From assembly GCA_964498325.1 (NCBI GenBank), contig CAZCHF010000001.1, positions 127,225 through 191,224 on the forward strand: a stretch of DNA of 64,000 bases. The letters are read 5' to 3'. A program made the position numbers and the translations under genes. Position 1 is the stretch's first letter. Each line of letters starts with the position of its first letter. The stretch is from an uncultured Candidatus Kuenenia sp. GTDB taxonomy: Bacteria > Planctomycetota > Planctomycetia > Pirellulales > UBA1268. Below are positions 1 through 64,000 of the stretch, piece by piece. The notes under the pieces are model-generated. The model did not search any database. It was not told where the DNA came from and was given only the letters and a program-made list of their open reading frames with translations.

Positions 1-1
1 C

Positions 2-751
2 ATCGCCTACGGCGTGATCGGTTTCTGCGCGGGAGCACGGCCGCAGTCGGAAGAAGATTTCGAAACCCAACATCCGGGGCCGGCCTTCATCCGCGAGGCC
101 CAGCGACTCGGCGTTGCCGATCTCAATGACCCAAACAATGCCGGATACATCCCAGCCTACGACGTGCAGATCGCGGGACTTCACCCGGAAAAAAAGGTCG
201 AACACGGCCAGCGTGCGGCGCGGTGGGCCCTGAACAAGATTTATGACCGGAAAGCCCAGTGGCAAGAAGCGAAGCTGCTTTCCGTGACCACCGAAGGAGA
301 CGAGATGATTCTCACCTTCGACGTCCGTGTGCATCGCGACGACTCGGGGACGATCATCGAAGGGTTCGCGCTCGCGGGCGAGGACGGCAAGTTTTACAAG
401 GCATACGCCCGTAACTCGACCAAAGGCGATTTTTGGACCGCCGCCAAGACCATCCATGTGTGGAGTCCACTCGTCCCCGAGCCCGTCGCCCTGCGGTATG
501 CCTGGGGACATTCCCCGATGGGCAACCTCAAGGTTGTGGGCCACCAGGACATGCCGCTTCCTGAGTTCCGCACCGATTCCTGGGATCTGACCGAAAGCGA
601 AGACCTTACTGACAAAGGTCTTTCGAAAGAGTTTTTCAAACAATGGAACGACGACGGAAAAGCCCGCCTCGAATACCGCCGCACCGAAGAAGCCAAACGC
701 GCGCTCGAAATCATGAAACGCCTCGAGACCCTCGGAAAGCCGAAGCCATGA
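2..751 (+). CDS. Sialate O-acetylesterase-like (SGNH/SASA) protein, C-terminal part; 5' end lies outside the window
   Basis: Frame open from position 2. It has the LHPxKK block-V-like motif and the C-terminal P-V-A-L-R-Y-A-W...FRTD-S-W signature typical of long sialate O-acetylesterases. Confidence 0.72.
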   Translation: MAYGVIGFCAGARPQSEEDFETQHPGPAFIREAQRLGVADLNDPNNAGYIPAYDVQIAGLHPEKKVEHGQRAARWALNKIYDRKAQWQEAKLLSVTTEGDEMILTFDVRVHRDDSGTIIEGFALAGEDGKFYKAYARNSTKGDFWTAAKTIHVWSPLVPEPVALRYAWGHSPMGNLKVVGHQDMPLPEFRTDSWDLTESEDLTDKGLSKEFFKQWNDDGKARLEYRRTEEAKRALEIMKRLETLGKPKP

Positions 752-807
752 CCAATCCTGTCCTCTCTCCGTCCTCCTGTCCGTCGAACCCTCGCAAAGA
801 AACCATC

Positions 808-3042
808 ATGAAACAGCAACGCTTGATCGCCGCCGCCCTTTGCGCCGTCGTGCTCATCTCGGGATACGCGCATGCCGCGGATCTCAAAAAGGGGGCCGAG
901 CCCGCCGCGACTCTGACCGAAGCCGGCCAGGCCCTGGAGGCGAAATACTCGGCCATGCAGACCGCCCTCAAGGCGGAGATCGAGGCGGCGCTGCCCAAGC
1001 TCGACGACGCGAAACTCGCTGCATGGCGGCAGGCCATCCAAGCGGAGGAGGGACCGGAGAAGGAAGCTGTCGCCACCGCGAAAGAAGTTGCGAAGTTGCA
1101 GGGAGCGGAAGACCGGCTCCGGCAGTTGGAAGAGAAGCTGAAATACGGCCCTCAAACACTCGAGGACGCGCAGGCCGATCTGACGCGGGCCAGGGCACGC
1201 GGTGAAGAGGATCCGGAACGAGCAAAATTGCTGCAGAGCGCAGAGAGTTTCCTCGCAAGCCGGCAGAAGGACGTCGATCAACTCAAGGTCTCAATCGAGG
1301 AGGCCAAGCAGGAAGTCAAGGCTGCCAAAGTCAAACTGCCCTCCGCCATCCAAGCCGCGGCGGCCGCCCAGCAGGCTTACCAAGATGCATTGGCTGCCAC
1401 CTGGCAGGCGATGGATGCGCTGGGCGTCAATGGCACCCTGTCTTCGAGCGCGCTCGATTCCAAGCTGGCCAAGTATGTGATCCTCAAAGACGCGACCCCG
1501 CGTGGTCTAGCGGAGTTCGCCCAGCAGAGCTCGGAGCATGAGAAGCTCGTCGAGCAGCTCTTCGCCAACGATGCTTTGATGATCCAGATGCTCGTCGCCG
1601 ACGGCGCGCCCGGCGGCAAATACGGCCAGGCCATGAAGATCTACACAGATATCCAGAAGGCCAGCCCCAAGGCAAAAGAGGGCATCTTCCAACGGCTCGC
1701 CATGGCGGTCAGCCTCGCTCACGCGGTGCCTGTGCTGAAGCGGGATGTATCTTCGGGGGATGTGGTCAAAGTCACCGAAGAAATGAAAAAGGACGCTTCC
1801 TTGTTCATCGATCCGGTGCAGCGGTATTTGAGCTACGAGAAATGGTACGAAGCCGGCGAGCTCCAGCAGGGGTTCAAGGATCTCAGTGTCTGGAATCTGA
1901 TCAGGGTCGTGGATACGGCCGATCCCGATGAGATGCTGGCGTGGGCTCGCCAGATGCTTCACACCCTGCGGCCGGATTGCATTCCGAACGACGGCGACAC
2001 CTTGGTGTTCGTGAATATTGTCGACAAGGAGATTGCATACGGCACCGGTGGCGTGAAGGACGATCTTCCTGAGCGGCACTTCATGCAAAACATCCTGGCC
2101 AATGGCGGGATCTGCGGCCGCCGCGGGTTCTTTGGCCGATTCGTCCTTCAGGCGTTCGGCGTGCCGAGCACGGAACGGGTGGAGCCCGGTCATTCCACCA
2201 TCACGCTCTGGCATCCAAGCGGATGGCAAACCAGACTCGGCGGCAATTGGGGCAAGTCCAAGCGCGGTTTTTATTCAAAAATGGGGGGTGGTGGCGGAGG
2301 CTATGGTGCGGATGTCAATTTCCTGACAAGCAGCCAGGCCCGTGAAGATGAAACCGCCTACATGAAGGTCAAGCGAGCCCAGTGGATCGCCTCCCTCATG
2401 GGTGAGCCTTGGAAGCCGGGCCTCATTACCTACAGCGGCAAGACCACAGGCCCCGCGCCGCTCAAAAAGGGTGAGGTGGCGAAGCCCTCCACCTGGAGTG
2501 ATCTGGCATTGCATGAGCAGCGCCGCATCATCGCGCAAATGGAGGCTTCGAAAACGAAGGCCTCCACGACTTCATCCGTCGCCAAGACGGAACCATGCGC
2601 CACGGGACAGGTGACCGTCGATGCCAAAGGCGTCATTACGATTCCCTCGGCCGCGTGCAGCAGCCCGACCGAAAGCAAGAGGAGCCTCTACAAGGGCGGG
2701 CAATCCGATCTGATCGTGTTCATCGAGAACAAGAAGGGCGACACGCTGCTCCATCTCTCGCGCTACGCGAAGGAAGGGGACGCATTTGAATACACCTTCG
2801 ACGCGCCGAAGGCCGGCACCTACCGGCTCGTCGCAGACATCGCGGTGCCCAAACCCAACCAGAAGCTTTTTGCCATCGCCAATGGAGGCTCGGCCGTTGA
2901 AATGGCCCTGCCGTACACGATCGGCCTCTGGGGCAAGACTGACCCGGTGGCCATCGATCTGAAAGCCGGCAAGAACGTTTTGAAATTCCATGGGCCTGCC
3001 CGTGCGACGTTCGGACAGTTCACGCTGACACCCGTGAACTGA
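808..3042 (+). CDS. Secreted hypothetical protein: signal peptide, Ala/Glu/Lys coiled coil, putative transglutaminase-like Cys-His core, C-terminal CBM6/35-like beta-sandwich
   Basis: Start moved to ATG 808 (MKQQRLIAAALCAVVLISGYAHA, signal-like). Internal GGICGRR...FGVP...GH...W..SGW. C-terminal FEYTFDAPKAGTYRL...IDLKAGKNVLKF pattern. Confidence 0.65.
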   Translation: MKQQRLIAAALCAVVLISGYAHAADLKKGAEPAATLTEAGQALEAKYSAMQTALKAEIEAALPKLDDAKLAAWRQAIQAEEGPEKEAVATAKEVAKLQGAEDRLRQLEEKLKYGPQTLEDAQADLTRARARGEEDPERAKLLQSAESFLASRQKDVDQLKVSIEEAKQEVKAAKVKLPSAIQAAAAAQQAYQDALAATWQAMDALGVNGTLSSSALDSKLAKYVILKDATPRGLAEFAQQSSEHEKLVEQLFANDALMIQMLVADGAPGGKYGQAMKIYTDIQKASPKAKEGIFQRLAMAVSLAHAVPVLKRDVSSGDVVKVTEEMKKDASLFIDPVQRYLSYEKWYEAGELQQGFKDLSVWNLIRVVDTADPDEMLAWARQMLHTLRPDCIPNDGDTLVFVNIVDKEIAYGTGGVKDDLPERHFMQNILANGGICGRRGFFGRFVLQAFGVPSTERVEPGHSTITLWHPSGWQTRLGGNWGKSKRGFYSKMGGGGGGYGADVNFLTSSQAREDETAYMKVKRAQWIASLMGEPWKPGLITYSGKTTGPAPLKKGEVAKPSTWSDLALHEQRRIIAQMEASKTKASTTSSVAKTEPCATGQVTVDAKGVITIPSAACSSPTESKRSLYKGGQSDLIVFIENKKGDTLLHLSRYAKEGDAFEYTFDAPKAGTYRLVADIAVPKPNQKLFAIANGGSAVEMALPYTIGLWGKTDPVAIDLKAGKNVLKFHGPARATFGQFTLTPVN

Positions 3043-3065
3043 ACCCCATCCATCCATTCCGGATC

Positions 3066-4646
3066 ATGAAAATGAAATCTGCTCTTGTCGCCATCATGGC
3101 GCTTGGGTGTTCCTTGTCGGCTTTCGCCGCAGAGAACCCCAAGCCCATGAAGGTCTTTGTCTTCGCGGGCCAATCCAACATGACGGGGATGGCTCGCACC
3201 CACACTCTGGAGCACATCAAAATGTCTCCAGAGACCGCCAAGGAATTTGCAGACATCTTCGACAAAGACGGCAAACCGGTGACCCTCGACGCCGTCTACG
3301 TCTCCCAATGGATGGGCAAGGAGAGCGGAAGCCTTGCACCCAAGTATGGCGGTGGCAAAGGGGATGCATTCGGCCCTGAATACTCCTGTGGAATCTACCT
3401 CCACAAGCAACTGCAGGAGCCGATCTTGATCATCAAGACCTCGCTCGGCGGATCTTCCCTCAGTTACCGGTACCGCTCACCGAGTTCCGGCACCTGGACG
3501 CCACCTCCGGGACACCCCGATTTGATCAAGGACGAGAAGGTCGAGGCGAAGGCACCGCCCATCGCCATTCCTGAAAAGATCGACCTTGCGGACGATTGGA
3601 CACCGGAGAAACCCCATGCCCTCCGCAGGAAATACCTCGGCATCACCGATTTCCGAGGCGCAGAGATCGGCAAGGTCGGCGACGTCTACCCGATCTATCT
3701 GCTCACGGACCCGAAGGTGAAACTCGAGGGAAATCCCTTTCAAAAAGGGGACCTCATCCTCGGTGTGGATGGTGTCGGCCTCGGTGAGTCTCCCGTCGAT
3801 CAATGGCGTGCCGCGTTTCATGGCTCCAAGACGCTCGACGGCGACTGGATGATGAAAGTCACCCGGTGGCGCGCGGGCAAGATCGAGACTTTTGATTTCG
3901 ATCTCTGCGACACCCTCGAGGGCGGACGGGCCAGTCTCCCGAAACACCTGGAGACCATGAAGCAGGAGGCAGTCGCGTATGAAGAGAAACGGGGCTTCTT
4001 GTACCGCGACATGATCGCCCACGTGAAGACCGTGCTCAGCGATGTGAAGAAACACCATCCCGCCTACGATCCCGCAGCAGGCTACGAACTGGCCGGCTTC
4101 GTCTGGTTCCAAGGATGGAACGACATGATCGATGGCAGCACCTATCCGAACCGCGACAAACCAGGCGGCTACGATCAATACACCTGGCTCTTGGAAAACC
4201 TCATCCGCGATTTGCGCAAGGACCTCGACGCCCCGAACATGCCGGCCGTGATCGGCGTGATGGGCATCGGCGGATTGAACGTGGAAGGCAACATCGGCAA
4301 CTTCCAGAAGGCCCAGGCCGTGGTTGCAGAGAAGCCGGAGTTCAAAGGCAACGTCATCGCGGTCCAAACCGGAAAGTACTGGGACCATGATCTCGCCGCC
4401 CTTGCCGCAAAGTCCCATGAGGTCAACCAACACATGAACGTGCTCAAACACGAGCAAGGCCTCGAAGGTGATGCCCTCAAGAAGGCCTTCGCCGAGTACC
4501 GGGCCAAGCACATCACGCCGCAGGAAGAGCAGATCCTCAAGGTCGGAGTCTCAGACGGCGACTTCCACTACCTAGGCTCCGCCAAAATCATGTGCGGCAT
4601 CGGCAGGGGATTCGGCGAGGCCTTGATCCAAGCAATTAAGAAGTAG
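3066..4646 (+). CDS. Secreted SGNH-family carbohydrate acetylesterase (SASA domain) with an internal PDZ-like insertion
   Basis: Signal peptide; AGQSNM (block I), FVWFQGWND (block III), DGDFHY (block V). Insert of about 160 aa containing GDLILGVDG. Confidence 0.8.
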   Translation: MKMKSALVAIMALGCSLSAFAAENPKPMKVFVFAGQSNMTGMARTHTLEHIKMSPETAKEFADIFDKDGKPVTLDAVYVSQWMGKESGSLAPKYGGGKGDAFGPEYSCGIYLHKQLQEPILIIKTSLGGSSLSYRYRSPSSGTWTPPPGHPDLIKDEKVEAKAPPIAIPEKIDLADDWTPEKPHALRRKYLGITDFRGAEIGKVGDVYPIYLLTDPKVKLEGNPFQKGDLILGVDGVGLGESPVDQWRAAFHGSKTLDGDWMMKVTRWRAGKIETFDFDLCDTLEGGRASLPKHLETMKQEAVAYEEKRGFLYRDMIAHVKTVLSDVKKHHPAYDPAAGYELAGFVWFQGWNDMIDGSTYPNRDKPGGYDQYTWLLENLIRDLRKDLDAPNMPAVIGVMGIGGLNVEGNIGNFQKAQAVVAEKPEFKGNVIAVQTGKYWDHDLAALAAKSHEVNQHMNVLKHEQGLEGDALKKAFAEYRAKHITPQEEQILKVGVSDGDFHYLGSAKIMCGIGRGFGEALIQAIKK

Positions 4647-4875
4647 GCGACATGAGGGTCGAGGAGCAGGGTGCCTCCCCCCAGGCCGCGCGACCGGCAT
4701 GCTCCGAAAGCACCTCACGGGAACCGGCTGCGTGACAGCACGCTGGCAGGCTGATTGAGCCCTTATCGCCCGCCTCTCTTCAGGAGCGCGAGAACTCGCT
4801 CCGGGCCGCCTGCCTGGCCCTAATCGTCCACGCGGCGGAATCCAACTTTCGTTTCTCGCGGCCAAAAAAGGCCTG

Positions 4876-4904
4876 TTGCAGACCGATTTTTCAGAGGCTA
4901 AACT
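4876..4904 (+). promoter_or_regulatory. Putative sigma70 promoter of the DUF1559 gene
   Basis: TTGCAG (4876-4881), 17-bp spacer, TAAACT (4899-4904). Confidence 0.5.
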
Positions 4905-4916
4905 CCCCTCATCGCT

Positions 4917-4935
4917 ATTGAGGCTCAGTCTCATT
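4917..4935. promoter_or_regulatory. 7-1-7 inverted repeat, candidate repressor operator (Fur-box-like geometry)
   Basis: ATTGAGGCT-C-AGTCTCATT; core TGAGGCT/AGTCTCA has one mismatch; lies just downstream of the predicted -10. Confidence 0.45.
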
Positions 4936-4977
4936 TACGGCCAGTTCCCCTTCTGTTTTCGGAGCGAAGGATCACCC

Positions 4978-6081
4978 ATGTCCGCAGCAGTGCGTATCCG
5001 TCGAGCGTTCACGTTGATCGAGCTTCTCGTCGTGATGGTGATCATCGCCACGTTGCTCGGCCTCCTGATTCCTGGCATCAATGCCGCCCGCGAGGCCTCC
5101 CGCGGAAGTGCGTCGCGGAACAACCTCCGGCAGATCGGCGTGGCCTTCAACGTGCATGAGGGCGCGCTTTCGTATTACCCATCGAGTTGGCTCCCCTCCC
5201 AGTCGCAGACCGGTACGACCACCGACGGCTGGTCGGTCCACGTGCAACTGCTCCCCTACCTCGAGCAGAAGGCCATCTACACGGAGATCGACCTCAAGCG
5301 GCACTACAACGACTACGTCAACGACGACTCCCTCCGCGTCGAAGCGGCCGACGGCACTCTGACGAAGCTCAGCGCGATGCGAGTGCCGACCTTCATCTCG
5401 CCCGCCGAACCGCGCGACGAAAACCGGGAAGGCAAGCATTATCCATTCAACTATGCGGTGAACTTGGGAACGGGTTTCGTGTGGGATCCGGCAACAGGCT
5501 CGGGCGGCGACGGCGCCGCCTACCCCAACAGCAAGCTCAAGTCGAGCGCGTTTGCCGATGGGCTCGGCACCACGTTGTGCATGGCTGAAGTCAAAGCCTG
5601 GCAGCCCTACTATCGCAACAAGGGACTGGCCGCGACGAACCTTGCCACGCTCCAGGCATTTGATGCCGGTGCCCGCACCAATGAGGCTGCGGCGGCGCAG
5701 GTTTGCACATGGGCCGGCGCCAGTGCTTCGGAGTTCAAGTCGAACAGTGGTCACACCGAGTGGGTCGATGGCCGGGCCCACCAGATCGGCTTCACGTCGA
5801 TCTTTCGCCCCAACGCGAAGGTCAAATGCACCGAAAGTGGTGTCACGTATGACGTCGACTGGACCAACTGGCAAGAAGGTAAAGACCTGCGGGCTACCAC
5901 TCCGGCAACGACCCCGACGTTCGCTGCCGTCACCGCACGGAGCTACTTTCCGGGTGTCGTCAATGTGGTGTTCATGGACGGCTCGGTGCGGGCAATTCAG
6001 GATGCCATCGATCTCGGAGTGTGGCGGGCCGTCTCGTCTCGTGCCGGAAACGAAAAGATGCCCGAGAGTTTCGGAAAGTGA
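4978..6081 (+). CDS. DUF1559 family protein with prepilin-type N-terminal cleavage/methylation motif
   Basis: RRAFTLIELLVVMVIIATLLGLLIPGINAAREA...NNLRQIG; C-terminal SYFPGVVNVVFMDGSV (H-X9-DG variant). Confidence 0.9.
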   Translation: MSAAVRIRRAFTLIELLVVMVIIATLLGLLIPGINAAREASRGSASRNNLRQIGVAFNVHEGALSYYPSSWLPSQSQTGTTTDGWSVHVQLLPYLEQKAIYTEIDLKRHYNDYVNDDSLRVEAADGTLTKLSAMRVPTFISPAEPRDENREGKHYPFNYAVNLGTGFVWDPATGSGGDGAAYPNSKLKSSAFADGLGTTLCMAEVKAWQPYYRNKGLAATNLATLQAFDAGARTNEAAAAQVCTWAGASASEFKSNSGHTEWVDGRAHQIGFTSIFRPNAKVKCTESGVTYDVDWTNWQEGKDLRATTPATTPTFAAVTARSYFPGVVNVVFMDGSVRAIQDAIDLGVWRAVSSRAGNEKMPESFGK

Positions 6082-6098
6082 TTCTTGCGAGCACCACC

Positions 6099-6767
6099 AT
6101 GATGGCAACCGAAGAGGATTCGATCCTCGACTTGCGGAACGCTGCCCGACTTTTGTTTGACGTGCAGGCGCCGACGCCGGAACAGCTCAATCATGTTCGC
6201 GTCTTGCTGATGCGGGGCAGGCTTCCGAGAAGCGCCCAGGGTGGCTGGACCACGACCATGGCGGCCGTGACAAACCTGCTGGCCAAGCGGTCGCTCCGTG
6301 GTCGGTTGCCCGCTGACGCGCCGCCCTCGGTCGTTGCGAGCAGGGCGCTCGACAGCATGTCTTTCGCGCATCGAGAAGAGCTCCCGCCGCTCTACCGAGA
6401 TTTGTTGCGCCAATACTTCGGGGCGGTCTTGTTGCGACGGCAAGCAAGCAGGGGCACGGTGTTCTTCGAGCGGGCCGTCATGGCCGGGCAATGCCTCGTG
6501 ATCGTGCTGATCCTGGGCTTGGTCGTGCTCGCGGTCAGCCCTGCACTGGCCCCACGGCCGCACGAGCAGGTCTTGGTGGAGCGGTTCATCGCCGGCGAAA
6601 ACGAGCGCTACGAGATCTTGAAGTGGATTCCACTCGAAGGCTCGGCCGACACCCAGCGGCTGCGGGTGCTGTTTCGCTACTACGCCCCGAGCGGCAAGCC
6701 GATCGAAACCGATCGGATCTACACCGTCTGCGGCGAACACGTCGCTCCGGAAACCGACAGCGACTGA
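6099..6767 (+). CDS. Hypothetical membrane protein, possible N-terminal MerR/Xis-like HTH, one TM helix, small C-terminal domain
   Basis: ATG 6099 follows the DUF1559 stop; hydrophobic segment CLVIVLILGLVVLAVSPAL. Confidence 0.6.
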   Translation: MMATEEDSILDLRNAARLLFDVQAPTPEQLNHVRVLLMRGRLPRSAQGGWTTTMAAVTNLLAKRSLRGRLPADAPPSVVASRALDSMSFAHREELPPLYRDLLRQYFGAVLLRRQASRGTVFFERAVMAGQCLVIVLILGLVVLAVSPALAPRPHEQVLVERFIAGENERYEILKWIPLEGSADTQRLRVLFRYYAPSGKPIETDRIYTVCGEHVAPETDSD

Positions 6768-6768
6768 A

Positions 6769-6790
6769 TCGCGGCCGATTGGGGCCGCGA
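6769..6790 (+). terminator. GC-rich hairpin immediately after the stop codon (no U-tract)
   Basis: TCGCGGCC-GATTGG-GGCCGCGA, perfect 8-bp stem. Confidence 0.35.
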
Positions 6791-6791
6791 C

Positions 6792-6820
6792 CTGCCAAGT
6801 GACTCGTTCGCTGGTATCCT
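6792..6820 (+). promoter_or_regulatory. Putative extended -10 sigma70 promoter for the large TPR/ExbBD cluster
   Basis: CTGCCA (6792-6797), 17-bp spacer, TATCCT (6815-6820) preceded by TG at 6812-6813. Confidence 0.42.
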
Positions 6821-6852
6821 GACGGATTCACGTCAACCCGCGGAGCGTTTTC

Positions 6853-6972
6853 ATGCTGCGTCGTGCCTTCCTTCCGCTTGCGCCCGTCGCCGCGATCGCT
6901 TTGCCCTGCTTGGCACAGAACAAGACCCCACGGGCCAAGGGCCTGGCGTCTCCGGCTCGCGCAAATCCCTAG
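6853..6972 (+). CDS. Candidate 39-aa small ORF resembling a Tat/Sec signal peptide (not in the ORF track)
   Basis: GGAG at 6842-6845; MLRRAFLPLAPVAAIALPCLAQNKTPRAKGLASPARANP*. Confidence 0.3.
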   Translation: MLRRAFLPLAPVAAIALPCLAQNKTPRAKGLASPARANP

Positions 6973-6997
6973 TCCCCACGAAATGCAGGTGCCTTGT

Positions 6998-8725
6998 ATG
7001 CGCCGATGGTTCGCTTTGACTTGCCCGCTGGTCGTTGGTGCGATCCTCACGGCTGTTTCTGGCAGTGCCTTTGGACAGAGCGAGGTATCGTTCCCCGCGG
7101 CTGACTTCGCCAAGCTCGACACGTTCGAGAGCCTGAACCTCGAAGATGCCGACAAGCTCTTCGCGAAGGGCGACTACAAAGGCGCGTTCGCCGCCTACAA
7201 GGCCCACTCGACCGAGTTCACGAAGAGCGCGGCCCTCCCCTACGTGCTTCTCCGCATAGGCCGCTGCCTCCACAAACTCGAGAAGCGAAATGCCGCGATC
7301 CAGGCCTACCAGGAAGTGATCGACTATTTTCCAGATGATGTGGCCTATGCCGCGGCGGCCCTTTACTACATCGGCGAGTGCCACGGCCAAAACGGCGAGG
7401 AATCCAAGCAGACCGCCGCCTGGGCCAAGCTCGCCAAGGACGACGATTACGTGAACCAGCCCCTCTCGGGCACGGCACTCACGTTTTTGGCGTCTCGAAT
7501 GGCCAAGCTCGGCGAGTTCGAAGAGGCCGCCGAGTACCAGTGGCGAACAGCGATCGCTTTTTTGAAATCGAATCCCAAGGCGGCTGCCGAAGGTCGCGAC
7601 GCGGTGATCCAGCACTACGTCGTCCGCAATCCGAATCATGAGAAGCTCGCGGAGTTTTACGTCGCTGTCGGAGGCTTCGACGGCCGCGGTCACAAGATCA
7701 CTGATCCCGAAAAGGATGATCGCTACTGGTCCACCGCTCTGAACGTGGCCAGCAAGGCATCCGGTGAGGCGAAGCCGAAAGCCTGCAGTTACTGGGCCGC
7801 GAAGTTCGGAGACCGGTTTCCAGAGAACGACGGTCTCCGCAAGCTCGCGAGCGACGTCCAGCTCAGTGCCGACGGGAACGAGGAAGCCTGGCGGGCTCGC
7901 CTCGAAAAACAGTTTACCCGAACGCCGGCGACGCTCGACCGAGTCCTCACGTGGTGTGACTGGTACCGGGGAAACCCGGCCGCAGCGAACGAATTTTTCT
8001 CGAAGCACGGCCGGCCGCTGGCTTCAGGCGTCACCGAGATCGCCCAACGGGTGAACCTCGTCGAACGACTCCATCGGCTCGGTCTCAAAGAGGAATCGGT
8101 CGCCGTGCTGCGGTCGACGAAGCTCGAAGGCCTGTCGGACAAGGAACTTGTCGCACTCGCAGGAGTGGCTGCGTTGTCAGAGCCCGAGGAAGGCGTGATG
8201 CGATATTACGCTCGAATCAAGGATCCACTCGTGGCCGCGAAAGGGCGATTCGACTACTACAACGCCCGCACCCACAGGAACCAGCCATTCATGGAGAAGG
8301 CGCTCGCTGAAATAGCCACCCTTGAAAAGTCAACGACGTTTGCCGGTGCCGATCTCTCCTGGGCGAAGGCCGATCTCTTGCGCGGACTGGGCCGTCATGA
8401 AGAAGCAATCAAGGTCTATCGCCAAGTGAATCGGCAGCCCGATTCCACCTGGGCGATCGCAGACTGCCTTGTCGCGCTCAAGATGTATCCCGAGGCCATC
8501 AAGACGGTGGGCGAACTCGAGGCGGTGGGGGGTGATGTCGCTCCGCAAACCGTGCTGAAGGCGGCCAACATCTACAGGGCCGCCGGAGACAAAGGTGGGG
8601 AGGTCAAACAACTCCGCGCCGTTCTCAAGCGATACCCCAAAAGCCGCCAGTCCAGCGAGGCACACAATCGGCTCGAGGCCTACGGCGTTCCCCTCGTCGG
8701 AGGGGAATCGGAAGCCGAGGATTGA
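6998..8725 (+). CDS. Secreted tetratricopeptide-repeat protein (BamD/CpoB-like TPR style)
   Basis: Signal peptide MRRWFALTCPLVVGAILTAVSGSAFG; TPR motifs at both ends (AIQAYQEVIDYFPDD..AALYYIGECH; LRAVLKRYPKSRQSSEA). Confidence 0.85.
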   Translation: MRRWFALTCPLVVGAILTAVSGSAFGQSEVSFPAADFAKLDTFESLNLEDADKLFAKGDYKGAFAAYKAHSTEFTKSAALPYVLLRIGRCLHKLEKRNAAIQAYQEVIDYFPDDVAYAAAALYYIGECHGQNGEESKQTAAWAKLAKDDDYVNQPLSGTALTFLASRMAKLGEFEEAAEYQWRTAIAFLKSNPKAAAEGRDAVIQHYVVRNPNHEKLAEFYVAVGGFDGRGHKITDPEKDDRYWSTALNVASKASGEAKPKACSYWAAKFGDRFPENDGLRKLASDVQLSADGNEEAWRARLEKQFTRTPATLDRVLTWCDWYRGNPAAANEFFSKHGRPLASGVTEIAQRVNLVERLHRLGLKEESVAVLRSTKLEGLSDKELVALAGVAALSEPEEGVMRYYARIKDPLVAAKGRFDYYNARTHRNQPFMEKALAEIATLEKSTTFAGADLSWAKADLLRGLGRHEEAIKVYRQVNRQPDSTWAIADCLVALKMYPEAIKTVGELEAVGGDVAPQTVLKAANIYRAAGDKGGEVKQLRAVLKRYPKSRQSSEAHNRLEAYGVPLVGGESEAED

Positions 8726-8857
8726 AACCAACGCTATACGAACCATCCCGCGTTGTCTTCGTTCGACGGGCCACGAGCGAATGCCCAACCGCTGCACTCA
8801 GTTCGAGCGGGAACTACCATAGAGACTTCTCATCTTTCCCTCAGCAGGCCAAGCCTC

Positions 8858-18786: not shown

Positions 18787-21700
18787 AACGGCATCAGACA
18801 CTTCTGGCAGCGGTGATCTTGGCTGCGCTCATTGCGGTCACGGCTAGTGCCGCGCCGCTCGATGATGCCATGGCCGCGTTCGCCAAGGCGCAGCCCCAGG
18901 GCGAACCCGCGGTCCTCGGCGTCCTCGAAGAAGGCATTCGCGAGGGTCGTTCGGCCCAGGCTTTTGTCACGGTCGCGGCCTGGCTCGACACGCATCCGGT
19001 GACGAACCAGTCGCTTCTCTTCACGGCCGCACGGTCTGCCGAATATGCCGGCGAGTGGTCGGTCGCGGTTTCTTTCTACCGCCAGTTGCTCGAGAACCCG
19101 AAGGCTGATCAACGGCTCGTCGCCGAGGCGGCACCGGCGATCTATCGACTTCTTTTGGGGCCACTTGGCCAAACCGATACGGCCTACCTCTTCATGAAGG
19201 AGCATGGCGATAGGCTGCGAGCCGTCGGCGGCGCGCGACGCTATGACGACTGGTTTCTCGCGACTGCGAAGGCGCGAAACGATGTGCCCGCGGCGTGCGC
19301 TCGTCTTGCCGCGATGTGCCGTGACGGTGCGACCGACCTCGCGGCTCGACGCGACGACTTTGAATGGGTTTGCGAGAAGCTCGAGCCGTATCCATTTGCC
19401 GAAGGTGCCTGGCTCGACGCCGCCGTCAAGCTGGCTTCGGAGCCGAATCTTCCAGCCCCTTTCAAGGCGCGGCTCAACTGGGTGATCGCTATCGGCCCGT
19501 TCACGAAGGAGGCGACCGCGCTCTCTCAGGCCAACAAGCCGATCCCTGATTCGCTGCGCGCCAAGCCACTCGCGGCCGCCAAGGAGCTCATCGCCGCGCT
19601 GCCGATGGAAGGCTCGATCCTCGCGGCCAGGGGCTGGATGGCGTACAGTGGACGTCATACTCCGAGCGTCTGGAACTACATCGCCTCGGGGCGCGAGGCC
19701 AAGGCAGCGCCCATCCTCGAAGCGCTCGCAACGCTTTCGCCGCAACAAGCACACGACGTGTTGACGGCCAAGGGCTGCCCCAGGGGCCGGCCGGTTTCGT
19801 TCATGTTTCTACCGGCAGAGTGGCGGGCACTCGTTGCCAAGGCGCCGGCCCTTTTCAACACGCTTGCCGCGGCGGATGTGCCCCTTCTCGAGAAGACGAT
19901 CACGGTCGACGAGGCCAAGGCCCTTGCACCGCACCTGGCCAGGAATCCACACCGGGACGCCGCCGTGATCCGGGCCATCGCGACGGCGGGGAGCCTCGAG
20001 TTCCCGGCCATCACAGCCGCCATGGCTTCTGAAATGTGGCGGTTCGCCGAACCGCAGGCCGCGATCGAGGCAGCGAAACAGGTCAGTGCCGCCAAGGACC
20101 AGAAAGAGGATCGCGACGCTCTCCAGGCTCTCTCGAAGCCCGACCCACGGGTTTCCAAGATCGAGGCATCTGTCGGCAAGACAGCGTCGCCCCCGGACCG
20201 CGCCGCGGCCTTCCAGGCTCTCTCTCAGGATCTCCTCGGGGCCACTCCCACGATTCCAGGCGCGCTTGCGCTCTGGAACAAGCTTTTCTCGACCGCTCCC
20301 GAAGCAGAATCCGCGGCGATGCTTGCCACTCTCGCGAATAACTCTGGCGGTGACAGTGGGTCGCTCTTCAGGCGTGCTGCAGCCGTCGCAAACCTCGGCG
20401 GCCATGTCCTCTACACGCAAGCCACGCTCACCGACTATTTTCTCAATAACGGCGATCAGCGGCGCCGGTTCGTGACCGCCGCGGCGCCCGTCGTCGCCGC
20501 GATGCAACCGCACCTGGCGGCTCAGGCACAAGCCGGCCGGCTCTCCGAGTATCCGTTTGCCGTCTGGCTACATGCGGCAGATCCGAAAGATCCAGCCACC
20601 CGCGACTTCATGCGACAGCTTGCGGCGTCGCCCGCATACGCAGCCCTGCCCCGGGCGTATCGCGCCGCGGCGAGCGACTCGGTCCACTTTGGTGACATTG
20701 CCTTCACCCCGGCCCAGCGGGCCGTAGCCCCGCGCGATCTCTCTGAACCACTCCTCTCGCTCCCCGCGAACGCACCTCCTGAGGCCGTCGAAGCGGCGCT
20801 CGAAGCCGCCATCCAGCGTGTCGCTGCAGCTCCGCAACCCGTGGCGCTCATCGGCGTCGGCAGGGTGGCCGGCGTGCCCGCCTGGTCACCGAAGCTGCGC
20901 AGTCTCGCCTTCACCCTGTTCCGTGAACACTCGCCCCTCGCGAGCTACCCGGGCGACGCGGGCTACCAGCAGCTCGTCGAGCGGATCTGCCGGGAGTTTT
21001 CCGACGCCAAGCAGTGGCAGGCGATCGAGTCTTATTCCGCAGGCCTCTGGCACGCGGCCGCATCCCTCGACTATGGCAAGCCCCCCCAGGCGGCTGCGGC
21101 ACTCACGAGTTTGGCGGCGTCAGCACTGGAATCAGGAAACCCCTCGGCCGCGCTCACGCTGGCCCGAGACGGATTACGCGGGGCATTCGGCCGCTCGATA
21201 GCCCAGTCGACCGATCCGAATCAGCAGGCACGCCTCGGGCAGCTTCGACGAATCTCGAGCAAGGCGGGCCTCGCGCTCGGTGCTTCCGAGATTCCGGTCG
21301 ACGAGTCGAACCCGGCCTATCCGATCTTCAAGTCGGCCGCCGAGTTTGCCCAGGGCAATCTCGAAGCGGCCTGGAACCTCTACGTCGATCATGCCGATGT
21401 CCTGCCGCAGGCGCTCCGCAAGCTTTCGCCGGACTACGCGTTCTGGCTTCTCGCACGGTGCGTTTCCGAGGGCCGCGCGGCAGATGGCGAAAGCCTGATC
21501 AAAGAACTGAGCCTCTGGTCGCGGGAAGTGCCGGGGCTTCTCAATGCCGACCAAGACGCCAGGCTCAAGATTGCCTACGCCGACGTGTCGTTTCTGCGCG
21601 GCGGCTATCCGACGGCCCGCGCCTGGTATCGCAAGGTCGCCGATGCCGCCGAGTTCAAAAACACCGAGATGCACCTGCTCGCCGGTCTCGGCTCGGCGAA

Positions 21701-24700
21701 GGTCGATCGCATCACCAAGAACTTCTCGGCGGCTCTCACGGAGCTCGACAAGCTCGCGGCGATCGGAAACCCCTCTTTCAGCCAACGGATCCGCTTTGCC
21801 CGGGCCGAGGTCCTCATGGATCAGGAGAATCTCAAGGAGGCACTCGATGAGATCGCGGCGGTGCTCCGGCAGGAACCAAAACATCCCGACGCTTTGATCC
21901 TCCAGGGAAAAATTCAGACCGCGATGCGGAAGCTCATCGAGGCGAGCGAGATCCCGCTCGGCCCCTCGCAGACAGATACTGTCCTCGTGCCCGGCGAAGC
22001 CGTGAAGATCAACCTCCGCGATCCCACGCTCGGCGTGTCGGGCGTCTCAGCCGAGATCGAGGTCGAAGTCTGGGCGAAGTCGGGCGATCGTGAGTTCGTG
22101 CTCCTGGCGCCGTTTGGTGACAGCCGCGAGCAGCTCCGCGGCGAACTGCCGACGGCCCTCGGCGCACCAACGCCCGGAGACAAAAAACTCCAGGTCCTCG
22201 GTAACGACGAAATCCGCTTCGGCTACTCGCCGCGGTTTCGGGCGAAAATGCGCGATCTCCCCCCTGATCCAGACACGGTGATCGGCGTGGCGGCAGACGC
22301 TCGGCTCGGCATTTCGGCCGGAGGGTTTCCGTCACTCGAAGGTGAGCGAAGACTCTCGATCGAGGAGTTGGGGGTGTCGTCGGCACAAGCGAAACTCGGG
22401 TTTCGATCGGTCCGTCCTGGCAACCCTGTCTACCTGCGGGTCATCGATGCCGACCAAAGCACGACGCCGGCGCCCGACACCGTGACGGTGGCCCTCGAAG
22501 CGACGAGCGGCGATGCGGTTCGGTCGCTCGTACTCACGGAGACCGGACCGTTCACGGGCGTCTTTGAAGGCGTTGTGCAGACAGCTCCTTCGCAGGCACT
22601 TGCGTTTGCATCCGAGAATGCCCCAGGACGCGACGCCATCATGGCAATCAGTCCCGGGAACCTCCCCGGGTGGCAGGGCAAGTCTGGCGAGAAGGAGGCT
22701 GTGCGAATCTTCGGTGTGGATCTCAACGACGACGTCCCGCTTTCCGTGATGACGTTCCAATCGCCGGCGGGCCAGGAGCCGACTCACTTCCTGGTTCAGA
22801 CCTCGCAGAACGGCCGCGATTGGGTGACGCGATCCCGCAACCGCGGCGCGGCCGATCCCGCGCCGTTCGATGGCAGGCCACAGGTGACATCGTTTCCGAC
22901 CTACGGCACGGGGTCGATGGGCATCTCGGCGCCGAAGGGGCGCGAACTGCCCGCCGAATGGCGCGAGAAAATGGACGTGCTCGCGACGCGTGCGTCGGTG
23001 AACTTTCTGGCGGCCACCGTGCCGAACCTCACGGCCAAGCCGCTGCCAATCGTAGCCTGTAGCCATCCCGGGTATTCGGCCCTCGTCCGTTTCACGGCGG
23101 TCTTCTATCAGCCGGAGTCTGCGATCCGCCGGTTCCAGGTCACTGGCTGGCCCGCGAATGACGACAAGGGCTCGCCGCAGACGTTTTTCTTGATCGACGG
23201 CCAGCCGGCCGCGAAGGACGCAACCGATCCGCTCATGATCGAGCGCGAACTCGCCCCAGGCCTCCACACGATCGAGGTCTGGCGGCATGCGAGCCGCAGC
23301 ACGTTTGAGACGGCGACACCCGTGATCCTCTGCGATGCGGAGGGCAAGGAGCAGCTCGTGCCATGTCCTGACGCCATGTTCGATCCGAAGATGTTTCCAG
23401 CCGCAGTGCGATCTGATCTGCCACTTCCGGCAGTCGTTTCCTCGCGGGCCGGCACCCTCGACGTGGCCTTTGCTACCGGTACACGGGCCCGACTCGTGCG
23501 GCTGGTCATCGTCGGATTCTCAGGCGTCGCACCGGCCATTGAGAAGGTGATGCTGACCGACGCGACGGGCAAGAAACGGCTTCCCGTGGCCGAAGACGCC
23601 GTCGCGCTGCGTAACAACGAACAGCTCGAAGTGCTTCCTGGTGACACCGTCACGGCACGCTACATCGATCCGGTGCCCGCCACGCCAAAACGGACGCGGC
23701 ACGAGGGCCGGCTCACCGTCGCCTATGACACCGCGACGATGACCGCTTCGTTTCTCAACTACAAGGAGACGCGGAATGGCCGCGAGCTCGTGCTCGAGCC
23801 GATTCGCCGGTTCGGCTACGGCGCCGCCGTCGGCATCGTGATCGATGACGCCGACATGGATACGAGCGACAAGCCTGACGTGGTCGACTTCGTGATCAAG
23901 AAGGCTGATGGCACGACCGTCACCATGAAGGCGGTCGAGACCGACGTGCACAGCGGTCGCTTCATCGGTCGCGTGTTCCCGGTCGAAGGGAAGCCGGCTC
24001 GGGAGTCGGAGATTCAGGTGGCCAAGGGGGCGAGCCTCACGGCGACCTATCGCGACATGGAGAACCTCGATCCCGGGGTGCCGGCAACCAGAAGCGTCAC
24101 GATCATGCATGCTCGCTATCAGACCCCCATGATGGCCGGCTACGAGGTGACGAGTTCGCCGCTGGACACGCCGGTTCTGCAGCCTTCCGCAGCGACTTCC
24201 GGCCCTGGGGCAAGCCGTGGCCGCGCTTCCGCCGAGATTCCCGCGCGGCAGTCGCTCGCTTACACCCATGTGGCTGAATCAAAACTCACTGCAGAACCGC
24301 TGCCGGCGGTGCTCGGGGCCACCGTGCGCGTCGACGTGATCGTGCCCCATCTGGCCTTCGCCCAGAGCAGCACGGTCAACGCGTTCGTGCAGACCGAGGC
24401 GGCACGGCAGGCCGCGAAGGCCGCCGGATCAAAGGCGGAGAACGCTTTCGACATCTCCCTGCCCGGCACGCTCCGGCTCACGTCCGCCCTCGACCGTCCG
24501 AGTGTCGTCACCCCGCCCGGCTACGCACTTACAACGCCGCCCCATCCCCCGACCGGAAAACCGCCGCTCGACGAGGGGCGATTTGCCATCGCCGTGCCGC
24601 TGGTGCTCGGTGATCCTCCGACGCGAAGCTTCGCCGACAAGGCCGCCGAGGCCCTTCCGAGTTCGGCGATTCCCGAGGGCCTCGCTGTGAAGGCGGGCGA

Positions 24701-26180
24701 CGTGGTCCACGTCGGCTTCCCGTGGAAGGACGAGCAGGGCAAGGTGGCCTGGAAGACGGTGTCGTTCACCGTGGGGAGCCATGCCTTCCTCGACGTGCTT
24801 TCGGGCGATGCCTCGTCGATGCTCACCGCCGCGTATGTCGGCGAACGCATCGTGGTTCGACTCGTGGCCCCCGGCCTCGACCGTGGCCCGGAGTGCGACA
24901 CGACCCAAGTCACGCTCTCGACCGGCGGCGGCGCCACGACCCCGCTTGCCATGCGGGAAACCGAGCCCCACTCCGGCGTCTTCATCGGTGGCTTCACGAC
25001 GTCCTACGCCGACGGCGATGCCCCGTCGGCCGATGCGACCGGGTCGCTCGAGTCTCAGGGGCTCCCGGTCCGCTACGGCGACACCGTCACGATCACCTAC
25101 GACGGCCAGACGAGAACAGTGGCGATCAACAAGGGCGCCGACGGTCTGATCGAGCCGTTCACGAAGCGGTACGGGGGCGACCAGATGGCCGTCCGCACCG
25201 CATTCACGCTCGCCGAGTGTTTTCTGGAGCTTGCGAAGAAGCATGCGGAGAGCGGTGAGGAGAGTCTCGCCCGGCGAGAGATCGACCACGCCGAAAAACT
25301 GCTCGCCGAAGCCCTCGCGAACCGCCGCGATCCCGACATCCAGGCCCAGGCCGAATATCTCCTCGGCAATCTCGCCCACGAGTTTGCAAACCTCGCCAAG
25401 AACGAGGAGACCCGGCGGCCGCGGTATCAGCAGGCGCTCAAGCGTTTTTCCGAGATCCCCCTGGAATACCCCGACACCGAGTTTGCGTCGAAGGCGCAGT
25501 ACAAGACGGCCCAGACCTACGAGAAACTCGGCGAGGCCGAAAGCGCCGTCGAGGAGTATGTGAAGCTCGCTTACAAGTATCCCGGCGACGAGCTCATCCC
25601 GTCGGTCATGTCCCGGCTCGGAGATTATTTTCAGAAGAAGGGGCAGAGCTTGAAGGAGAAGGCGGACGCCATCCGCGAGAAGACCGATCCGAAGTCCAAG
25701 GGCGAGGTGATCGTGCTCGACGAGGCGTCGTATCCGGAGTTCCTCAAGGCCGCGCGGGTGTTCGAGAAGCTCAACGAACGCTTTCCCGACGACCCGCTCG
25801 CGCCGCTGGCTGGCCTCCGCGCGGGCCAGAACTACATGCGTGCCCACCAGTACGATCCCGCCGTCAAGGCCTTTGAAGCACTCATCGAAGTGGAGAGCTA
25901 TGACGGCCCGACGCTCAGGGCTCAGGCGATGTACTGGGGGGCGTATGCCCGGGAACTCTGGCCGGTGGCGGAAGACAACTGGAAGATGCGGGGTGATCTC
26001 ATGAACGGTGCCTACAAGCTCTACCGCCGGATCACCTTCGAATACCCCGACTCCATCTGGGCCAAGCGGGCCCGTGGCCGGCTAGCCGACCCTGCGTTTG
26101 CGGACATTGCTCAGAGAGACGCAGAGGAGCGGCAAAAGATGATCGAGGCCCTCGAAGAAGCGCGGAAGAACAGAAGGTGA
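18783..26180 (+). CDS. Giant (2465 aa) secreted TPR/alpha-solenoid protein, colinear paralog of 11182-18786
   Basis: ATGA overlap; signal MKRHQTLLAAVILAALIAVTASA; same module order; ETGPFTGVF, ETDVHSGRF, ETEPHSGVF motifs. Confidence 0.9.
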   Translation: MKRHQTLLAAVILAALIAVTASAAPLDDAMAAFAKAQPQGEPAVLGVLEEGIREGRSAQAFVTVAAWLDTHPVTNQSLLFTAARSAEYAGEWSVAVSFYRQLLENPKADQRLVAEAAPAIYRLLLGPLGQTDTAYLFMKEHGDRLRAVGGARRYDDWFLATAKARNDVPAACARLAAMCRDGATDLAARRDDFEWVCEKLEPYPFAEGAWLDAAVKLASEPNLPAPFKARLNWVIAIGPFTKEATALSQANKPIPDSLRAKPLAAAKELIAALPMEGSILAARGWMAYSGRHTPSVWNYIASGREAKAAPILEALATLSPQQAHDVLTAKGCPRGRPVSFMFLPAEWRALVAKAPALFNTLAAADVPLLEKTITVDEAKALAPHLARNPHRDAAVIRAIATAGSLEFPAITAAMASEMWRFAEPQAAIEAAKQVSAAKDQKEDRDALQALSKPDPRVSKIEASVGKTASPPDRAAAFQALSQDLLGATPTIPGALALWNKLFSTAPEAESAAMLATLANNSGGDSGSLFRRAAAVANLGGHVLYTQATLTDYFLNNGDQRRRFVTAAAPVVAAMQPHLAAQAQAGRLSEYPFAVWLHAADPKDPATRDFMRQLAASPAYAALPRAYRAAASDSVHFGDIAFTPAQRAVAPRDLSEPLLSLPANAPPEAVEAALEAAIQRVAAAPQPVALIGVGRVAGVPAWSPKLRSLAFTLFREHSPLASYPGDAGYQQLVERICREFSDAKQWQAIESYSAGLWHAAASLDYGKPPQAAAALTSLAASALESGNPSAALTLARDGLRGAFGRSIAQSTDPNQQARLGQLRRISSKAGLALGASEIPVDESNPAYPIFKSAAEFAQGNLEAAWNLYVDHADVLPQALRKLSPDYAFWLLARCVSEGRAADGESLIKELSLWSREVPGLLNADQDARLKIAYADVSFLRGGYPTARAWYRKVADAAEFKNTEMHLLAGLGSAKVDRITKNFSAALTELDKLAAIGNPSFSQRIRFARAEVLMDQENLKEALDEIAAVLRQEPKHPDALILQGKIQTAMRKLIEASEIPLGPSQTDTVLVPGEAVKINLRDPTLGVSGVSAEIEVEVWAKSGDREFVLLAPFGDSREQLRGELPTALGAPTPGDKKLQVLGNDEIRFGYSPRFRAKMRDLPPDPDTVIGVAADARLGISAGGFPSLEGERRLSIEELGVSSAQAKLGFRSVRPGNPVYLRVIDADQSTTPAPDTVTVALEATSGDAVRSLVLTETGPFTGVFEGVVQTAPSQALAFASENAPGRDAIMAISPGNLPGWQGKSGEKEAVRIFGVDLNDDVPLSVMTFQSPAGQEPTHFLVQTSQNGRDWVTRSRNRGAADPAPFDGRPQVTSFPTYGTGSMGISAPKGRELPAEWREKMDVLATRASVNFLAATVPNLTAKPLPIVACSHPGYSALVRFTAVFYQPESAIRRFQVTGWPANDDKGSPQTFFLIDGQPAAKDATDPLMIERELAPGLHTIEVWRHASRSTFETATPVILCDAEGKEQLVPCPDAMFDPKMFPAAVRSDLPLPAVVSSRAGTLDVAFATGTRARLVRLVIVGFSGVAPAIEKVMLTDATGKKRLPVAEDAVALRNNEQLEVLPGDTVTARYIDPVPATPKRTRHEGRLTVAYDTATMTASFLNYKETRNGRELVLEPIRRFGYGAAVGIVIDDADMDTSDKPDVVDFVIKKADGTTVTMKAVETDVHSGRFIGRVFPVEGKPARESEIQVAKGASLTATYRDMENLDPGVPATRSVTIMHARYQTPMMAGYEVTSSPLDTPVLQPSAATSGPGASRGRASAEIPARQSLAYTHVAESKLTAEPLPAVLGATVRVDVIVPHLAFAQSSTVNAFVQTEAARQAAKAAGSKAENAFDISLPGTLRLTSALDRPSVVTPPGYALTTPPHPPTGKPPLDEGRFAIAVPLVLGDPPTRSFADKAAEALPSSAIPEGLAVKAGDVVHVGFPWKDEQGKVAWKTVSFTVGSHAFLDVLSGDASSMLTAAYVGERIVVRLVAPGLDRGPECDTTQVTLSTGGGATTPLAMRETEPHSGVFIGGFTTSYADGDAPSADATGSLESQGLPVRYGDTVTITYDGQTRTVAINKGADGLIEPFTKRYGGDQMAVRTAFTLAECFLELAKKHAESGEESLARREIDHAEKLLAEALANRRDPDIQAQAEYLLGNLAHEFANLAKNEETRRPRYQQALKRFSEIPLEYPDTEFASKAQYKTAQTYEKLGEAESAVEEYVKLAYKYPGDELIPSVMSRLGDYFQKKGQSLKEKADAIREKTDPKSKGEVIVLDEASYPEFLKAARVFEKLNERFPDDPLAPLAGLRAGQNYMRAHQYDPAVKAFEALIEVESYDGPTLRAQAMYWGAYARELWPVAEDNWKMRGDLMNGAYKLYRRITFEYPDSIWAKRARGRLADPAFADIAQRDAEERQKMIEALEEARKNRR

Positions 26181-26418
26181 CGGCGGCATGCTCGGTCGGC
26201 GACAGACCGACCATTCCTGGCTCCAACGAACGCTTCGCGTCCAGTCGATCCCGCCGCGTGGCCACTTGGCCAATACCTCAGGCCTGTAGGCCCATCTACG
26301 ATTGAAACGTCTGGAGAGAAGCCTCTCCACCGTTCGCGTTGAGAGCCAGTGAGGCGGCGATCAATCGTCCATCTGACGGTGTCGGGCTTCGCTCGTAGCC
26401 TTTGTGGGGGAATTCGTC

Positions 26419-27450
26419 ATGTATCCGGCCTTGCGGTCACACGTGGCCAGCCGACGCCAGCGTCACGGCGCGTTTACCTTGGTGGAGCTGTTGGTCGTGA
26501 TTGCGATCATCGCCTTGTTGATCGCGATCCTGATGCCGGCAATCCAATCGGCCCGCGAATCAGGGCGGCGCATCCAGTGCGCCAACCACCTCAAGCAGAT
26601 GGCCCTCGGCTGCCAGCAGCATGTTTCCGCGTATCAGCACTTTCCGACAGGGGGATGGTCGAGTGTCTACGTTGGTGATCCCGATCGAGGGTTTGATGAC
26701 CGTCAACCTGGTGGCTGGGCCTACAACCTTCTGCCGTTCATCGATCAGGCGCCGGCCCATCAGGCGGGAGCTGGCATGGGTGATGCGGACAAGGCCGCCG
26801 CCATCCGTGTTCGCTGCATGACACCGATTGCGACCTACTTTTGTCCCAGCCGTCGATCACCGGGTGCGTTTCGTAGCACAACTGGCTACCGTGGCCCCGT
26901 CAGTGGCTTTTCTCAATCGGCACGGGGAGATTACGCAGGCTGCGCCGGCGTGTGGATGAATGACCCGACGAACGGGGGCCCTGGTAGCTATGCAGATGAA
27001 TTCAGTTATCCGAGCTGGTTCAATTACCATCCACGCATGTTCACCGGAATCTTCTATCAGCGAAGTGCCGTGACGCCCGCCGGGGTACGAGATGGATTGA
27101 GCAATACCCTCCTTCTCGGCGAGAAGTATCTCAACCCGGACGATTACACGAGGAGCAACGTCGGGGGCGACAACAAAAACTATGCCAGCGGTTTTGGGGC
27201 GGAGACACTTCGGGTCGCCGGCAACAGCTCGACTCAACAACTGACTACCGACAGCCAAGCCAGAGTTCCCGTGCAAGACCGCCCTGGCTTCGGTGGCATC
27301 GAGATTTTCGGCAGCGCCCACCCCGGAGGCTTTCAGGCAGCATTCGCCGACGGTGGGGTTCGCTCGGTCGACTACGGCATCGACAAGTACGTGTTTTTTT
27401 ACATGGGCCATCGCGCCGATCGCCAAGTGACCAGCTCGGATGGCTCATGA
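26419..27450 (+). CDS. DUF1559 family protein (prepilin-like N-terminus, H-X9-DG motif)
   Basis: GAFTLVELLVVIAIIALLIAILMPAIQSARESGRRIQCANHLKQ; FGSAHPGGFQAAFADGGV. Confidence 0.92.
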   Translation: MYPALRSHVASRRQRHGAFTLVELLVVIAIIALLIAILMPAIQSARESGRRIQCANHLKQMALGCQQHVSAYQHFPTGGWSSVYVGDPDRGFDDRQPGGWAYNLLPFIDQAPAHQAGAGMGDADKAAAIRVRCMTPIATYFCPSRRSPGAFRSTTGYRGPVSGFSQSARGDYAGCAGVWMNDPTNGGPGSYADEFSYPSWFNYHPRMFTGIFYQRSAVTPAGVRDGLSNTLLLGEKYLNPDDYTRSNVGGDNKNYASGFGAETLRVAGNSSTQQLTTDSQARVPVQDRPGFGGIEIFGSAHPGGFQAAFADGGVRSVDYGIDKYVFFYMGHRADRQVTSSDGS

Positions 27451-28163
27451 TGGTTGTGGGCGCCGCAGCTGGCGGCAGAGCAAAAGAGTTTCTTGAGGCA
27501 AGGGCAATGCACGGCTTGTGGATGCGAATGGCGGCTATGGCATCGACCCTGGGGCTCGTCGTGCCAACGGGTTGCGGCCGGGGGCCTTCGCGGATTCATC
27601 CCCCAACCATCAACGCAACCGTCGCGGGCCAAGCCGCGATGAAGGAGTATGACCGCAACGGCGATGGGGCGGTGGCCGGTGACGAACTTGACAAAGCTCC
27701 GAGCCTGAAGGCGGCCCTCACTATTCTCGATGCCGATTCCGACGGTCGGGTCACCGCCGAGGAGGTCACGGCTCGGATCGAGGCATGGCAGGCTTCCAAG
27801 ATCGGCATGATGTCACAGCGTTGCGAGGTTCTTCTTGACGGGTCGCCGCTCCCAGGGGCTCTCGTGGTCTACGAACCAGAGGCTTTTCTTGGCCCGAACG
27901 TCAAGCCTGCGTCTGGAGTGACCGATGACCTTGGCGTAGCCTTCCTGACCATCGCCGAAAGCGAACGCCCAAACCCGTCCTTTTTTGGGGTCCACTGTGG
28001 CCTCTACCTCGTTCGCATCACGAAGGGCGACCGCGGCCAGCAGGTGCTGCCGGCCGGGTACAACATCGTCACCACCCTTGGCGCCGAAGTGGCCCCTGAC
28101 GCACGGGATGCCGAGACCGGCAGCGTTTTTCGGTTGAATATGGGCGTATCGCCGGCACAGTGA
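27447..28163 (+). CDS. Putative lipoprotein with two EF-hand-like loops and a transthyretin/carboxypeptidase-regulatory-like domain (typical DUF1559 partner)
   Basis: Lipobox-like VVPTGC; DRNGDGAVAGDE and DADSDGRVTAEE; LDGSPLPGALV...SGVTDDLG...GLYLVRI. Start may be downstream of 27447. Confidence 0.75.
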   Translation: MMVVGAAAGGRAKEFLEARAMHGLWMRMAAMASTLGLVVPTGCGRGPSRIHPPTINATVAGQAAMKEYDRNGDGAVAGDELDKAPSLKAALTILDADSDGRVTAEEVTARIEAWQASKIGMMSQRCEVLLDGSPLPGALVVYEPEAFLGPNVKPASGVTDDLGVAFLTIAESERPNPSFFGVHCGLYLVRITKGDRGQQVLPAGYNIVTTLGAEVAPDARDAETGSVFRLNMGVSPAQ

Positions 28164-28324
28164 GCCCCCCGAAAGAGTGGGCCCAATGCATGGGGCTCGG
28201 GCGGGAACTAAGATGGCCGCTCCCTGTCCATCTTGAGCGATCCAAACCCACATATGGCGAAGGCCATCGGCGCAGGTGGGGAGAGCGAGTCACTCCGCCC
28301 CTCCACAAGCGTCAACGAATCGAC

Positions 28325-28669
28325 ATGCCCTCCTTGCCACGCCCAGCCCGCGAACTTTTCTTCCGCGAGACCGGACGGGAGACCGACCCGGAGCTCTGCC
28401 TCCAGAGCCTTACCCGTGTCGATGCCGGGTCGTGGTTCACCAAAACTCCTGCCTGGCTTTGTATCACCGGGGATCGCGTGGTCGTGATCGTTGCCGGCCG
28501 TCGCCACCATGTCGCGAGCATGCCGCGTGCCGCGTGCCGCGGCAGCCGATACGATCACGCCACAGGCGAAGTCGTGATCGAGCCTGGCGATGCCCTCCGG
28601 TTCAATCGCCTCGCCTTCCCGCCACGGGAGGCCCTTCGCATCCTCCAGCTTCTTGGCGTCGAAAACTGA
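28325..28669 (+). CDS. Small hypothetical protein, possibly bacterial PH-like fold
   Basis: ATG 28325; beta-rich (WLCITGDRVVVIV) with a C-terminal amphipathic helix; fills the gap before exbB. Confidence 0.55.
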   Translation: MPSLPRPARELFFRETGRETDPELCLQSLTRVDAGSWFTKTPAWLCITGDRVVVIVAGRRHHVASMPRAACRGSRYDHATGEVVIEPGDALRFNRLAFPPREALRILQLLGVEN

Positions 28670-28735
28670 CTGCCTCACCGCCGCCCAACGTCATCCTTTC
28701 CACGATCGTTGTCATCCGAGAGTCGTTCACATCCC

Positions 28736-29380
28736 ATGATTGAAACCTTGATTCAGGGCGGGCCGCTGATGATCCCGCTTGTGTTCTGCAGCCTTGCGGC
28801 ACTGGCCGTCGTCTTCGATCGCTGGATGGCCTTTCGGCAGAATTCCAGGGTCGACGTCAAGGCTCTCCGCGCCCGCGTGCTCGCGCACCTCAAGAAGGGT
28901 AGCCTGCCGGCGGCCATAGAAGACTGTGAAACGTCTCGCGGTCCCGTGGCCGCGGTGATGCTCGCAGGCCTGAAGAGCTACTCACATCTCAAGGCCAAGG
29001 GAGAGAACGCCGAGACGATGCGGATGGTCGTGGGCGAAGTGATGCAAGACGCCAGCGCTCAGGCGATGAGCGCCGTGAACAACCGCCTCGACGTCCTCAC
29101 GACCGTAGGCACTGCCGCGCCGCTCTTGGGAATGACCGGCACCGTGACGGGCATGATCGGCTCGTTCGCAAGTCTTGCGGAAGCGGGCAGTTCGGCCGGA
29201 GGTGGTGGCGCCGTGGCCAACGGCATCGCCGAGGCCCTCATTACGACGGCTGCCGGCCTTCTCATCGCCTTGGCCGCGGTGATTCCGCAGAGCCTCTTCA
29301 ATCGGTGGAGCGACGAAATCGAACTCCAAATCGACGAAGCCTCCGCCGAACTCGTCGAACACATCCTCACCAGCCACTAG
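28736..29380 (+). CDS. exbB: MotA/TolQ/ExbB proton channel family protein
   Basis: GGPLMIPL TM1; APLLGMTGTVTGMI and IAEALITTAAGL with conserved Thr residues. Confidence 0.92.
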   Translation: MIETLIQGGPLMIPLVFCSLAALAVVFDRWMAFRQNSRVDVKALRARVLAHLKKGSLPAAIEDCETSRGPVAAVMLAGLKSYSHLKAKGENAETMRMVVGEVMQDASAQAMSAVNNRLDVLTTVGTAAPLLGMTGTVTGMIGSFASLAEAGSSAGGGGAVANGIAEALITTAAGLLIALAAVIPQSLFNRWSDEIELQIDEASAELVEHILTSH

Positions 29381-29463
29381 TTGTACGCGGACGAAGCCCT
29401 CTATGGCCTTTGTCCGCTCGAGGCCGCGGCTTCAACGCCCCCAGGCATGTCGGTCCCTTTACG

Positions 29464-29868
29464 ATGAAACTCCGTGAGAAAAAGAATCGAGAAGGTGGCA
29501 TCCCCACCGACTCGTTTTCCGACATCGCGTTTCTCCTCATCATCTACTTCCTCGTCGCCACGACGCTCGTGCGGGTGCAGGCGATTACCAGCGAGATGCC
29601 GTCGGGTGACAAGGCAGCCCAGGCCCAGTCGGAGAAGACGCCGATCGTGAACCTGCGGGGCGGGCAGATCTTCTTCAACGACGCGCCGGTGACGATCGAA
29701 GCGCTCGAGGAGAGCCTGGCGGCGCTCGACTTGCCGGCCCGGGCCCCGGACAAGCGGGTGGTGATGCTCGAGAGCGCGACCGGCACGCCCTACGACATCT
29801 ATTTCGAGGCCCTCGCGGCGATCAGTGGAAACGGCGGGGTCGTGGCGATGGTGAAACCAGAGAAGTAG
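29464..29868 (+). CDS. exbD: ExbD/TolR family protein
   Basis: SFSDIAFLLIIYFLV TM with the conserved Asp; periplasmic IFFND...VVMLES. Confidence 0.88.
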   Translation: MKLREKKNREGGIPTDSFSDIAFLLIIYFLVATTLVRVQAITSEMPSGDKAAQAQSEKTPIVNLRGGQIFFNDAPVTIEALEESLAALDLPARAPDKRVVMLESATGTPYDIYFEALAAISGNGGVVAMVKPEK

Positions 29869-29872
29869 CCCC

Positions 29873-30313
29873 ATGCCGAAGAATCGCAAACTCGCGAGGC
29901 GGAAGAAGCGGCGGACGGTGCCCGTGCCGACCGCCAGCATGGGCGACATCGCGTTTCTGCTCATCATCTTCTTCCTCGTCTGCAGCGAGACGACGCAGGA
30001 CGCCGCCGACATCCAGGTGACCCTGCCCACGTCGGCGCGGGTCGAGAAGGCGAAGCCCGGCGCCGTCGCCCGAGTCGCCATCGACAAGGACGGCCAGATC
30101 TATTTCAACGGCGGCCGTGTCGAGTCCGCCAAGGATGTCGAACTGGGAATCAGTGCACTCGTGACCCGAACGGTGTCGGAGGACCAGCGGCACGTCCAGT
30201 TCCGCTGCGATGCCGGCGTCACCAATGACATTTTCGAACCAGTCTTGACTGCCATCGCCGAGGGCGGAGGCATCCTCAGCGCCATAGGAACCAAAAAGGA
30301 GAGCACACCATGA
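29873..30313 (+). CDS. exbD: ExbD/TolR family protein (second copy)
   Basis: SMGDIAFLLIIFFLV; VAIDKDGQIYFNG; VQFRCD. Confidence 0.9.
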   Translation: MPKNRKLARRKKRRTVPVPTASMGDIAFLLIIFFLVCSETTQDAADIQVTLPTSARVEKAKPGAVARVAIDKDGQIYFNGGRVESAKDVELGISALVTRTVSEDQRHVQFRCDAGVTNDIFEPVLTAIAEGGGILSAIGTKKESTP

Positions 30314-30801
30314 GTGCCACACGTCGATCGAGTGCCGAGCCCGAGGATCTCATGCGGGATTTTCGAGGTGGCGGGCTTATGCGGTTTGCGATCTTGGCGC
30401 TGGTCGTCCATGCGATCGTGATCCTCGCCACGAGCATTCCCTGGCTTCGGGAGACCTTCATGGGGTCGGCGACCGCAGGCATGACCGAAGAGGAAAAGCT
30501 CGAGGCCGCGGTCCGCGAGGCGACCTCGAAGATCTCGGCCATCGCCAAGGAACATGGCGTGTCGCCACTCGAACTCGGGGCCCGCTTCGGCGGTAACGGT
30601 AAGTCATCGACGTCGGCGAGCAAGGCGCCAGCCGACAAGCCGAAGGCACCGGCTCCTGGAACAACTCCTGCCGCGCCGGCCGCCACTGAGACACCAGCAG
30701 GTCAGACGCCGCCCGCTGACACGCCGCCAACGGCTGCCCCGCCCGTCCCGCCCGGCCCGTCGCTGCCCGCGGTGGATGACAACGTGGATCTCTTCAAGTA
30801 G
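30310..30801 (+). CDS. Single-TM protein with TM His and Pro/Ala/Thr-rich tail; TonB/TolA-like N-terminal half without a TonB C-terminal domain
   Basis: ATGA overlap with exbD; FAILALVVHAIVILATSIPW; tail APAPGTTPAAPAATETPAGQTPPADTPPTAAPPVPP. Confidence 0.65.
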   Translation: MSATRRSSAEPEDLMRDFRGGGLMRFAILALVVHAIVILATSIPWLRETFMGSATAGMTEEEKLEAAVREATSKISAIAKEHGVSPLELGARFGGNGKSSTSASKAPADKPKAPAPGTTPAAPAATETPAGQTPPADTPPTAAPPVPPGPSLPAVDDNVDLFK

Positions 30802-30828
30802 CAACGCCATCGTCAGCCCGAGTTCCCC

Positions 30829-32451
30829 GTGATGACCACCGCCAGCCCGGACTTCGAGACCGGGACGATCGACGCGATTCCAACCGCGCCGTCCGTCGCG
30901 AAAGCGACGGTGGTGGCGATCGGTGGCGTGCTGGCCGGGCTGATCGGAATCGCGGCCTGGTGGTTTTTGCCCGCTGCCCTGGAGAAAGTGCTCGCGGCCA
31001 ATCCTTCGATCGCCGGGCTCTTCGGACGAAACCTGGTCGCCGTGCTCGCGAAGGGATGTTTTCTCGCGGCCGTGGCCGTCGGTGGCCTCTGCATCGCCGC
31101 GGGCCTGCTCGCCCTGGTGCGATCCCGGGCCACGTGGTGGTTGTTGTTCCTCGCCGTCGCAACCATCCATGTCGTGGCAGTGGGCTTCGTGGGCACGGCC
31201 TGGTATGCCACGTCCACGATCCTGTCGGCGGGTCTTCAGATCGATGGGACTGACCAGGACAAGGTCACGCTGACGCTGCTCTGGTGGAAGCTCGCCTGGC
31301 CGGCACTCGCCATGATGGTGGCCGCTGCCTGGATGCAGACGATGCTCCGGAGCCGGTCGGTCTACGCCGCGTTCACCGGCAGCGAGGGGGAGCCGCTTCG
31401 TGGTGACGAGACGCTCGAGAATCTTCGCACCGGTGGCCGCGATCCGCGGCACCGCAAGAGTCTCTATGCCAGTGGACTCACGCATCTGCTCGTAATCGTC
31501 GTGATTCCCTGGCTCATGCAGATGGACGGCTGCGTGGAGCCCTACCGCGTGCCGAAAGGGAGCGGCAACCCGGTGGTCGCCATCGTGAAGATGGTCAAGC
31601 CGAAGAAGAAAAAGAAAAAGAAATCGATCACTGTCAATCCGAACTCGGCCATCGTCTTCGAGAAGCCCGACCTCGACCACACCGAGGCGGATGAAGAGAT
31701 GAAGGAGATGACCGAACACAAGTACGAGGTGGCCGCGACCAGCGGCGCGACCGGCAACCTCGGCAAGGGAGGAGGCACCGAAGGGGGTTGGCCCGAGGGC
31801 ATGGAGGATTACAAGATCCGGTTCATCCGGCTCGATCACGGCGGGTCCGGCTGGGACGACGGCATGGACGAAACCGGGGCCGACATCAACTTCCTTCGCG
31901 AGTTCGCCCAGGCCACCGGCTTCAAAAAGATCGCCCGCAGCGGCGAGAGCCACTCGATCGCACTCCTTCGAAAGTATCCCCGCGACGGGTTTCCGCCGTT
32001 CGTGTACCTCACCGGCAACGGTGCCATGGGCCGCACGACGCCGTCGGACGACAAGATCCTGCGTGAGTATTGCCTTGGCGGCGGTCTTCTCATCGCCGAC
32101 GCCGGCAGCCTCGCCTTCGACCAGTCGTTCCGGCACTTCATCCATAAGGTTTTTCCGGACAAGCCCCTGGTCGACATCGCCGACGACGATGAGCTCTACC
32201 GGCTCCCGTTCATGTTTCCCGATGGCGCGCCGGCCTTTTGGCACCACGGCGGCAGGCGTGCCCTCGGGATCAAGCACGAGGGACAGTGGGTGGTCTTCTA
32301 TCACCCGGGCGACATGAACGATGCCTGGAAGTCGCCGGGCTACACCGATGTGTCTCCCGAGATGCGGGCCAGCGCCATGCATCTTGGCATCAACCTCGTG
32401 CGGTATGCCTTCGACCGCTGGAACGACGCCGTGGCCAAGGCGGGGAAATGA
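30829..32451 (+). CDS. Polytopic membrane protein with a TonB-like SxxxH TM and a C-terminal DUF4159 domain
   Basis: About 5 TM segments; SGLTH; K-rich linker; C-terminal FIRLDH...NFLREF...PFVYLTG...LREYCLGGGLLIADA...LGINLVRYA typical of DUF4159. Confidence 0.8.
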   Translation: MMTTASPDFETGTIDAIPTAPSVAKATVVAIGGVLAGLIGIAAWWFLPAALEKVLAANPSIAGLFGRNLVAVLAKGCFLAAVAVGGLCIAAGLLALVRSRATWWLLFLAVATIHVVAVGFVGTAWYATSTILSAGLQIDGTDQDKVTLTLLWWKLAWPALAMMVAAAWMQTMLRSRSVYAAFTGSEGEPLRGDETLENLRTGGRDPRHRKSLYASGLTHLLVIVVIPWLMQMDGCVEPYRVPKGSGNPVVAIVKMVKPKKKKKKKSITVNPNSAIVFEKPDLDHTEADEEMKEMTEHKYEVAATSGATGNLGKGGGTEGGWPEGMEDYKIRFIRLDHGGSGWDDGMDETGADINFLREFAQATGFKKIARSGESHSIALLRKYPRDGFPPFVYLTGNGAMGRTTPSDDKILREYCLGGGLLIADAGSLAFDQSFRHFIHKVFPDKPLVDIADDDELYRLPFMFPDGAPAFWHHGGRRALGIKHEGQWVVFYHPGDMNDAWKSPGYTDVSPEMRASAMHLGINLVRYAFDRWNDAVAKAGK

Positions 32452-33719
32452 CGATGCAGTGGGATTGGAACTCCTTTGGCGCGGTCGGATACCTCGGGGT
32501 CGTGGTGTCGTTCGTGGTGCCCGTGCTCTGGGTGATCGGCCGGCTGCGCAAGGGAAACCCACGGCTGTTGGTGACGGCCGTGGGCATCGCGGGGATCGCC
32601 GCTCTCTGTGGCCAGATCAACTCCACCTTCCATGTGAATGCACTCGAACCCGACCGCTCGGCCGTGGAGGCGGCGGCGAAGGCAGCGGCCGAGGAACTCC
32701 ACAAGCGGAAGCTCGCCGCGATCGATGCCACCCGTGAGCAGGCGGCGGCCGACATCCGCTTCGCTGAGGATGCCAAGGACGACTCGCTCGACAAGGCCGG
32801 GCTCGACGATGGCGATCTCAAGTACCTCGAGCAGATCGAGGCGGAAGAGTCGGCGGCGACGCCTGAATGGAAGAAGAAAAAGAAAACCCGTGGCGAGGGA
32901 GGCACGCCCGACGACAGCCTCGAAGCCGAGCTCGATGGCGACAAGAACCCAGCCGGCATGGCGTCCGGGTCGACCACGGAGGAATCGAAGCGTCCAGCGA
33001 TCGTCGTCTCCGAAGCCGCCTACTCGACCGCCCACCGCGTCGACCGCTGGAACCTCTGGTGGACGAGATTCTTGGTGGTCGCTGCGATGGCCATCCTGGG
33101 GTACGACTGGCTCCGTGCTGCGAACGACTACGCGCGGGCCTACTCGCCGCTGCGAGTACCGAGCACCCTCGTCAATGCCATGAGGCCTCTTGCCCCGCTC
33201 ACGATCCGACCGGAGCCGCCGCGCCGCTCCATGCCCGAGGAACTCGCGTGGTTTCTCCGCCGTGGCGATTCGTTCGTCTACCTTGCGGGCACGGCTGACG
33301 CGGCCGACCGAGCGGAGGCCGCGCTCGCAACGTTTGAAAAACAAAGGCATCCGGTGCAGGTCTTGCGAGTCGGCCCAAAGGGGGAGCGGTGCAGCAACCG
33401 CTTCGTGTTTGAGGCGGTTTGGTTCGGACGATGTTCGTTCATCATCGCCGACCCCGCCCGGGCCGAGCGTCTCGTGAAGGAATTCTGTATCTTCCTGGAA
33501 GAGCGGAGAGGGACGCGGGCACAGGCGCGGCAGACGGTGCATGTCGTTTGGGACCTTGCCGGCGCCGTGCCTCGCGACAAAGTTCCGGCCTTTGTCGAAG
33601 CATGGAAAAAACTGATCCAGGCTCTGGCGTGGCGCGGAAAGCACGCGGGTTTTTCGGTGTTTCTCTCTCGGCAGCCTGAGCCGACAACCACCTCAACGAA
33701 GGCGGAGAACGCAGCATGA
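32448..33719 (+). CDS. Hypothetical membrane protein (about 3 TM, long acidic loop with a poly-Lys tract, C-terminal alpha/beta domain)
   Basis: ATG 32448 overlaps the upstream TGA (ATGA); stop overlaps the next ATG. Confidence 0.75.
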   Translation: MTMQWDWNSFGAVGYLGVVVSFVVPVLWVIGRLRKGNPRLLVTAVGIAGIAALCGQINSTFHVNALEPDRSAVEAAAKAAAEELHKRKLAAIDATREQAAADIRFAEDAKDDSLDKAGLDDGDLKYLEQIEAEESAATPEWKKKKKTRGEGGTPDDSLEAELDGDKNPAGMASGSTTEESKRPAIVVSEAAYSTAHRVDRWNLWWTRFLVVAAMAILGYDWLRAANDYARAYSPLRVPSTLVNAMRPLAPLTIRPEPPRRSMPEELAWFLRRGDSFVYLAGTADAADRAEAALATFEKQRHPVQVLRVGPKGERCSNRFVFEAVWFGRCSFIIADPARAERLVKEFCIFLEERRGTRAQARQTVHVVWDLAGAVPRDKVPAFVEAWKKLIQALAWRGKHAGFSVFLSRQPEPTTTSTKAENAA

Positions 33720-36700
33720 TGATCATCAGAATCGGCCACTTTCTGGGACTTGCCGTCGTCACGGCCATGGTCATGGCCACCACGACCACGGCGCTGGCCG
33801 ACGACGAGCGAGAAGTCACCGAAGAGCAGAAGGCCGCGGTGGCTGGAGCAGTCGACGAGACGGAGAAGCCCACCCGTCCCGACGAACTACCCGACTTCAC
33901 GAAGGGGGCGCCCGTTTCCGCCGAGATGCAGGTATGGAGCCTCGGGCCGACCGGTATGGTCGGCGTCTGGGCCGGTGGTTTTGGAGGTGATCAATTCCTG
34001 GTTCAGACCGTTCTGCCGGGCTCACCGGCCGTAGGCAAGATCCTTCCAGGCGACGTCCTGTTGGGCTTGAACGGGACGCCTTTCAAGGCAGGTGGCCACC
34101 TCGGCGTCCTCTTCGGCAACGCGATCATCGAAGCTGAAAAGGAAGAGAACGGCGGGAAGCTCGCACTCTCGGTCTGGCGCGACCGCAACTATCCCAAGCG
34201 GAACGCGACGCTCGACACCGACCGCGTGAACCTCGAAGAGGTGTTTAAGTCGGCCGAAGACGGCGATGCGCTCTATGACTGGAAGGCCGTGGAGGAGAAG
34301 AAGGCCGAAACGGCCCGCCAGAAATTCGACGAGTTTCCAATCGACGGCTTCACGCTCGATGTGGAACTGAAGCTCAGAACGTTTCCTGCGTACGCCGATA
34401 CCGCGCCCTTCGACTGCCCGAAGACGATGGCGATTCTCGAAGACGCCTGGAAGGTGCTGGAAAAGAAATTCACCAAAGACCCCAAGGTTCCGAACTCGGG
34501 TCGCGGCGGGACGACCGAGGCGCTGGCCCTTTTGGCGTCAGGCAAACCCGAGCACCGCAAGCTCGTGCATGACTGGGTGCGGAGCCCCCACTGCAAACAG
34601 TGGCAGCCAGAATTTGCCGGCTCGATCGACATGATGAAGCCTCCAGGCGGGAAGCTTACTTGGACCGTCGGGTTCGTGGGACTTCCCTGCGCGATCTACT
34701 ACGACTGCACGGGAGACGAGTACGTGCTTCCGGCCTTGAAGGAATGGGCCGTGAAGACCGCCATGGGCCAGAGCGGCGGCGGCACGTGGGGCCACACCTT
34801 CGCCTGGCCGATGTTTAACGGCGGTAAACTTCACGGATCCAATCCAGGATACGGCGGGTTGAATTGCGCGGGAGTCCACTGCTTCTTCCTCCTGGCCCTC
34901 GCCAAGAAGCATGGCATCGAGCACCCTGAAATTGATGCGGCGATCGCACGTTCGCACCGATTCTACAGCTCTTTCGTCGACCAGGGAGCCATCGGGTATG
35001 GCGACCATCCCGCCGCCGATACCGACGACAGCAATGGAAAAAACGCGGGCACTGCCTTTGCGATGAAGCTCATCGGCGATACGTATGCGGCAAAATACTT
35101 CGCAACGATGTCTGCCCACGCGTCGTTCACTGCCCGCGGCTGCCATGGCCACGATTGGCATACCAACTGGTCCTGTTGGGCTGCGAGCCTCGTCGGCGAC
35201 GAGGCGAGGATCGCCGCCGAGCGCAACATGCGGTGGCGCCGAACGCTCTGCCGTCGCCATGACGGCAGCTTCGTGTACCACTCGCCTTCTATTAAACACA
35301 GAACCCTCCGCGACCCAACCGCGACGGAGGTGCTCCATCAGGCGGTTGCCCTGCGGCAGACGCTCATCACCGGCAAGGACCCGGACAAGAGCCTCTGGCT
35401 CAATGACCGGGAATTCAAGCACCTGATGGCAAGCGCCCAGGGTCAATTCAACGACCCCGTGCTCGACGCGAAGGTGGGCACGCCGTGGCCTCAGAGGTCG
35501 ACTGACGAACTCTTCGACCTGCTTGACATATTCATGCCGAAGACCCGGCGCTTTGTGGCGGCAGAGTTGGGCAAGCGATTCAAGGGAGGCGAGAAGGAGA
35601 TTGCGCCGCGGCTTCTCGCGCTTCTTGAAAGCGACAATCCGCGACTGCGGGATGGCGGCCTGCGGGGTCTCCATTTCTGCGGGCCTGACACCGTCTTGGC
35701 GAACCTCTCGACGATCACGAAGAGGCTCAATGACTCGCACGACTTCGTTCGCAAGACGGCCGTGGGCGTCGTCGAGGTCGCGGCGATGAAGACCGACACG
35801 CAAGAGGCGCTCCTTGCGGCCGCCGCCGCGGATCCCAAAGCGATGGCTCCAAACAGCGTCCGCAACGACATCCAGCTGTCGCTGTTCGCCGGCGACACGC
35901 CACTGGCCAAGTCGCCGTTCAAGGCCGGCTTTGACGAGCGGCTCGTCCGCGACGCCATCGACGGCCTCCTGACGCTCGACCCGGTCGGTGGCAGAGGGTT
36001 CCTGGCCTCACGGATCAACGTCTGGGACAGGGACACGGTCGTGCGGCTGGCCAGCCCTCTGGTATTCATCGCCGAAGAGGAACAGGTCAATGACACGATG
36101 TTCGCCGGCCGTGTGAAGCCGGCTCGCGCAATCCTCCAACGGCACGATTTTCGCGAAGGCTTTGATGGCGCCTTGTACTTGCTCAGGCGGCAGGCCGCCC
36201 TCCCGCGGCATGTGCGCCCGTATGTGACCATGAGGTATTCGATTCTCGATCCCATGCTCGTCAAAAAGCATCCGGGAGTGTTCCGGGACTTCATGCCGGC
36301 ATTCCACACCGTGCTCATCGACAATCCGGTCGCGACCGTCACGGAAACGCATGGCACGCTGAAAATCGAAGTGCCCTTGTTCAGCTTCCTTTCGTTGATC
36401 GCCGCGGCACCGCCTGTCTCGCCGAAGCCGAGCATCGAAGAGGAGGTTCGGCGCGTGTTCACGGCAAAGCTCGAGGCTGCCGGCAGCGCGGATGCCAAGC
36501 TCGCTCTGTGCCGCGCAACGCTTGCCGACGATTCCCACCGCACGACGTTTGAATGTCTGGCAGCCATGGACTATCTCGTGCAGACGATCGGCAACGAGGC
36601 ACTCGATGACCTTCTGCCGCTCTTCGGCCGGAACGACTGGCGGGTGCGAGATCATGCCAGGGCCAAAGCGGCTGAGCTTGCCAGCAAGGATGGTGGCAAG

Positions 36701-37690
36701 GCGCTCGTTTCGCGATTCGTTGCGGCAAAGGACGATGATATCCGAGTCGGGATCTTGCACGCGCTCGGGGCAAGTCAGAGCAAGGCCGGCCTGGTTGTCG
36801 CAACGTCGGCGCTTGAGGACGCCAGCCCAGCCGTGCGCGGCGCGGCTGCCGAGGCCGTCGTGGCCATCGGAGGCGACGCATCGCTCGAACCCGTCCTTGC
36901 ACACTTCAAGACGGCGTCGGCGCCCGACGATCTGCGCGGTTGCGAAAAGGCGATCCTGGCCCTCCGTGCGTCTCCGTCGCTCGCGTCCCAGATTCGCGAC
37001 GCGCTCATTGCAGGACTGCCGCAGACCGAGGGCACCAGACGAGAATCGGTCTTGTGGCTGCTCGGCCAGATCGGTGATGCGCCGAGCCTCGCTGTCCTCG
37101 AGAAGGCCGGGGCCACCAAGGTCGCGGCGGATTTCCGCGTGGTCGTCAATGCCCTTTCCTATTCTCCCGCGATCGAGGCTGATGCCGTGCTGCTCAGGCT
37201 TGCCAAGTCCGACAAGGCCAAGGCGCCGATCGTCGCCGCCGAGAGTGTTCGGCGGATGGTGCTCGGTCCGAAGGGCTTTGGTGATCGTACGGACGATCAG
37301 CGAATCGCGTTCGCAGGTGGCATCCTGCAACTCGCAAGCGACGTCCGCCTCGTGACGTTCTTGGGCCGCATGGGGTCACCCCGTGCCATGCCGCTCTTGG
37401 TGACCGAGCTTCGCAAGGGGTTCAAGCCTGCCGCAGAGAGTGTCGTCACGAATGCCGAAGCGATGAAAAATCTGCCGCCAGCCGATGCCGCGATCGTGGC
37501 CCAGGCACTTCGGGACGTCATGGAGTATCTCGAGGTGACCGCGCTTCGGGGTGGCCCCGATGGGAAGGATTTTCGTGAGTATCCGGTCGCCAAGGCGCTC
37601 CAGGCCCGCGCCGGCCAGGCGCTCGTGAAGGTCCATAAGCCCGAGGCGGCTCCCATCCAAGGTTTTCAGGGAATCGACATCGATCTATGA
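33716..37690 (+). CDS. Secreted PDZ-like + DUF6288-like (alpha/alpha barrel) + HEAT-repeat protein
   Basis: Signal peptide; LGPTG...VLPGSPAVGKILPGDVLLGLNG (PDZ); APFDCPKT, GQSGGGTWGH, GYGGLN, GAIGYGDH, DSNGKN, GCHGH pattern recalled for DUF6288; C-terminal HEAT repeats. Confidence 0.75.
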   Translation: MMIIRIGHFLGLAVVTAMVMATTTTALADDEREVTEEQKAAVAGAVDETEKPTRPDELPDFTKGAPVSAEMQVWSLGPTGMVGVWAGGFGGDQFLVQTVLPGSPAVGKILPGDVLLGLNGTPFKAGGHLGVLFGNAIIEAEKEENGGKLALSVWRDRNYPKRNATLDTDRVNLEEVFKSAEDGDALYDWKAVEEKKAETARQKFDEFPIDGFTLDVELKLRTFPAYADTAPFDCPKTMAILEDAWKVLEKKFTKDPKVPNSGRGGTTEALALLASGKPEHRKLVHDWVRSPHCKQWQPEFAGSIDMMKPPGGKLTWTVGFVGLPCAIYYDCTGDEYVLPALKEWAVKTAMGQSGGGTWGHTFAWPMFNGGKLHGSNPGYGGLNCAGVHCFFLLALAKKHGIEHPEIDAAIARSHRFYSSFVDQGAIGYGDHPAADTDDSNGKNAGTAFAMKLIGDTYAAKYFATMSAHASFTARGCHGHDWHTNWSCWAASLVGDEARIAAERNMRWRRTLCRRHDGSFVYHSPSIKHRTLRDPTATEVLHQAVALRQTLITGKDPDKSLWLNDREFKHLMASAQGQFNDPVLDAKVGTPWPQRSTDELFDLLDIFMPKTRRFVAAELGKRFKGGEKEIAPRLLALLESDNPRLRDGGLRGLHFCGPDTVLANLSTITKRLNDSHDFVRKTAVGVVEVAAMKTDTQEALLAAAAADPKAMAPNSVRNDIQLSLFAGDTPLAKSPFKAGFDERLVRDAIDGLLTLDPVGGRGFLASRINVWDRDTVVRLASPLVFIAEEEQVNDTMFAGRVKPARAILQRHDFREGFDGALYLLRRQAALPRHVRPYVTMRYSILDPMLVKKHPGVFRDFMPAFHTVLIDNPVATVTETHGTLKIEVPLFSFLSLIAAAPPVSPKPSIEEEVRRVFTAKLEAAGSADAKLALCRATLADDSHRTTFECLAAMDYLVQTIGNEALDDLLPLFGRNDWRVRDHARAKAAELASKDGGKALVSRFVAAKDDDIRVGILHALGASQSKAGLVVATSALEDASPAVRGAAAEAVVAIGGDASLEPVLAHFKTASAPDDLRGCEKAILALRASPSLASQIRDALIAGLPQTEGTRRESVLWLLGQIGDAPSLAVLEKAGATKVAADFRVVVNALSYSPAIEADAVLLRLAKSDKAKAPIVAAESVRRMVLGPKGFGDRTDDQRIAFAGGILQLASDVRLVTFLGRMGSPRAMPLLVTELRKGFKPAAESVVTNAEAMKNLPPADAAIVAQALRDVMEYLEVTALRGGPDGKDFREYPVAKALQARAGQALVKVHKPEAAPIQGFQGIDIDL

Positions 37691-38481
37691 GGCGCGGCCC
37701 GCCATTGACACTGGATCTCTCCATCAGCAAATACGGTGAAGGGCCACCGCTGATCGTCCTGCACGGTCTCTTCGGTTCCAAACGAAACTGGGCAACGGTC
37801 GCCCATCGAATGGCCATTGGCCGCCGTGTGATCACGGTCGATCTGCGCAACCACGGCGAAAGCCCCTGGAGCGATGGCTGTGACTACCCGGCGATGGCCG
37901 ACGATGTTGCCCGCGCGATCGATCGACACGCCGGCGGCCATGCCGCGGTCCTCGGCCACAGCATGGGGGGCAAGGTCGCGATGGTGCTGGCCCTATCGCA
38001 CCCCGAGCTCGTCGATCGTCTGATCATCGTCGACATCGCACCGACACGTTCTACGGCCACGCCGATCGAGTTCGTGCGGGCGATGCGAGCCCTGCCGCTC
38101 GAGTCATTCACCAGCCGGCTCGAGATCAAGGAGGCCCTCGCCGCAGCCATTCCTGACCCTGCGGTTCGTGGATTCCTCACGCTCAACGTGATCCCCACAA
38201 CTGACGGTCTCGCCTGGACGGTCAACCTGGCCGCCATCGAGAACCACTTCGAAACCATCCTCGGTTTCCCGGTCGTCCCACCAGGCACATCCTTCCAGAA
38301 GCCGACACTCTTCATCGCCGGCGGCAAGTCTGCCTATCTCCAACCGCGGCATCACGCGGAGATCATGCGACTCTTTCCGGCGGCCACGATCGACGTGATC
38401 GAACAGGCGGGCCATTGGATTCATGCCGATGCCCCCGAAGCCTTCGTCGCCTCTGTCAACGCGTTTCTCGGTCCGGGATGA
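37687..38481 (+). CDS. Alpha/beta hydrolase (YbfF/ABHD11-like esterase)
   Basis: LHGLFGSKRNW, GHSMGG nucleophile elbow, AGHWIH. Confidence 0.88.
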   Translation: MRRGPPLTLDLSISKYGEGPPLIVLHGLFGSKRNWATVAHRMAIGRRVITVDLRNHGESPWSDGCDYPAMADDVARAIDRHAGGHAAVLGHSMGGKVAMVLALSHPELVDRLIIVDIAPTRSTATPIEFVRAMRALPLESFTSRLEIKEALAAAIPDPAVRGFLTLNVIPTTDGLAWTVNLAAIENHFETILGFPVVPPGTSFQKPTLFIAGGKSAYLQPRHHAEIMRLFPAATIDVIEQAGHWIHADAPEAFVASVNAFLGPG

Positions 38482-38625
38482 TCGCCCCCGAGCCCGGTCG
38501 TCCCAACCATTTCCTCATGAGACTCGTACAGGATTCTCACGGGGACGGGCTGGACCGCACCCGTAGAATCGGCTGCGTTCCGAGGAGCCACGCCCTGAAG
38601 CCACTTGGCCACGGAGGAAGTGACC

Positions 38626-38910
38626 ATGACCCGCGACGACCTCTTGTCCCTCTGCGATCGATTCACGAGCCGCCGCCGCGAGGTGATGACGGGCAGACTG
38701 AACGTCACGATCATCGATCCGGTCGACGACCCGTCCCACGAAATCGTCCGGAGCTTCCGGCAGGCGGAAATCTCCGAAAGCGAGAAAAACGCCCTCCTCT
38801 CCATGGTTTGTGACGAAGACGAAGACCTGGGGTTTTGTGACGAGATGGTCTGTGTGACCGACCCCTACGCCGATGCCCTGGCGGCCGCCGGCGACGACGA
38901 CATCGGCTGA
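38626..38910 (+). CDS. Small acidic hypothetical protein (94 aa, 4 Cys)
   Basis: GGAGGA at 38613-38618 before ATG 38626; Asp/Glu-rich C-terminus. Confidence 0.6.
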   Translation: MTRDDLLSLCDRFTSRRREVMTGRLNVTIIDPVDDPSHEIVRSFRQAEISESEKNALLSMVCDEDEDLGFCDEMVCVTDPYADALAAAGDDDIG

Positions 38911-38949
38911 CCAGGAGGCCAGGAGCCCCAGGCTATAATTCGGGGGCTG

Positions 38950-41466
38950 GTGGGTTTCCCCATGCCGCCGTCCGGCCTCCGTATGCACCTTCCGCCAAAG
39001 TGTCGCCTCGGCCATTCCATCGCCTTGGCAACCCTCCTGACAGGGTTCGTCACGCTCACCGCGGCTTTCGAGCATGACGAGTTTTCAGACCGCGATGCCC
39101 AGGCCATTCTCGGCACCCATTGGGCGTTCCGGCTCCCGACATCGCAAACGCCTCCCGAGGTGCCGGCGTCACTTGGCCCCGACACCGTCGCCGCGTGGAC
39201 CCACTCGCGCATCGACCGATTCTTGGCTCACGGCATCGCAATGGCGGGGCTCACGCCATCGCCGGAGGCCACGCCCCAGCACGTCGTCCGTCGTCTTTTC
39301 TACGATTTAACCGGTCTGCCGCCGTCGGCCGAGGCAGTCGACGCCTTTTGCCGAGATCCTTCCGACGAGGCCTACGAAGCACTCGTCGACAAGCTTCTCG
39401 TCTCGCGCGAGCATGCCGAGCACTGGGCCCGCAAATGGCTCGACCTCGCCCGGTATGCCGACACCGTGGGCTATGCAATCGATGGCCAGGCGAGCACCTA
39501 CCCGTTCGCGTGGACGTATCGCGACTGGGTGACGAACGCGCTCCACGACGACCTCCCCTACGACCGGTTCGTGACGCTCCAACTGGCTGCTGATCTCGTC
39601 GAACCTCCCGTTGCTGCGGCTGACCTGGCCGCCCTCGGCTTTCTCACGGTGGGCCGCACGTTCACTGGCAATCAACATGACATCATCGATGATCGTATCG
39701 ATCTCGTGACCCGTGGCCTCATGGGGCTCTCGGTCGCGTGCGCCCGTTGCCACGATCACAAGTATGAGCTCGTGACCATGGCCGACTACTACGCCCTGCA
39801 CGGCGTCTTCGCGAGCTGTGAGGTGCCCGACGAGCTGCCGGTGATCGGCCCGCCACCACCTGGCCCTGAGGCCGAGGCTTTTGCGTCGACCATGGCCAAG
39901 CTCGAAGCCGGGGTCGCGGCCCATGAGCGATCCGTGCATGCACGGGCGACGCGCGAAGCGATTGCCCACGCTGCTGATTACCTTCTGGAAACGGCGCGGC
40001 CCCTTCCCCGCCCGGATGGCCGCTCCCCACGGCTGGCCGATGGCTACGAGCTCGAGCAACTGCTCATCGATCGGCTCCTCCGCAAGCTCGACAAGACGAC
40101 GGCCGATCATCCTGTGCTCGGCCCGTGGGTCATGGCTCGCCATCTCCCTGACGCGGCTTTCGCCGAGTGGAAGGAAAGCGTCAGCAAGAATCTCGCTGCG
40201 ACGACGACTCTTTCGATGAACAAGCTGGTCCGCGACGAGCTGGTCGCGAAACAGCCGCCGACGCTCCGAGCGCTCGCCGGCGCGTACGGAACCCTGATCC
40301 AGCGCGCCCACGCGGCTGCCGGCACACCTGCCGATTCACCAGAGCTCGCTGCCATTCGTGAGGCGTTTACAGTTGCCGGGGCTCCGCTCGTCGTGCTTCC
40401 TCATGAGGCGATGCGCGTGGCTACTCGGAAGGAGACGACAGAACACCGGAAACGAAAACGAGCCATCATCGACCATCAGGCGACGGCTCCTGGCGGCCCA
40501 CCGCGGGCGATGGTGCTCCGGGACAAGTCAGAGGTGCGCGATAGCCGAATCCTGCACCACGGCCAGCCTGGTCAGCCGGGGGATGTCGTCCCGCGACGCC
40601 TGCCGACGGTGCTTGGCGGTACGGCCGTCAATCGCACGACCAGCGGCCGGCTCGATCTCGCACGGGCCATCGCCTCGCCCACGAACCCATTGGTGGCCAG
40701 GCTCATCGTCGACTGGACCTGGCGGCATCACTTCGGTCGCGGACTCCTGGAGACTCCGGGCGATCTCGGCCTTCGGGGAGATCCTCCAAGCCATCCCGAA
40801 TTGCTTGATGACCTCGCCAGCAGATTCATTCACGAAGGTCGATGGAGCCTCCGGTGGCTGCATCGCGAGATTGTCCTGAGCCGGGCCTGGCGGCAGTCAA
40901 GCGCCATGCGAAAGGAGCTTGTTGCCGCCGATCCGGACAACAAGCTTTTCGCCCGTGCCCACAGGCGACGACTCGATTGGGAGTCTTGGCGCGACAGTCT
41001 TCTCGTGGCCGCCGGAACACTCGACACGAACCACCCTGGCGGCCCCGGCGTCGATCCGCTGGCCACGACCTCACTCCATGCGCGGTCGCTCTACGCTCGT
41101 CTCGATCGGCAGGACGTGCCCGGCATCATGCGAACTTTCGACATTGCCAACCCCGACACCGCGGTCCATGTTCGCACCCGCACGATCGTGCCCCAGCAGG
41201 GGCTTGCGGCGCTCAACGCGCCGCTCGTGGTCGAAGCCGCCCGACGGCTCTCGGCGAGGATCGCTGTGAGCGACGACGATGCGTTCGCGCGGGCGCTATG
41301 GCGTCGAGCCCTGGCGCGGAATCCTTCCGCGGACGAGGTTCGCATGGCCACCGACTGGCTTGCCGATGTTCCGCAGGGTACGGTCGCCCGTCCCAAGGAT
41401 TTTGGACCTCGTGAACAACTCGCCCAAGCAGTCCTGGCGAGTGCCGAGTTCGAGTTTCTCGACTGA
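38950..41466 (+). CDS. DUF1549/DUF1553 (PSD1) planctomycete protein
   Basis: HWAF, RRLFYDLTGLPP, RKWLDLARYADT, CARCHDHK, PSHPELLDDLA, QGLAALN. Start uncertain (38950-38983). Confidence 0.92.
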   Translation: MGFPMPPSGLRMHLPPKCRLGHSIALATLLTGFVTLTAAFEHDEFSDRDAQAILGTHWAFRLPTSQTPPEVPASLGPDTVAAWTHSRIDRFLAHGIAMAGLTPSPEATPQHVVRRLFYDLTGLPPSAEAVDAFCRDPSDEAYEALVDKLLVSREHAEHWARKWLDLARYADTVGYAIDGQASTYPFAWTYRDWVTNALHDDLPYDRFVTLQLAADLVEPPVAAADLAALGFLTVGRTFTGNQHDIIDDRIDLVTRGLMGLSVACARCHDHKYELVTMADYYALHGVFASCEVPDELPVIGPPPPGPEAEAFASTMAKLEAGVAAHERSVHARATREAIAHAADYLLETARPLPRPDGRSPRLADGYELEQLLIDRLLRKLDKTTADHPVLGPWVMARHLPDAAFAEWKESVSKNLAATTTLSMNKLVRDELVAKQPPTLRALAGAYGTLIQRAHAAAGTPADSPELAAIREAFTVAGAPLVVLPHEAMRVATRKETTEHRKRKRAIIDHQATAPGGPPRAMVLRDKSEVRDSRILHHGQPGQPGDVVPRRLPTVLGGTAVNRTTSGRLDLARAIASPTNPLVARLIVDWTWRHHFGRGLLETPGDLGLRGDPPSHPELLDDLASRFIHEGRWSLRWLHREIVLSRAWRQSSAMRKELVAADPDNKLFARAHRRRLDWESWRDSLLVAAGTLDTNHPGGPGVDPLATTSLHARSLYARLDRQDVPGIMRTFDIANPDTAVHVRTRTIVPQQGLAALNAPLVVEAARRLSARIAVSDDDAFARALWRRALARNPSADEVRMATDWLADVPQGTVARPKDFGPREQLAQAVLASAEFEFLD

Positions 41467-41474
41467 GGATTCGC

Positions 41475-42896
41475 ATGACGCCACCGGCGCATCTCTCTCG
41501 TCGCACGCTGCTCCGCACGAGTGGCATGGGGCTGGGCTGGCTCGGTGCCGCGAGCCTCCTGGCCGAGGAAGCGGACCTGCCGTTGCCAGGGACCGTGCCC
41601 ACGACACTCGCGCGGCGGCAGCCCCATTTCCCACCGCGTGCCCGCTCCGTCATCCACCTCTTTGCCAACGGAGGCCCGAGCCACCTCGACACGTTCGATC
41701 CGAAACCGGCCCTCGCCACCTACGCCGGCCGCCCGATCCCCGGCGCCCTCAAGACCGAGCGCCGCACCGGAGCCGCCCTCCCCTCACCATTCACGTTCAA
41801 GCGCCATGGCGAAAGCGGTCTCGAGGTCAGCGAGCTCTTTCCGTCGGTGGCCAAGCATGCCGACCGCCTCTGCGTCGTGCGCTCGATGCAGGCCGACGTT
41901 CCAAATCATGAGCCGTCGCTGATGCTCATGAACTGTGGAGACGGGCGCCTGGTGCGACCGAGCGCCGGCGCCTGGGTGACCTACGGCCTCGGCACCGAAA
42001 ACCAGAATCTGCCGGGGTTTGTGGCGATGTGCCCTGGCGGCTACCCCATCAAGGGCACGGAGAACTGGCGGAGTGCCTTCCTGCCGGGAGCTTTTCAAGG
42101 AACCTACATAGACACGCAGAAGCGGAAGTCGGAAGAGCTCGTCGAGTATGTGCGGCATCCCGTGCTCGATCGCGCCGCGCAGGCGAGGCAGTTCGACCTG
42201 ACTGCTCGACTCGATCGCCGGCACCTCGAAGACCGTCAGCATGACCCCGCGCTCGAGGCGCGGCTCGGCGCGCTGGAGCTGGCCTGGCGGATGCAGGACG
42301 AGGCGGCCGAGGCCTTTGACGTTTCCCGTGAGCCGAAGCACGTTCTCGAACGGTATGGCGACGACGTGCAGGGGCGACAGATGCTCATCGCCAGGCGGCT
42401 CGTCGAGCGCGGCGTGCGGTATGTGCAGGTCTGGCATGGCAAGGGACAGCCGTGGGACAGTCACGACCAGATCGAGAAGAACCACCGTCGCCTCGCCCGC
42501 GAATGTGACCGCGCCATCGGTGCTCTGCTCGACGATCTCGTCGGCCTCGGCCTGCTGGACACGACACTCGTCCTGTGGGGGGGAGAGTTTGGCCGCACGC
42601 CGACCGTCGAGATGCCGAACGATGCGGGCGTGAAGTTTGCCAGCGGCCGCGACCACAACCACCACGGTTTTTCCGTGTGGCTCGCCGGTGGCGGGGTGAA
42701 GGGTGGCCATGTGCACGGGGCCACCGACGAGTTCGGTTTCAAGGCCGTCGAAAAACCCGTTCACGTCCATGACCTTCAGGCGACGATGCTCTGGCTTCTG
42801 GGACTCGACCACGAGCGGCTGACGTTTCGGCATGCGGGCCGTGACTTCCGCCTCACGGACGTCCAGGGGAGCGTCGTGACCGACATCATCGCGTGA
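41475..42896 (+). CDS. DUF1501 family protein with a Tat signal
   Basis: LSRRTLL; ARSVIHLFANGGPSHLDTFDPKP; ARRLVERGVR; WDSH; GEFGRTP; GRDHN. Confidence 0.92.
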   Translation: MTPPAHLSRRTLLRTSGMGLGWLGAASLLAEEADLPLPGTVPTTLARRQPHFPPRARSVIHLFANGGPSHLDTFDPKPALATYAGRPIPGALKTERRTGAALPSPFTFKRHGESGLEVSELFPSVAKHADRLCVVRSMQADVPNHEPSLMLMNCGDGRLVRPSAGAWVTYGLGTENQNLPGFVAMCPGGYPIKGTENWRSAFLPGAFQGTYIDTQKRKSEELVEYVRHPVLDRAAQARQFDLTARLDRRHLEDRQHDPALEARLGALELAWRMQDEAAEAFDVSREPKHVLERYGDDVQGRQMLIARRLVERGVRYVQVWHGKGQPWDSHDQIEKNHRRLARECDRAIGALLDDLVGLGLLDTTLVLWGGEFGRTPTVEMPNDAGVKFASGRDHNHHGFSVWLAGGGVKGGHVHGATDEFGFKAVEKPVHVHDLQATMLWLLGLDHERLTFRHAGRDFRLTDVQGSVVTDIIA

Positions 42897-43002
42897 ATCG
42901 TTGCAACCTCCTTCCGGCCGCGCCGGCACACGTGGCTTTTTTCGCGACCTGCCACACATCCACTTCCGGCAGCAGGCTCCCCTCGATTAGTGTCTGGGGT
43001 GT

Positions 43003-44268
43003 ATGAGCCATCCGCGCGAGATCGTGATCACCGGTGTCGGCGTCGTCAGCCCGATTGGAATTGGCTGTGACGCTTTTTGGCGATCACTCGCGGCCGGTGA
43101 GAGTGGCATCCGACCGGTCGATCTCTTCGACGCCAGCTCGCTACGGGTTCGATTCGGTGGGCAGATCCCCGACTTTGACCCGAAGCAATACGTCCGGCCG
43201 CGCAAGAGCCTGAAGGTCATGAGCCGCGAGATCCAGATCGGGTTCGCGGCTGCGGACCTGGCGTTGGCTGAAGCCGGCATCGCCGAAGGCACTCTGGAGC
43301 CCGAACGGTTCGGCGTCGTGTTCGGCAACGACATGATCTACGCCGATCTCGAAGATCTTGAACAGACCTACCGGCGCTCCCTGCGAGATGGTCAGTTCGA
43401 TTTCCACCTCTGGTCGGAGGCGATCCATGAGGAGGTTCATCCCCTCTGGCTCCTCAAGCACCTCCCCAACATGACGGCCTCACACGTCGCGATCGCCCAC
43501 GACGCCCGCGGCCCCAACAATTCGATCGTGCTGGGCGACGTGTCGGGGCTCCTTGCAGTCGCCGAGGCGGCGAGCGTCATCGGCCGCGGCTGGGCCGACG
43601 TCATGCTCGCCGGCGGAACCGGTTGCCGGCTCCATCCCACGGCTCTCGTGGCTCGTGGCGATTCGCTTTTGTCGCACCGGGCCGATGACTTCCGCGCGGC
43701 CTGCCGTCCCTTTGATCGAGATCGCGATGGCATGGTCAACGGTGAGGGCGCTGGCGTGATCGTTCTCGAAGCACGTGAGCACGCCGAGCGGCGCGGGGCC
43801 ACGATCCGCGGCGTGCTCGCAGCGACCGCGGCGCGGTGCGAGCCACGAGCACGCCGTGACGGGCTCACGGGCTCATCCCTCCGGAAGGCGATTCGAGCCG
43901 TGTGCGAGGCAGCCGGCCTCGCGCCGGGTGACGTGGGCCATGTGAATGCCCACGGCGTGAGCACGGTCGACATGGATCGCGCGGAGGCCCAGGCCATCGC
44001 CGCCGAGCTGGGGGACGTTCCGGTGACCGCTCCCAAGAGCTTTTTTGGGCACATGGGGGCAGGTGGCGGCGCGGTCGAATTGGCCGCCAGCATTCTCGGA
44101 CTCGAGCGCGGGCTCGTGCCCCCCACGCTCAACTACCATGTGCCCGATCCGGAGTGCCCCGTGAACGTGGTCCACGGTGAACCGCTGGCGGGCCGTCCGG
44201 CCACCGCGGTGAAGGTCAACCTCTGCTCGACCGGTCAGGCAGCCGCCGTCGCCATCCGTGCGGAATGA
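43003..44268 (+). CDS. Beta-ketoacyl-ACP synthase II-like protein lacking the catalytic Cys (Cys->Asp)
   Basis: VITGVGVVSPIG; GPNNSIVLGDVSG aligns with FabF TACTSG; NAHGVST and KSFFGH retained. Confidence 0.85.
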   Translation: MSHPREIVITGVGVVSPIGIGCDAFWRSLAAGESGIRPVDLFDASSLRVRFGGQIPDFDPKQYVRPRKSLKVMSREIQIGFAAADLALAEAGIAEGTLEPERFGVVFGNDMIYADLEDLEQTYRRSLRDGQFDFHLWSEAIHEEVHPLWLLKHLPNMTASHVAIAHDARGPNNSIVLGDVSGLLAVAEAASVIGRGWADVMLAGGTGCRLHPTALVARGDSLLSHRADDFRAACRPFDRDRDGMVNGEGAGVIVLEAREHAERRGATIRGVLAATAARCEPRARRDGLTGSSLRKAIRAVCEAAGLAPGDVGHVNAHGVSTVDMDRAEAQAIAAELGDVPVTAPKSFFGHMGAGGGAVELAASILGLERGLVPPTLNYHVPDPECPVNVVHGEPLAGRPATAVKVNLCSTGQAAAVAIRAE

Positions 44269-44274
44269 GAGACC

Positions 44275-45642
44275 TTACCAGCTTCCGTTGAAGCCGAACG
44301 ACAGGCCGTTGTAGAAGGTCTGGCCACCGACATCGATCGCGTCGTTGTCGCGGTCGTCGAGATTGAACTGACGCGTGGCCGTGGCCATGCCGGCGACCCA
44401 GAGGAAATCGTAGCCCACCTGAAAAGCAAAGTTGGGCGTGATGTTCCATCCGGCGAAGAGCGTGAGGTCGCCGATGAATCCCGCAACCGTCTTGGTCTCG
44501 GCATCGGAGAAGCTGAGCGTTCCGCCTGGGCCAGTTCCGGTCGTGTTGATACCGGCTGCGTATTGCGTCGTGTCGGCGAACGTGAGCGCCGGGGCAGCAC
44601 GGCCCCGAAGACCCCAGTAGTAGAACTCGTTTTGGCTGAGAAGCTCGCCACCGAGGTTGAGGCCGAGGAGCCAGTTCGATGTATGGATCAAGTAGCGGCC
44701 GCTGAATTCGTCTGAGGGCACGCCTGTTCGGGAGCTTGTCAACGAAAAGTCTTCGTTCACGTTGGCCAAGCGTGGGCCAATGATGATCGCGGGAAGCCAA
44801 CCGCGCTCGGCGTGCTTGGTCCAGCTTCCATCCGGCGACATGACGACCTTGTCACGGCCAAGGCGACGACGCAGCTTATAGTTCCACTCGTAGCTGTTGA
44901 AGTCTGAGTTGAATGTGGTGACGTACGTGTTTGCAACGTTGAAACCCGGGGCAGTGGGGTTCAGCGGCGTGACAAGGCCATTGCCGCTCACATTGTTCCA
45001 ACTCGAAACGTCTTCGTACGTCATACCGCCGTAGTAGACAAACTCGATGGACCGATCGCGGTCGAGGTAATCACGACCGAGTGACTTGCCGATCGTGGCC
45101 CGAGCACCAGGAGCCACATTGAACGGTTGCGCGAAGGTCGTGTACGTGTAGACGCCCTCACCGATTCCCGAGACATCTTCCTCAGCAATCACCTGGCGGT
45201 TGTTGATGCTCCGGCCCATCCAGAGACTCTCGCCACCGGCGTACCAGCCACCGCTCGAAAACCATCGACCCGACGAAGCCTCGAAGGGCATCTCCTCAAA
45301 GCCTTCGTCGATGAACACGCCGTCGAGCGGAGCAGACACCGATTCCACGATGCTGGCGGGGGGCATCCCGGGGGCACCCTGAACCACGCTCCTGGGAGGC
45401 ATGACCGGGGCACTCGACGAGGGAGCCGGGATCGGCTCGGCGACGGGGGGCTGAGGCTCGAGGACAATCTCCCCTTCATACGCCACCTGCTTGATGGCGC
45501 CGAATTCGGGAGGCTCTGGTGCCAAATCGGCCGCGCGGCTTCCGACGCCGGCACCCACGATTGCCAGCATCACGAGCATCCGCACGGTCAGGGAATGCAG
45601 GGTGGCCATCACGGGGACAACTCTCATCGGGGACTCTGACAC
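44275..45642 (-). CDS. Outer-membrane beta-barrel protein, BBP7-like
   Basis: Signal peptide, Pro-rich N-region, alternating amphipathic strands, C-terminal FYNGLSFGFNGSW. Confidence 0.7.
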   Translation of the reverse strand: MSESPMRVVPVMATLHSLTVRMLVMLAIVGAGVGSRAADLAPEPPEFGAIKQVAYEGEIVLEPQPPVAEPIPAPSSSAPVMPPRSVVQGAPGMPPASIVESVSAPLDGVFIDEGFEEMPFEASSGRWFSSGGWYAGGESLWMGRSINNRQVIAEEDVSGIGEGVYTYTTFAQPFNVAPGARATIGKSLGRDYLDRDRSIEFVYYGGMTYEDVSSWNNVSGNGLVTPLNPTAPGFNVANTYVTTFNSDFNSYEWNYKLRRRLGRDKVVMSPDGSWTKHAERGWLPAIIIGPRLANVNEDFSLTSSRTGVPSDEFSGRYLIHTSNWLLGLNLGGELLSQNEFYYWGLRGRAAPALTFADTTQYAAGINTTGTGPGGTLSFSDAETKTVAGFIGDLTLFAGWNITPNFAFQVGYDFLWVAGMATATRQFNLDDRDNDAIDVGGQTFYNGLSFGFNGSW

Positions 45643-45889
45643 GGATCAAAGCACACAACCGGAATGGTCATCGTCATCGAGAGAGTCGATTCCACAGGAA
45701 TTTTCGGAACAGTCGCCCGTGGGTTCCGCAGATCCCCCGGATTCCCAGGCCTCTCGCTGTTCGTCTGAGGATTCCGCATGCCTGGCACACCCGGGAGAAC
45801 CGGACCTTGAGCGATCCCACTCTAGTCTGCAGCCCCGGGCGATCGATTTCGAAGACACGAGGACGGATGTTCCGACCGTCCTGGAGTGC

Positions 45890-46156
45890 ATGATGGTTCT
45901 CAATCGCCAACGCATCCTGCTGGCCGGTCTGCTGCTCTTCCTCTTGGGCGTGCAGTTCCGCGTTGTGTCGTCGTTCACGCTGAACGAGCGATCGAGCCAG
46001 TTCGTGGCCGCCCGGATGGGTGGGGGCCCCGCCGCCACCGCCTGGCAGGCGTCGCCCATGCGCAAAGTTGTCGAGCCGCCGCGCTGGCTCGGCCTGGCGA
46101 TGATGAGCCTGGGTGCCGTGCTCACCGTGAAGGCGCTGTCGCTCAAGGGTAGCTGA
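45890..46156 (+). CDS. Small two-TM hypothetical membrane protein
   Basis: ILLAGLLLFLLGV and WLGLAMMSLGAVLTV; ATG 45890. Confidence 0.6.
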   Translation: MMVLNRQRILLAGLLLFLLGVQFRVVSSFTLNERSSQFVAARMGGGPAATAWQASPMRKVVEPPRWLGLAMMSLGAVLTVKALSLKGS

Positions 46157-46292
46157 CACGATCCTCACACTGCCCGGTGTGTCTCACGCAATTCTCACGG
46201 CATTCGGGGTGCCGTCCGCGGCGCTCCCACGATAGCCTCCAAAGTCATGGAGCAGCCCTTCGCCGCTCCACGGCGTCAAGGGAGCTGCCGCG

Positions 46293-47084
46293 ATGCGAGT
46301 CCGTTCGCTGTTCGTGTCGGACGTCCACCTGGGCTGCGGCTTCTCACGGGCCGCCGAGCTGTTCGAGTTTCTGGGGCACTTCGAGCCTGATCGTCTCTAC
46401 CTCGTCGGCGACATCATCGACGGCTGGAAGATGAAGCGGAACCTCGTCTGGACCGACACGGCGAGTTTCGTCGTGCGCCGTATCCTCGGCATGCTCAAAC
46501 GCGGCACGAAGGTCTTCTACGCCACCGGCAATCACGACGAGTTTTTGCGCCCCTTTGCCCCCCATACCTTCGGCCACATGGAGCTCGCCGACCAGTTCAT
46601 CCACGACACACCGTCGGGCGAGCGGCTCCTGGTCATCCACGGCGATGTCTTCGACCACCTGACGAAACACGCCGCCTGGGTCTACAAGCTCGGCGACCGC
46701 GCCTACACGGCCGCGCTCCACATGAACGCCTGGATGAACACCGCCCGCCGGGCCCTCGGCTACCCTTCCTGGTCGTTCAGCTCCATGCTCAAGTCGAAGG
46801 TGAAATCAGCCGTCAACTTCATCAACGACTTCGAGCACTTTGTTGCCCGCTACACCCGCAAGCACGACTGCAGCGGCGTCATCTGCGGCCACATCCACGT
46901 GCCAGCCATCCGCACGATCGACGGCATCGCCTACTACAACTGCGGCGACTGGGTGGAACACTGCACGGCGCTCGTCGAGCATTTCGACGGCAGAATCGAG
47001 CTTGTCCGCTATGACTCGGATCTGCCCCGCACGTCCGACACGCTCGACGACAACGTCGATGCGATGCCGCTTCAGGTCGGGTAG
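46293..47084 (+). CDS. UDP-2,3-diacylglucosamine diphosphatase-like metallophosphoesterase (LpxH-like)
   Basis: SDVHLG, LVGDIID, GNHD, IHGD, CGHIH motifs. Confidence 0.85.
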   Translation: MRVRSLFVSDVHLGCGFSRAAELFEFLGHFEPDRLYLVGDIIDGWKMKRNLVWTDTASFVVRRILGMLKRGTKVFYATGNHDEFLRPFAPHTFGHMELADQFIHDTPSGERLLVIHGDVFDHLTKHAAWVYKLGDRAYTAALHMNAWMNTARRALGYPSWSFSSMLKSKVKSAVNFINDFEHFVARYTRKHDCSGVICGHIHVPAIRTIDGIAYYNCGDWVEHCTALVEHFDGRIELVRYDSDLPRTSDTLDDNVDAMPLQVG

Positions 47085-47235
47085 CTGGGCTAACCTGCTC
47101 GGGGTGGCCCGTGTCATGGAGCGGGCGTGGGAGACCAGCGCAGCCCGGAGGGCGAAGCGCCAGGCTCCCCCGAGTGAGCGAAGGCCATGGATGGCCGCAG
47201 CGAACGTCCGGCGACATGACACGGGCCACCCCGAG

Positions 47236-47970
47236 CTACGCGGCCGTGACGCCGTGGCTTTCGCCGAAGTAGTACTTCTTGGCGTCGGGGTGGTTCAGCA
47301 CTTCTTCGGCCGAGCCGTGACAGAGCACCTTGCCGGCGCGGATGACGTAGCTGCGGTCGGTGATCGCGAGGGTTTCCCGTTCGCGGTGGTCGGTGATGAG
47401 GATCGAGATGCCGTCGTCGCGGAGCCCCTGGATGATCTTTTGGATCGAATGGATCGTCACCGGGTCGATGCCGGTAAACGGCTCGTCCAAGAGAATGATC
47501 CGAGGCTCGGTGACGAGGCAGCGGGCGATCTCGAGCCTGCGCTTCTCGCCACCCGAGATGTAGTGGGCCTTTGATTTTCGGATGCGACCGATGTCGAACT
47601 GCTCGAGCAGTTCCTCGCACCGGCGACGACGCTCCTTCGGCGCCATGCCGATGAGTTCCATGATCGCGAGCAGATTCTGCTCGACCGTGAGCTTGCGGAA
47701 GACGCTCTGCTCCTGGGCGAGGTAGCCCATGCCACCGTCACGGGCCCGCTTGTACATCGGCCAATCGGTCACCTCGGCGTCGTCCAGGAGCACGTGCCCG
47801 GCGTCGGGGATCACCATGCCGCAGGTCATCCGGAAGCTGGTCGTCTTTCCAGCCCCGTTCGGTCCGAGCAGACCGACGATCTCACCGGTCTCGACGTGAA
47901 AATCGACGCCGTCCACCACCCGGCGGCGGCCGTAGTTCTTCACGAGACCGGTGACCGACAAGAGCGACAT
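47236..47970 (-). CDS. lptB: LPS export ABC transporter ATP-binding protein
   Basis: GLLGPNGAGKTT, GYLAQEQSVFRKLTV, ISGGEKRRLEIAR, LLDEPFTGIDP, ILITDH. Confidence 0.93.
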   Translation of the reverse strand: MSLLSVTGLVKNYGRRRVVDGVDFHVETGEIVGLLGPNGAGKTTSFRMTCGMVIPDAGHVLLDDAEVTDWPMYKRARDGGMGYLAQEQSVFRKLTVEQNLLAIMELIGMAPKERRRRCEELLEQFDIGRIRKSKAHYISGGEKRRLEIARCLVTEPRIILLDEPFTGIDPVTIHSIQKIIQGLRDDGISILITDHRERETLAITDRSYVIRAGKVLCHGSAEEVLNHPDAKKYYFGESHGVTAA

Positions 47971-48088
47971 CCATACACCTCGCGCTTACCGCCGCTGGAA
48001 GCGGCGGTTGTCGGCCGTGGCAAACCTCGGCTTTGCCACGGCCCACCAAGCGGAAAAAGGCCATGGATGGCTTTTTCCGCGGCTCAAT

Positions 48089-49762
48089 TCAACGCACGAA
48101 CCGCATCCTCGCGAAGTTCGGCAGGAAGGGCAACCGCAGTTCCCAGCCACACCGTTCGCCCACTTTCACATTCCACGGGGTCGGAACGGCATGTGGCCAC
48201 CAGACGACCAGCGCCCGGCCGACCAACAGCCGGCGATCCACGTGGTGGAGCGGTGCATCGAGCGTGCCCCACGCGCGGCAGTCTTTGCTGGCCGACGAAT
48301 TGTCACCGAGAACAAAAAACTGATCGTCGTGCAATGGAAAAGACAGGAACTGCTCTTCGGCCTCGCGTCCATGGAACCCCGCCAGGGTGGAGGAGGCGAT
48401 GTAATGGATGTCGCGGAGGACCGACATGTCGGCGACCCGCACACTCCCTCCGGTCACGGTCACGCCGACGGGTGCAAGGTCGCAGGCCCCCGTGTCGCCA
48501 GGCTTGTGGCCACGAAGCGACGGTTTGGATTCGACCGCATCGATCAGGTTTCGATGCCATGTCGTCGTTCCTTCGGTCTTCACCCGTCGCCCGTTTACCG
48601 CCAGCGAAATCTCGTCATCGACGTTCGCAAAAAGGATCGTCCAGCGCCCCTTGCCGCGCACCGCCGTGACCGCGCTGGCATGGACAGGATCATCGCCTTC
48701 GCGGGCGAGCCTGGCCGACCCCGTCGCCAGGTCGATCGAACAGATATGCCGCACGCCCGCCTTGACGAGATCAAAGGTGACGACCCCGGTGCCACTTTCG
48801 CTTTCGAGCCGACATTCGATCGCGAGGTCGCCCACCCAACGAGCCCCGTCGACCAGGCAGCCGTGCATCGGACTGCGATGTAGACCGACGTATTCAGGGT
48901 CTTGGTTATAGGGCTGAAAGTCTCCGACCAAGGCGGGCTCAACCTTGCCGGCGAATCGTTGGCCCGGCTCGAATGCCTCCGGCAAAAGCCGGCGCCAGCG
49001 CAGCATGGCCGGGCCATCCGCCGTTACGGAGTAGGAGCGGCCACTGTCGGAGGTCGTCCAGCGGGGCTGCGGGCCTTCTGCAGACCAATCGCTCCAGGCA
49101 TCCGGAAACCCCGCCTCCCGAAGTGGTGTCGCGACCCGCCGACTGTCGTGCACCGTCTGGAGCATCGCCCGCATCCGTTCGGGGGGCTTTCGCGCGATCA
49201 CGGCTTCCTCTTCGCCACGGCTCGTCCAGATATCCCCCGCCGCGATCACCACGGTCTCCCCGGGGAGCCCGACGAGGCGCTTGATGTAGTTGGTCTTCGC
49301 GTCTTCGGGATACTTGAAGACCATGACATCCCATCGCTTCGGCTCAGAAAAGTCGTACGCGAGCTTCTCGACGAGAATCCGATCCCCCGCGAATGCCGGA
49401 TAGTCATGCTTGTATCTCCCGGCCGCGTCCGTGAGTCGCATGAACACGCCGCAGCACGGGCAACGGGCCTGCCGCACGAAAGCCCGCGGATTCAGGGTGC
49501 AACTCCCGTCGTCGAGTTCCTTGCTGGCACCCACGCGAAACGAGGTGCCGCAGGTCTCGCAGACCAAGTCGCGATGGCGCCCCATGAGCGTGTTGGCCAT
49601 GGAACCGGTCGGAATGACGAACGCCTCCGCCTCGAACGATCGAAACAAGAGCGCGAGCACGAACGCCACGACCATCGACTCGACCGTCTCCCGCCAGCCC
49701 CCGCGGGGGTTCTGGAGAACATCTCCGAGGCGCAGGGCAGAATCGGTCGATCGAGTTTCCAT
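48089..49762 (-). CDS. lepB: Signal peptidase I, long planctomycete type with CxxC and beta-rich insertions
   Basis: FVIPTGSM (Ser), YIKRLVGLPGE (Lys), FFVLGDN...D.R.W. Confidence 0.9.
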   Translation of the reverse strand: METRSTDSALRLGDVLQNPRGGWRETVESMVVAFVLALLFRSFEAEAFVIPTGSMANTLMGRHRDLVCETCGTSFRVGASKELDDGSCTLNPRAFVRQARCPCCGVFMRLTDAAGRYKHDYPAFAGDRILVEKLAYDFSEPKRWDVMVFKYPEDAKTNYIKRLVGLPGETVVIAAGDIWTSRGEEEAVIARKPPERMRAMLQTVHDSRRVATPLREAGFPDAWSDWSAEGPQPRWTTSDSGRSYSVTADGPAMLRWRRLLPEAFEPGQRFAGKVEPALVGDFQPYNQDPEYVGLHRSPMHGCLVDGARWVGDLAIECRLESESGTGVVTFDLVKAGVRHICSIDLATGSARLAREGDDPVHASAVTAVRGKGRWTILFANVDDEISLAVNGRRVKTEGTTTWHRNLIDAVESKPSLRGHKPGDTGACDLAPVGVTVTGGSVRVADMSVLRDIHYIASSTLAGFHGREAEEQFLSFPLHDDQFFVLGDNSSASKDCRAWGTLDAPLHHVDRRLLVGRALVVWWPHAVPTPWNVKVGERCGWELRLPFLPNFARMRFVR

Positions 49763-49807
49763 GGCGCGTGCGTCTCTCAAGGCTCCGTGAGCTTGTACCA
49801 TTCTTTC

Positions 49808-50419
49808 TCAACGGGGCACAGACTGACGCCCGCCGGCTTCTGATCCGTCCCCCGCGGGAGCGCCGCGACGCTGCGAGGAACCCTCCTCATGCTGGGCGAG
49901 AATCGATCTCACGGTCACGTCGATGTCGGCATAGGTAAACGGCCGGCCAAGCGTGCGGGCCGCCATGTCGTCGTCGTAGCGCATCGCGAGCGAGCCGTCG
50001 GGCTTCCAGACAGCGACTGCCGGCACGCTGGCCAGGTCGAGTTTTTCGTAGATCGCGTCGGCTTCCTCGGAAGCGACGAAATTCACGACGCGCTGGGCGC
50101 CGGCCTTCTCGAGAAATGCCTGCACCGGAGGCAGGCACTCCTCGGGCTTTCCGAACCCGTCATACTCGATGGCCAGTGACAGACAGACCACGCTGTCGCC
50201 ATGCTTGTCGGCCAGCGCGACAAGCCCCGGAAACTCCTTCACGCACGGCGGGCAGGAGGTGCTCCAATAGTCCAGGACGACCACCTTGCCTTCATGCTTT
50301 TTGACCTCGGCCATGAGCCCATCGTAGTCGACCAACCGCACATGAACGGCATGTTCCGCCGCTGGCAATCCACCGGCCCACGCCACCATCGCGAGCACGC
50401 TCCCCCACACCGTCGACAC
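49808..50419 (-). CDS. TlpA family thiol-disulfide oxidoreductase
   Basis: GKVVVLDYWSTSCPPCVKEFP. Start uncertain (GTG 50419 or ATG 50389); the longer ORF-track extension is rejected. Confidence 0.82.
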   Translation of the reverse strand: MSTVWGSVLAMVAWAGGLPAAEHAVHVRLVDYDGLMAEVKKHEGKVVVLDYWSTSCPPCVKEFPGLVALADKHGDSVVCLSLAIEYDGFGKPEECLPPVQAFLEKAGAQRVVNFVASEEADAIYEKLDLASVPAVAVWKPDGSLAMRYDDDMAARTLGRPFTYADIDVTVRSILAQHEEGSSQRRGAPAGDGSEAGGRQSVPR

Positions 50420-50426
50420 GCCCCGA

Positions 50427-50945
50427 ATGCCACGCTTTGAGCACATCCGCCACAAGCCTCCGGAGCCGCTCGCGGCACCGCGCGAGTTGGTCGTGGCCTG
50501 CGCACCGATGCGAAGCCACATCAATCTGTCCCATATCGTACGCACCTGCGGCTGCTTCGGCATCCGTCGCGTGATCGCCTGCGGCGCCGCCGGGATCCAT
50601 GGGAAGATCGCCCGTGACGGAGCCGAGGCCGTGACGATCGAGATCCATCGCAGTCTGCCCCCCGTGCTCGAACGCCTGCGCGAGGACGGATTCGAAGTCG
50701 TCGGACTCGAACAGACGACCGACTCGGAGCCGCTCTTCACGTTTTCCTTCGCGGCACGAACGGCGATCGTCATCGGCAACGAGCGCACGGGCCTGACCGA
50801 CGACGAACTGGCCCGTCTTGATCGTGTCGCCGAGATCCCGATGGCGGGGATGCCCCACAGCCTCAATGCCGCGACCTCGACGGCGATCGCCGTCTACGAA
50901 TACTGCCGACAATGGCCACGAGGTGGCCGGGGCATGCCACCATGA
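50427..50945 (+). CDS. TrmH/SpoU family RNA methyltransferase
   Basis: NLSHIVRT, IVIGNERTGL, IPMAGMPHSLNAA. Confidence 0.88.
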   Translation: MPRFEHIRHKPPEPLAAPRELVVACAPMRSHINLSHIVRTCGCFGIRRVIACGAAGIHGKIARDGAEAVTIEIHRSLPPVLERLREDGFEVVGLEQTTDSEPLFTFSFAARTAIVIGNERTGLTDDELARLDRVAEIPMAGMPHSLNAATSTAIAVYEYCRQWPRGGRGMPP

Positions 50946-51874
50946 CGCTCGTGATCGGAACCGACGAAGCTGGCTACGGCCCCAACCTCGGGCCGCTCGT
51001 CGTGGCGGCCACGGCGTGGCGCGTGAACGAGGAGCCGGGCTCGGTCGACGAACAACTCGCGACGGCGATTACCGCGGCCTCGCCCGGCCTCTGGGGCGAC
51101 TCCAAGAAGATTTTTCGAGCCGGCGCGGGCTTCGACGCGCTCGAGCGGGGCGTGCATGTGGCGCTCGCGATTCTGCCGGGCGGAACACCGCCTGCGCGCT
51201 GGGCCGACCTCGCAGGAGCCTTCGACGCCCCGATCCCCATGGATTGGCCCGAGGTCGAGGCGCTCGAAAACCTTGCGATCCCGCGCGACCGCCATGAGAC
51301 GTCGTGGCGTGATCAAGCCGTCGTCATCGGCGATTCCCTTGCTGCCTTCGGGGTTCGCCTCGAAGCCATGCGGGCCCGCATCATTCCGCCTGGGGCATTC
51401 AACGCGATGCTGGATTCCGGCCTGAACAAGAGTGACATCCTTTCGCAGGCCACACTCGACCTCGCCGCATCACTCGCGTCACGATCCGCCGCGAGCGAGC
51501 CACGGCTCATCTGGTGCGACCGGCACGGGGGCCGCCGTCGGTATGCACCGCTTGTGTCTCGGGCATTCGATCTCCCCCTCGTGCGACCACTTGAAGAGAC
51601 CGCCACCTGCAGTGCGTACGAGCTGCCGCCCGACGGCCGCATCGAGTTCACCGTCGGTGGCGAAGCCCGAATTCCAGTGGCCCTCGCCAGCATGACCGCC
51701 AAATACCTCCGCGAGCTGTGCATGCGTGCCTTCAACGCCTTCTGGGGTGCACGCCTTGCGGGACTCGAGCCCACCGCCGGCTATCCCGTCGATGCCCTGC
51801 GCTGGCGCCGTGACGCGGCCGCCGCCATCGAAGAAACCGGCCTCGACATCGACGCCATCTGGCGACGGGCTTAG
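50942..51874 (+). CDS. RNase HII-like nuclease (divergent)
   Basis: GTDEAGYGP..GPLVV, DSKK, CDRHGG, VALASMTAKYLRE, GYP; ATGA overlap. Confidence 0.7.
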   Translation: MTLVIGTDEAGYGPNLGPLVVAATAWRVNEEPGSVDEQLATAITAASPGLWGDSKKIFRAGAGFDALERGVHVALAILPGGTPPARWADLAGAFDAPIPMDWPEVEALENLAIPRDRHETSWRDQAVVIGDSLAAFGVRLEAMRARIIPPGAFNAMLDSGLNKSDILSQATLDLAASLASRSAASEPRLIWCDRHGGRRRYAPLVSRAFDLPLVRPLEETATCSAYELPPDGRIEFTVGGEARIPVALASMTAKYLRELCMRAFNAFWGARLAGLEPTAGYPVDALRWRRDAAAAIEETGLDIDAIWRRA

Positions 51875-51961
51875 CTGTCCGCAGAAAAAGCCATCCATGG
51901 CCTCGTTCCACAGTCTGCGAGCCGGCTTGAACCGGTCGATGGCCGCAAGCACAATCCGGTC

Positions 51962-52462
51962 ATGCCCATGCTCACCACGCACCTGTACATCGCGAGACAC
52001 GCCGTCGCCGAGGATGCGTCGCCCGATGGCGACGATCGCAGCCGACGGCTTACACCGAAGGGCCGCAAACGGTTTGCGCGGATGGTGCGCCGGCTCATCG
52101 ACGCGGGGCTCGAGATCGACCTGATCGCCACAAGTCCGCTCGTGCGCTGTCGGCAAACGGCCGACATTCTGGCCGAGGAGCTCTTGAATCGGCCGGACGT
52201 CATCGCGCTCGACGCCCTTGCGCCGTCGTCCGACTGGCACGCCCTCGTCGAATGGACGGTGCAGCAAGACGCTGCCCGCGTGGCCTGGGTGGGACACGCT
52301 CCGTGTGTGGGGCGACTGCTCGGCGAGGCCATCGGCGAAGGCGGGGCCTCCGTGCGGTTCGCCAAGGGAGCCATCGCGTCGATCGTGTGTGGAGACGGCC
52401 TCGGTCAGCCTGGCGAACTTGAATGGTTGGTGACGCCGGACATCCTTGGAAGGCGCGCGTAG
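51962..52462 (+). CDS. sixA: SixA-like phosphohistidine phosphatase
   Basis: RHA, LTPKG, SPLVRCRQTA, VGHAP. Confidence 0.82.
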   Translation: MPMLTTHLYIARHAVAEDASPDGDDRSRRLTPKGRKRFARMVRRLIDAGLEIDLIATSPLVRCRQTADILAEELLNRPDVIALDALAPSSDWHALVEWTVQQDAARVAWVGHAPCVGRLLGEAIGEGGASVRFAKGAIASIVCGDGLGQPGELEWLVTPDILGRRA

Positions 52463-52576
52463 CTACGCGGCGCAACGCTTGGCGACCTTGGCTCCCATGG
52501 GTAGCCCGGTTTCTCCGAAACCAGGTCAACGACCTTGCCAGGAGACCCAGTCATGGAGTGACTGGGCTACCGTGCC

Positions 52577-53131
52577 CTACCAGCGGTGGGAAGGGACTTC
52601 GAGGATCTCACGCACGATGATGAGCTTGCGAAGATTCTCGGGCGAGCGGAGCGACGCGATGAGCTCGGCCGATGGGGCCGCGGCGATGGCAGCGACCGAT
52701 TGAGCTGCGGTTCCCGAGGGTGATTCATGGGCGAGGTCGTGGGCAAACGCCTCTTCGACATGCCTCGCGACATCGTCGCGCGATCCCCGTGAAGGGACAG
52801 GGGCTGCCTGCTTCTTCGGCTTTTGCTTTTGTTTTTGCTGCTTCGGTGAACGTGGTGGCTCGGGGGGCGACGGTTGACGGGTTGGCTCGACCCCGAGCGT
52901 CCGACGCAAGATCTCCTCGATTTCTCGATCGAGCTCGGGAGGACGTCCCTGGCCTGCCGGTGGCGGCACGGGTCGCCTCTGCGGGGGCCTGGCTGGCTGC
53001 TGAGGCGCCTTCGCAGCGTTGCGAAACACGTTGATGACCTGCGTGATGATCCAGATCGCCACGAACAGGACCGGCACGAGGATGTCGATCAGGTCGCCGC
53101 GGAAGGCCGCCACAAGGACCGCGTCTCGCAT
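52577..53131 (-). CDS. Hypothetical membrane-anchored protein, positional YqfB analogue downstream of floA
   Basis: N-terminal TM, Pro/Gln/Lys-rich middle, LRKLIIVREIL C-terminus. Confidence 0.65.
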   Translation of the reverse strand: MRDAVLVAAFRGDLIDILVPVLFVAIWIITQVINVFRNAAKAPQQPARPPQRRPVPPPAGQGRPPELDREIEEILRRTLGVEPTRQPSPPEPPRSPKQQKQKQKPKKQAAPVPSRGSRDDVARHVEEAFAHDLAHESPSGTAAQSVAAIAAAPSAELIASLRSPENLRKLIIVREILEVPSHRW

Positions 53132-53145
53132 GGGACACCTCAGCG

Positions 53146-54186
53146 TCAGGAAGCTGCGGCGGATGCGCCGGTCACGGCCGGTGAACCCACCGCGATCGAT
53201 CGCCGCATCTCCGTATCCGCCTGCATGTTGCGCAGCCGGTAGTACTCCAAAATGCCGAGTCGGCCGGCAGAGAGCGATTCCGCGATCGCCTTGGGGACCT
53301 CGGCTTCGGCATCCACGAGGTTCGCCCGGCTCTCTTCGATGCCCGCGATCATTTCCTGCTCACGGGCTACCGCCATGGCCCTGCGACCTTCCGCATTGGC
53401 CCGAGCCACGCGGGTGTCGGCCTCGGCCTGGTCGGCCTGCAGCCGCGCGCCGATGTTCGCACCGACGTCGATGTCGGCGATGTCGATCGAGACGATCTCG
53501 AACGCGGTGTTGGCATCGAGCCGGCGGGCGAGCACGGTCTTCGAGATGACATCAGGGTTCTCGAGCACGTCGGTGTGCCGCTCCGAGGAACCGATCGCCG
53601 ACACGATACCTTCACCGACACGGGCGATGATCGTTTCTTCGGTGGCACCGCCGATGAGCTGATAGAGGTTCGTGCGCACGGTGACCCGCGCCTTCACCTT
53701 GAGCTGGATGCCGTTCTTGGCCACGGCGTCGAGCGACTCACGGCCGCTGTTCCGGCCTGGGCAGTCGATCACTTTCGGGTACACCGAGGTCTGCACGGCC
53801 TCGCGGACGTTGCGCCCCGCGAGATCGATCGCCGCTGCCCGCTTGAAATCGAGCTCGGTGATCTTGGCCTTGTTGGCCGCAATGAGAGCCTGAATGACCA
53901 GCGGCACGCGGCCACCGGCGAGGTAGTGGGCCTCGAGGGCCTGACGTGTGACGCCGCTTGAGTCCCCGAGCCCGGCCTGCACCGCCATGATCTTGCTGCG
54001 CACGATCACCGCTGGATTGATCTTCTTGAAGCTCATCGCAACCATGTCGAAAAGGCCGATGCCGGCGCTCGACGCATACGACTGCACCCACAGCCGCAGG
54101 TACTTGGCGACGAACGCGAAGATGACCAGCGCCACGAGGATTGCGGCGCCGAGCAGAATGAGCGGCAGGACGTTGGCGTTGTTCAT
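53146..54186 (-). CDS. floA: Flotillin-like protein FloA (YqfA)
   Basis: [63 protein letters not shown]. Confidence 0.95.
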
Positions 54187-54229
54187 GAAAAAGGCTCAGG
54201 GATGGATGCGTCGGCGCAGAAAGCGCCGG

Positions 54230-54886
54230 TCAAGCCTTGTTCGTGGTTGGGGGCGAGTCAAGCGACGGCCCGCCAGATTTCCCGTGCATGGCATCGAAAT
54301 CGAACGATTCGAGGACTGGCGACAGCCGGGGCTGGGGCGAATCCGGCCGGTTTTCCGGCAGGGGCTCGATGGCGGGAACCGCGCCGGGCTGGGGCACCCC
54401 GCCGCTGCGGACGACCAGGGCCCGCCCCTGAACGCCCACCACCTCGATCCGGGTGTTCTCCGGAATCGGGCCCCCCTCGCTCACCGCATCGATCCTGCGA
54501 CCATCGACGTCGACATGGCCCCAGGGCAGAAGCTCGCTCGTGGTGTGGCCAAACCGGCCGACGAGGCCGCGGAGTCGCTGGCGCACGCCGGCGTCGGGAA
54601 TGACCTCGTCCGGCTCCGGGGCCGGTGGCAAAACCCGTCGGCCGAGCGGCGTGAGCGGAAACCACCGAAACGCCAGGACGAGCACGATCGGCACCGCGAC
54701 AAACAAACCGGCCAGCACCGCGAGGCCCGCCAGGGCGCCGAGCTCGTAGAAAGCCGTCACCACGGCCGCGCCGAGCGCTGCGACCGCGAGCAACCCGAGC
54801 ACCCCCCCCGAAGGCACAAAAACCTCGAGGAGGATCATCCCGAGGCCCACCGCGACGAGGGCTGCGATCCAAAGCGATGGGTTCAT
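54230..54886 (-). CDS. Short NfeD family protein (TM bundle + OB fold)
   Basis: LLEVFVPSGGVLG; G.T.SELLPWG.V.VDGRRIDAVSEG..I...IEVV. Confidence 0.85.
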   Translation of the reverse strand: MNPSLWIAALVAVGLGMILLEVFVPSGGVLGLLAVAALGAAVVTAFYELGALAGLAVLAGLFVAVPIVLVLAFRWFPLTPLGRRVLPPAPEPDEVIPDAGVRQRLRGLVGRFGHTTSELLPWGHVDVDGRRIDAVSEGGPIPENTRIEVVGVQGRALVVRSGGVPQPGAVPAIEPLPENRPDSPQPRLSPVLESFDFDAMHGKSGGPSLDSPPTTNKA

Positions 54887-57012
54887 GCGGGCGTCACCGG
54901 TCGCACGATGAGGCGTCCCCCACGGACCTCGACAACCCGCACCGAGACACCGGGTTCGATGAGCATGCCATCACTCGAGACGTCACGCACTTCGCCGGCG
55001 ATCCTGGCCTTCCCTGCCATGGCCAGCCGCGTCGTGGTGAGTCCTTCCGCGCCCATGAGCATCTCCAATTCCTCGTCATGAAAAACTTCCGCAGGCGGTG
55101 GCTCGAGAAGCATCATGCGAAGTCCGGGCGTCGACGGCAGCCATTGCTTGATGATCGACGCCACCACGGCCACGCCCACGAACGCGGCGAGGATTCCCGC
55201 GAGCGACCACTGCATCTGCCGCAACTGGTAGGCATTCGCCGGAAGCACGAACGACTGGCTGGCCAGCACGAGGGAGGCGATCACGAGCAGGCCGCCCCCC
55301 AAGCCCAGCACCCCAAAACCGGGCAGCACGAAAATCTCCGCCAGCACGCAGACCACGCCGGCCAGAAAGAGCATCACTTCGAGCCAGCCGGCGGTGCCGT
55401 TCAAGTATTGGCTCCAGAAGTAGATGATGAACGCGACCATCGCCACGAATCCGCCAAAACCCACGCCCGGTGTCTTGAGTTCGATATAGAGGCCCGCGCC
55501 ACCGATCAGCAGCAACAGCCAGGCGAGGCTCGGGCTGGCCAGGGCTGCCAGGAGCTCGTCGGCCCACCCAGGCTCGACGACGCCCATGTCGTCGTCGAGG
55601 CCGTAGGCTCGTCGCAACCCTGAAAAATCGTCGACCACATACGCGGCCAGGCCGAGTTCCTCGGCCCGCTGGCCGTTGACCACCAAGGGACTTGTCCCCA
55701 ACTCACCGCCGAGCCGCCACTCGTCACGGTCGCTGCGGGCGGCAAGCTCCTCTGCGGTAAAATACTCGACCCGACCGGTGCCTTGCTGTTCGGCCCGTTG
55801 CACGACGAACCCCGGAAGGACCGTTGCCAACGGGAGTGACCAGGGTCGCTCCCGTAGCTTGGCGACGCCCGCCCGCCATGCCACCGCGATCGCCTCCGCT
55901 CGGCGCTCATCGATCGTCGCCGAACCGTCGCCGCCAAGCACCGCCCCCGGCCGCATGACGACTTCATCACAAGCCAGGGCCACGAGGGCCGCGTCACCAC
56001 GGGCCTCGTTCGGCACCCAGGCCACCGAGCGCACTTTCGCAGGATCGAGTCCTGCCAGCCAGTTGGCGAGCACCAGGCTCTGCTCCGGGGCACCACCAGC
56101 CGAGTCGATCTTGAGACAGACGAAATTCGCCCCATCGCTGACCGCTCGGTCGATGCGGTTCCGCACCCGCGTGACGGCATCCGGCCCGATCACCCCGGAG
56201 AGCGACACCTGCACGCCCCGCCACCCCCCTTCGAGCGATGGGTCGATCACGAGTGACTTTTCATCGAGTCCGAGGCCGCGGGCCAGTTCCGCTTCCGAAG
56301 TGGCCAAGAGCCCGACGAATCCGAACTCACGTGCCCGCCTTCCGTCGAGGGCGAGCGGGGCCGGATCGAGCCTCTCACTCGCCACCACAGCAGCACGCTC
56401 CTTGACGGCATCGAGATCATGCTCAGCCACAAACTCGGCACCGGCGTCGGTCGCAACCTTGAGCACCCGCGTGCCGGGATCGACCATGGCCACGGCCACG
56501 GTGGGCGGCACGGTCCGGCGTCGGGCCGCGATCTCACGGTAGGCCGCCCGCATCGCGTCATCGACCACAGGCTCACGGACATTCGCCGGCCCCAACTCGG
56601 CAGCGGGCGGCATCGCGATCATGTCACAGGCCAGGGCCACGAGCACGGCATGCCCTTTGATGCCTTCGGGAAGCCAGGCAACCGTCTTCACGCCACTCAG
56701 CCGGCTGCTCGTGAGGAAACGAGCAAGTTCCAGGGCACGACCAAAATCGCTCGCCGAAGGGTCGTCCCCCTGGGCTTCGTCAAACCGCAGCACGAGCACA
56801 CCCCGCTGCTTGTGTCCTTGCAGCCGGTCAAGCTGACGAAGGATCGTTCCGCGCACCTGTGTGTCGCGATTGCCGGTCAGCGGCAGCGGCACCGATAGAA
56901 GGACAGCTTCCGGCGGCCGCGGCGCCGGCTCATCGGCCGCTGCGAGCGGCGCTGCAAATGCGGCGAGCACCACCCAGCAGACCGCGCCGCGAACGACCCG
57001 ACCAAACTGCAT
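54883..57012 (-). CDS. Long NfeD family protein with two ClpP-like domains (nucleophile Ser absent), TM bundle and OB fold
   Basis: Start reassigned to ATG 57012 (MQFGRVVRGAVCW, signal-like); KIDSAGG; IELKTPGVGFGG; EIFVLPGFG. Confidence 0.82.
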   Translation of the reverse strand: MQFGRVVRGAVCWVVLAAFAAPLAAADEPAPRPPEAVLLSVPLPLTGNRDTQVRGTILRQLDRLQGHKQRGVLVLRFDEAQGDDPSASDFGRALELARFLTSSRLSGVKTVAWLPEGIKGHAVLVALACDMIAMPPAAELGPANVREPVVDDAMRAAYREIAARRRTVPPTVAVAMVDPGTRVLKVATDAGAEFVAEHDLDAVKERAAVVASERLDPAPLALDGRRAREFGFVGLLATSEAELARGLGLDEKSLVIDPSLEGGWRGVQVSLSGVIGPDAVTRVRNRIDRAVSDGANFVCLKIDSAGGAPEQSLVLANWLAGLDPAKVRSVAWVPNEARGDAALVALACDEVVMRPGAVLGGDGSATIDERRAEAIAVAWRAGVAKLRERPWSLPLATVLPGFVVQRAEQQGTGRVEYFTAEELAARSDRDEWRLGGELGTSPLVVNGQRAEELGLAAYVVDDFSGLRRAYGLDDDMGVVEPGWADELLAALASPSLAWLLLLIGGAGLYIELKTPGVGFGGFVAMVAFIIYFWSQYLNGTAGWLEVMLFLAGVVCVLAEIFVLPGFGVLGLGGGLLVIASLVLASQSFVLPANAYQLRQMQWSLAGILAAFVGVAVVASIIKQWLPSTPGLRMMLLEPPPAEVFHDEELEMLMGAEGLTTTRLAMAGKARIAGEVRDVSSDGMLIEPGVSVRVVEVRGGRLIVRPVTPA

Positions 57013-57104
57013 GGCACATGCTCCGGCAAAAACAAGCGTCGAGGAAGCAAACTCAATAATAGTACGGCCAGTACGGCGCAATAGGACGACGACCCGAACC
57101 ATCT

Positions 57105-57110
57105 TATACT
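57105..57110 (+). promoter_or_regulatory. Putative -10 box giving a leaderless pyrE transcript
   Basis: TATACT, 7 nt before ATG 57118; no SD sequence. Confidence 0.45.
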
Positions 57111-57117
57111 CCCCCCT

Positions 57118-64000: not shown

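Follow-up and report, generated by a model that had tools for sequence, protein, structure and literature searches.

The window analyzed here, a stretch of 64,000 nucleotides from an uncultured Candidatus Kuenenia sp., contains 15 co-directional genes (G1-G15; Table 1) in which a TolQ/ExbB-type proton motor lies among very large TPR proteins. The locus raises the questions of which of these genes form one system, what their products would build together, and which task such a machine would serve in the cell. An earlier note on this DNA had proposed a 15-gene trans-envelope machine that couples PMF to glycan capture or import, or to envelope remodeling. ORF and domain checks confirmed all 15 genes and the domains assigned to them, and each of the seven ATGA overlaps it had listed (11182, 18783, 27447, 30310, 32448, 33716 and 37687) was verified at its coordinate. 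Twelve of the genes were found to belong to the system, and three (G5, G6 and G15) lie outside it.

Extent and conservation of the operon

As read from the sequence, the 12 genes G1-G4 and G7-G14 are one operon, predicted to encode a proton motor of the TolQ/ExbB type, a pair of TonB-like force transducers of unusual build, and a periplasmic scaffold of ~7,700 residues (signal peptides of exported proteins were assigned by eye). The same order of 12 genes was found in ~160 independent loci of Planctomycetota, Verrucomicrobiota, Kiritimatiellia and Lentisphaeria, a recurrence that chance could not remotely explain. The proposed gene-neighborhood check across PVC genomes shows the system to be syntenic in four PVC phyla. 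The order G4-G7-G8-G9-G10-G11-G12-G13-G14 is kept in 57/58 to 77/77 GTDB genome loci (GTDB presence counts, here and below, take in only loci whose contig reaches the gene concerned), and G1-G2-G3-G4 is seen in Haloferula helveola and, among 80 metagenome loci, in 65-70. Phylum boundaries are mostly respected in an NJ tree of G8+G10+G12, which indicates that the operon is old within PVC. A pattern scan matched 130 of ~186,000 species genomes, so that the system is patchy in PVC rather than universal, which weakens the case for an essential housekeeping role. No description of this operon was found in the searchable literature, and it appears undescribed.

G5 and G6 are, to judge from comparison with other loci, a lineage-specific 2.15-kb insertion outside the system. 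No relative of G6 was found in any of 160 related loci; the sole G5 match among them (locus L070) is outside the operon, close to where the locus ends, and is encoded on the other strand; and in locus L002 the start of G7 abuts the stop of G4. GC3 is 0.67-0.70 in G5 and G6, compared with 0.73-0.87 in the operon genes. G15 was rejected as a member, being linked in only three close relatives (L001, L002 and L004); it was not found after G14 in Haloferula, and no conserved gene follows G14 in the compared loci.

Table 1. Features of the locus, in positions of the window, with the basis of each assignment
Feature	Position	Strand	Basis
G1 TPR protein, 575 aa, exported	6998-8725	+	Pfam TPR families
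G2 TPR protein, 775 aa, exported	8858-11185	+	Pfam
G3 giant TPR/beta-sandwich protein, 2534 aa, exported	11182-18786	+	Pfam TPR
G4 giant TPR/beta-sandwich protein, 2465 aa, exported, G3 paralogue	18783-26180	+	33% identity to G3
Insertion with G5 and G6, outside the system	26181-28324	+	not at that position in other loci
G5 DUF1559 and N_methyl, pseudopilin-like	26419-27450	+	domain match
G6 EF-hand lipoprotein	27447-28163	+	domain match
G7 small cytoplasmic protein, 114 aa	28325-28669	+	presence in related loci and alignment
G8 TolQ/ExbB-family proton-channel subunit, 214 aa	28736-29380	+	Pfam MotA_ExbB
G9 first TolR/ExbD-like subunit, 134 aa	29464-29868	+	Pfam ExbD
G10 second, different TolR/ExbD-like subunit, 146 aa	29873-30313	+	Pfam ExbD
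G11 TonB/TolA-like transducer without globular head	30310-30801	+	conserved His34 helix and D-[LI]-F tail
G12 second transducer, DUF4159; probable ATG 30832	30829-32451	+	Pfam DUF4159
G13 membrane protein, 423 aa	32448-33719	+	presence in related loci
G14 exported PDZ-like/DUF6288/HEAT protein, 1324 aa	33716-37690	+	Pfam DUF6288 and HEAT_2
G15 alpha/beta hydrolase, outside the system	37687-38481	+	Pfam Abhydrolase_1

Motor and transducers

A TolQ/ExbB-type motor with two ExbD subunits had been recognized before, and the MotA_ExbB match of G8 (E 3.7e-25) with two ExbD genes beside it bears this out. G8 is present in 63/63 loci, and its LLGMTGTVTGM and TTAxGL motifs and Thr-rich helices are essentially invariant. 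G9 (65/65 loci) and G10 (68/69 loci) are paralogues, 32% identical, with separate orthologues for each; the transmembrane Asp20 of G9 is found in 67 of 69 sequences, the remaining two being gaps, and Asp25 of G10 in 69 of 70. The putative proton-path Asp and Thr residues of the motor are retained. G8, taken as a pentamer by analogy, would form with a G9/G10 heterodimer a TolQR/ExbBD-type stator in which proton flow leads to movement. The small protein G7 is the product of a real gene, the true start of which was set by alignment. It is present in 61/62 loci, has no transmembrane helix, keeps D33, G35, W37, R60, Y76 and G81 invariant, and matches no family in Pfam, NCBIfam or PADLOC.

G11 and G12 are the candidate transducers. 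G11 is predicted to consist of a cytoplasmic N-terminus, a transmembrane helix with His34, a short helix, a Pro-rich linker and a D-[LI]-F C-terminal tail; it is present in 71/75 loci and matches no family in Pfam or NCBIfam. His34, Ser42 and the tail motif are each kept in 65/65 sequences and Thr at -4 in 61/65, the window's G11 having Ala there, neither Thr nor Ser. G12 (DUF4159, E 7e-29) has a four-helix membrane bundle, an S215-x3-H219 helix, a Lys-rich disordered linker and a DUF4159 domain predicted to be periplasmic, with S215 and H219 invariant across the alignment. In its AF2 model, helices 23-174 and 208-232 are followed by disorder (232-317) and an alpha/beta domain, a TonB-like plan (helix, disordered linker, globular head), and the sole significant Foldseek match is the DUF4159 structure 4i66 (E 2.8e-5). 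Its relatives form 231 clusters at E <= 1e-30, and a single S-x3-H helix was seen in 8/8 short DUF4159 relatives. Both G11 and G12 share the S/T-x3-H anchor of TonB/TolA but are missing the TonB C-terminal domain, and their earlier description as TM-His, TonB-like proteins is upheld; the SHLS motif is kept only partly in each. In the structures of both ExbBD-TonB and TolQRA, this His touches the stator, and an equivalent contact has been predicted for vWA transducers in PVC bacteria (PMC12204202).

Proteins built like G11 also precede DUF4159 genes in distant systems. The order ExbD(s), His-helix tail protein, His-helix DUF4159 protein was found in 4/4 distant contexts reaching far enough, one of which adds ExbB and two TPR proteins, one G1-like and the other, of 2602 aa, resembling G3/G4. 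G11 and G12 are probably dedicated transducers that would dock on the stator through their His helices, G11 extending into the periplasm by a Pro-rich rod tipped by its acidic tail, and G12 by a flexible linker tipped by its DUF4159 head.

Periplasmic scaffold and cytoplasmic partners

The four TPR proteins, including two giants, were recovered as previously described. G1 is the gene immediately before G2 in Haloferula and in 70 of the 80 metagenome loci, and has a YbgF/CpoB-type TPR segment (NCBIfam tol_pal_ybgF, 66 bits, under the family cut-off). In G2, beta-rich inserts outside the TPR fold occupy the center, and the TPR region at the C-terminus is YbgF/BamD-like (NCBIfam ybgF, 103 bits across three stretches; BamD, 82 bits). 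The best 120 of 418 relatives (E <= 1e-5) are 65-93% identical, Verrucomicrobia proteins among them, and mean column identity in the alignment is 74%. G3, which comes next after G2 in 65 of the 80 metagenome loci and shares ATGA overlaps with both G2 and G4, has Pfam TPR matches at its N-terminus, middle and C-terminus, the last of ybgF type (68 bits). Its paralogy with G4 spans the full length, and G4 is present in 57/58 loci. The Ig-like domains earlier ascribed to the giants correspond to weak matches (MG2 in G3, E 0.0017; G4 residues 1680-1807 to the Ig-like region of the S-layer protein Kustd1514, 36.9 bits). In a divergent subfamily of the system, a single giant protein takes the place of G3 and G4.

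G14 (63/66 loci) comprises a PDZ-like domain, an all-alpha DUF6288 domain (E 8e-85) and a long HEAT solenoid. Its earlier description as a PDZ/HEAT protein holds for HEAT, and the PDZ part is weak by sequence (E ~0.003), with a small beta domain there in the AF2 model (pLDDT 82.5). HEAT solenoids were its sole Foldseek matches, and no enzyme family could be assigned to the DUF6288 fold by structure and sequence comparison. G13, present in 77/77 loci with 32-43% identity in the more distant loci of its alignment, has ~3 transmembrane helices, and its charged middle part leads into a C-terminal domain (~190 aa) that is probably cytoplasmic, a topology drawn from charge distribution alone; no PDB or Pfam match was found. 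A weakly related G13-like gene follows DUF4159 in locus L168.

Altogether, G1-G4 and G7-G14 probably build a machine that is anchored in the inner membrane and transduces force from proton flow. In it, G11 and G12 would pull on or remodel a huge complex of G1-G4 and G14 in the periplasm, with G7 and the C-terminal part of G13 on the cytoplasmic side as possible regulators or connectors. The term "trans-envelope" goes beyond what is encoded: the conserved set includes no outer-membrane barrel, lipoprotein or peptidoglycan-binding component, and G1-G4 and G14 have no lipobox cysteine. With no outer-membrane part encoded, a trans-envelope span and glycan import are both conjectural.

Possible cellular roles

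The system is best read as a further variant among machines such as Tol, Ton, the Agl-Glt core and the vWA transducers that were proposed recently. Tentatively, a function inside the envelope, structural or in transport and comparable to that of Tol or the Glt core, is favored over TonB-type nutrient import, and a glycan polymer might possibly be involved. A rival reading, possible but doubtful, is that of a Tol-Pal counterpart, with the motor stabilizing or constricting the outer membrane or coordinating wall synthesis at division where Tol-Pal is absent or incomplete. The best NCBIfam match of G8 is tolQ (109 bits, cut-off 221; exbB, 67 bits), the succession of a small gene and tolQ-, tolR- and tolA-like genes echoes ybgC-tolQRA, YbgF/CpoB-type segments occur in all four TPR proteins, and no pal was found in Planctomycetes (PMC12204202 supplement). 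However, TolB, Pal and the TolA C-terminal domain are all missing from the ORFs scanned, and the operon also occurs in Lentisphaeria and Kiritimatiellia, tolB-pal being recorded in other genomes of those groups (PMC12204202 supplement). All tol equivalog scores are well under cut-off, and the distribution is patchy.

An Agl-Glt/Nfs-type machine, which would move a complex at the surface or in the envelope and so serve gliding, polymer surface transport or adhesion, is unlikely, and gliding is not known for most host groups. The comparison itself, already drawn in the earlier note, is apt and gives the operon a partial precedent: the Glt "core complex" consists of aglR, aglQ, aglS, the TPR proteins gltC, D and E, and the TonB-like gltG (PMC3169522), and the operon likewise has, by parts list, one TolQ-like, two TolR-like and TonB-like proteins and a set of TPR proteins that includes giants. 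Gliding has also been suggested for the sister vWA loci (PMC12204202). But no Glt-like outer-membrane barrel or adhesin is encoded, the TonB_C and FHA domains of GltG are missing, and the Glt core alone was argued not to drive motility (Luciano et al., PMC3169522).

Coupling of proton flow to polysaccharide capture or import into the periplasm, the idea of the earlier note, is more unlikely still. Many host lineages degrade polysaccharides, and indirect support comes from distant variants: the giant TPR protein of one carries a discoidin (F5_F8_type_C) domain, and the HEAT protein that takes the place of G14 in another carries two PA14 domains, both domain types being common in carbohydrate binding. 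However, a glycan ligand might just as well be peptidoglycan or a polymer of the cell's own surface, and Pfam finds no such carbohydrate-binding modules in the window's own proteins. The conserved set lacks an outer-membrane channel or sugar-degrading enzyme, and flanking genes vary from genome to genome and are not conserved sugar-degradation loci.

It is very improbable that G8-G10 are a plain ExbBD energizer for TonB-dependent receptors encoded elsewhere, with their neighbors as passengers. Pfam places them in the ExbB and ExbD families, and cross-talk of such motors with other partners is compatible with the sequence, but they score well under all ExbB/ExbD equivalog cut-offs, the order of the 12 genes is strictly the same in all four phyla, and the two adjoining His-helix proteins co-vary with the motor, distant systems included. 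No TonB_C domain occurs in or near the operon, and, as noted earlier, TonB-dependent receptor, TonB_C, TolB, Pal, MoxR and vWA genes are absent from the ~21 long ORFs scanned elsewhere in the window. A Zorya-like anti-phage defense system has next to no likelihood: Zorya uses MotAB-like proteins and a MotA/ExbB-family gene is present, the sole point in favor, but G7-G14 have no PADLOC match, the conserved set has no nuclease/helicase effector, the tree follows phylum boundaries for the most part, and the exported scaffold makes up the bulk of the protein mass.

Gene content and synteny of the operon

The gene set was established from an ORF listing of the window, translation and Pfam scans. 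The claim of the earlier note that 15 co-directional genes (G1 to G15, numbered 5' to 3') lie between 6998 and 38481 was borne out, and its seven ATGA overlaps (at 11182, 18783, 27447, 30310, 32448, 33716 and 37687) were all found. No TonB-dependent receptor, TonB_C, TolB, Pal, MoxR or vWA gene was detected in the scanned long ORFs of the window, in agreement with the same note, and the remaining scanned long ORFs are typical planctomycete genes (DUF1559, DUF1549/DUF1553, DUF1501, FloA with NfeD, S26 peptidase). G3 and G4 are full-length paralogues with 33% identity. Promoter and terminator matches in the window were no more frequent than in shuffled sequence.

An alignment of 20 relatives of the DUF4159 protein G12 was used to scan one genome per GTDB species, giving 80 loci with 10-kb flanks, with which the window proteins were compared by tblastn. 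The order G4, G7, G8, G9, G10, G11, G12, G13, G14 on one strand is common to these loci; presence counts (see table) have as denominators only the loci whose contig extends to the gene concerned. The hosts, as labelled, are Pirellulales, Pirellulaceae, Phycisphaerae, Verrucomicrobiales/Akkermansiaceae, Opitutae, Kiritimatiellia and Lentisphaeria/Victivallales, and a few bins seem to be mislabelled. The 5' part, G1-G2-G3-G4, was seen in Haloferula helveola and in a 4-Mb ENA contig, both reached via G2 relatives. Scanning metagenomes with an alignment of G2 added 80 further loci, with G1 in 70, G3 in 65 and G4 in 65, and the order of these four genes is constant wherever they are present. One Haloferula strain carries the full operon in the order G1, G2, G3, a PDDEXK_3 gene, G4, G7 to G13, an FAD oxidoreductase gene and G14, the PDDEXK_3 and oxidoreductase genes being lineage-specific inserts. 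A conserved gene 3' of G14 was searched for across the loci and none was found.

The order in the GTDB, metagenome and Haloferula loci defines a predicted operon unit of 12 genes, G1-G4 and G7-G14. The gene-neighbourhood check across PVC genomes proposed earlier thus had a positive outcome, the same gene order recurring at distant loci; of the 15-gene system described there, these 12 genes are syntenic elsewhere, but G5, G6 and G15 fall outside the unit. G15 was rejected as a component by synteny, being next to G14 in just three close relatives, and so was the G5/G6 pair, which is missing from the operon in all other loci. In L002, a related locus, the stop of G4 and the start of G7 are directly adjacent, which indicates that the window carries a 2.15-kb insertion (26181-28324) consisting of G5 and G6; GC3 is lower in this insertion, and without it the operon measures about 29 kb. 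G7 was confirmed as a true, conserved component of the unit.

Coordinates of the window genes and of features in related loci (L, loci from other genomes or metagenomes; P, distant relatives of the DUF4159 protein); coordinates without a locus name are those of the window
Feature	Coordinates	Strand	Content	Present/loci reached
G1	6998-8725	+	TPR protein (Pfam)	
G2	8858-11185	+	TPR protein (Pfam)	
G3	11182-18786	+	giant TPR protein, 2534 aa	
G4	18783-26180	+	giant TPR protein, 2465 aa	57/58
G5	26419-27450	+	DUF1559 with N_methyl prepilin motif; pseudopilin-like	
G6	27447-28163	+	EF-hand protein; lipoprotein	
G7	28325-28669	+	small protein without family	61/62
G8	28736-29380	+	MotA_ExbB	63/63
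G9	29464-29868	+	ExbD	65/65
G10	29873-30313	+	ExbD	68/69
G11	30310-30801	+	without family	71/75
G12	30829-32451	+	DUF4159	
G13	32448-33719	+	without family	77/77
G14	33716-37690	+	DUF6288 and HEAT repeats	63/66
G15	37687-38481	+	alpha/beta hydrolase	
ORF adjoining SASA esterase	643-3042		799 aa, without Pfam match	
Second DUF1559 gene	4876-6081		in addition to G5	
FloA/NfeD pair	53146-59136	-	flotillin-like FloA gene adjoining very long NfeD protein (1417 aa), whose ~990 N-terminal residues are without Pfam match	
ORFs near 3' end	60340-63712		365, 267 and 421 aa, without Pfam match	
P0445			ExbD, ExbD, 146-aa protein, DUF4159	
P0465			ExbD, 176-aa protein, DUF4159	
P0468			ExbD, 122-aa protein, DUF4159; MoxR and DUF58 2-3 kb downstream	
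P0488	L170 525-12632		TPR, 2602-aa giant TPR with discoidin, ExbB, one ExbD, 147-aa protein, DUF4159, G1-like TPR	
P0401	L168 1-7949		two tandem G12 paralogues, G13-like gene, 1389-aa HEAT protein with two PA14 at the G14 position	
One-giant subfamily	L158 8284-22098		example from L156-L163	
PDDEXK_3 small genes	L081 20122-20505; L044, L045 ~8980-9354; L051 2444-2809; L060 2837-3202; starts of L028, L030			
FAD-dependent oxidoreductase	L164 12824-14494; L021 12833-14449; L024 5643-7280		556 aa, between G13 and G14	
ThuA-family gene	L081 6137-7180, L082 566-1609, L083 4538-7867 (-)		divergent, upstream of G1	

Predicted motor, transducer and scaffold proteins

G8 matches Pfam MotA_ExbB (E 3.7e-25), and among NCBIfam models it scores best with tolQ (109 bits, cut-off 221), followed by exbB (67 bits, cut-off 206). 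G9 and G10 reach 20-28 bits against tolR and ExbD, for which the cut-offs are 123-216. Because all scores lie far below the NCBIfam equivalog cut-offs, the G8-G10 motor is classed here, by profile comparison, as a separate subfamily of TolQ/ExbB-TolR/ExbD. Of 64 sequences, 63-64 retain each of the channel-lining threonines of G8 (T134, T136, T138, T170 and T171), and the proton-binding TM aspartates (Asp20 in G9, Asp25 in G10) are invariant except for gaps. G9 and G10 share 32% identity and have separate orthologues.

G11 and G12 both carry, in a TM helix, the S-x3-H (SHLS) motif by which TonB and TolA contact the stator, with the later L and S positions partly kept, and are referred to as His-helix transducers. 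G11 is built of a charged N-terminus, one helix, a short helix, a Pro-rich stretch and a C-terminal D-[LI]-F tail, without a globular head. Its His34, Ser42 and tail are each kept in all 65 sequences, and Thr is found at -4 in 61 of the 65; the window copy has Ala there in place of Thr. S215 and H219 of G12 are invariant in the 20-sequence alignment. The AlphaFold2 (AF2) model of G12 (pLDDT 64.6) has a confident four-helix bundle (23-174), the His helix (208-232) and an alpha/beta head, which is DUF4159 and would be periplasmic by the positive-inside rule. As in TonB and TolA, an extended periplasmic linker is found in both proteins, rich in Pro/Ala/Thr in G11 (residues ~100-150) and, in the AF2 model of G12 (232-317), disordered and Lys-rich with a poly-Lys run. 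The sole significant structural match of the G12 head in Foldseek is 4i66, a DUF4159 structure without assigned function, which is also the sole match in a PDB sequence search. Neither protein matches PF03544, PF06519 or PF13103 in Pfam, and hence a TonB_C domain or TolA domain III was not detected.

YbgF/CpoB-type TPR segments (NCBIfam) are present in every one of G1-G4. G2-G4 also have non-TPR inserts, and weak MG2 and S-layer Ig-like matches suggest that these are beta-sandwich domains. A PDB sequence search with G3 returned designed TPR proteins only. In the AF2 model of G14 (pLDDT 82.5), a signal peptide is followed by a small beta domain (~75-160) with weak PDZ matches, by DUF6288 as an all-alpha domain of 12-13 helices (~235-550) and by a HEAT solenoid that reaches residue 1200. 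Model confidence is low for the two DUF6288 loops of highest conservation (354-384 and 474-485). In the PDB sequence search, G14 matched only designed HEAT proteins and, weakly, PDZ domains, and Foldseek returned HEAT solenoids only, which swamped the results, with no match for the DUF6288 core. G7 (114 aa) is without TM helix or family match and has conserved residues, and G13 combines about three helices with a C-terminal domain of weak conservation, and has no relative in PDB or Pfam; member-by-member Pfam scans of G7 and G13 orthologues gave noise only. By eye, no lipobox cysteine was seen in any exported protein of the unit. Conserved acidic and hydrophobic ends occur in G14 (residues 1301-1324, PIPxFDxLDLD) and G11 (158-163, D-[LI]-F(K)). 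The resemblance of these tails to peptides that TPR or PDZ domains bind suggests a tail-to-groove contact network within the complex.

The G12 profile was also searched against 1.84 billion representative proteins, which gave 231 clusters at E <= 1e-30, many of them of 330-400 aa without the four-helix bundle. In all eight short relatives inspected, a single S-x3-H helix is followed by a basic stretch and then DUF4159. Small proteins encoded 5' of DUF4159 (four readable) have the G11 build of one His helix, low-complexity linker and acidic tail, with S-x3-H in three of the four. A closer second subfamily (L156-L163, 38-48% identity) keeps the window order with one giant TPR protein (2599 aa) against the G3/G4 pair, its genes running G1, G2, giant TPR, G7, G8, G9, G10, G11-like. 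From the neighbourhoods of the distant relatives and this one-giant subfamily, the predicted core module is a giant TPR protein, ExbB, one or more ExbD, a head-less His-helix protein and a His-helix DUF4159 protein. Carbohydrate-binding modules were observed in distant scaffold proteins, namely discoidin in the L170 giant TPR protein and two PA14 in the L168 HEAT protein.

Comparison with known systems and possible roles

ExbBD/TolQR-family motors are the route by which energy reaches the periplasm and outer membrane in double-membraned bacteria. To our knowledge, the understood uses of such motors are few, namely Ton, Tol-Pal, Agl-Glt and the separate GldLM family. On conservation and recurrence in distant systems, we infer with good support a mechanism class in which a proton motor acts through His-helix transducers on a periplasmic scaffold. 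We tentatively favour a structural or transport task inside the envelope, perhaps with a glycan polymer; the labels "trans-envelope" and "glycan import" proposed in the earlier note were not borne out by the analysis.

Among the specific alternatives, a Tol-like role has most in its favour. A motor nearest to TolQ, a TolA-like anchored His-helix protein with an extended linker and CpoB/YbgF-type TPR are shared with Tol-Pal, but two TolR-like genes are found here against one in Tol-Pal, all scores are below equivalog cut-offs, and TolB, Pal and TolA domain III are lacking, neither a TolB nor an OmpA/Pal domain being found in the operon, the scanned long window ORFs or the Haloferula locus. With Ton, the operon shares the 5:2-type motor family, the S-x3-H anchor helix and, in G11, the Pro-rich linker; no TonB C-terminal domain or receptor was found in the scanned long ORFs of the window or in loci with Pfam-labelled gene calls. 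DUF4159 proteins are often found in MoxR/DUF58/vWA ("Bat"-type) clusters. Here DUF4159 is instead tied to a proton motor, and neither MoxR, DUF58 nor vWA was found in the operon, the scanned long ORFs of the window or the 10-kb Haloferula flanks; MoxR and DUF58 lie near DUF4159 in one distant relative only (P0468).

In composition, the operon resembles the Agl-Glt/Nfs core, to which it is likened by parts list: one TolQ-like, two TolR-like and TonB-like proteins and several exported TPR proteins. In Myxococcus and relatives, aglRQS, gltC, D, E and gltG form one cluster, an ancestral core whose role is unassigned, and GltG has FHA and TonB_C domains (PMC3169522). G11 and G12 have neither domain, the Glt outer-membrane barrels are absent here, and the host phyla are other. 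DUF4159, DUF6288/HEAT, G7 and G13 are without a listed Glt counterpart, and NCBIfam scans gave no Glt-named match.

A similar layout has been described for vWA transducer loci, including that of Tichowtungia aerotolerans, proposed as a new force-transducer class (Mol Biol Evol 2025, PMC12204202). These loci, from the same group of phyla and likewise without an assigned role, contain a gene for a TPR protein, a gene like tolQ, two different tolR-like genes and then His-helix transducers, and the order here (G1-G4, G8, G9, G10, G11, G12) is alike. The head is vWA in those loci, whereas G11 is head-less and G12 has a DUF4159 head, together with an additional four-helix bundle in the membrane. PMC12204202 makes no mention of the pair of 2,500-aa TPR proteins, of G7 and G13 or of the DUF6288/HEAT protein. 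Homology of G12 with the Tichowtungia vWA transducer was rejected (probability 0.8% in hhalign of transducer 1 against the G12 profile), and a search for vWA in G12 gave no Pfam match and, in Foldseek, 4i66 only. Anti-phage defence (Zorya and others) was rejected, as G7-G14 have no PADLOC match.

Beyond the envelope task favoured here, it is conceivable, if rather doubtful, that the operon forms a distinct functional class of envelope machine driven by a proton motor, in addition to Ton, Tol-Pal and Agl-Glt, limited in the present sampling to PVC bacteria and with a task without counterpart in model bacteria. DUF4159-headed and head-less TonB-like transducers would then drive a periplasm-spanning scaffold of ~7,700 residues, for example to move or take up large glycans with no TonB-dependent receptor involved, or to hold or remodel the unusual PVC envelope. 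DUF4159 would in that case be a general force-receiving head domain, to which the S-x3-H helix fusion beside ExbD genes in distant systems points. The operon itself is large, tightly conserved and distributed over an ecologically important superphylum with a poorly understood envelope, and it offers a definite set of components, point mutants that can be tested and cultured carriers such as Haloferula helveola, Rubritalea profundi or Luteolibacter. It provides a first functional context for DUF4159 and DUF6288, no paper treating either having been found in the literature searched, extends the recent proposal of TonB-like anchors with interchangeable heads, and is relevant to the study of PVC envelopes and Ton/Tol-type motors.

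Distribution, inheritance and lineage-specific genes

Identity between phyla is ~70% for G2, ~68% for G8, ~60% for G12 and ~52% for G14. A neighbour-joining (NJ) tree of G8, G10 and G12 has three groups, a Planctomycetota clade, Lentisphaeria/Kiritimatiellia and Verrucomicrobiae, which fits old, mostly vertical inheritance of the operon. The small clade of the window, with L002 and L003, is placed beside an Opitutae sequence and not with other Planctomycetota, and the flanks of the window operon are typical of planctomycetes. Judged from the position in the NJ tree, the sole basis here, the window lineage may have acquired the whole 29-kb operon horizontally. A pattern scan found 130 relatives among ~186,000 species genomes, and the operon is thus patchy within PVC; it is abundant in aquatic metagenomes.

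The sites of the small PDDEXK_3 genes differ by lineage: Haloferula and relatives carry them at the G3/G4 junction, other lineages at the G10/G11 junction, a pattern resembling that of a small mobile gene able to reside inside operons. The FAD-dependent oxidoreductase gene between G13 and G14 occurs in Haloferula and two Verrucomicrobiales/Akkermansiaceae MAGs, and a related gene sits upstream of G1 in L099 and L145. The ThuA-family gene, not present in the window, is found in Haloferula and in an ENA contig; in the latter it forms a fusion with DUF7133 and HEAT. G14-like HEAT matches were also observed upstream of G1 in L104, L112 and L139.

Follow-up and report, generated by a model that had tools for sequence, protein, structure and literature searches.

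At positions 30829..32451 on the forward strand of the window, the 64,000-nucleotide stretch of DNA analysed here, an open reading frame without stops encodes a 540-aa membrane protein with a DUF4159 domain, which we propose to be a motor-coupled force transducer. The gene belongs to a same-strand array whose upstream members include a 620-aa TPR protein (6863..8725, +; Pfam TPR_6, TPR_8 and TPR_19) and an 810-aa TPR protein with weak YfiO/BamD-like matches (8753..11185, +; Pfam TPR_2, TPR_6, TPR_16 and YfiO). These are followed by two giant secreted proteins, A (2534 aa; 11182..18786, +) and B (2465 aa; 18783..26180, +), which are paralogues with ~32% identity by tblastn. Giant A, defined from its ORF, N-terminus and Pfam matches, has a signal peptide, TPRs at both ends and a beta-rich middle, and matches TPR_6 (E = 9e-16), TPR_16, YfiO and, weakly, MG2. 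Giant B matches TPR_6 and YfiO and ends in a CpoB/BamD-like TPR region, with the C-terminal 399 aa matching the CpoB TPR domain 6g5s_A (E = 0.003).

Downstream of giant B, tblastn showed a small protein of ~114 aa (p169; 28325..28669, +, within ORF 28160-28669) to be conserved, with almost every locus encoding it ahead of ExbB and after giant B; it lacks a TM helix and gave no match in Pfam and NCBIfam scans. Next come a MotA/TolQ/ExbB-family proton-channel subunit of 223 aa (28709..29380, +; PF01618, E = 4e-25) and two ExbD/TolR paralogues of 137 aa (29455..29868, +) and 146 aa (29873..30313, +), each matching PF02472 at E = 7e-16 and each with a TM Asp. Hydropathy and an alignment of 66 orthologues mark the product of the following gene, p163 (30310..30801, +), as a putative second TonB/TolA-like anchor. 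On the other side, the start codon of p423, a three-TM protein recognized from its ORF frame and hydropathy (32448..33719, +), overlaps the stop codon of the DUF4159 gene (ATGA); p423 has a periplasmic segment that is acidic and coiled, and it ends in an alpha/beta domain. The last conserved gene of the cluster, whose position is also conserved among loci, encodes a 1324-aa secreted DUF6288 and HEAT-repeat protein (33716..37690, +; Pfam DUF6288, E = 8e-85, and HEAT_2). Literature searches on DUF6288 and the neighboring Amuc locus tags found nothing useful. The Akkermansia mucin-utilisation locus MUL1 was considered as a possible identity of the cluster. This identification is probably wrong, as a 2026 paper describes MUL1 as Sus-like and without synteny in aquatic Akkermansiaceae, whereas the present cluster is common in MAGs of that group.

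Hydropathy and an AlphaFold2 model of the 540-aa protein (mean pLDDT 86.5, >95 in the TM region) agree on TM helices at residues 23-57, 70-97, 100-134, 145-173 and 206-232. The first four (aa 23-173; 30895..31347, +), correctly described in the preliminary description as extra helices preceding the motif helix, are poorly conserved in sequence and are missing or differ in number in distant family members, including complete single-TM variants (P0150, P0223, P0226, P0236, P0237 and P0240). Leading into the fifth helix is a conserved cytoplasmic juxtamembrane motif (aa 187-211; 31387..31461, +), seen in column counts over 102 representatives and modeled with short helices at 176-183 and 191-201. 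Its family consensus GDRxxENxRTxGRDPxYRKS reads GDETLENLRTGGRDPRHRKS in the window (aa 192-211). TM5 itself (aa 206-232; 31444..31524, +), defined by conservation and the AlphaFold2 model, contains S215-G-L-T-H219 (31471..31485, +), the Ser-x3-His core of the SHLS motif, and translation confirmed the earlier reading of this motif in the last TM helix. A Ser-x3-His helix is the element by which TonB and TolA dock on their proton-driven motor.

The periplasmic linker that follows (aa 233-324; 31525..31800, +), delimited by pLDDT and consensus sequences, consists in order of a conserved GC-VEPY-VPKGSGNP segment, a D-box-like strand, poly-Lys, NPNSAIxF..PDLD, an acidic helix and a Gly-rich GKGGGxxGGWP segment. 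Its tracts KPKKKKKKK (257-265), acidic (277-300) and Gly-rich (305-324) appear in the sequence in the order first described, and residues 250-307 are predicted to be disordered (pLDDT <50). A long flexible, periplasm-spanning domain II is therefore present, rich in Lys, acidic residues and Gly rather than in Pro, and we counted this Pro-poverty against the comparison with TonB and TolA. A poly-Lys tract is also unusual for the periplasm, and was counted the same way.

Sixteen residues past TM5 is a Pro-flanked, strand-prone element, P248-VVAIVKMVK-P258 (31570..31602, +), supported by the sequence and by a family consensus, NPVVAxVKxVKP, that becomes VRVQVKRVK- or VQVQVQV-type in distant members. 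In sequence, and in its TonB-like distance from the TM helix, this strand resembles the ExbD-binding D-box of TonB, a Pro-flanked strand in which hydrophobic and hydrophilic residues alternate. Of the 7 positions in the published motif (definition in PMC10907165; see also PMC12215075) it fits 6, and ExbD binding is putative. The E. coli TonB D-box used for comparison, P44-ISVTMVT-P52, was verified in two sequences, 9ddo_F and 8p9r_C, the latter being the D-box peptide.

The C-terminal domain (aa 331-528; 31819..32412, +) was the only Pfam match of the 540-aa protein, agreeing with the initial assignment: DUF4159 (PF13709) matched over model positions 1-202 of 202 at E = 7e-29 and 101.2 bits, compared to a cut-off of 25.9. 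The top Foldseek match was 4i66 (Hoch_4089; E = 1.8e-9, TM-score 0.81), which phmmer also matched at E = 8e-4, and weaker Foldseek matches were to GATase1 (8hx8_B, E = 0.018) and IFT52-GIFT. As modeled, the domain is a class-I-glutamine-amidotransferase-like alpha/beta fold without the conserved nucleophile. A catalytic class I glutamine amidotransferase was rejected, because the residue at position 425, in the elbow LIAD-A425-G, is A, N or C depending on the family member; the YHPGD conserved in the DUF4159 family appears to be a relic of the amidotransferase ..HPE... The TonB C-terminal domain (TonB_C, PF03544) and the TolA C-terminal domain were absent by Pfam and NCBIfam and did not appear among the Foldseek matches, and none of the 50 Foldseek matches listed was a vWA structure. 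In the literature searched, DUF4159 was mentioned in the Pfam database paper only.

Shuffling the TM residues produced SxxxH by chance in the last TM helix in 1.2% of trials and in any TM helix in 6.7%, so a single occurrence of the motif is weak evidence. Its conservation was therefore followed through the family using an HMM alignment of residues 187-252. S215 and H219 were at least 98% conserved in 120 homologues (58-91% identity), and S..H was read in 149 of 150 distinct ORFs from fetched related loci. Among the 102 representatives, obtained by clustering homologues at 50% identity, His was kept in 86 and Ser in 73 (Ala in 17), while at the TM positions flanking the motif the top residue reached a frequency of merely ~20-50%. 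The motif was still conserved at ~30-35% identity. At the level of sequence, such conservation against a variable TM background is a real signal for the motif. Lack of conservation had been named beforehand as grounds for abandoning the proposal; instead the motif is conserved and, as described below, tracks the motor genes.

Positions beyond the His agree less completely with TonB. Leu, Ile or Val is broadly kept at His+7 (position 226; 48, 20 and 9 of 102, respectively), and Ser was not found as the dominant residue at His+11 (position 230), where 66 of 102 have Leu and the window protein has Met. We counted the latter against the assignment; both positions are weakly conserved in TonBs as well (PMC12215075). 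Also counted against it were P227 at His+8, a family-specific residue conserved in 93 of 102 representatives and not present in E. coli TonB or TolA, and the replacement of His by Tyr in two lineages whose genes still lie behind ExbB-ExbD-ExbD. ExbB position 39 differs along with this replacement (Trp against Ala) in 2 of 2 Tyr lineages.

Motif presence tracked the motor genes when DUF4159 proteins encoded beside exbBD were checked for SxxxH, as had been suggested at the outset. ExbB/ExbD genes, required to lie on the same strand and at most 6 kb upstream, were present at 100 of the 102 assessable module-bearing loci versus 1 of 8 assessable genes without the module (Fisher p = 8.9e-9), the control group being small because a scan seeded with signal-peptide-type DUF4159 returned mostly motif-bearing genes. 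DUF4159 paralogues with a signal peptide only do not have motor genes nearby. The order giant TPR, small protein, ExbB, ExbD, ExbD, p163, DUF4159, p423 and DUF6288 is kept in close loci, as scored where enough flanking sequence was available in Planctomycetota, Verrucomicrobiota, Lentisphaerota and Kiritimatiellia. Giant B is the most constant neighbor of the motor and DUF4159 genes, lying directly upstream in related loci and in the distant loci L081, L089, L174 and L175; TPR genes precede ExbB in L089 and L174 as well. p423 is conserved downstream in close loci, in L175 and in L157.

Distant clusters retain the arrangement TPR, ExbB, ExbD (and a second ExbD in some), small protein and DUF4159, and distant variants (33-38% identity) keep both S..H and the motor arrangement. 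In two loci, L100 and L157, ExbBD is missing from the interval that separates the giant gene from the DUF4159 gene, which was counted against the association. The distant variants include complete single-TM forms, which look like TonB proper. Because these forms retain S..H, the motif is not there to pack against TM1-4, and a role of the TM5 Ser and His solely in such packing was rejected.

By NCBIfam, the motor scores nearer to TolQ/TolR than to ExbB/ExbD, with TolQ the best match of the ExbB-type subunit at 108.6 bits, below the equivalog cut-off of 221. The preliminary description had proposed DUF4159 as the energized effector domain of a non-canonical TonB-like transducer. Conservation, synteny and predicted topology support this proposal in silico, and the motor scores make "TolA/TonB-like" a better label than "TonB-like". 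S28 of the ExbB-type subunit is invariant in 63 orthologues and aligns with the ExbB Ser equivalent to E. coli Ser34, the residue that contacts TonB Ser16/His20. Counted against the assignment, the equivalent of Trp38 is missing (Leu32) and the Pro in TM3 is displaced by one turn. The TM motif SDIAFLLI of the first ExbD paralogue is conserved and GDIAFLLI of the second is invariant, both with the TM Asp. No gene for an outer-membrane partner (a barrel, or a protein with a TonB box) was evident, also a point against.

The DUF4159 domain is predicted to be located in the periplasm, on the basis of its paralogues and of loop charges. Short DUF4159 paralogues carry cleavable Sec or lipoprotein signal peptides, and in the N-in/C-out topology the membrane-proximal loops have 9.6 K+R inside versus 3.4 outside. 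A cytoplasmic DUF4159 domain, the other outcome listed in advance as contradicting the proposal, is thus opposed by these in silico results.

Taken together, we consider it rather likely that the 540-aa protein is a periplasmic force transducer of TolA/TonB type with a different head. TM5 would dock through Ser215/His219, near the cytoplasmic leaflet, on the outer face of a TolQ/ExbB-like pentamer. This ring, whose gene lies three genes upstream, would surround a heterodimer of the two ExbD/TolR paralogues. Like the D-box of TonB, the strand P248-VVAIVKMVK-P258 would be captured by the periplasmic domains of ExbD, and proton flow through the motor would then pull or move the ~90-residue disordered linker. 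The pull would reach the periplasmic DUF4159 domain, which would act on an outer-envelope partner, the likeliest being the always co-encoded giant secreted TPR protein with its CpoB-like C-terminus. The four N-terminal TM helices would be a lineage-specific accessory, and p163 would serve as a second motor-docking anchor of the same machine. From the features described above we infer the docking to ExbB/ExbD, the proton gradient as the source of energy and the proposed target.

The alternative that survives best, although we regard it as unlikely, is that p163 is the real TolA/TonB-like transducer and that the DUF4159 protein acts in the same pathway without coupling to ExbB via TM5, its Ser and His serving assembly with p163, p423 or its own helices. 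p163 may be the principal or sole docking partner. Its architecture is nearer to TonB/TolA domains I and II, with a single N-terminal TM helix, an invariant His34 (A, T or S at His-4) and a helical, then Pro/Ala-rich tail that ends in a conserved acidic C-terminus (..DDNVDLFK). In 66 orthologues P11, F18, G20, H34 and S42 are invariant. p163-like proteins directly follow ExbD in every cluster seen, and distant clusters encode equivalent small proteins with ..xxxH.. TM helices and ..DD..L.K C-termini. The p163 His was kept in every cluster examined, even where the DUF4159 protein has Tyr, and is more invariant than the His of the latter. However, p163 has neither a globular domain nor a D-box-like strand, while the DUF4159 protein has both, and single-TM DUF4159 variants keep S..H without TM1-4 to pack against. 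p163 itself matches neither Pfam nor NCBIfam, and a word-index-limited search returned 17 close relatives, all domain-less in Pfam and none with TonB_C. Furthermore, since TolQR can bind two TolA helices simultaneously (PMC12215075) and the published vWA locus has two transducers, two anchors on one motor are not mutually exclusive.

It is more doubtful still that the DUF4159 protein docks at the TonB/TolA site as a regulator, clutch or stator-like tether, setting when the motor runs or where it sits and delivering no force to an outer target. Inner-membrane signaling or anchoring roles are suggested by the features that go beyond TonB/TolA, namely the four-helix membrane domain, the conserved cytoplasmic motif and the translationally coupled p423. 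Yet minimal single-TM variants, which are without the extra helices and, in L081 and L089, also without p423, keep the linker, strand element and DUF4159 head. Moreover, a disordered linker of ~90 residues that leads to a globular head in the periplasm is how transducers are normally laid out.

We give little credence to the idea that TM5 is what remains of a signal anchor, lipoprotein-type or uncleaved, or a variant of one, so that Ser/His conservation would reflect membrane insertion or processing and the ExbBD linkage would exist at the pathway level only. The helix does combine a basic n-region and a hydrophobic core with a conserved Gly234-Cys235 at its periplasmic end (Cys in 70 of 102), and some short DUF4159 paralogues are true lipoproteins with L-x-G/A-C boxes. 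Against this, the lipobox is missing, with M-D-G at -3 to -1 of Cys235 in the window and variable residues across the family; the motif helix is internal, after four TM helices, in most members; polar Ser and His are not expected in a signal-peptide h-region; and motif presence tracks the motor genes. A bacterial lipoprotein at Cys235 was rejected for the first two of these reasons. Finally, a chance SxxxH without function, such as arises in some TM helix of the 540-aa protein in ~7% of composition shuffles, is effectively refuted by conservation to ~30-35% identity amid variable TM sequence and by the statistical association with motor genes.

Beyond the transducer itself, the nine-gene core from giant B through the DUF6288/HEAT gene is conserved across the PVC superphylum, which includes lineages reported to be without Pal or a recognizable TolA (PMC12204202, supplementary catalogue), making the core a candidate for an unrecognized envelope machine. 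We tentatively suggest, at somewhat less than even likelihood, that the genes of the array specify a proton-driven envelope machine not described before, in which DUF4159 is the force-delivering head, with a Tol-Pal-like role or a role in handling large substrates. Its parts would be the TPR proteins, the CpoB-like giants, a TolQ-like and two TolR-like subunits, the p163 and DUF4159 anchors, p423 and the DUF6288/HEAT protein, and it would be common to Planctomycetota, Verrucomicrobiota, Lentisphaerota and Kiritimatiellia. If so, the machine could replace Tol-Pal-like envelope maintenance in lineages without TolA/Pal, or alternatively could power large-substrate handling within the enlarged periplasm of PVC bacteria, a group whose cell biology is still debated. 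Two different anchors and two different ExbD subunits per motor would also bear on how clients are selected and loaded.

DUF4159 occurs widely and its structure has been solved (4i66), but it has no assigned function, and a link to a TolQR/ExbBD-type motor gives one large subfamily a concrete, testable role. Non-TonB heads on SHLS helices in PVC bacteria have already been published for a vWA-type domain (PMC12204202). The force-transducer reading would extend this recent idea of the SHLS helix as a portable "plug" that joins different periplasmic heads to 5:2 proton motors.

Compared to TonB (E. coli; PDB 9ddo and 8p9r), the 540-aa protein shares an N-in/C-out TM helix whose Ser-x3-His lies toward the cytoplasm, a Leu, Ile or Val commonly found at His+7, and a Pro-flanked, strand-prone element soon past the membrane (VKMVKP here, VTMVTP in TonB). 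It also shares a long disordered periplasmic linker with a Lys-rich stretch and a gene position beside ExbB-type and ExbD-type motor subunits, including the conserved ExbB TM1 Ser that contacts the motif. It differs from TonB in having a DUF4159 head in place of TonB_C, an anchor preceded by four additional TM helices and by a long, conserved motif in the cytoplasm, no Ser at His+11, a conserved Pro at His+8 and a linker that is not proline-rich. Moreover, its ExbB lacks the Trp38 equivalent, its two ExbD genes are different, and no TonB-dependent receptor genes were found among the window ORFs scanned with Pfam.

The TolA/Tol-Pal system shares the SHLS-type anchor logic, the TolQ-type motor subunit indicated by NCBIfam, a CpoB-like TPR module encoded in the same array (here the C-terminus of the giant proteins) and, for TolQR-TolA, the use of more than one anchor per motor. 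In contrast, the window protein has no TolA C-terminal domain, Pfam scans of window ORFs found neither TolB nor Pal, the TPR module lies within 2500-aa secreted proteins, and the TolQ score of the ExbB-type subunit, 108.6 bits, falls far short of the equivalog cut-off of 221.

Williams-Jones et al. (2025, Mol Biol Evol, PMC12204202) described vWA-type SHLS force transducers in PVC bacteria and elsewhere, with Tichowtungia aerotolerans as the seed. These likewise have an SHLS TM helix and a non-TonB globular head, along with a disordered linker that contains a "motor box". Their loci also encode two transducers, and in PVC bacteria the SHLS helix is encoded behind TPR-tolQ-tolR-tolR, as it is here. 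They differ in having a single TM helix and a head described as a vWA fold, and that paper contains no description of DUF4159, extra TM helices, p163, p423 or DUF6288. Membership in the same family as the Tichowtungia vWA transducer was rejected (BLASTP E = 0.63; the Tichowtungia sequence has no Pfam match).

Within the DUF4159 family, the short relatives of the window domain recovered here differ in being exported by ordinary signal peptides and in not lying beside motor genes. The closest structural counterpart, 4i66 from Haliangium ochraceum, agrees with the window domain in its full-length Pfam match, in a TM-score of 0.81 over ~200 residues at 22% identity, and in its three-layer alpha/beta architecture, which is related to that of class I glutamine amidotransferases and of GIFT/ThuA-like domains. 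Whereas 4i66 is a stand-alone domain without a described function, the domain in the window is tethered to a motor-type anchor.

The 540-aa product of the ORF at 30829-32451 (+ strand) contains DUF4159 as its sole Pfam domain (E = 7e-29; aa 331-528, nt 31819-32412), and an NCBIfam search of the protein returned no match. Translation placed S-G-L-T-H, Ser215 to His219, at nt 31471-31485, and hydropathy and an AlphaFold2 model (123 input sequences; mean pLDDT 86.5, membrane part >95) agreed that the motif lies in the fifth and last TM helix (TM5, residues 206-232), after helices at 23-57, 70-97, 100-134 and 145-173. The model added two short cytoplasmic helices between TM4 and TM5, disorder across residues 250-307 (pLDDT <50) and a compact alpha/beta domain C-terminal to them. 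The linker runs from KPKKKKKKK through an acidic to a Gly-rich stretch. The preliminary description, which had reported an SxxxH motif in the last TM helix, four additional helices before it, a linker of this order and DUF4159 in the C-terminal position, was correct on every point. Directly upstream of the DUF4159 side of the cluster, Pfam identified a MotA/TolQ/ExbB gene (28709-29380) and two ExbD/TolR paralogues (ExbD1, 29455-29868; ExbD2, 29873-30313).

Residue shuffling produced SxxxH in the last TM helix in 1.2% of trials and in any TM helix in 6.7%, so a single occurrence is weak evidence and conservation is decisive. Across 120 homologues (58-91% identity), S215 and H219 are each conserved to 98% or more within a mostly variable helix. 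Of the 150 top matches in a set of 1.8 billion representatives (50% identity clusters), 102 span the motif region; 86 of these have His, 73 have Ser and 17 Ala in its place, and 93 have Pro at His+8, and the top residue between the motif positions reaches only ~20-50%. The same 102 representatives conserve a cytoplasmic motif, GDRxxENxRTxGRDPxYRKS, just N-terminal of TM5 and, where the helix reaches the periplasm, a Gly-Cys. Conservation of SxxxH in DUF4159 proteins encoded beside exbBD, which the preliminary description had suggested as a check, was borne out: distinct ORFs from the fetched loci that carry the SxxxH-bearing segment (the module) read S..H in 149/150 cases and A..H in one.

Scanning one genome per species recovered 80 loci with 51-91% identity from Planctomycetota, Verrucomicrobiota (Akkermansiaceae, Luteolibacter, Rubritalea), Lentisphaerota and Kiritimatiellia, the closest (91%) being a Pirellulales MAG. 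Loci with sufficient flank share the order giant TPR protein, small protein, ExbB, ExbD, ExbD, p163 (a small protein), DUF4159 protein, p423 (the following gene product) and DUF6288/HEAT protein. Three more distant members were also inspected: a complete 377-aa single-TM DUF4159 form sits after a 2722-aa TPR protein, ExbB, ExbD and a 126-aa protein; a 382-aa form is preceded by ExbD and a 122-aa protein; and a 542-aa form, 33% (tblastn) or 35% (phmmer) identical to the window protein, follows TPR, ExbB, ExbD, ExbD and a 147-aa protein. No motor genes were found near two paralogues with only a cleavable signal peptide. After a metagenome scan contributed 80 further loci, every DUF4159 gene with 1.5 kb or more of upstream sequence was scored for ExbB/ExbD within 6 kb on the same strand, which lay upstream of 100/102 genes with the module versus 1/8 without it (Fisher's exact p = 8.9e-9), the latter being a second DUF4159 gene within such a cluster. 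Both module-bearing exceptions still have the giant TPR gene directly before them, and one of the two may be a deletion or misassembly.

In some clusters two DUF4159 genes stand in tandem, the second encoding either an anchored protein as well or one free in the periplasm, suggesting that DUF4159 heads may act in pairs. Such pairs (L083 1-2429, L090 390-2800, L079 11478-12656 and L108/L109, all related loci) consist of a five-TM then a single-TM form, or of an anchored then a free signal-peptide form; one free form, P0142, shows 66% identity within the domain.

Among the short relatives of this DUF4159 subfamily, many begin with a classical Sec or lipoprotein signal peptide, indicating that their DUF4159 domain is extracytoplasmic. 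In the five-TM family, membrane-proximal Lys and Arg averaged 9.6 on the predicted cytoplasmic side (N-terminus, loop 2-3 and loop 4-5) and 3.4 on the opposite side. The poly-Lys tract lies >15 residues past the membrane within a long segment, and the positive-inside rule is weak far from the membrane in long segments. An N-in protein with the DUF4159 domain out would fit these features.

The D-box of TonB, 45-ISVTMVT-51, is a proline-flanked segment (hydrophobic/hydrophilic twice, then hydrophobic-hydrophobic-hydrophilic) captured as a strand by an ExbD dimer (PMC10907165). The window protein has P248-VVAIVKMVK-P258 located 16 residues past TM5, the C-terminal half of which, VKMVKP, parallels VTMVTP of TonB (the TonB sequence compared matches 8p9r_C, a D-box peptide entry, and PDB 9ddo_F over residues 1-239 at E = 3.8e-152). 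Across the family the consensus reads NPVVAxVKxVKP, then poly-Lys, and similar alternating strands occur at this position in distant single-TM members. Unlike these segments, the head is neither a TonB_C nor a TolA domain by Pfam and Foldseek.

Likeness of the motor to the E. coli contacts is mixed. By cryo-EM, the ExbB residues contacted by E. coli TonB Ser16 and His20 are Ser34 and Trp38, close to where TM1 meets the cytoplasm; Trp38 touches Pro190, and one TolQR binds up to two TolA helices (PMC12215075). Alignment of the window ExbB to Serratia ExbB (7ajq) matched Ser28 to the TM1 Ser and Leu32 to the Trp four residues on, and we take the two as counterparts of Ser34 and Trp38 in E. coli. 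All 63 orthologues keep Ser28, and the TM Asp is present in both ExbD paralogues; Leu32 stands in place of Trp, however, and the TM3 Pro is shifted by about one turn. NCBIfam scored the motor subunit nearer TolQ than ExbB, both scores far under the family cut-offs, and the C-terminus of giant B (18783-26180) weakly but specifically matched the TPR domain (6g5s_A, E = 0.003) of the tol-pal operon's TPR protein, CpoB, so that the system looks Tol-like in organisation. In two lineages His219 is Tyr and the DUF4159 gene still lies behind ExbB-ExbD-ExbD. ExbB Trp39 ('FDRW'), invariant in the 63 orthologues and also in the related locus L089, is Ala ('DRA') in both (L174 5928-6587, L175 5969-6628), which, from just two cases, hints at possible co-variation between motor and anchor.

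The 163-aa p163 (30310-30801, +), encoded between ExbD2 and the DUF4159 gene, has a single TM helix with an invariant His34 in the orthologue alignment. Four residues before His34 the window protein has Ala where most orthologues have Thr, Ser42 is invariant, and the tail is helical then Pro/Ala-rich with a conserved acidic C-terminus (..DDNVDLFK). No known domain was found in p163, and a search confined to close relatives found none with TonB_C. It resembles a head-less TonB/TolA; speculatively, the adjacent TPR proteins might bind its acidic C-terminal peptide. The cluster thus has two motor-type anchors, p163 and the DUF4159 protein, either of which may bear the load, and the main rival explanation is that p163 by itself is the transducer: p163-like small proteins hold the equivalent position in all distant clusters examined, and the small protein retains its His in both Tyr lineages. 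A regulatory or clutch role for the DUF4159 protein is a lesser rival, as is TM5 as a signal-anchor relic.

Foldseek against the PDB gave one strong match for the DUF4159 head, structural-genomics entry 4i66 (Hoch_4089; E = 1.8e-9, TM 0.81), also recovered by phmmer, and weak matches to glutamine-amidotransferase domains and the IFT52 GIFT domain. The family keeps class I glutamine-amidotransferase active-site relics, an L-x-A-D-x-G elbow (LIAD-x-G in the window) and YHPGD at the place of HPE. Where the nucleophile would sit, the window protein has Ala and family members have A, N or C, making Cys-dependent activity unlikely; thiol-dependent activity is conceivable in members reading ADCG. Conserved polar residues D424, H473, H492, D495 and E373 cluster, suggesting a putative binding site.

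The start of p423 (32448-33719, +) overlaps the DUF4159 stop (ATGA), which suggests translational coupling. p423 has three TM helices and a long acidic, coiled segment containing KKKKK; its C-terminal alpha/beta domain had no database match. A 1324-aa secreted protein follows (33716-37690, +) with DUF6288 (E = 8e-85), HEAT repeats and, near its N-terminus, a PDZ-motif-like stretch judged by eye, GSPAVGKILPGDVLLGLNG; in the distant cluster L083 a HEAT and PA14 protein takes its place. Upstream, two adjacent giant secreted paralogues (11182-18786, 2534 aa; 18783-26180, 2465 aa; both +) with overlapping stop and start codons are ~32% identical, with TPRs at each end and a YfiO/BamD- and CpoB-like C-terminal TPR region. 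Giant B and the small protein before ExbB are separated by two genes (26404-28163, +), one a prepilin-type DUF1559 gene with an N-terminal methylation motif and the other encoding an EF-hand protein; because the giant gene directly precedes the small protein in related loci, the pair looks like a lineage-specific insertion. A further DUF1559 gene lies at 4876-6081, and a 526-aa protein with a SASA (sialate O-acetylesterase-like carbohydrate esterase) domain is encoded upstream of the TPR gene array (3066-4646, +). The DUF1549/DUF1553 (PSCyt2/PSD1) and DUF1501 genes at 38950-42896 (+), a pair typical of Planctomycetes, appear unrelated to the DUF4159 finding. The 1417-aa ORF at 54883-59136 (-), overlapped by ORFs on the other strand, carries the membrane and C-terminal domains of NfeD in its C-terminal part; its length is unusual for the NfeD family.

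We consider it fairly probable that the DUF4159 protein is a TolA/TonB-like transducer working as follows. TM5 would dock to the TolQ/ExbB-like pentamer via Ser215 and His219, the periplasmic domains of ExbD1 and ExbD2 would hold strand 248-258, and proton flow would move the linker, which would carry the periplasmic DUF4159 domain along. The domain would then act upon a partner in the outer envelope; the most plausible candidate is the CpoB-like giant TPR protein, which accompanies the DUF4159 protein in every cluster variant.

In the literature searched, 'DUF4159' occurred in the Pfam database paper only and 'DUF6288' had no mention. The nearest precedent is the vWA-type SHLS transducers of PVC bacteria (Williams-Jones et al. 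2025; PMC12204202), with which the DUF4159 protein shares its concept and whose locus likewise has two motor-type anchors. No similarity was found between the Tichowtungia vWA-type transducer and the DUF4159 protein, which differs from that type in its head, its extra membrane helices and its partners.
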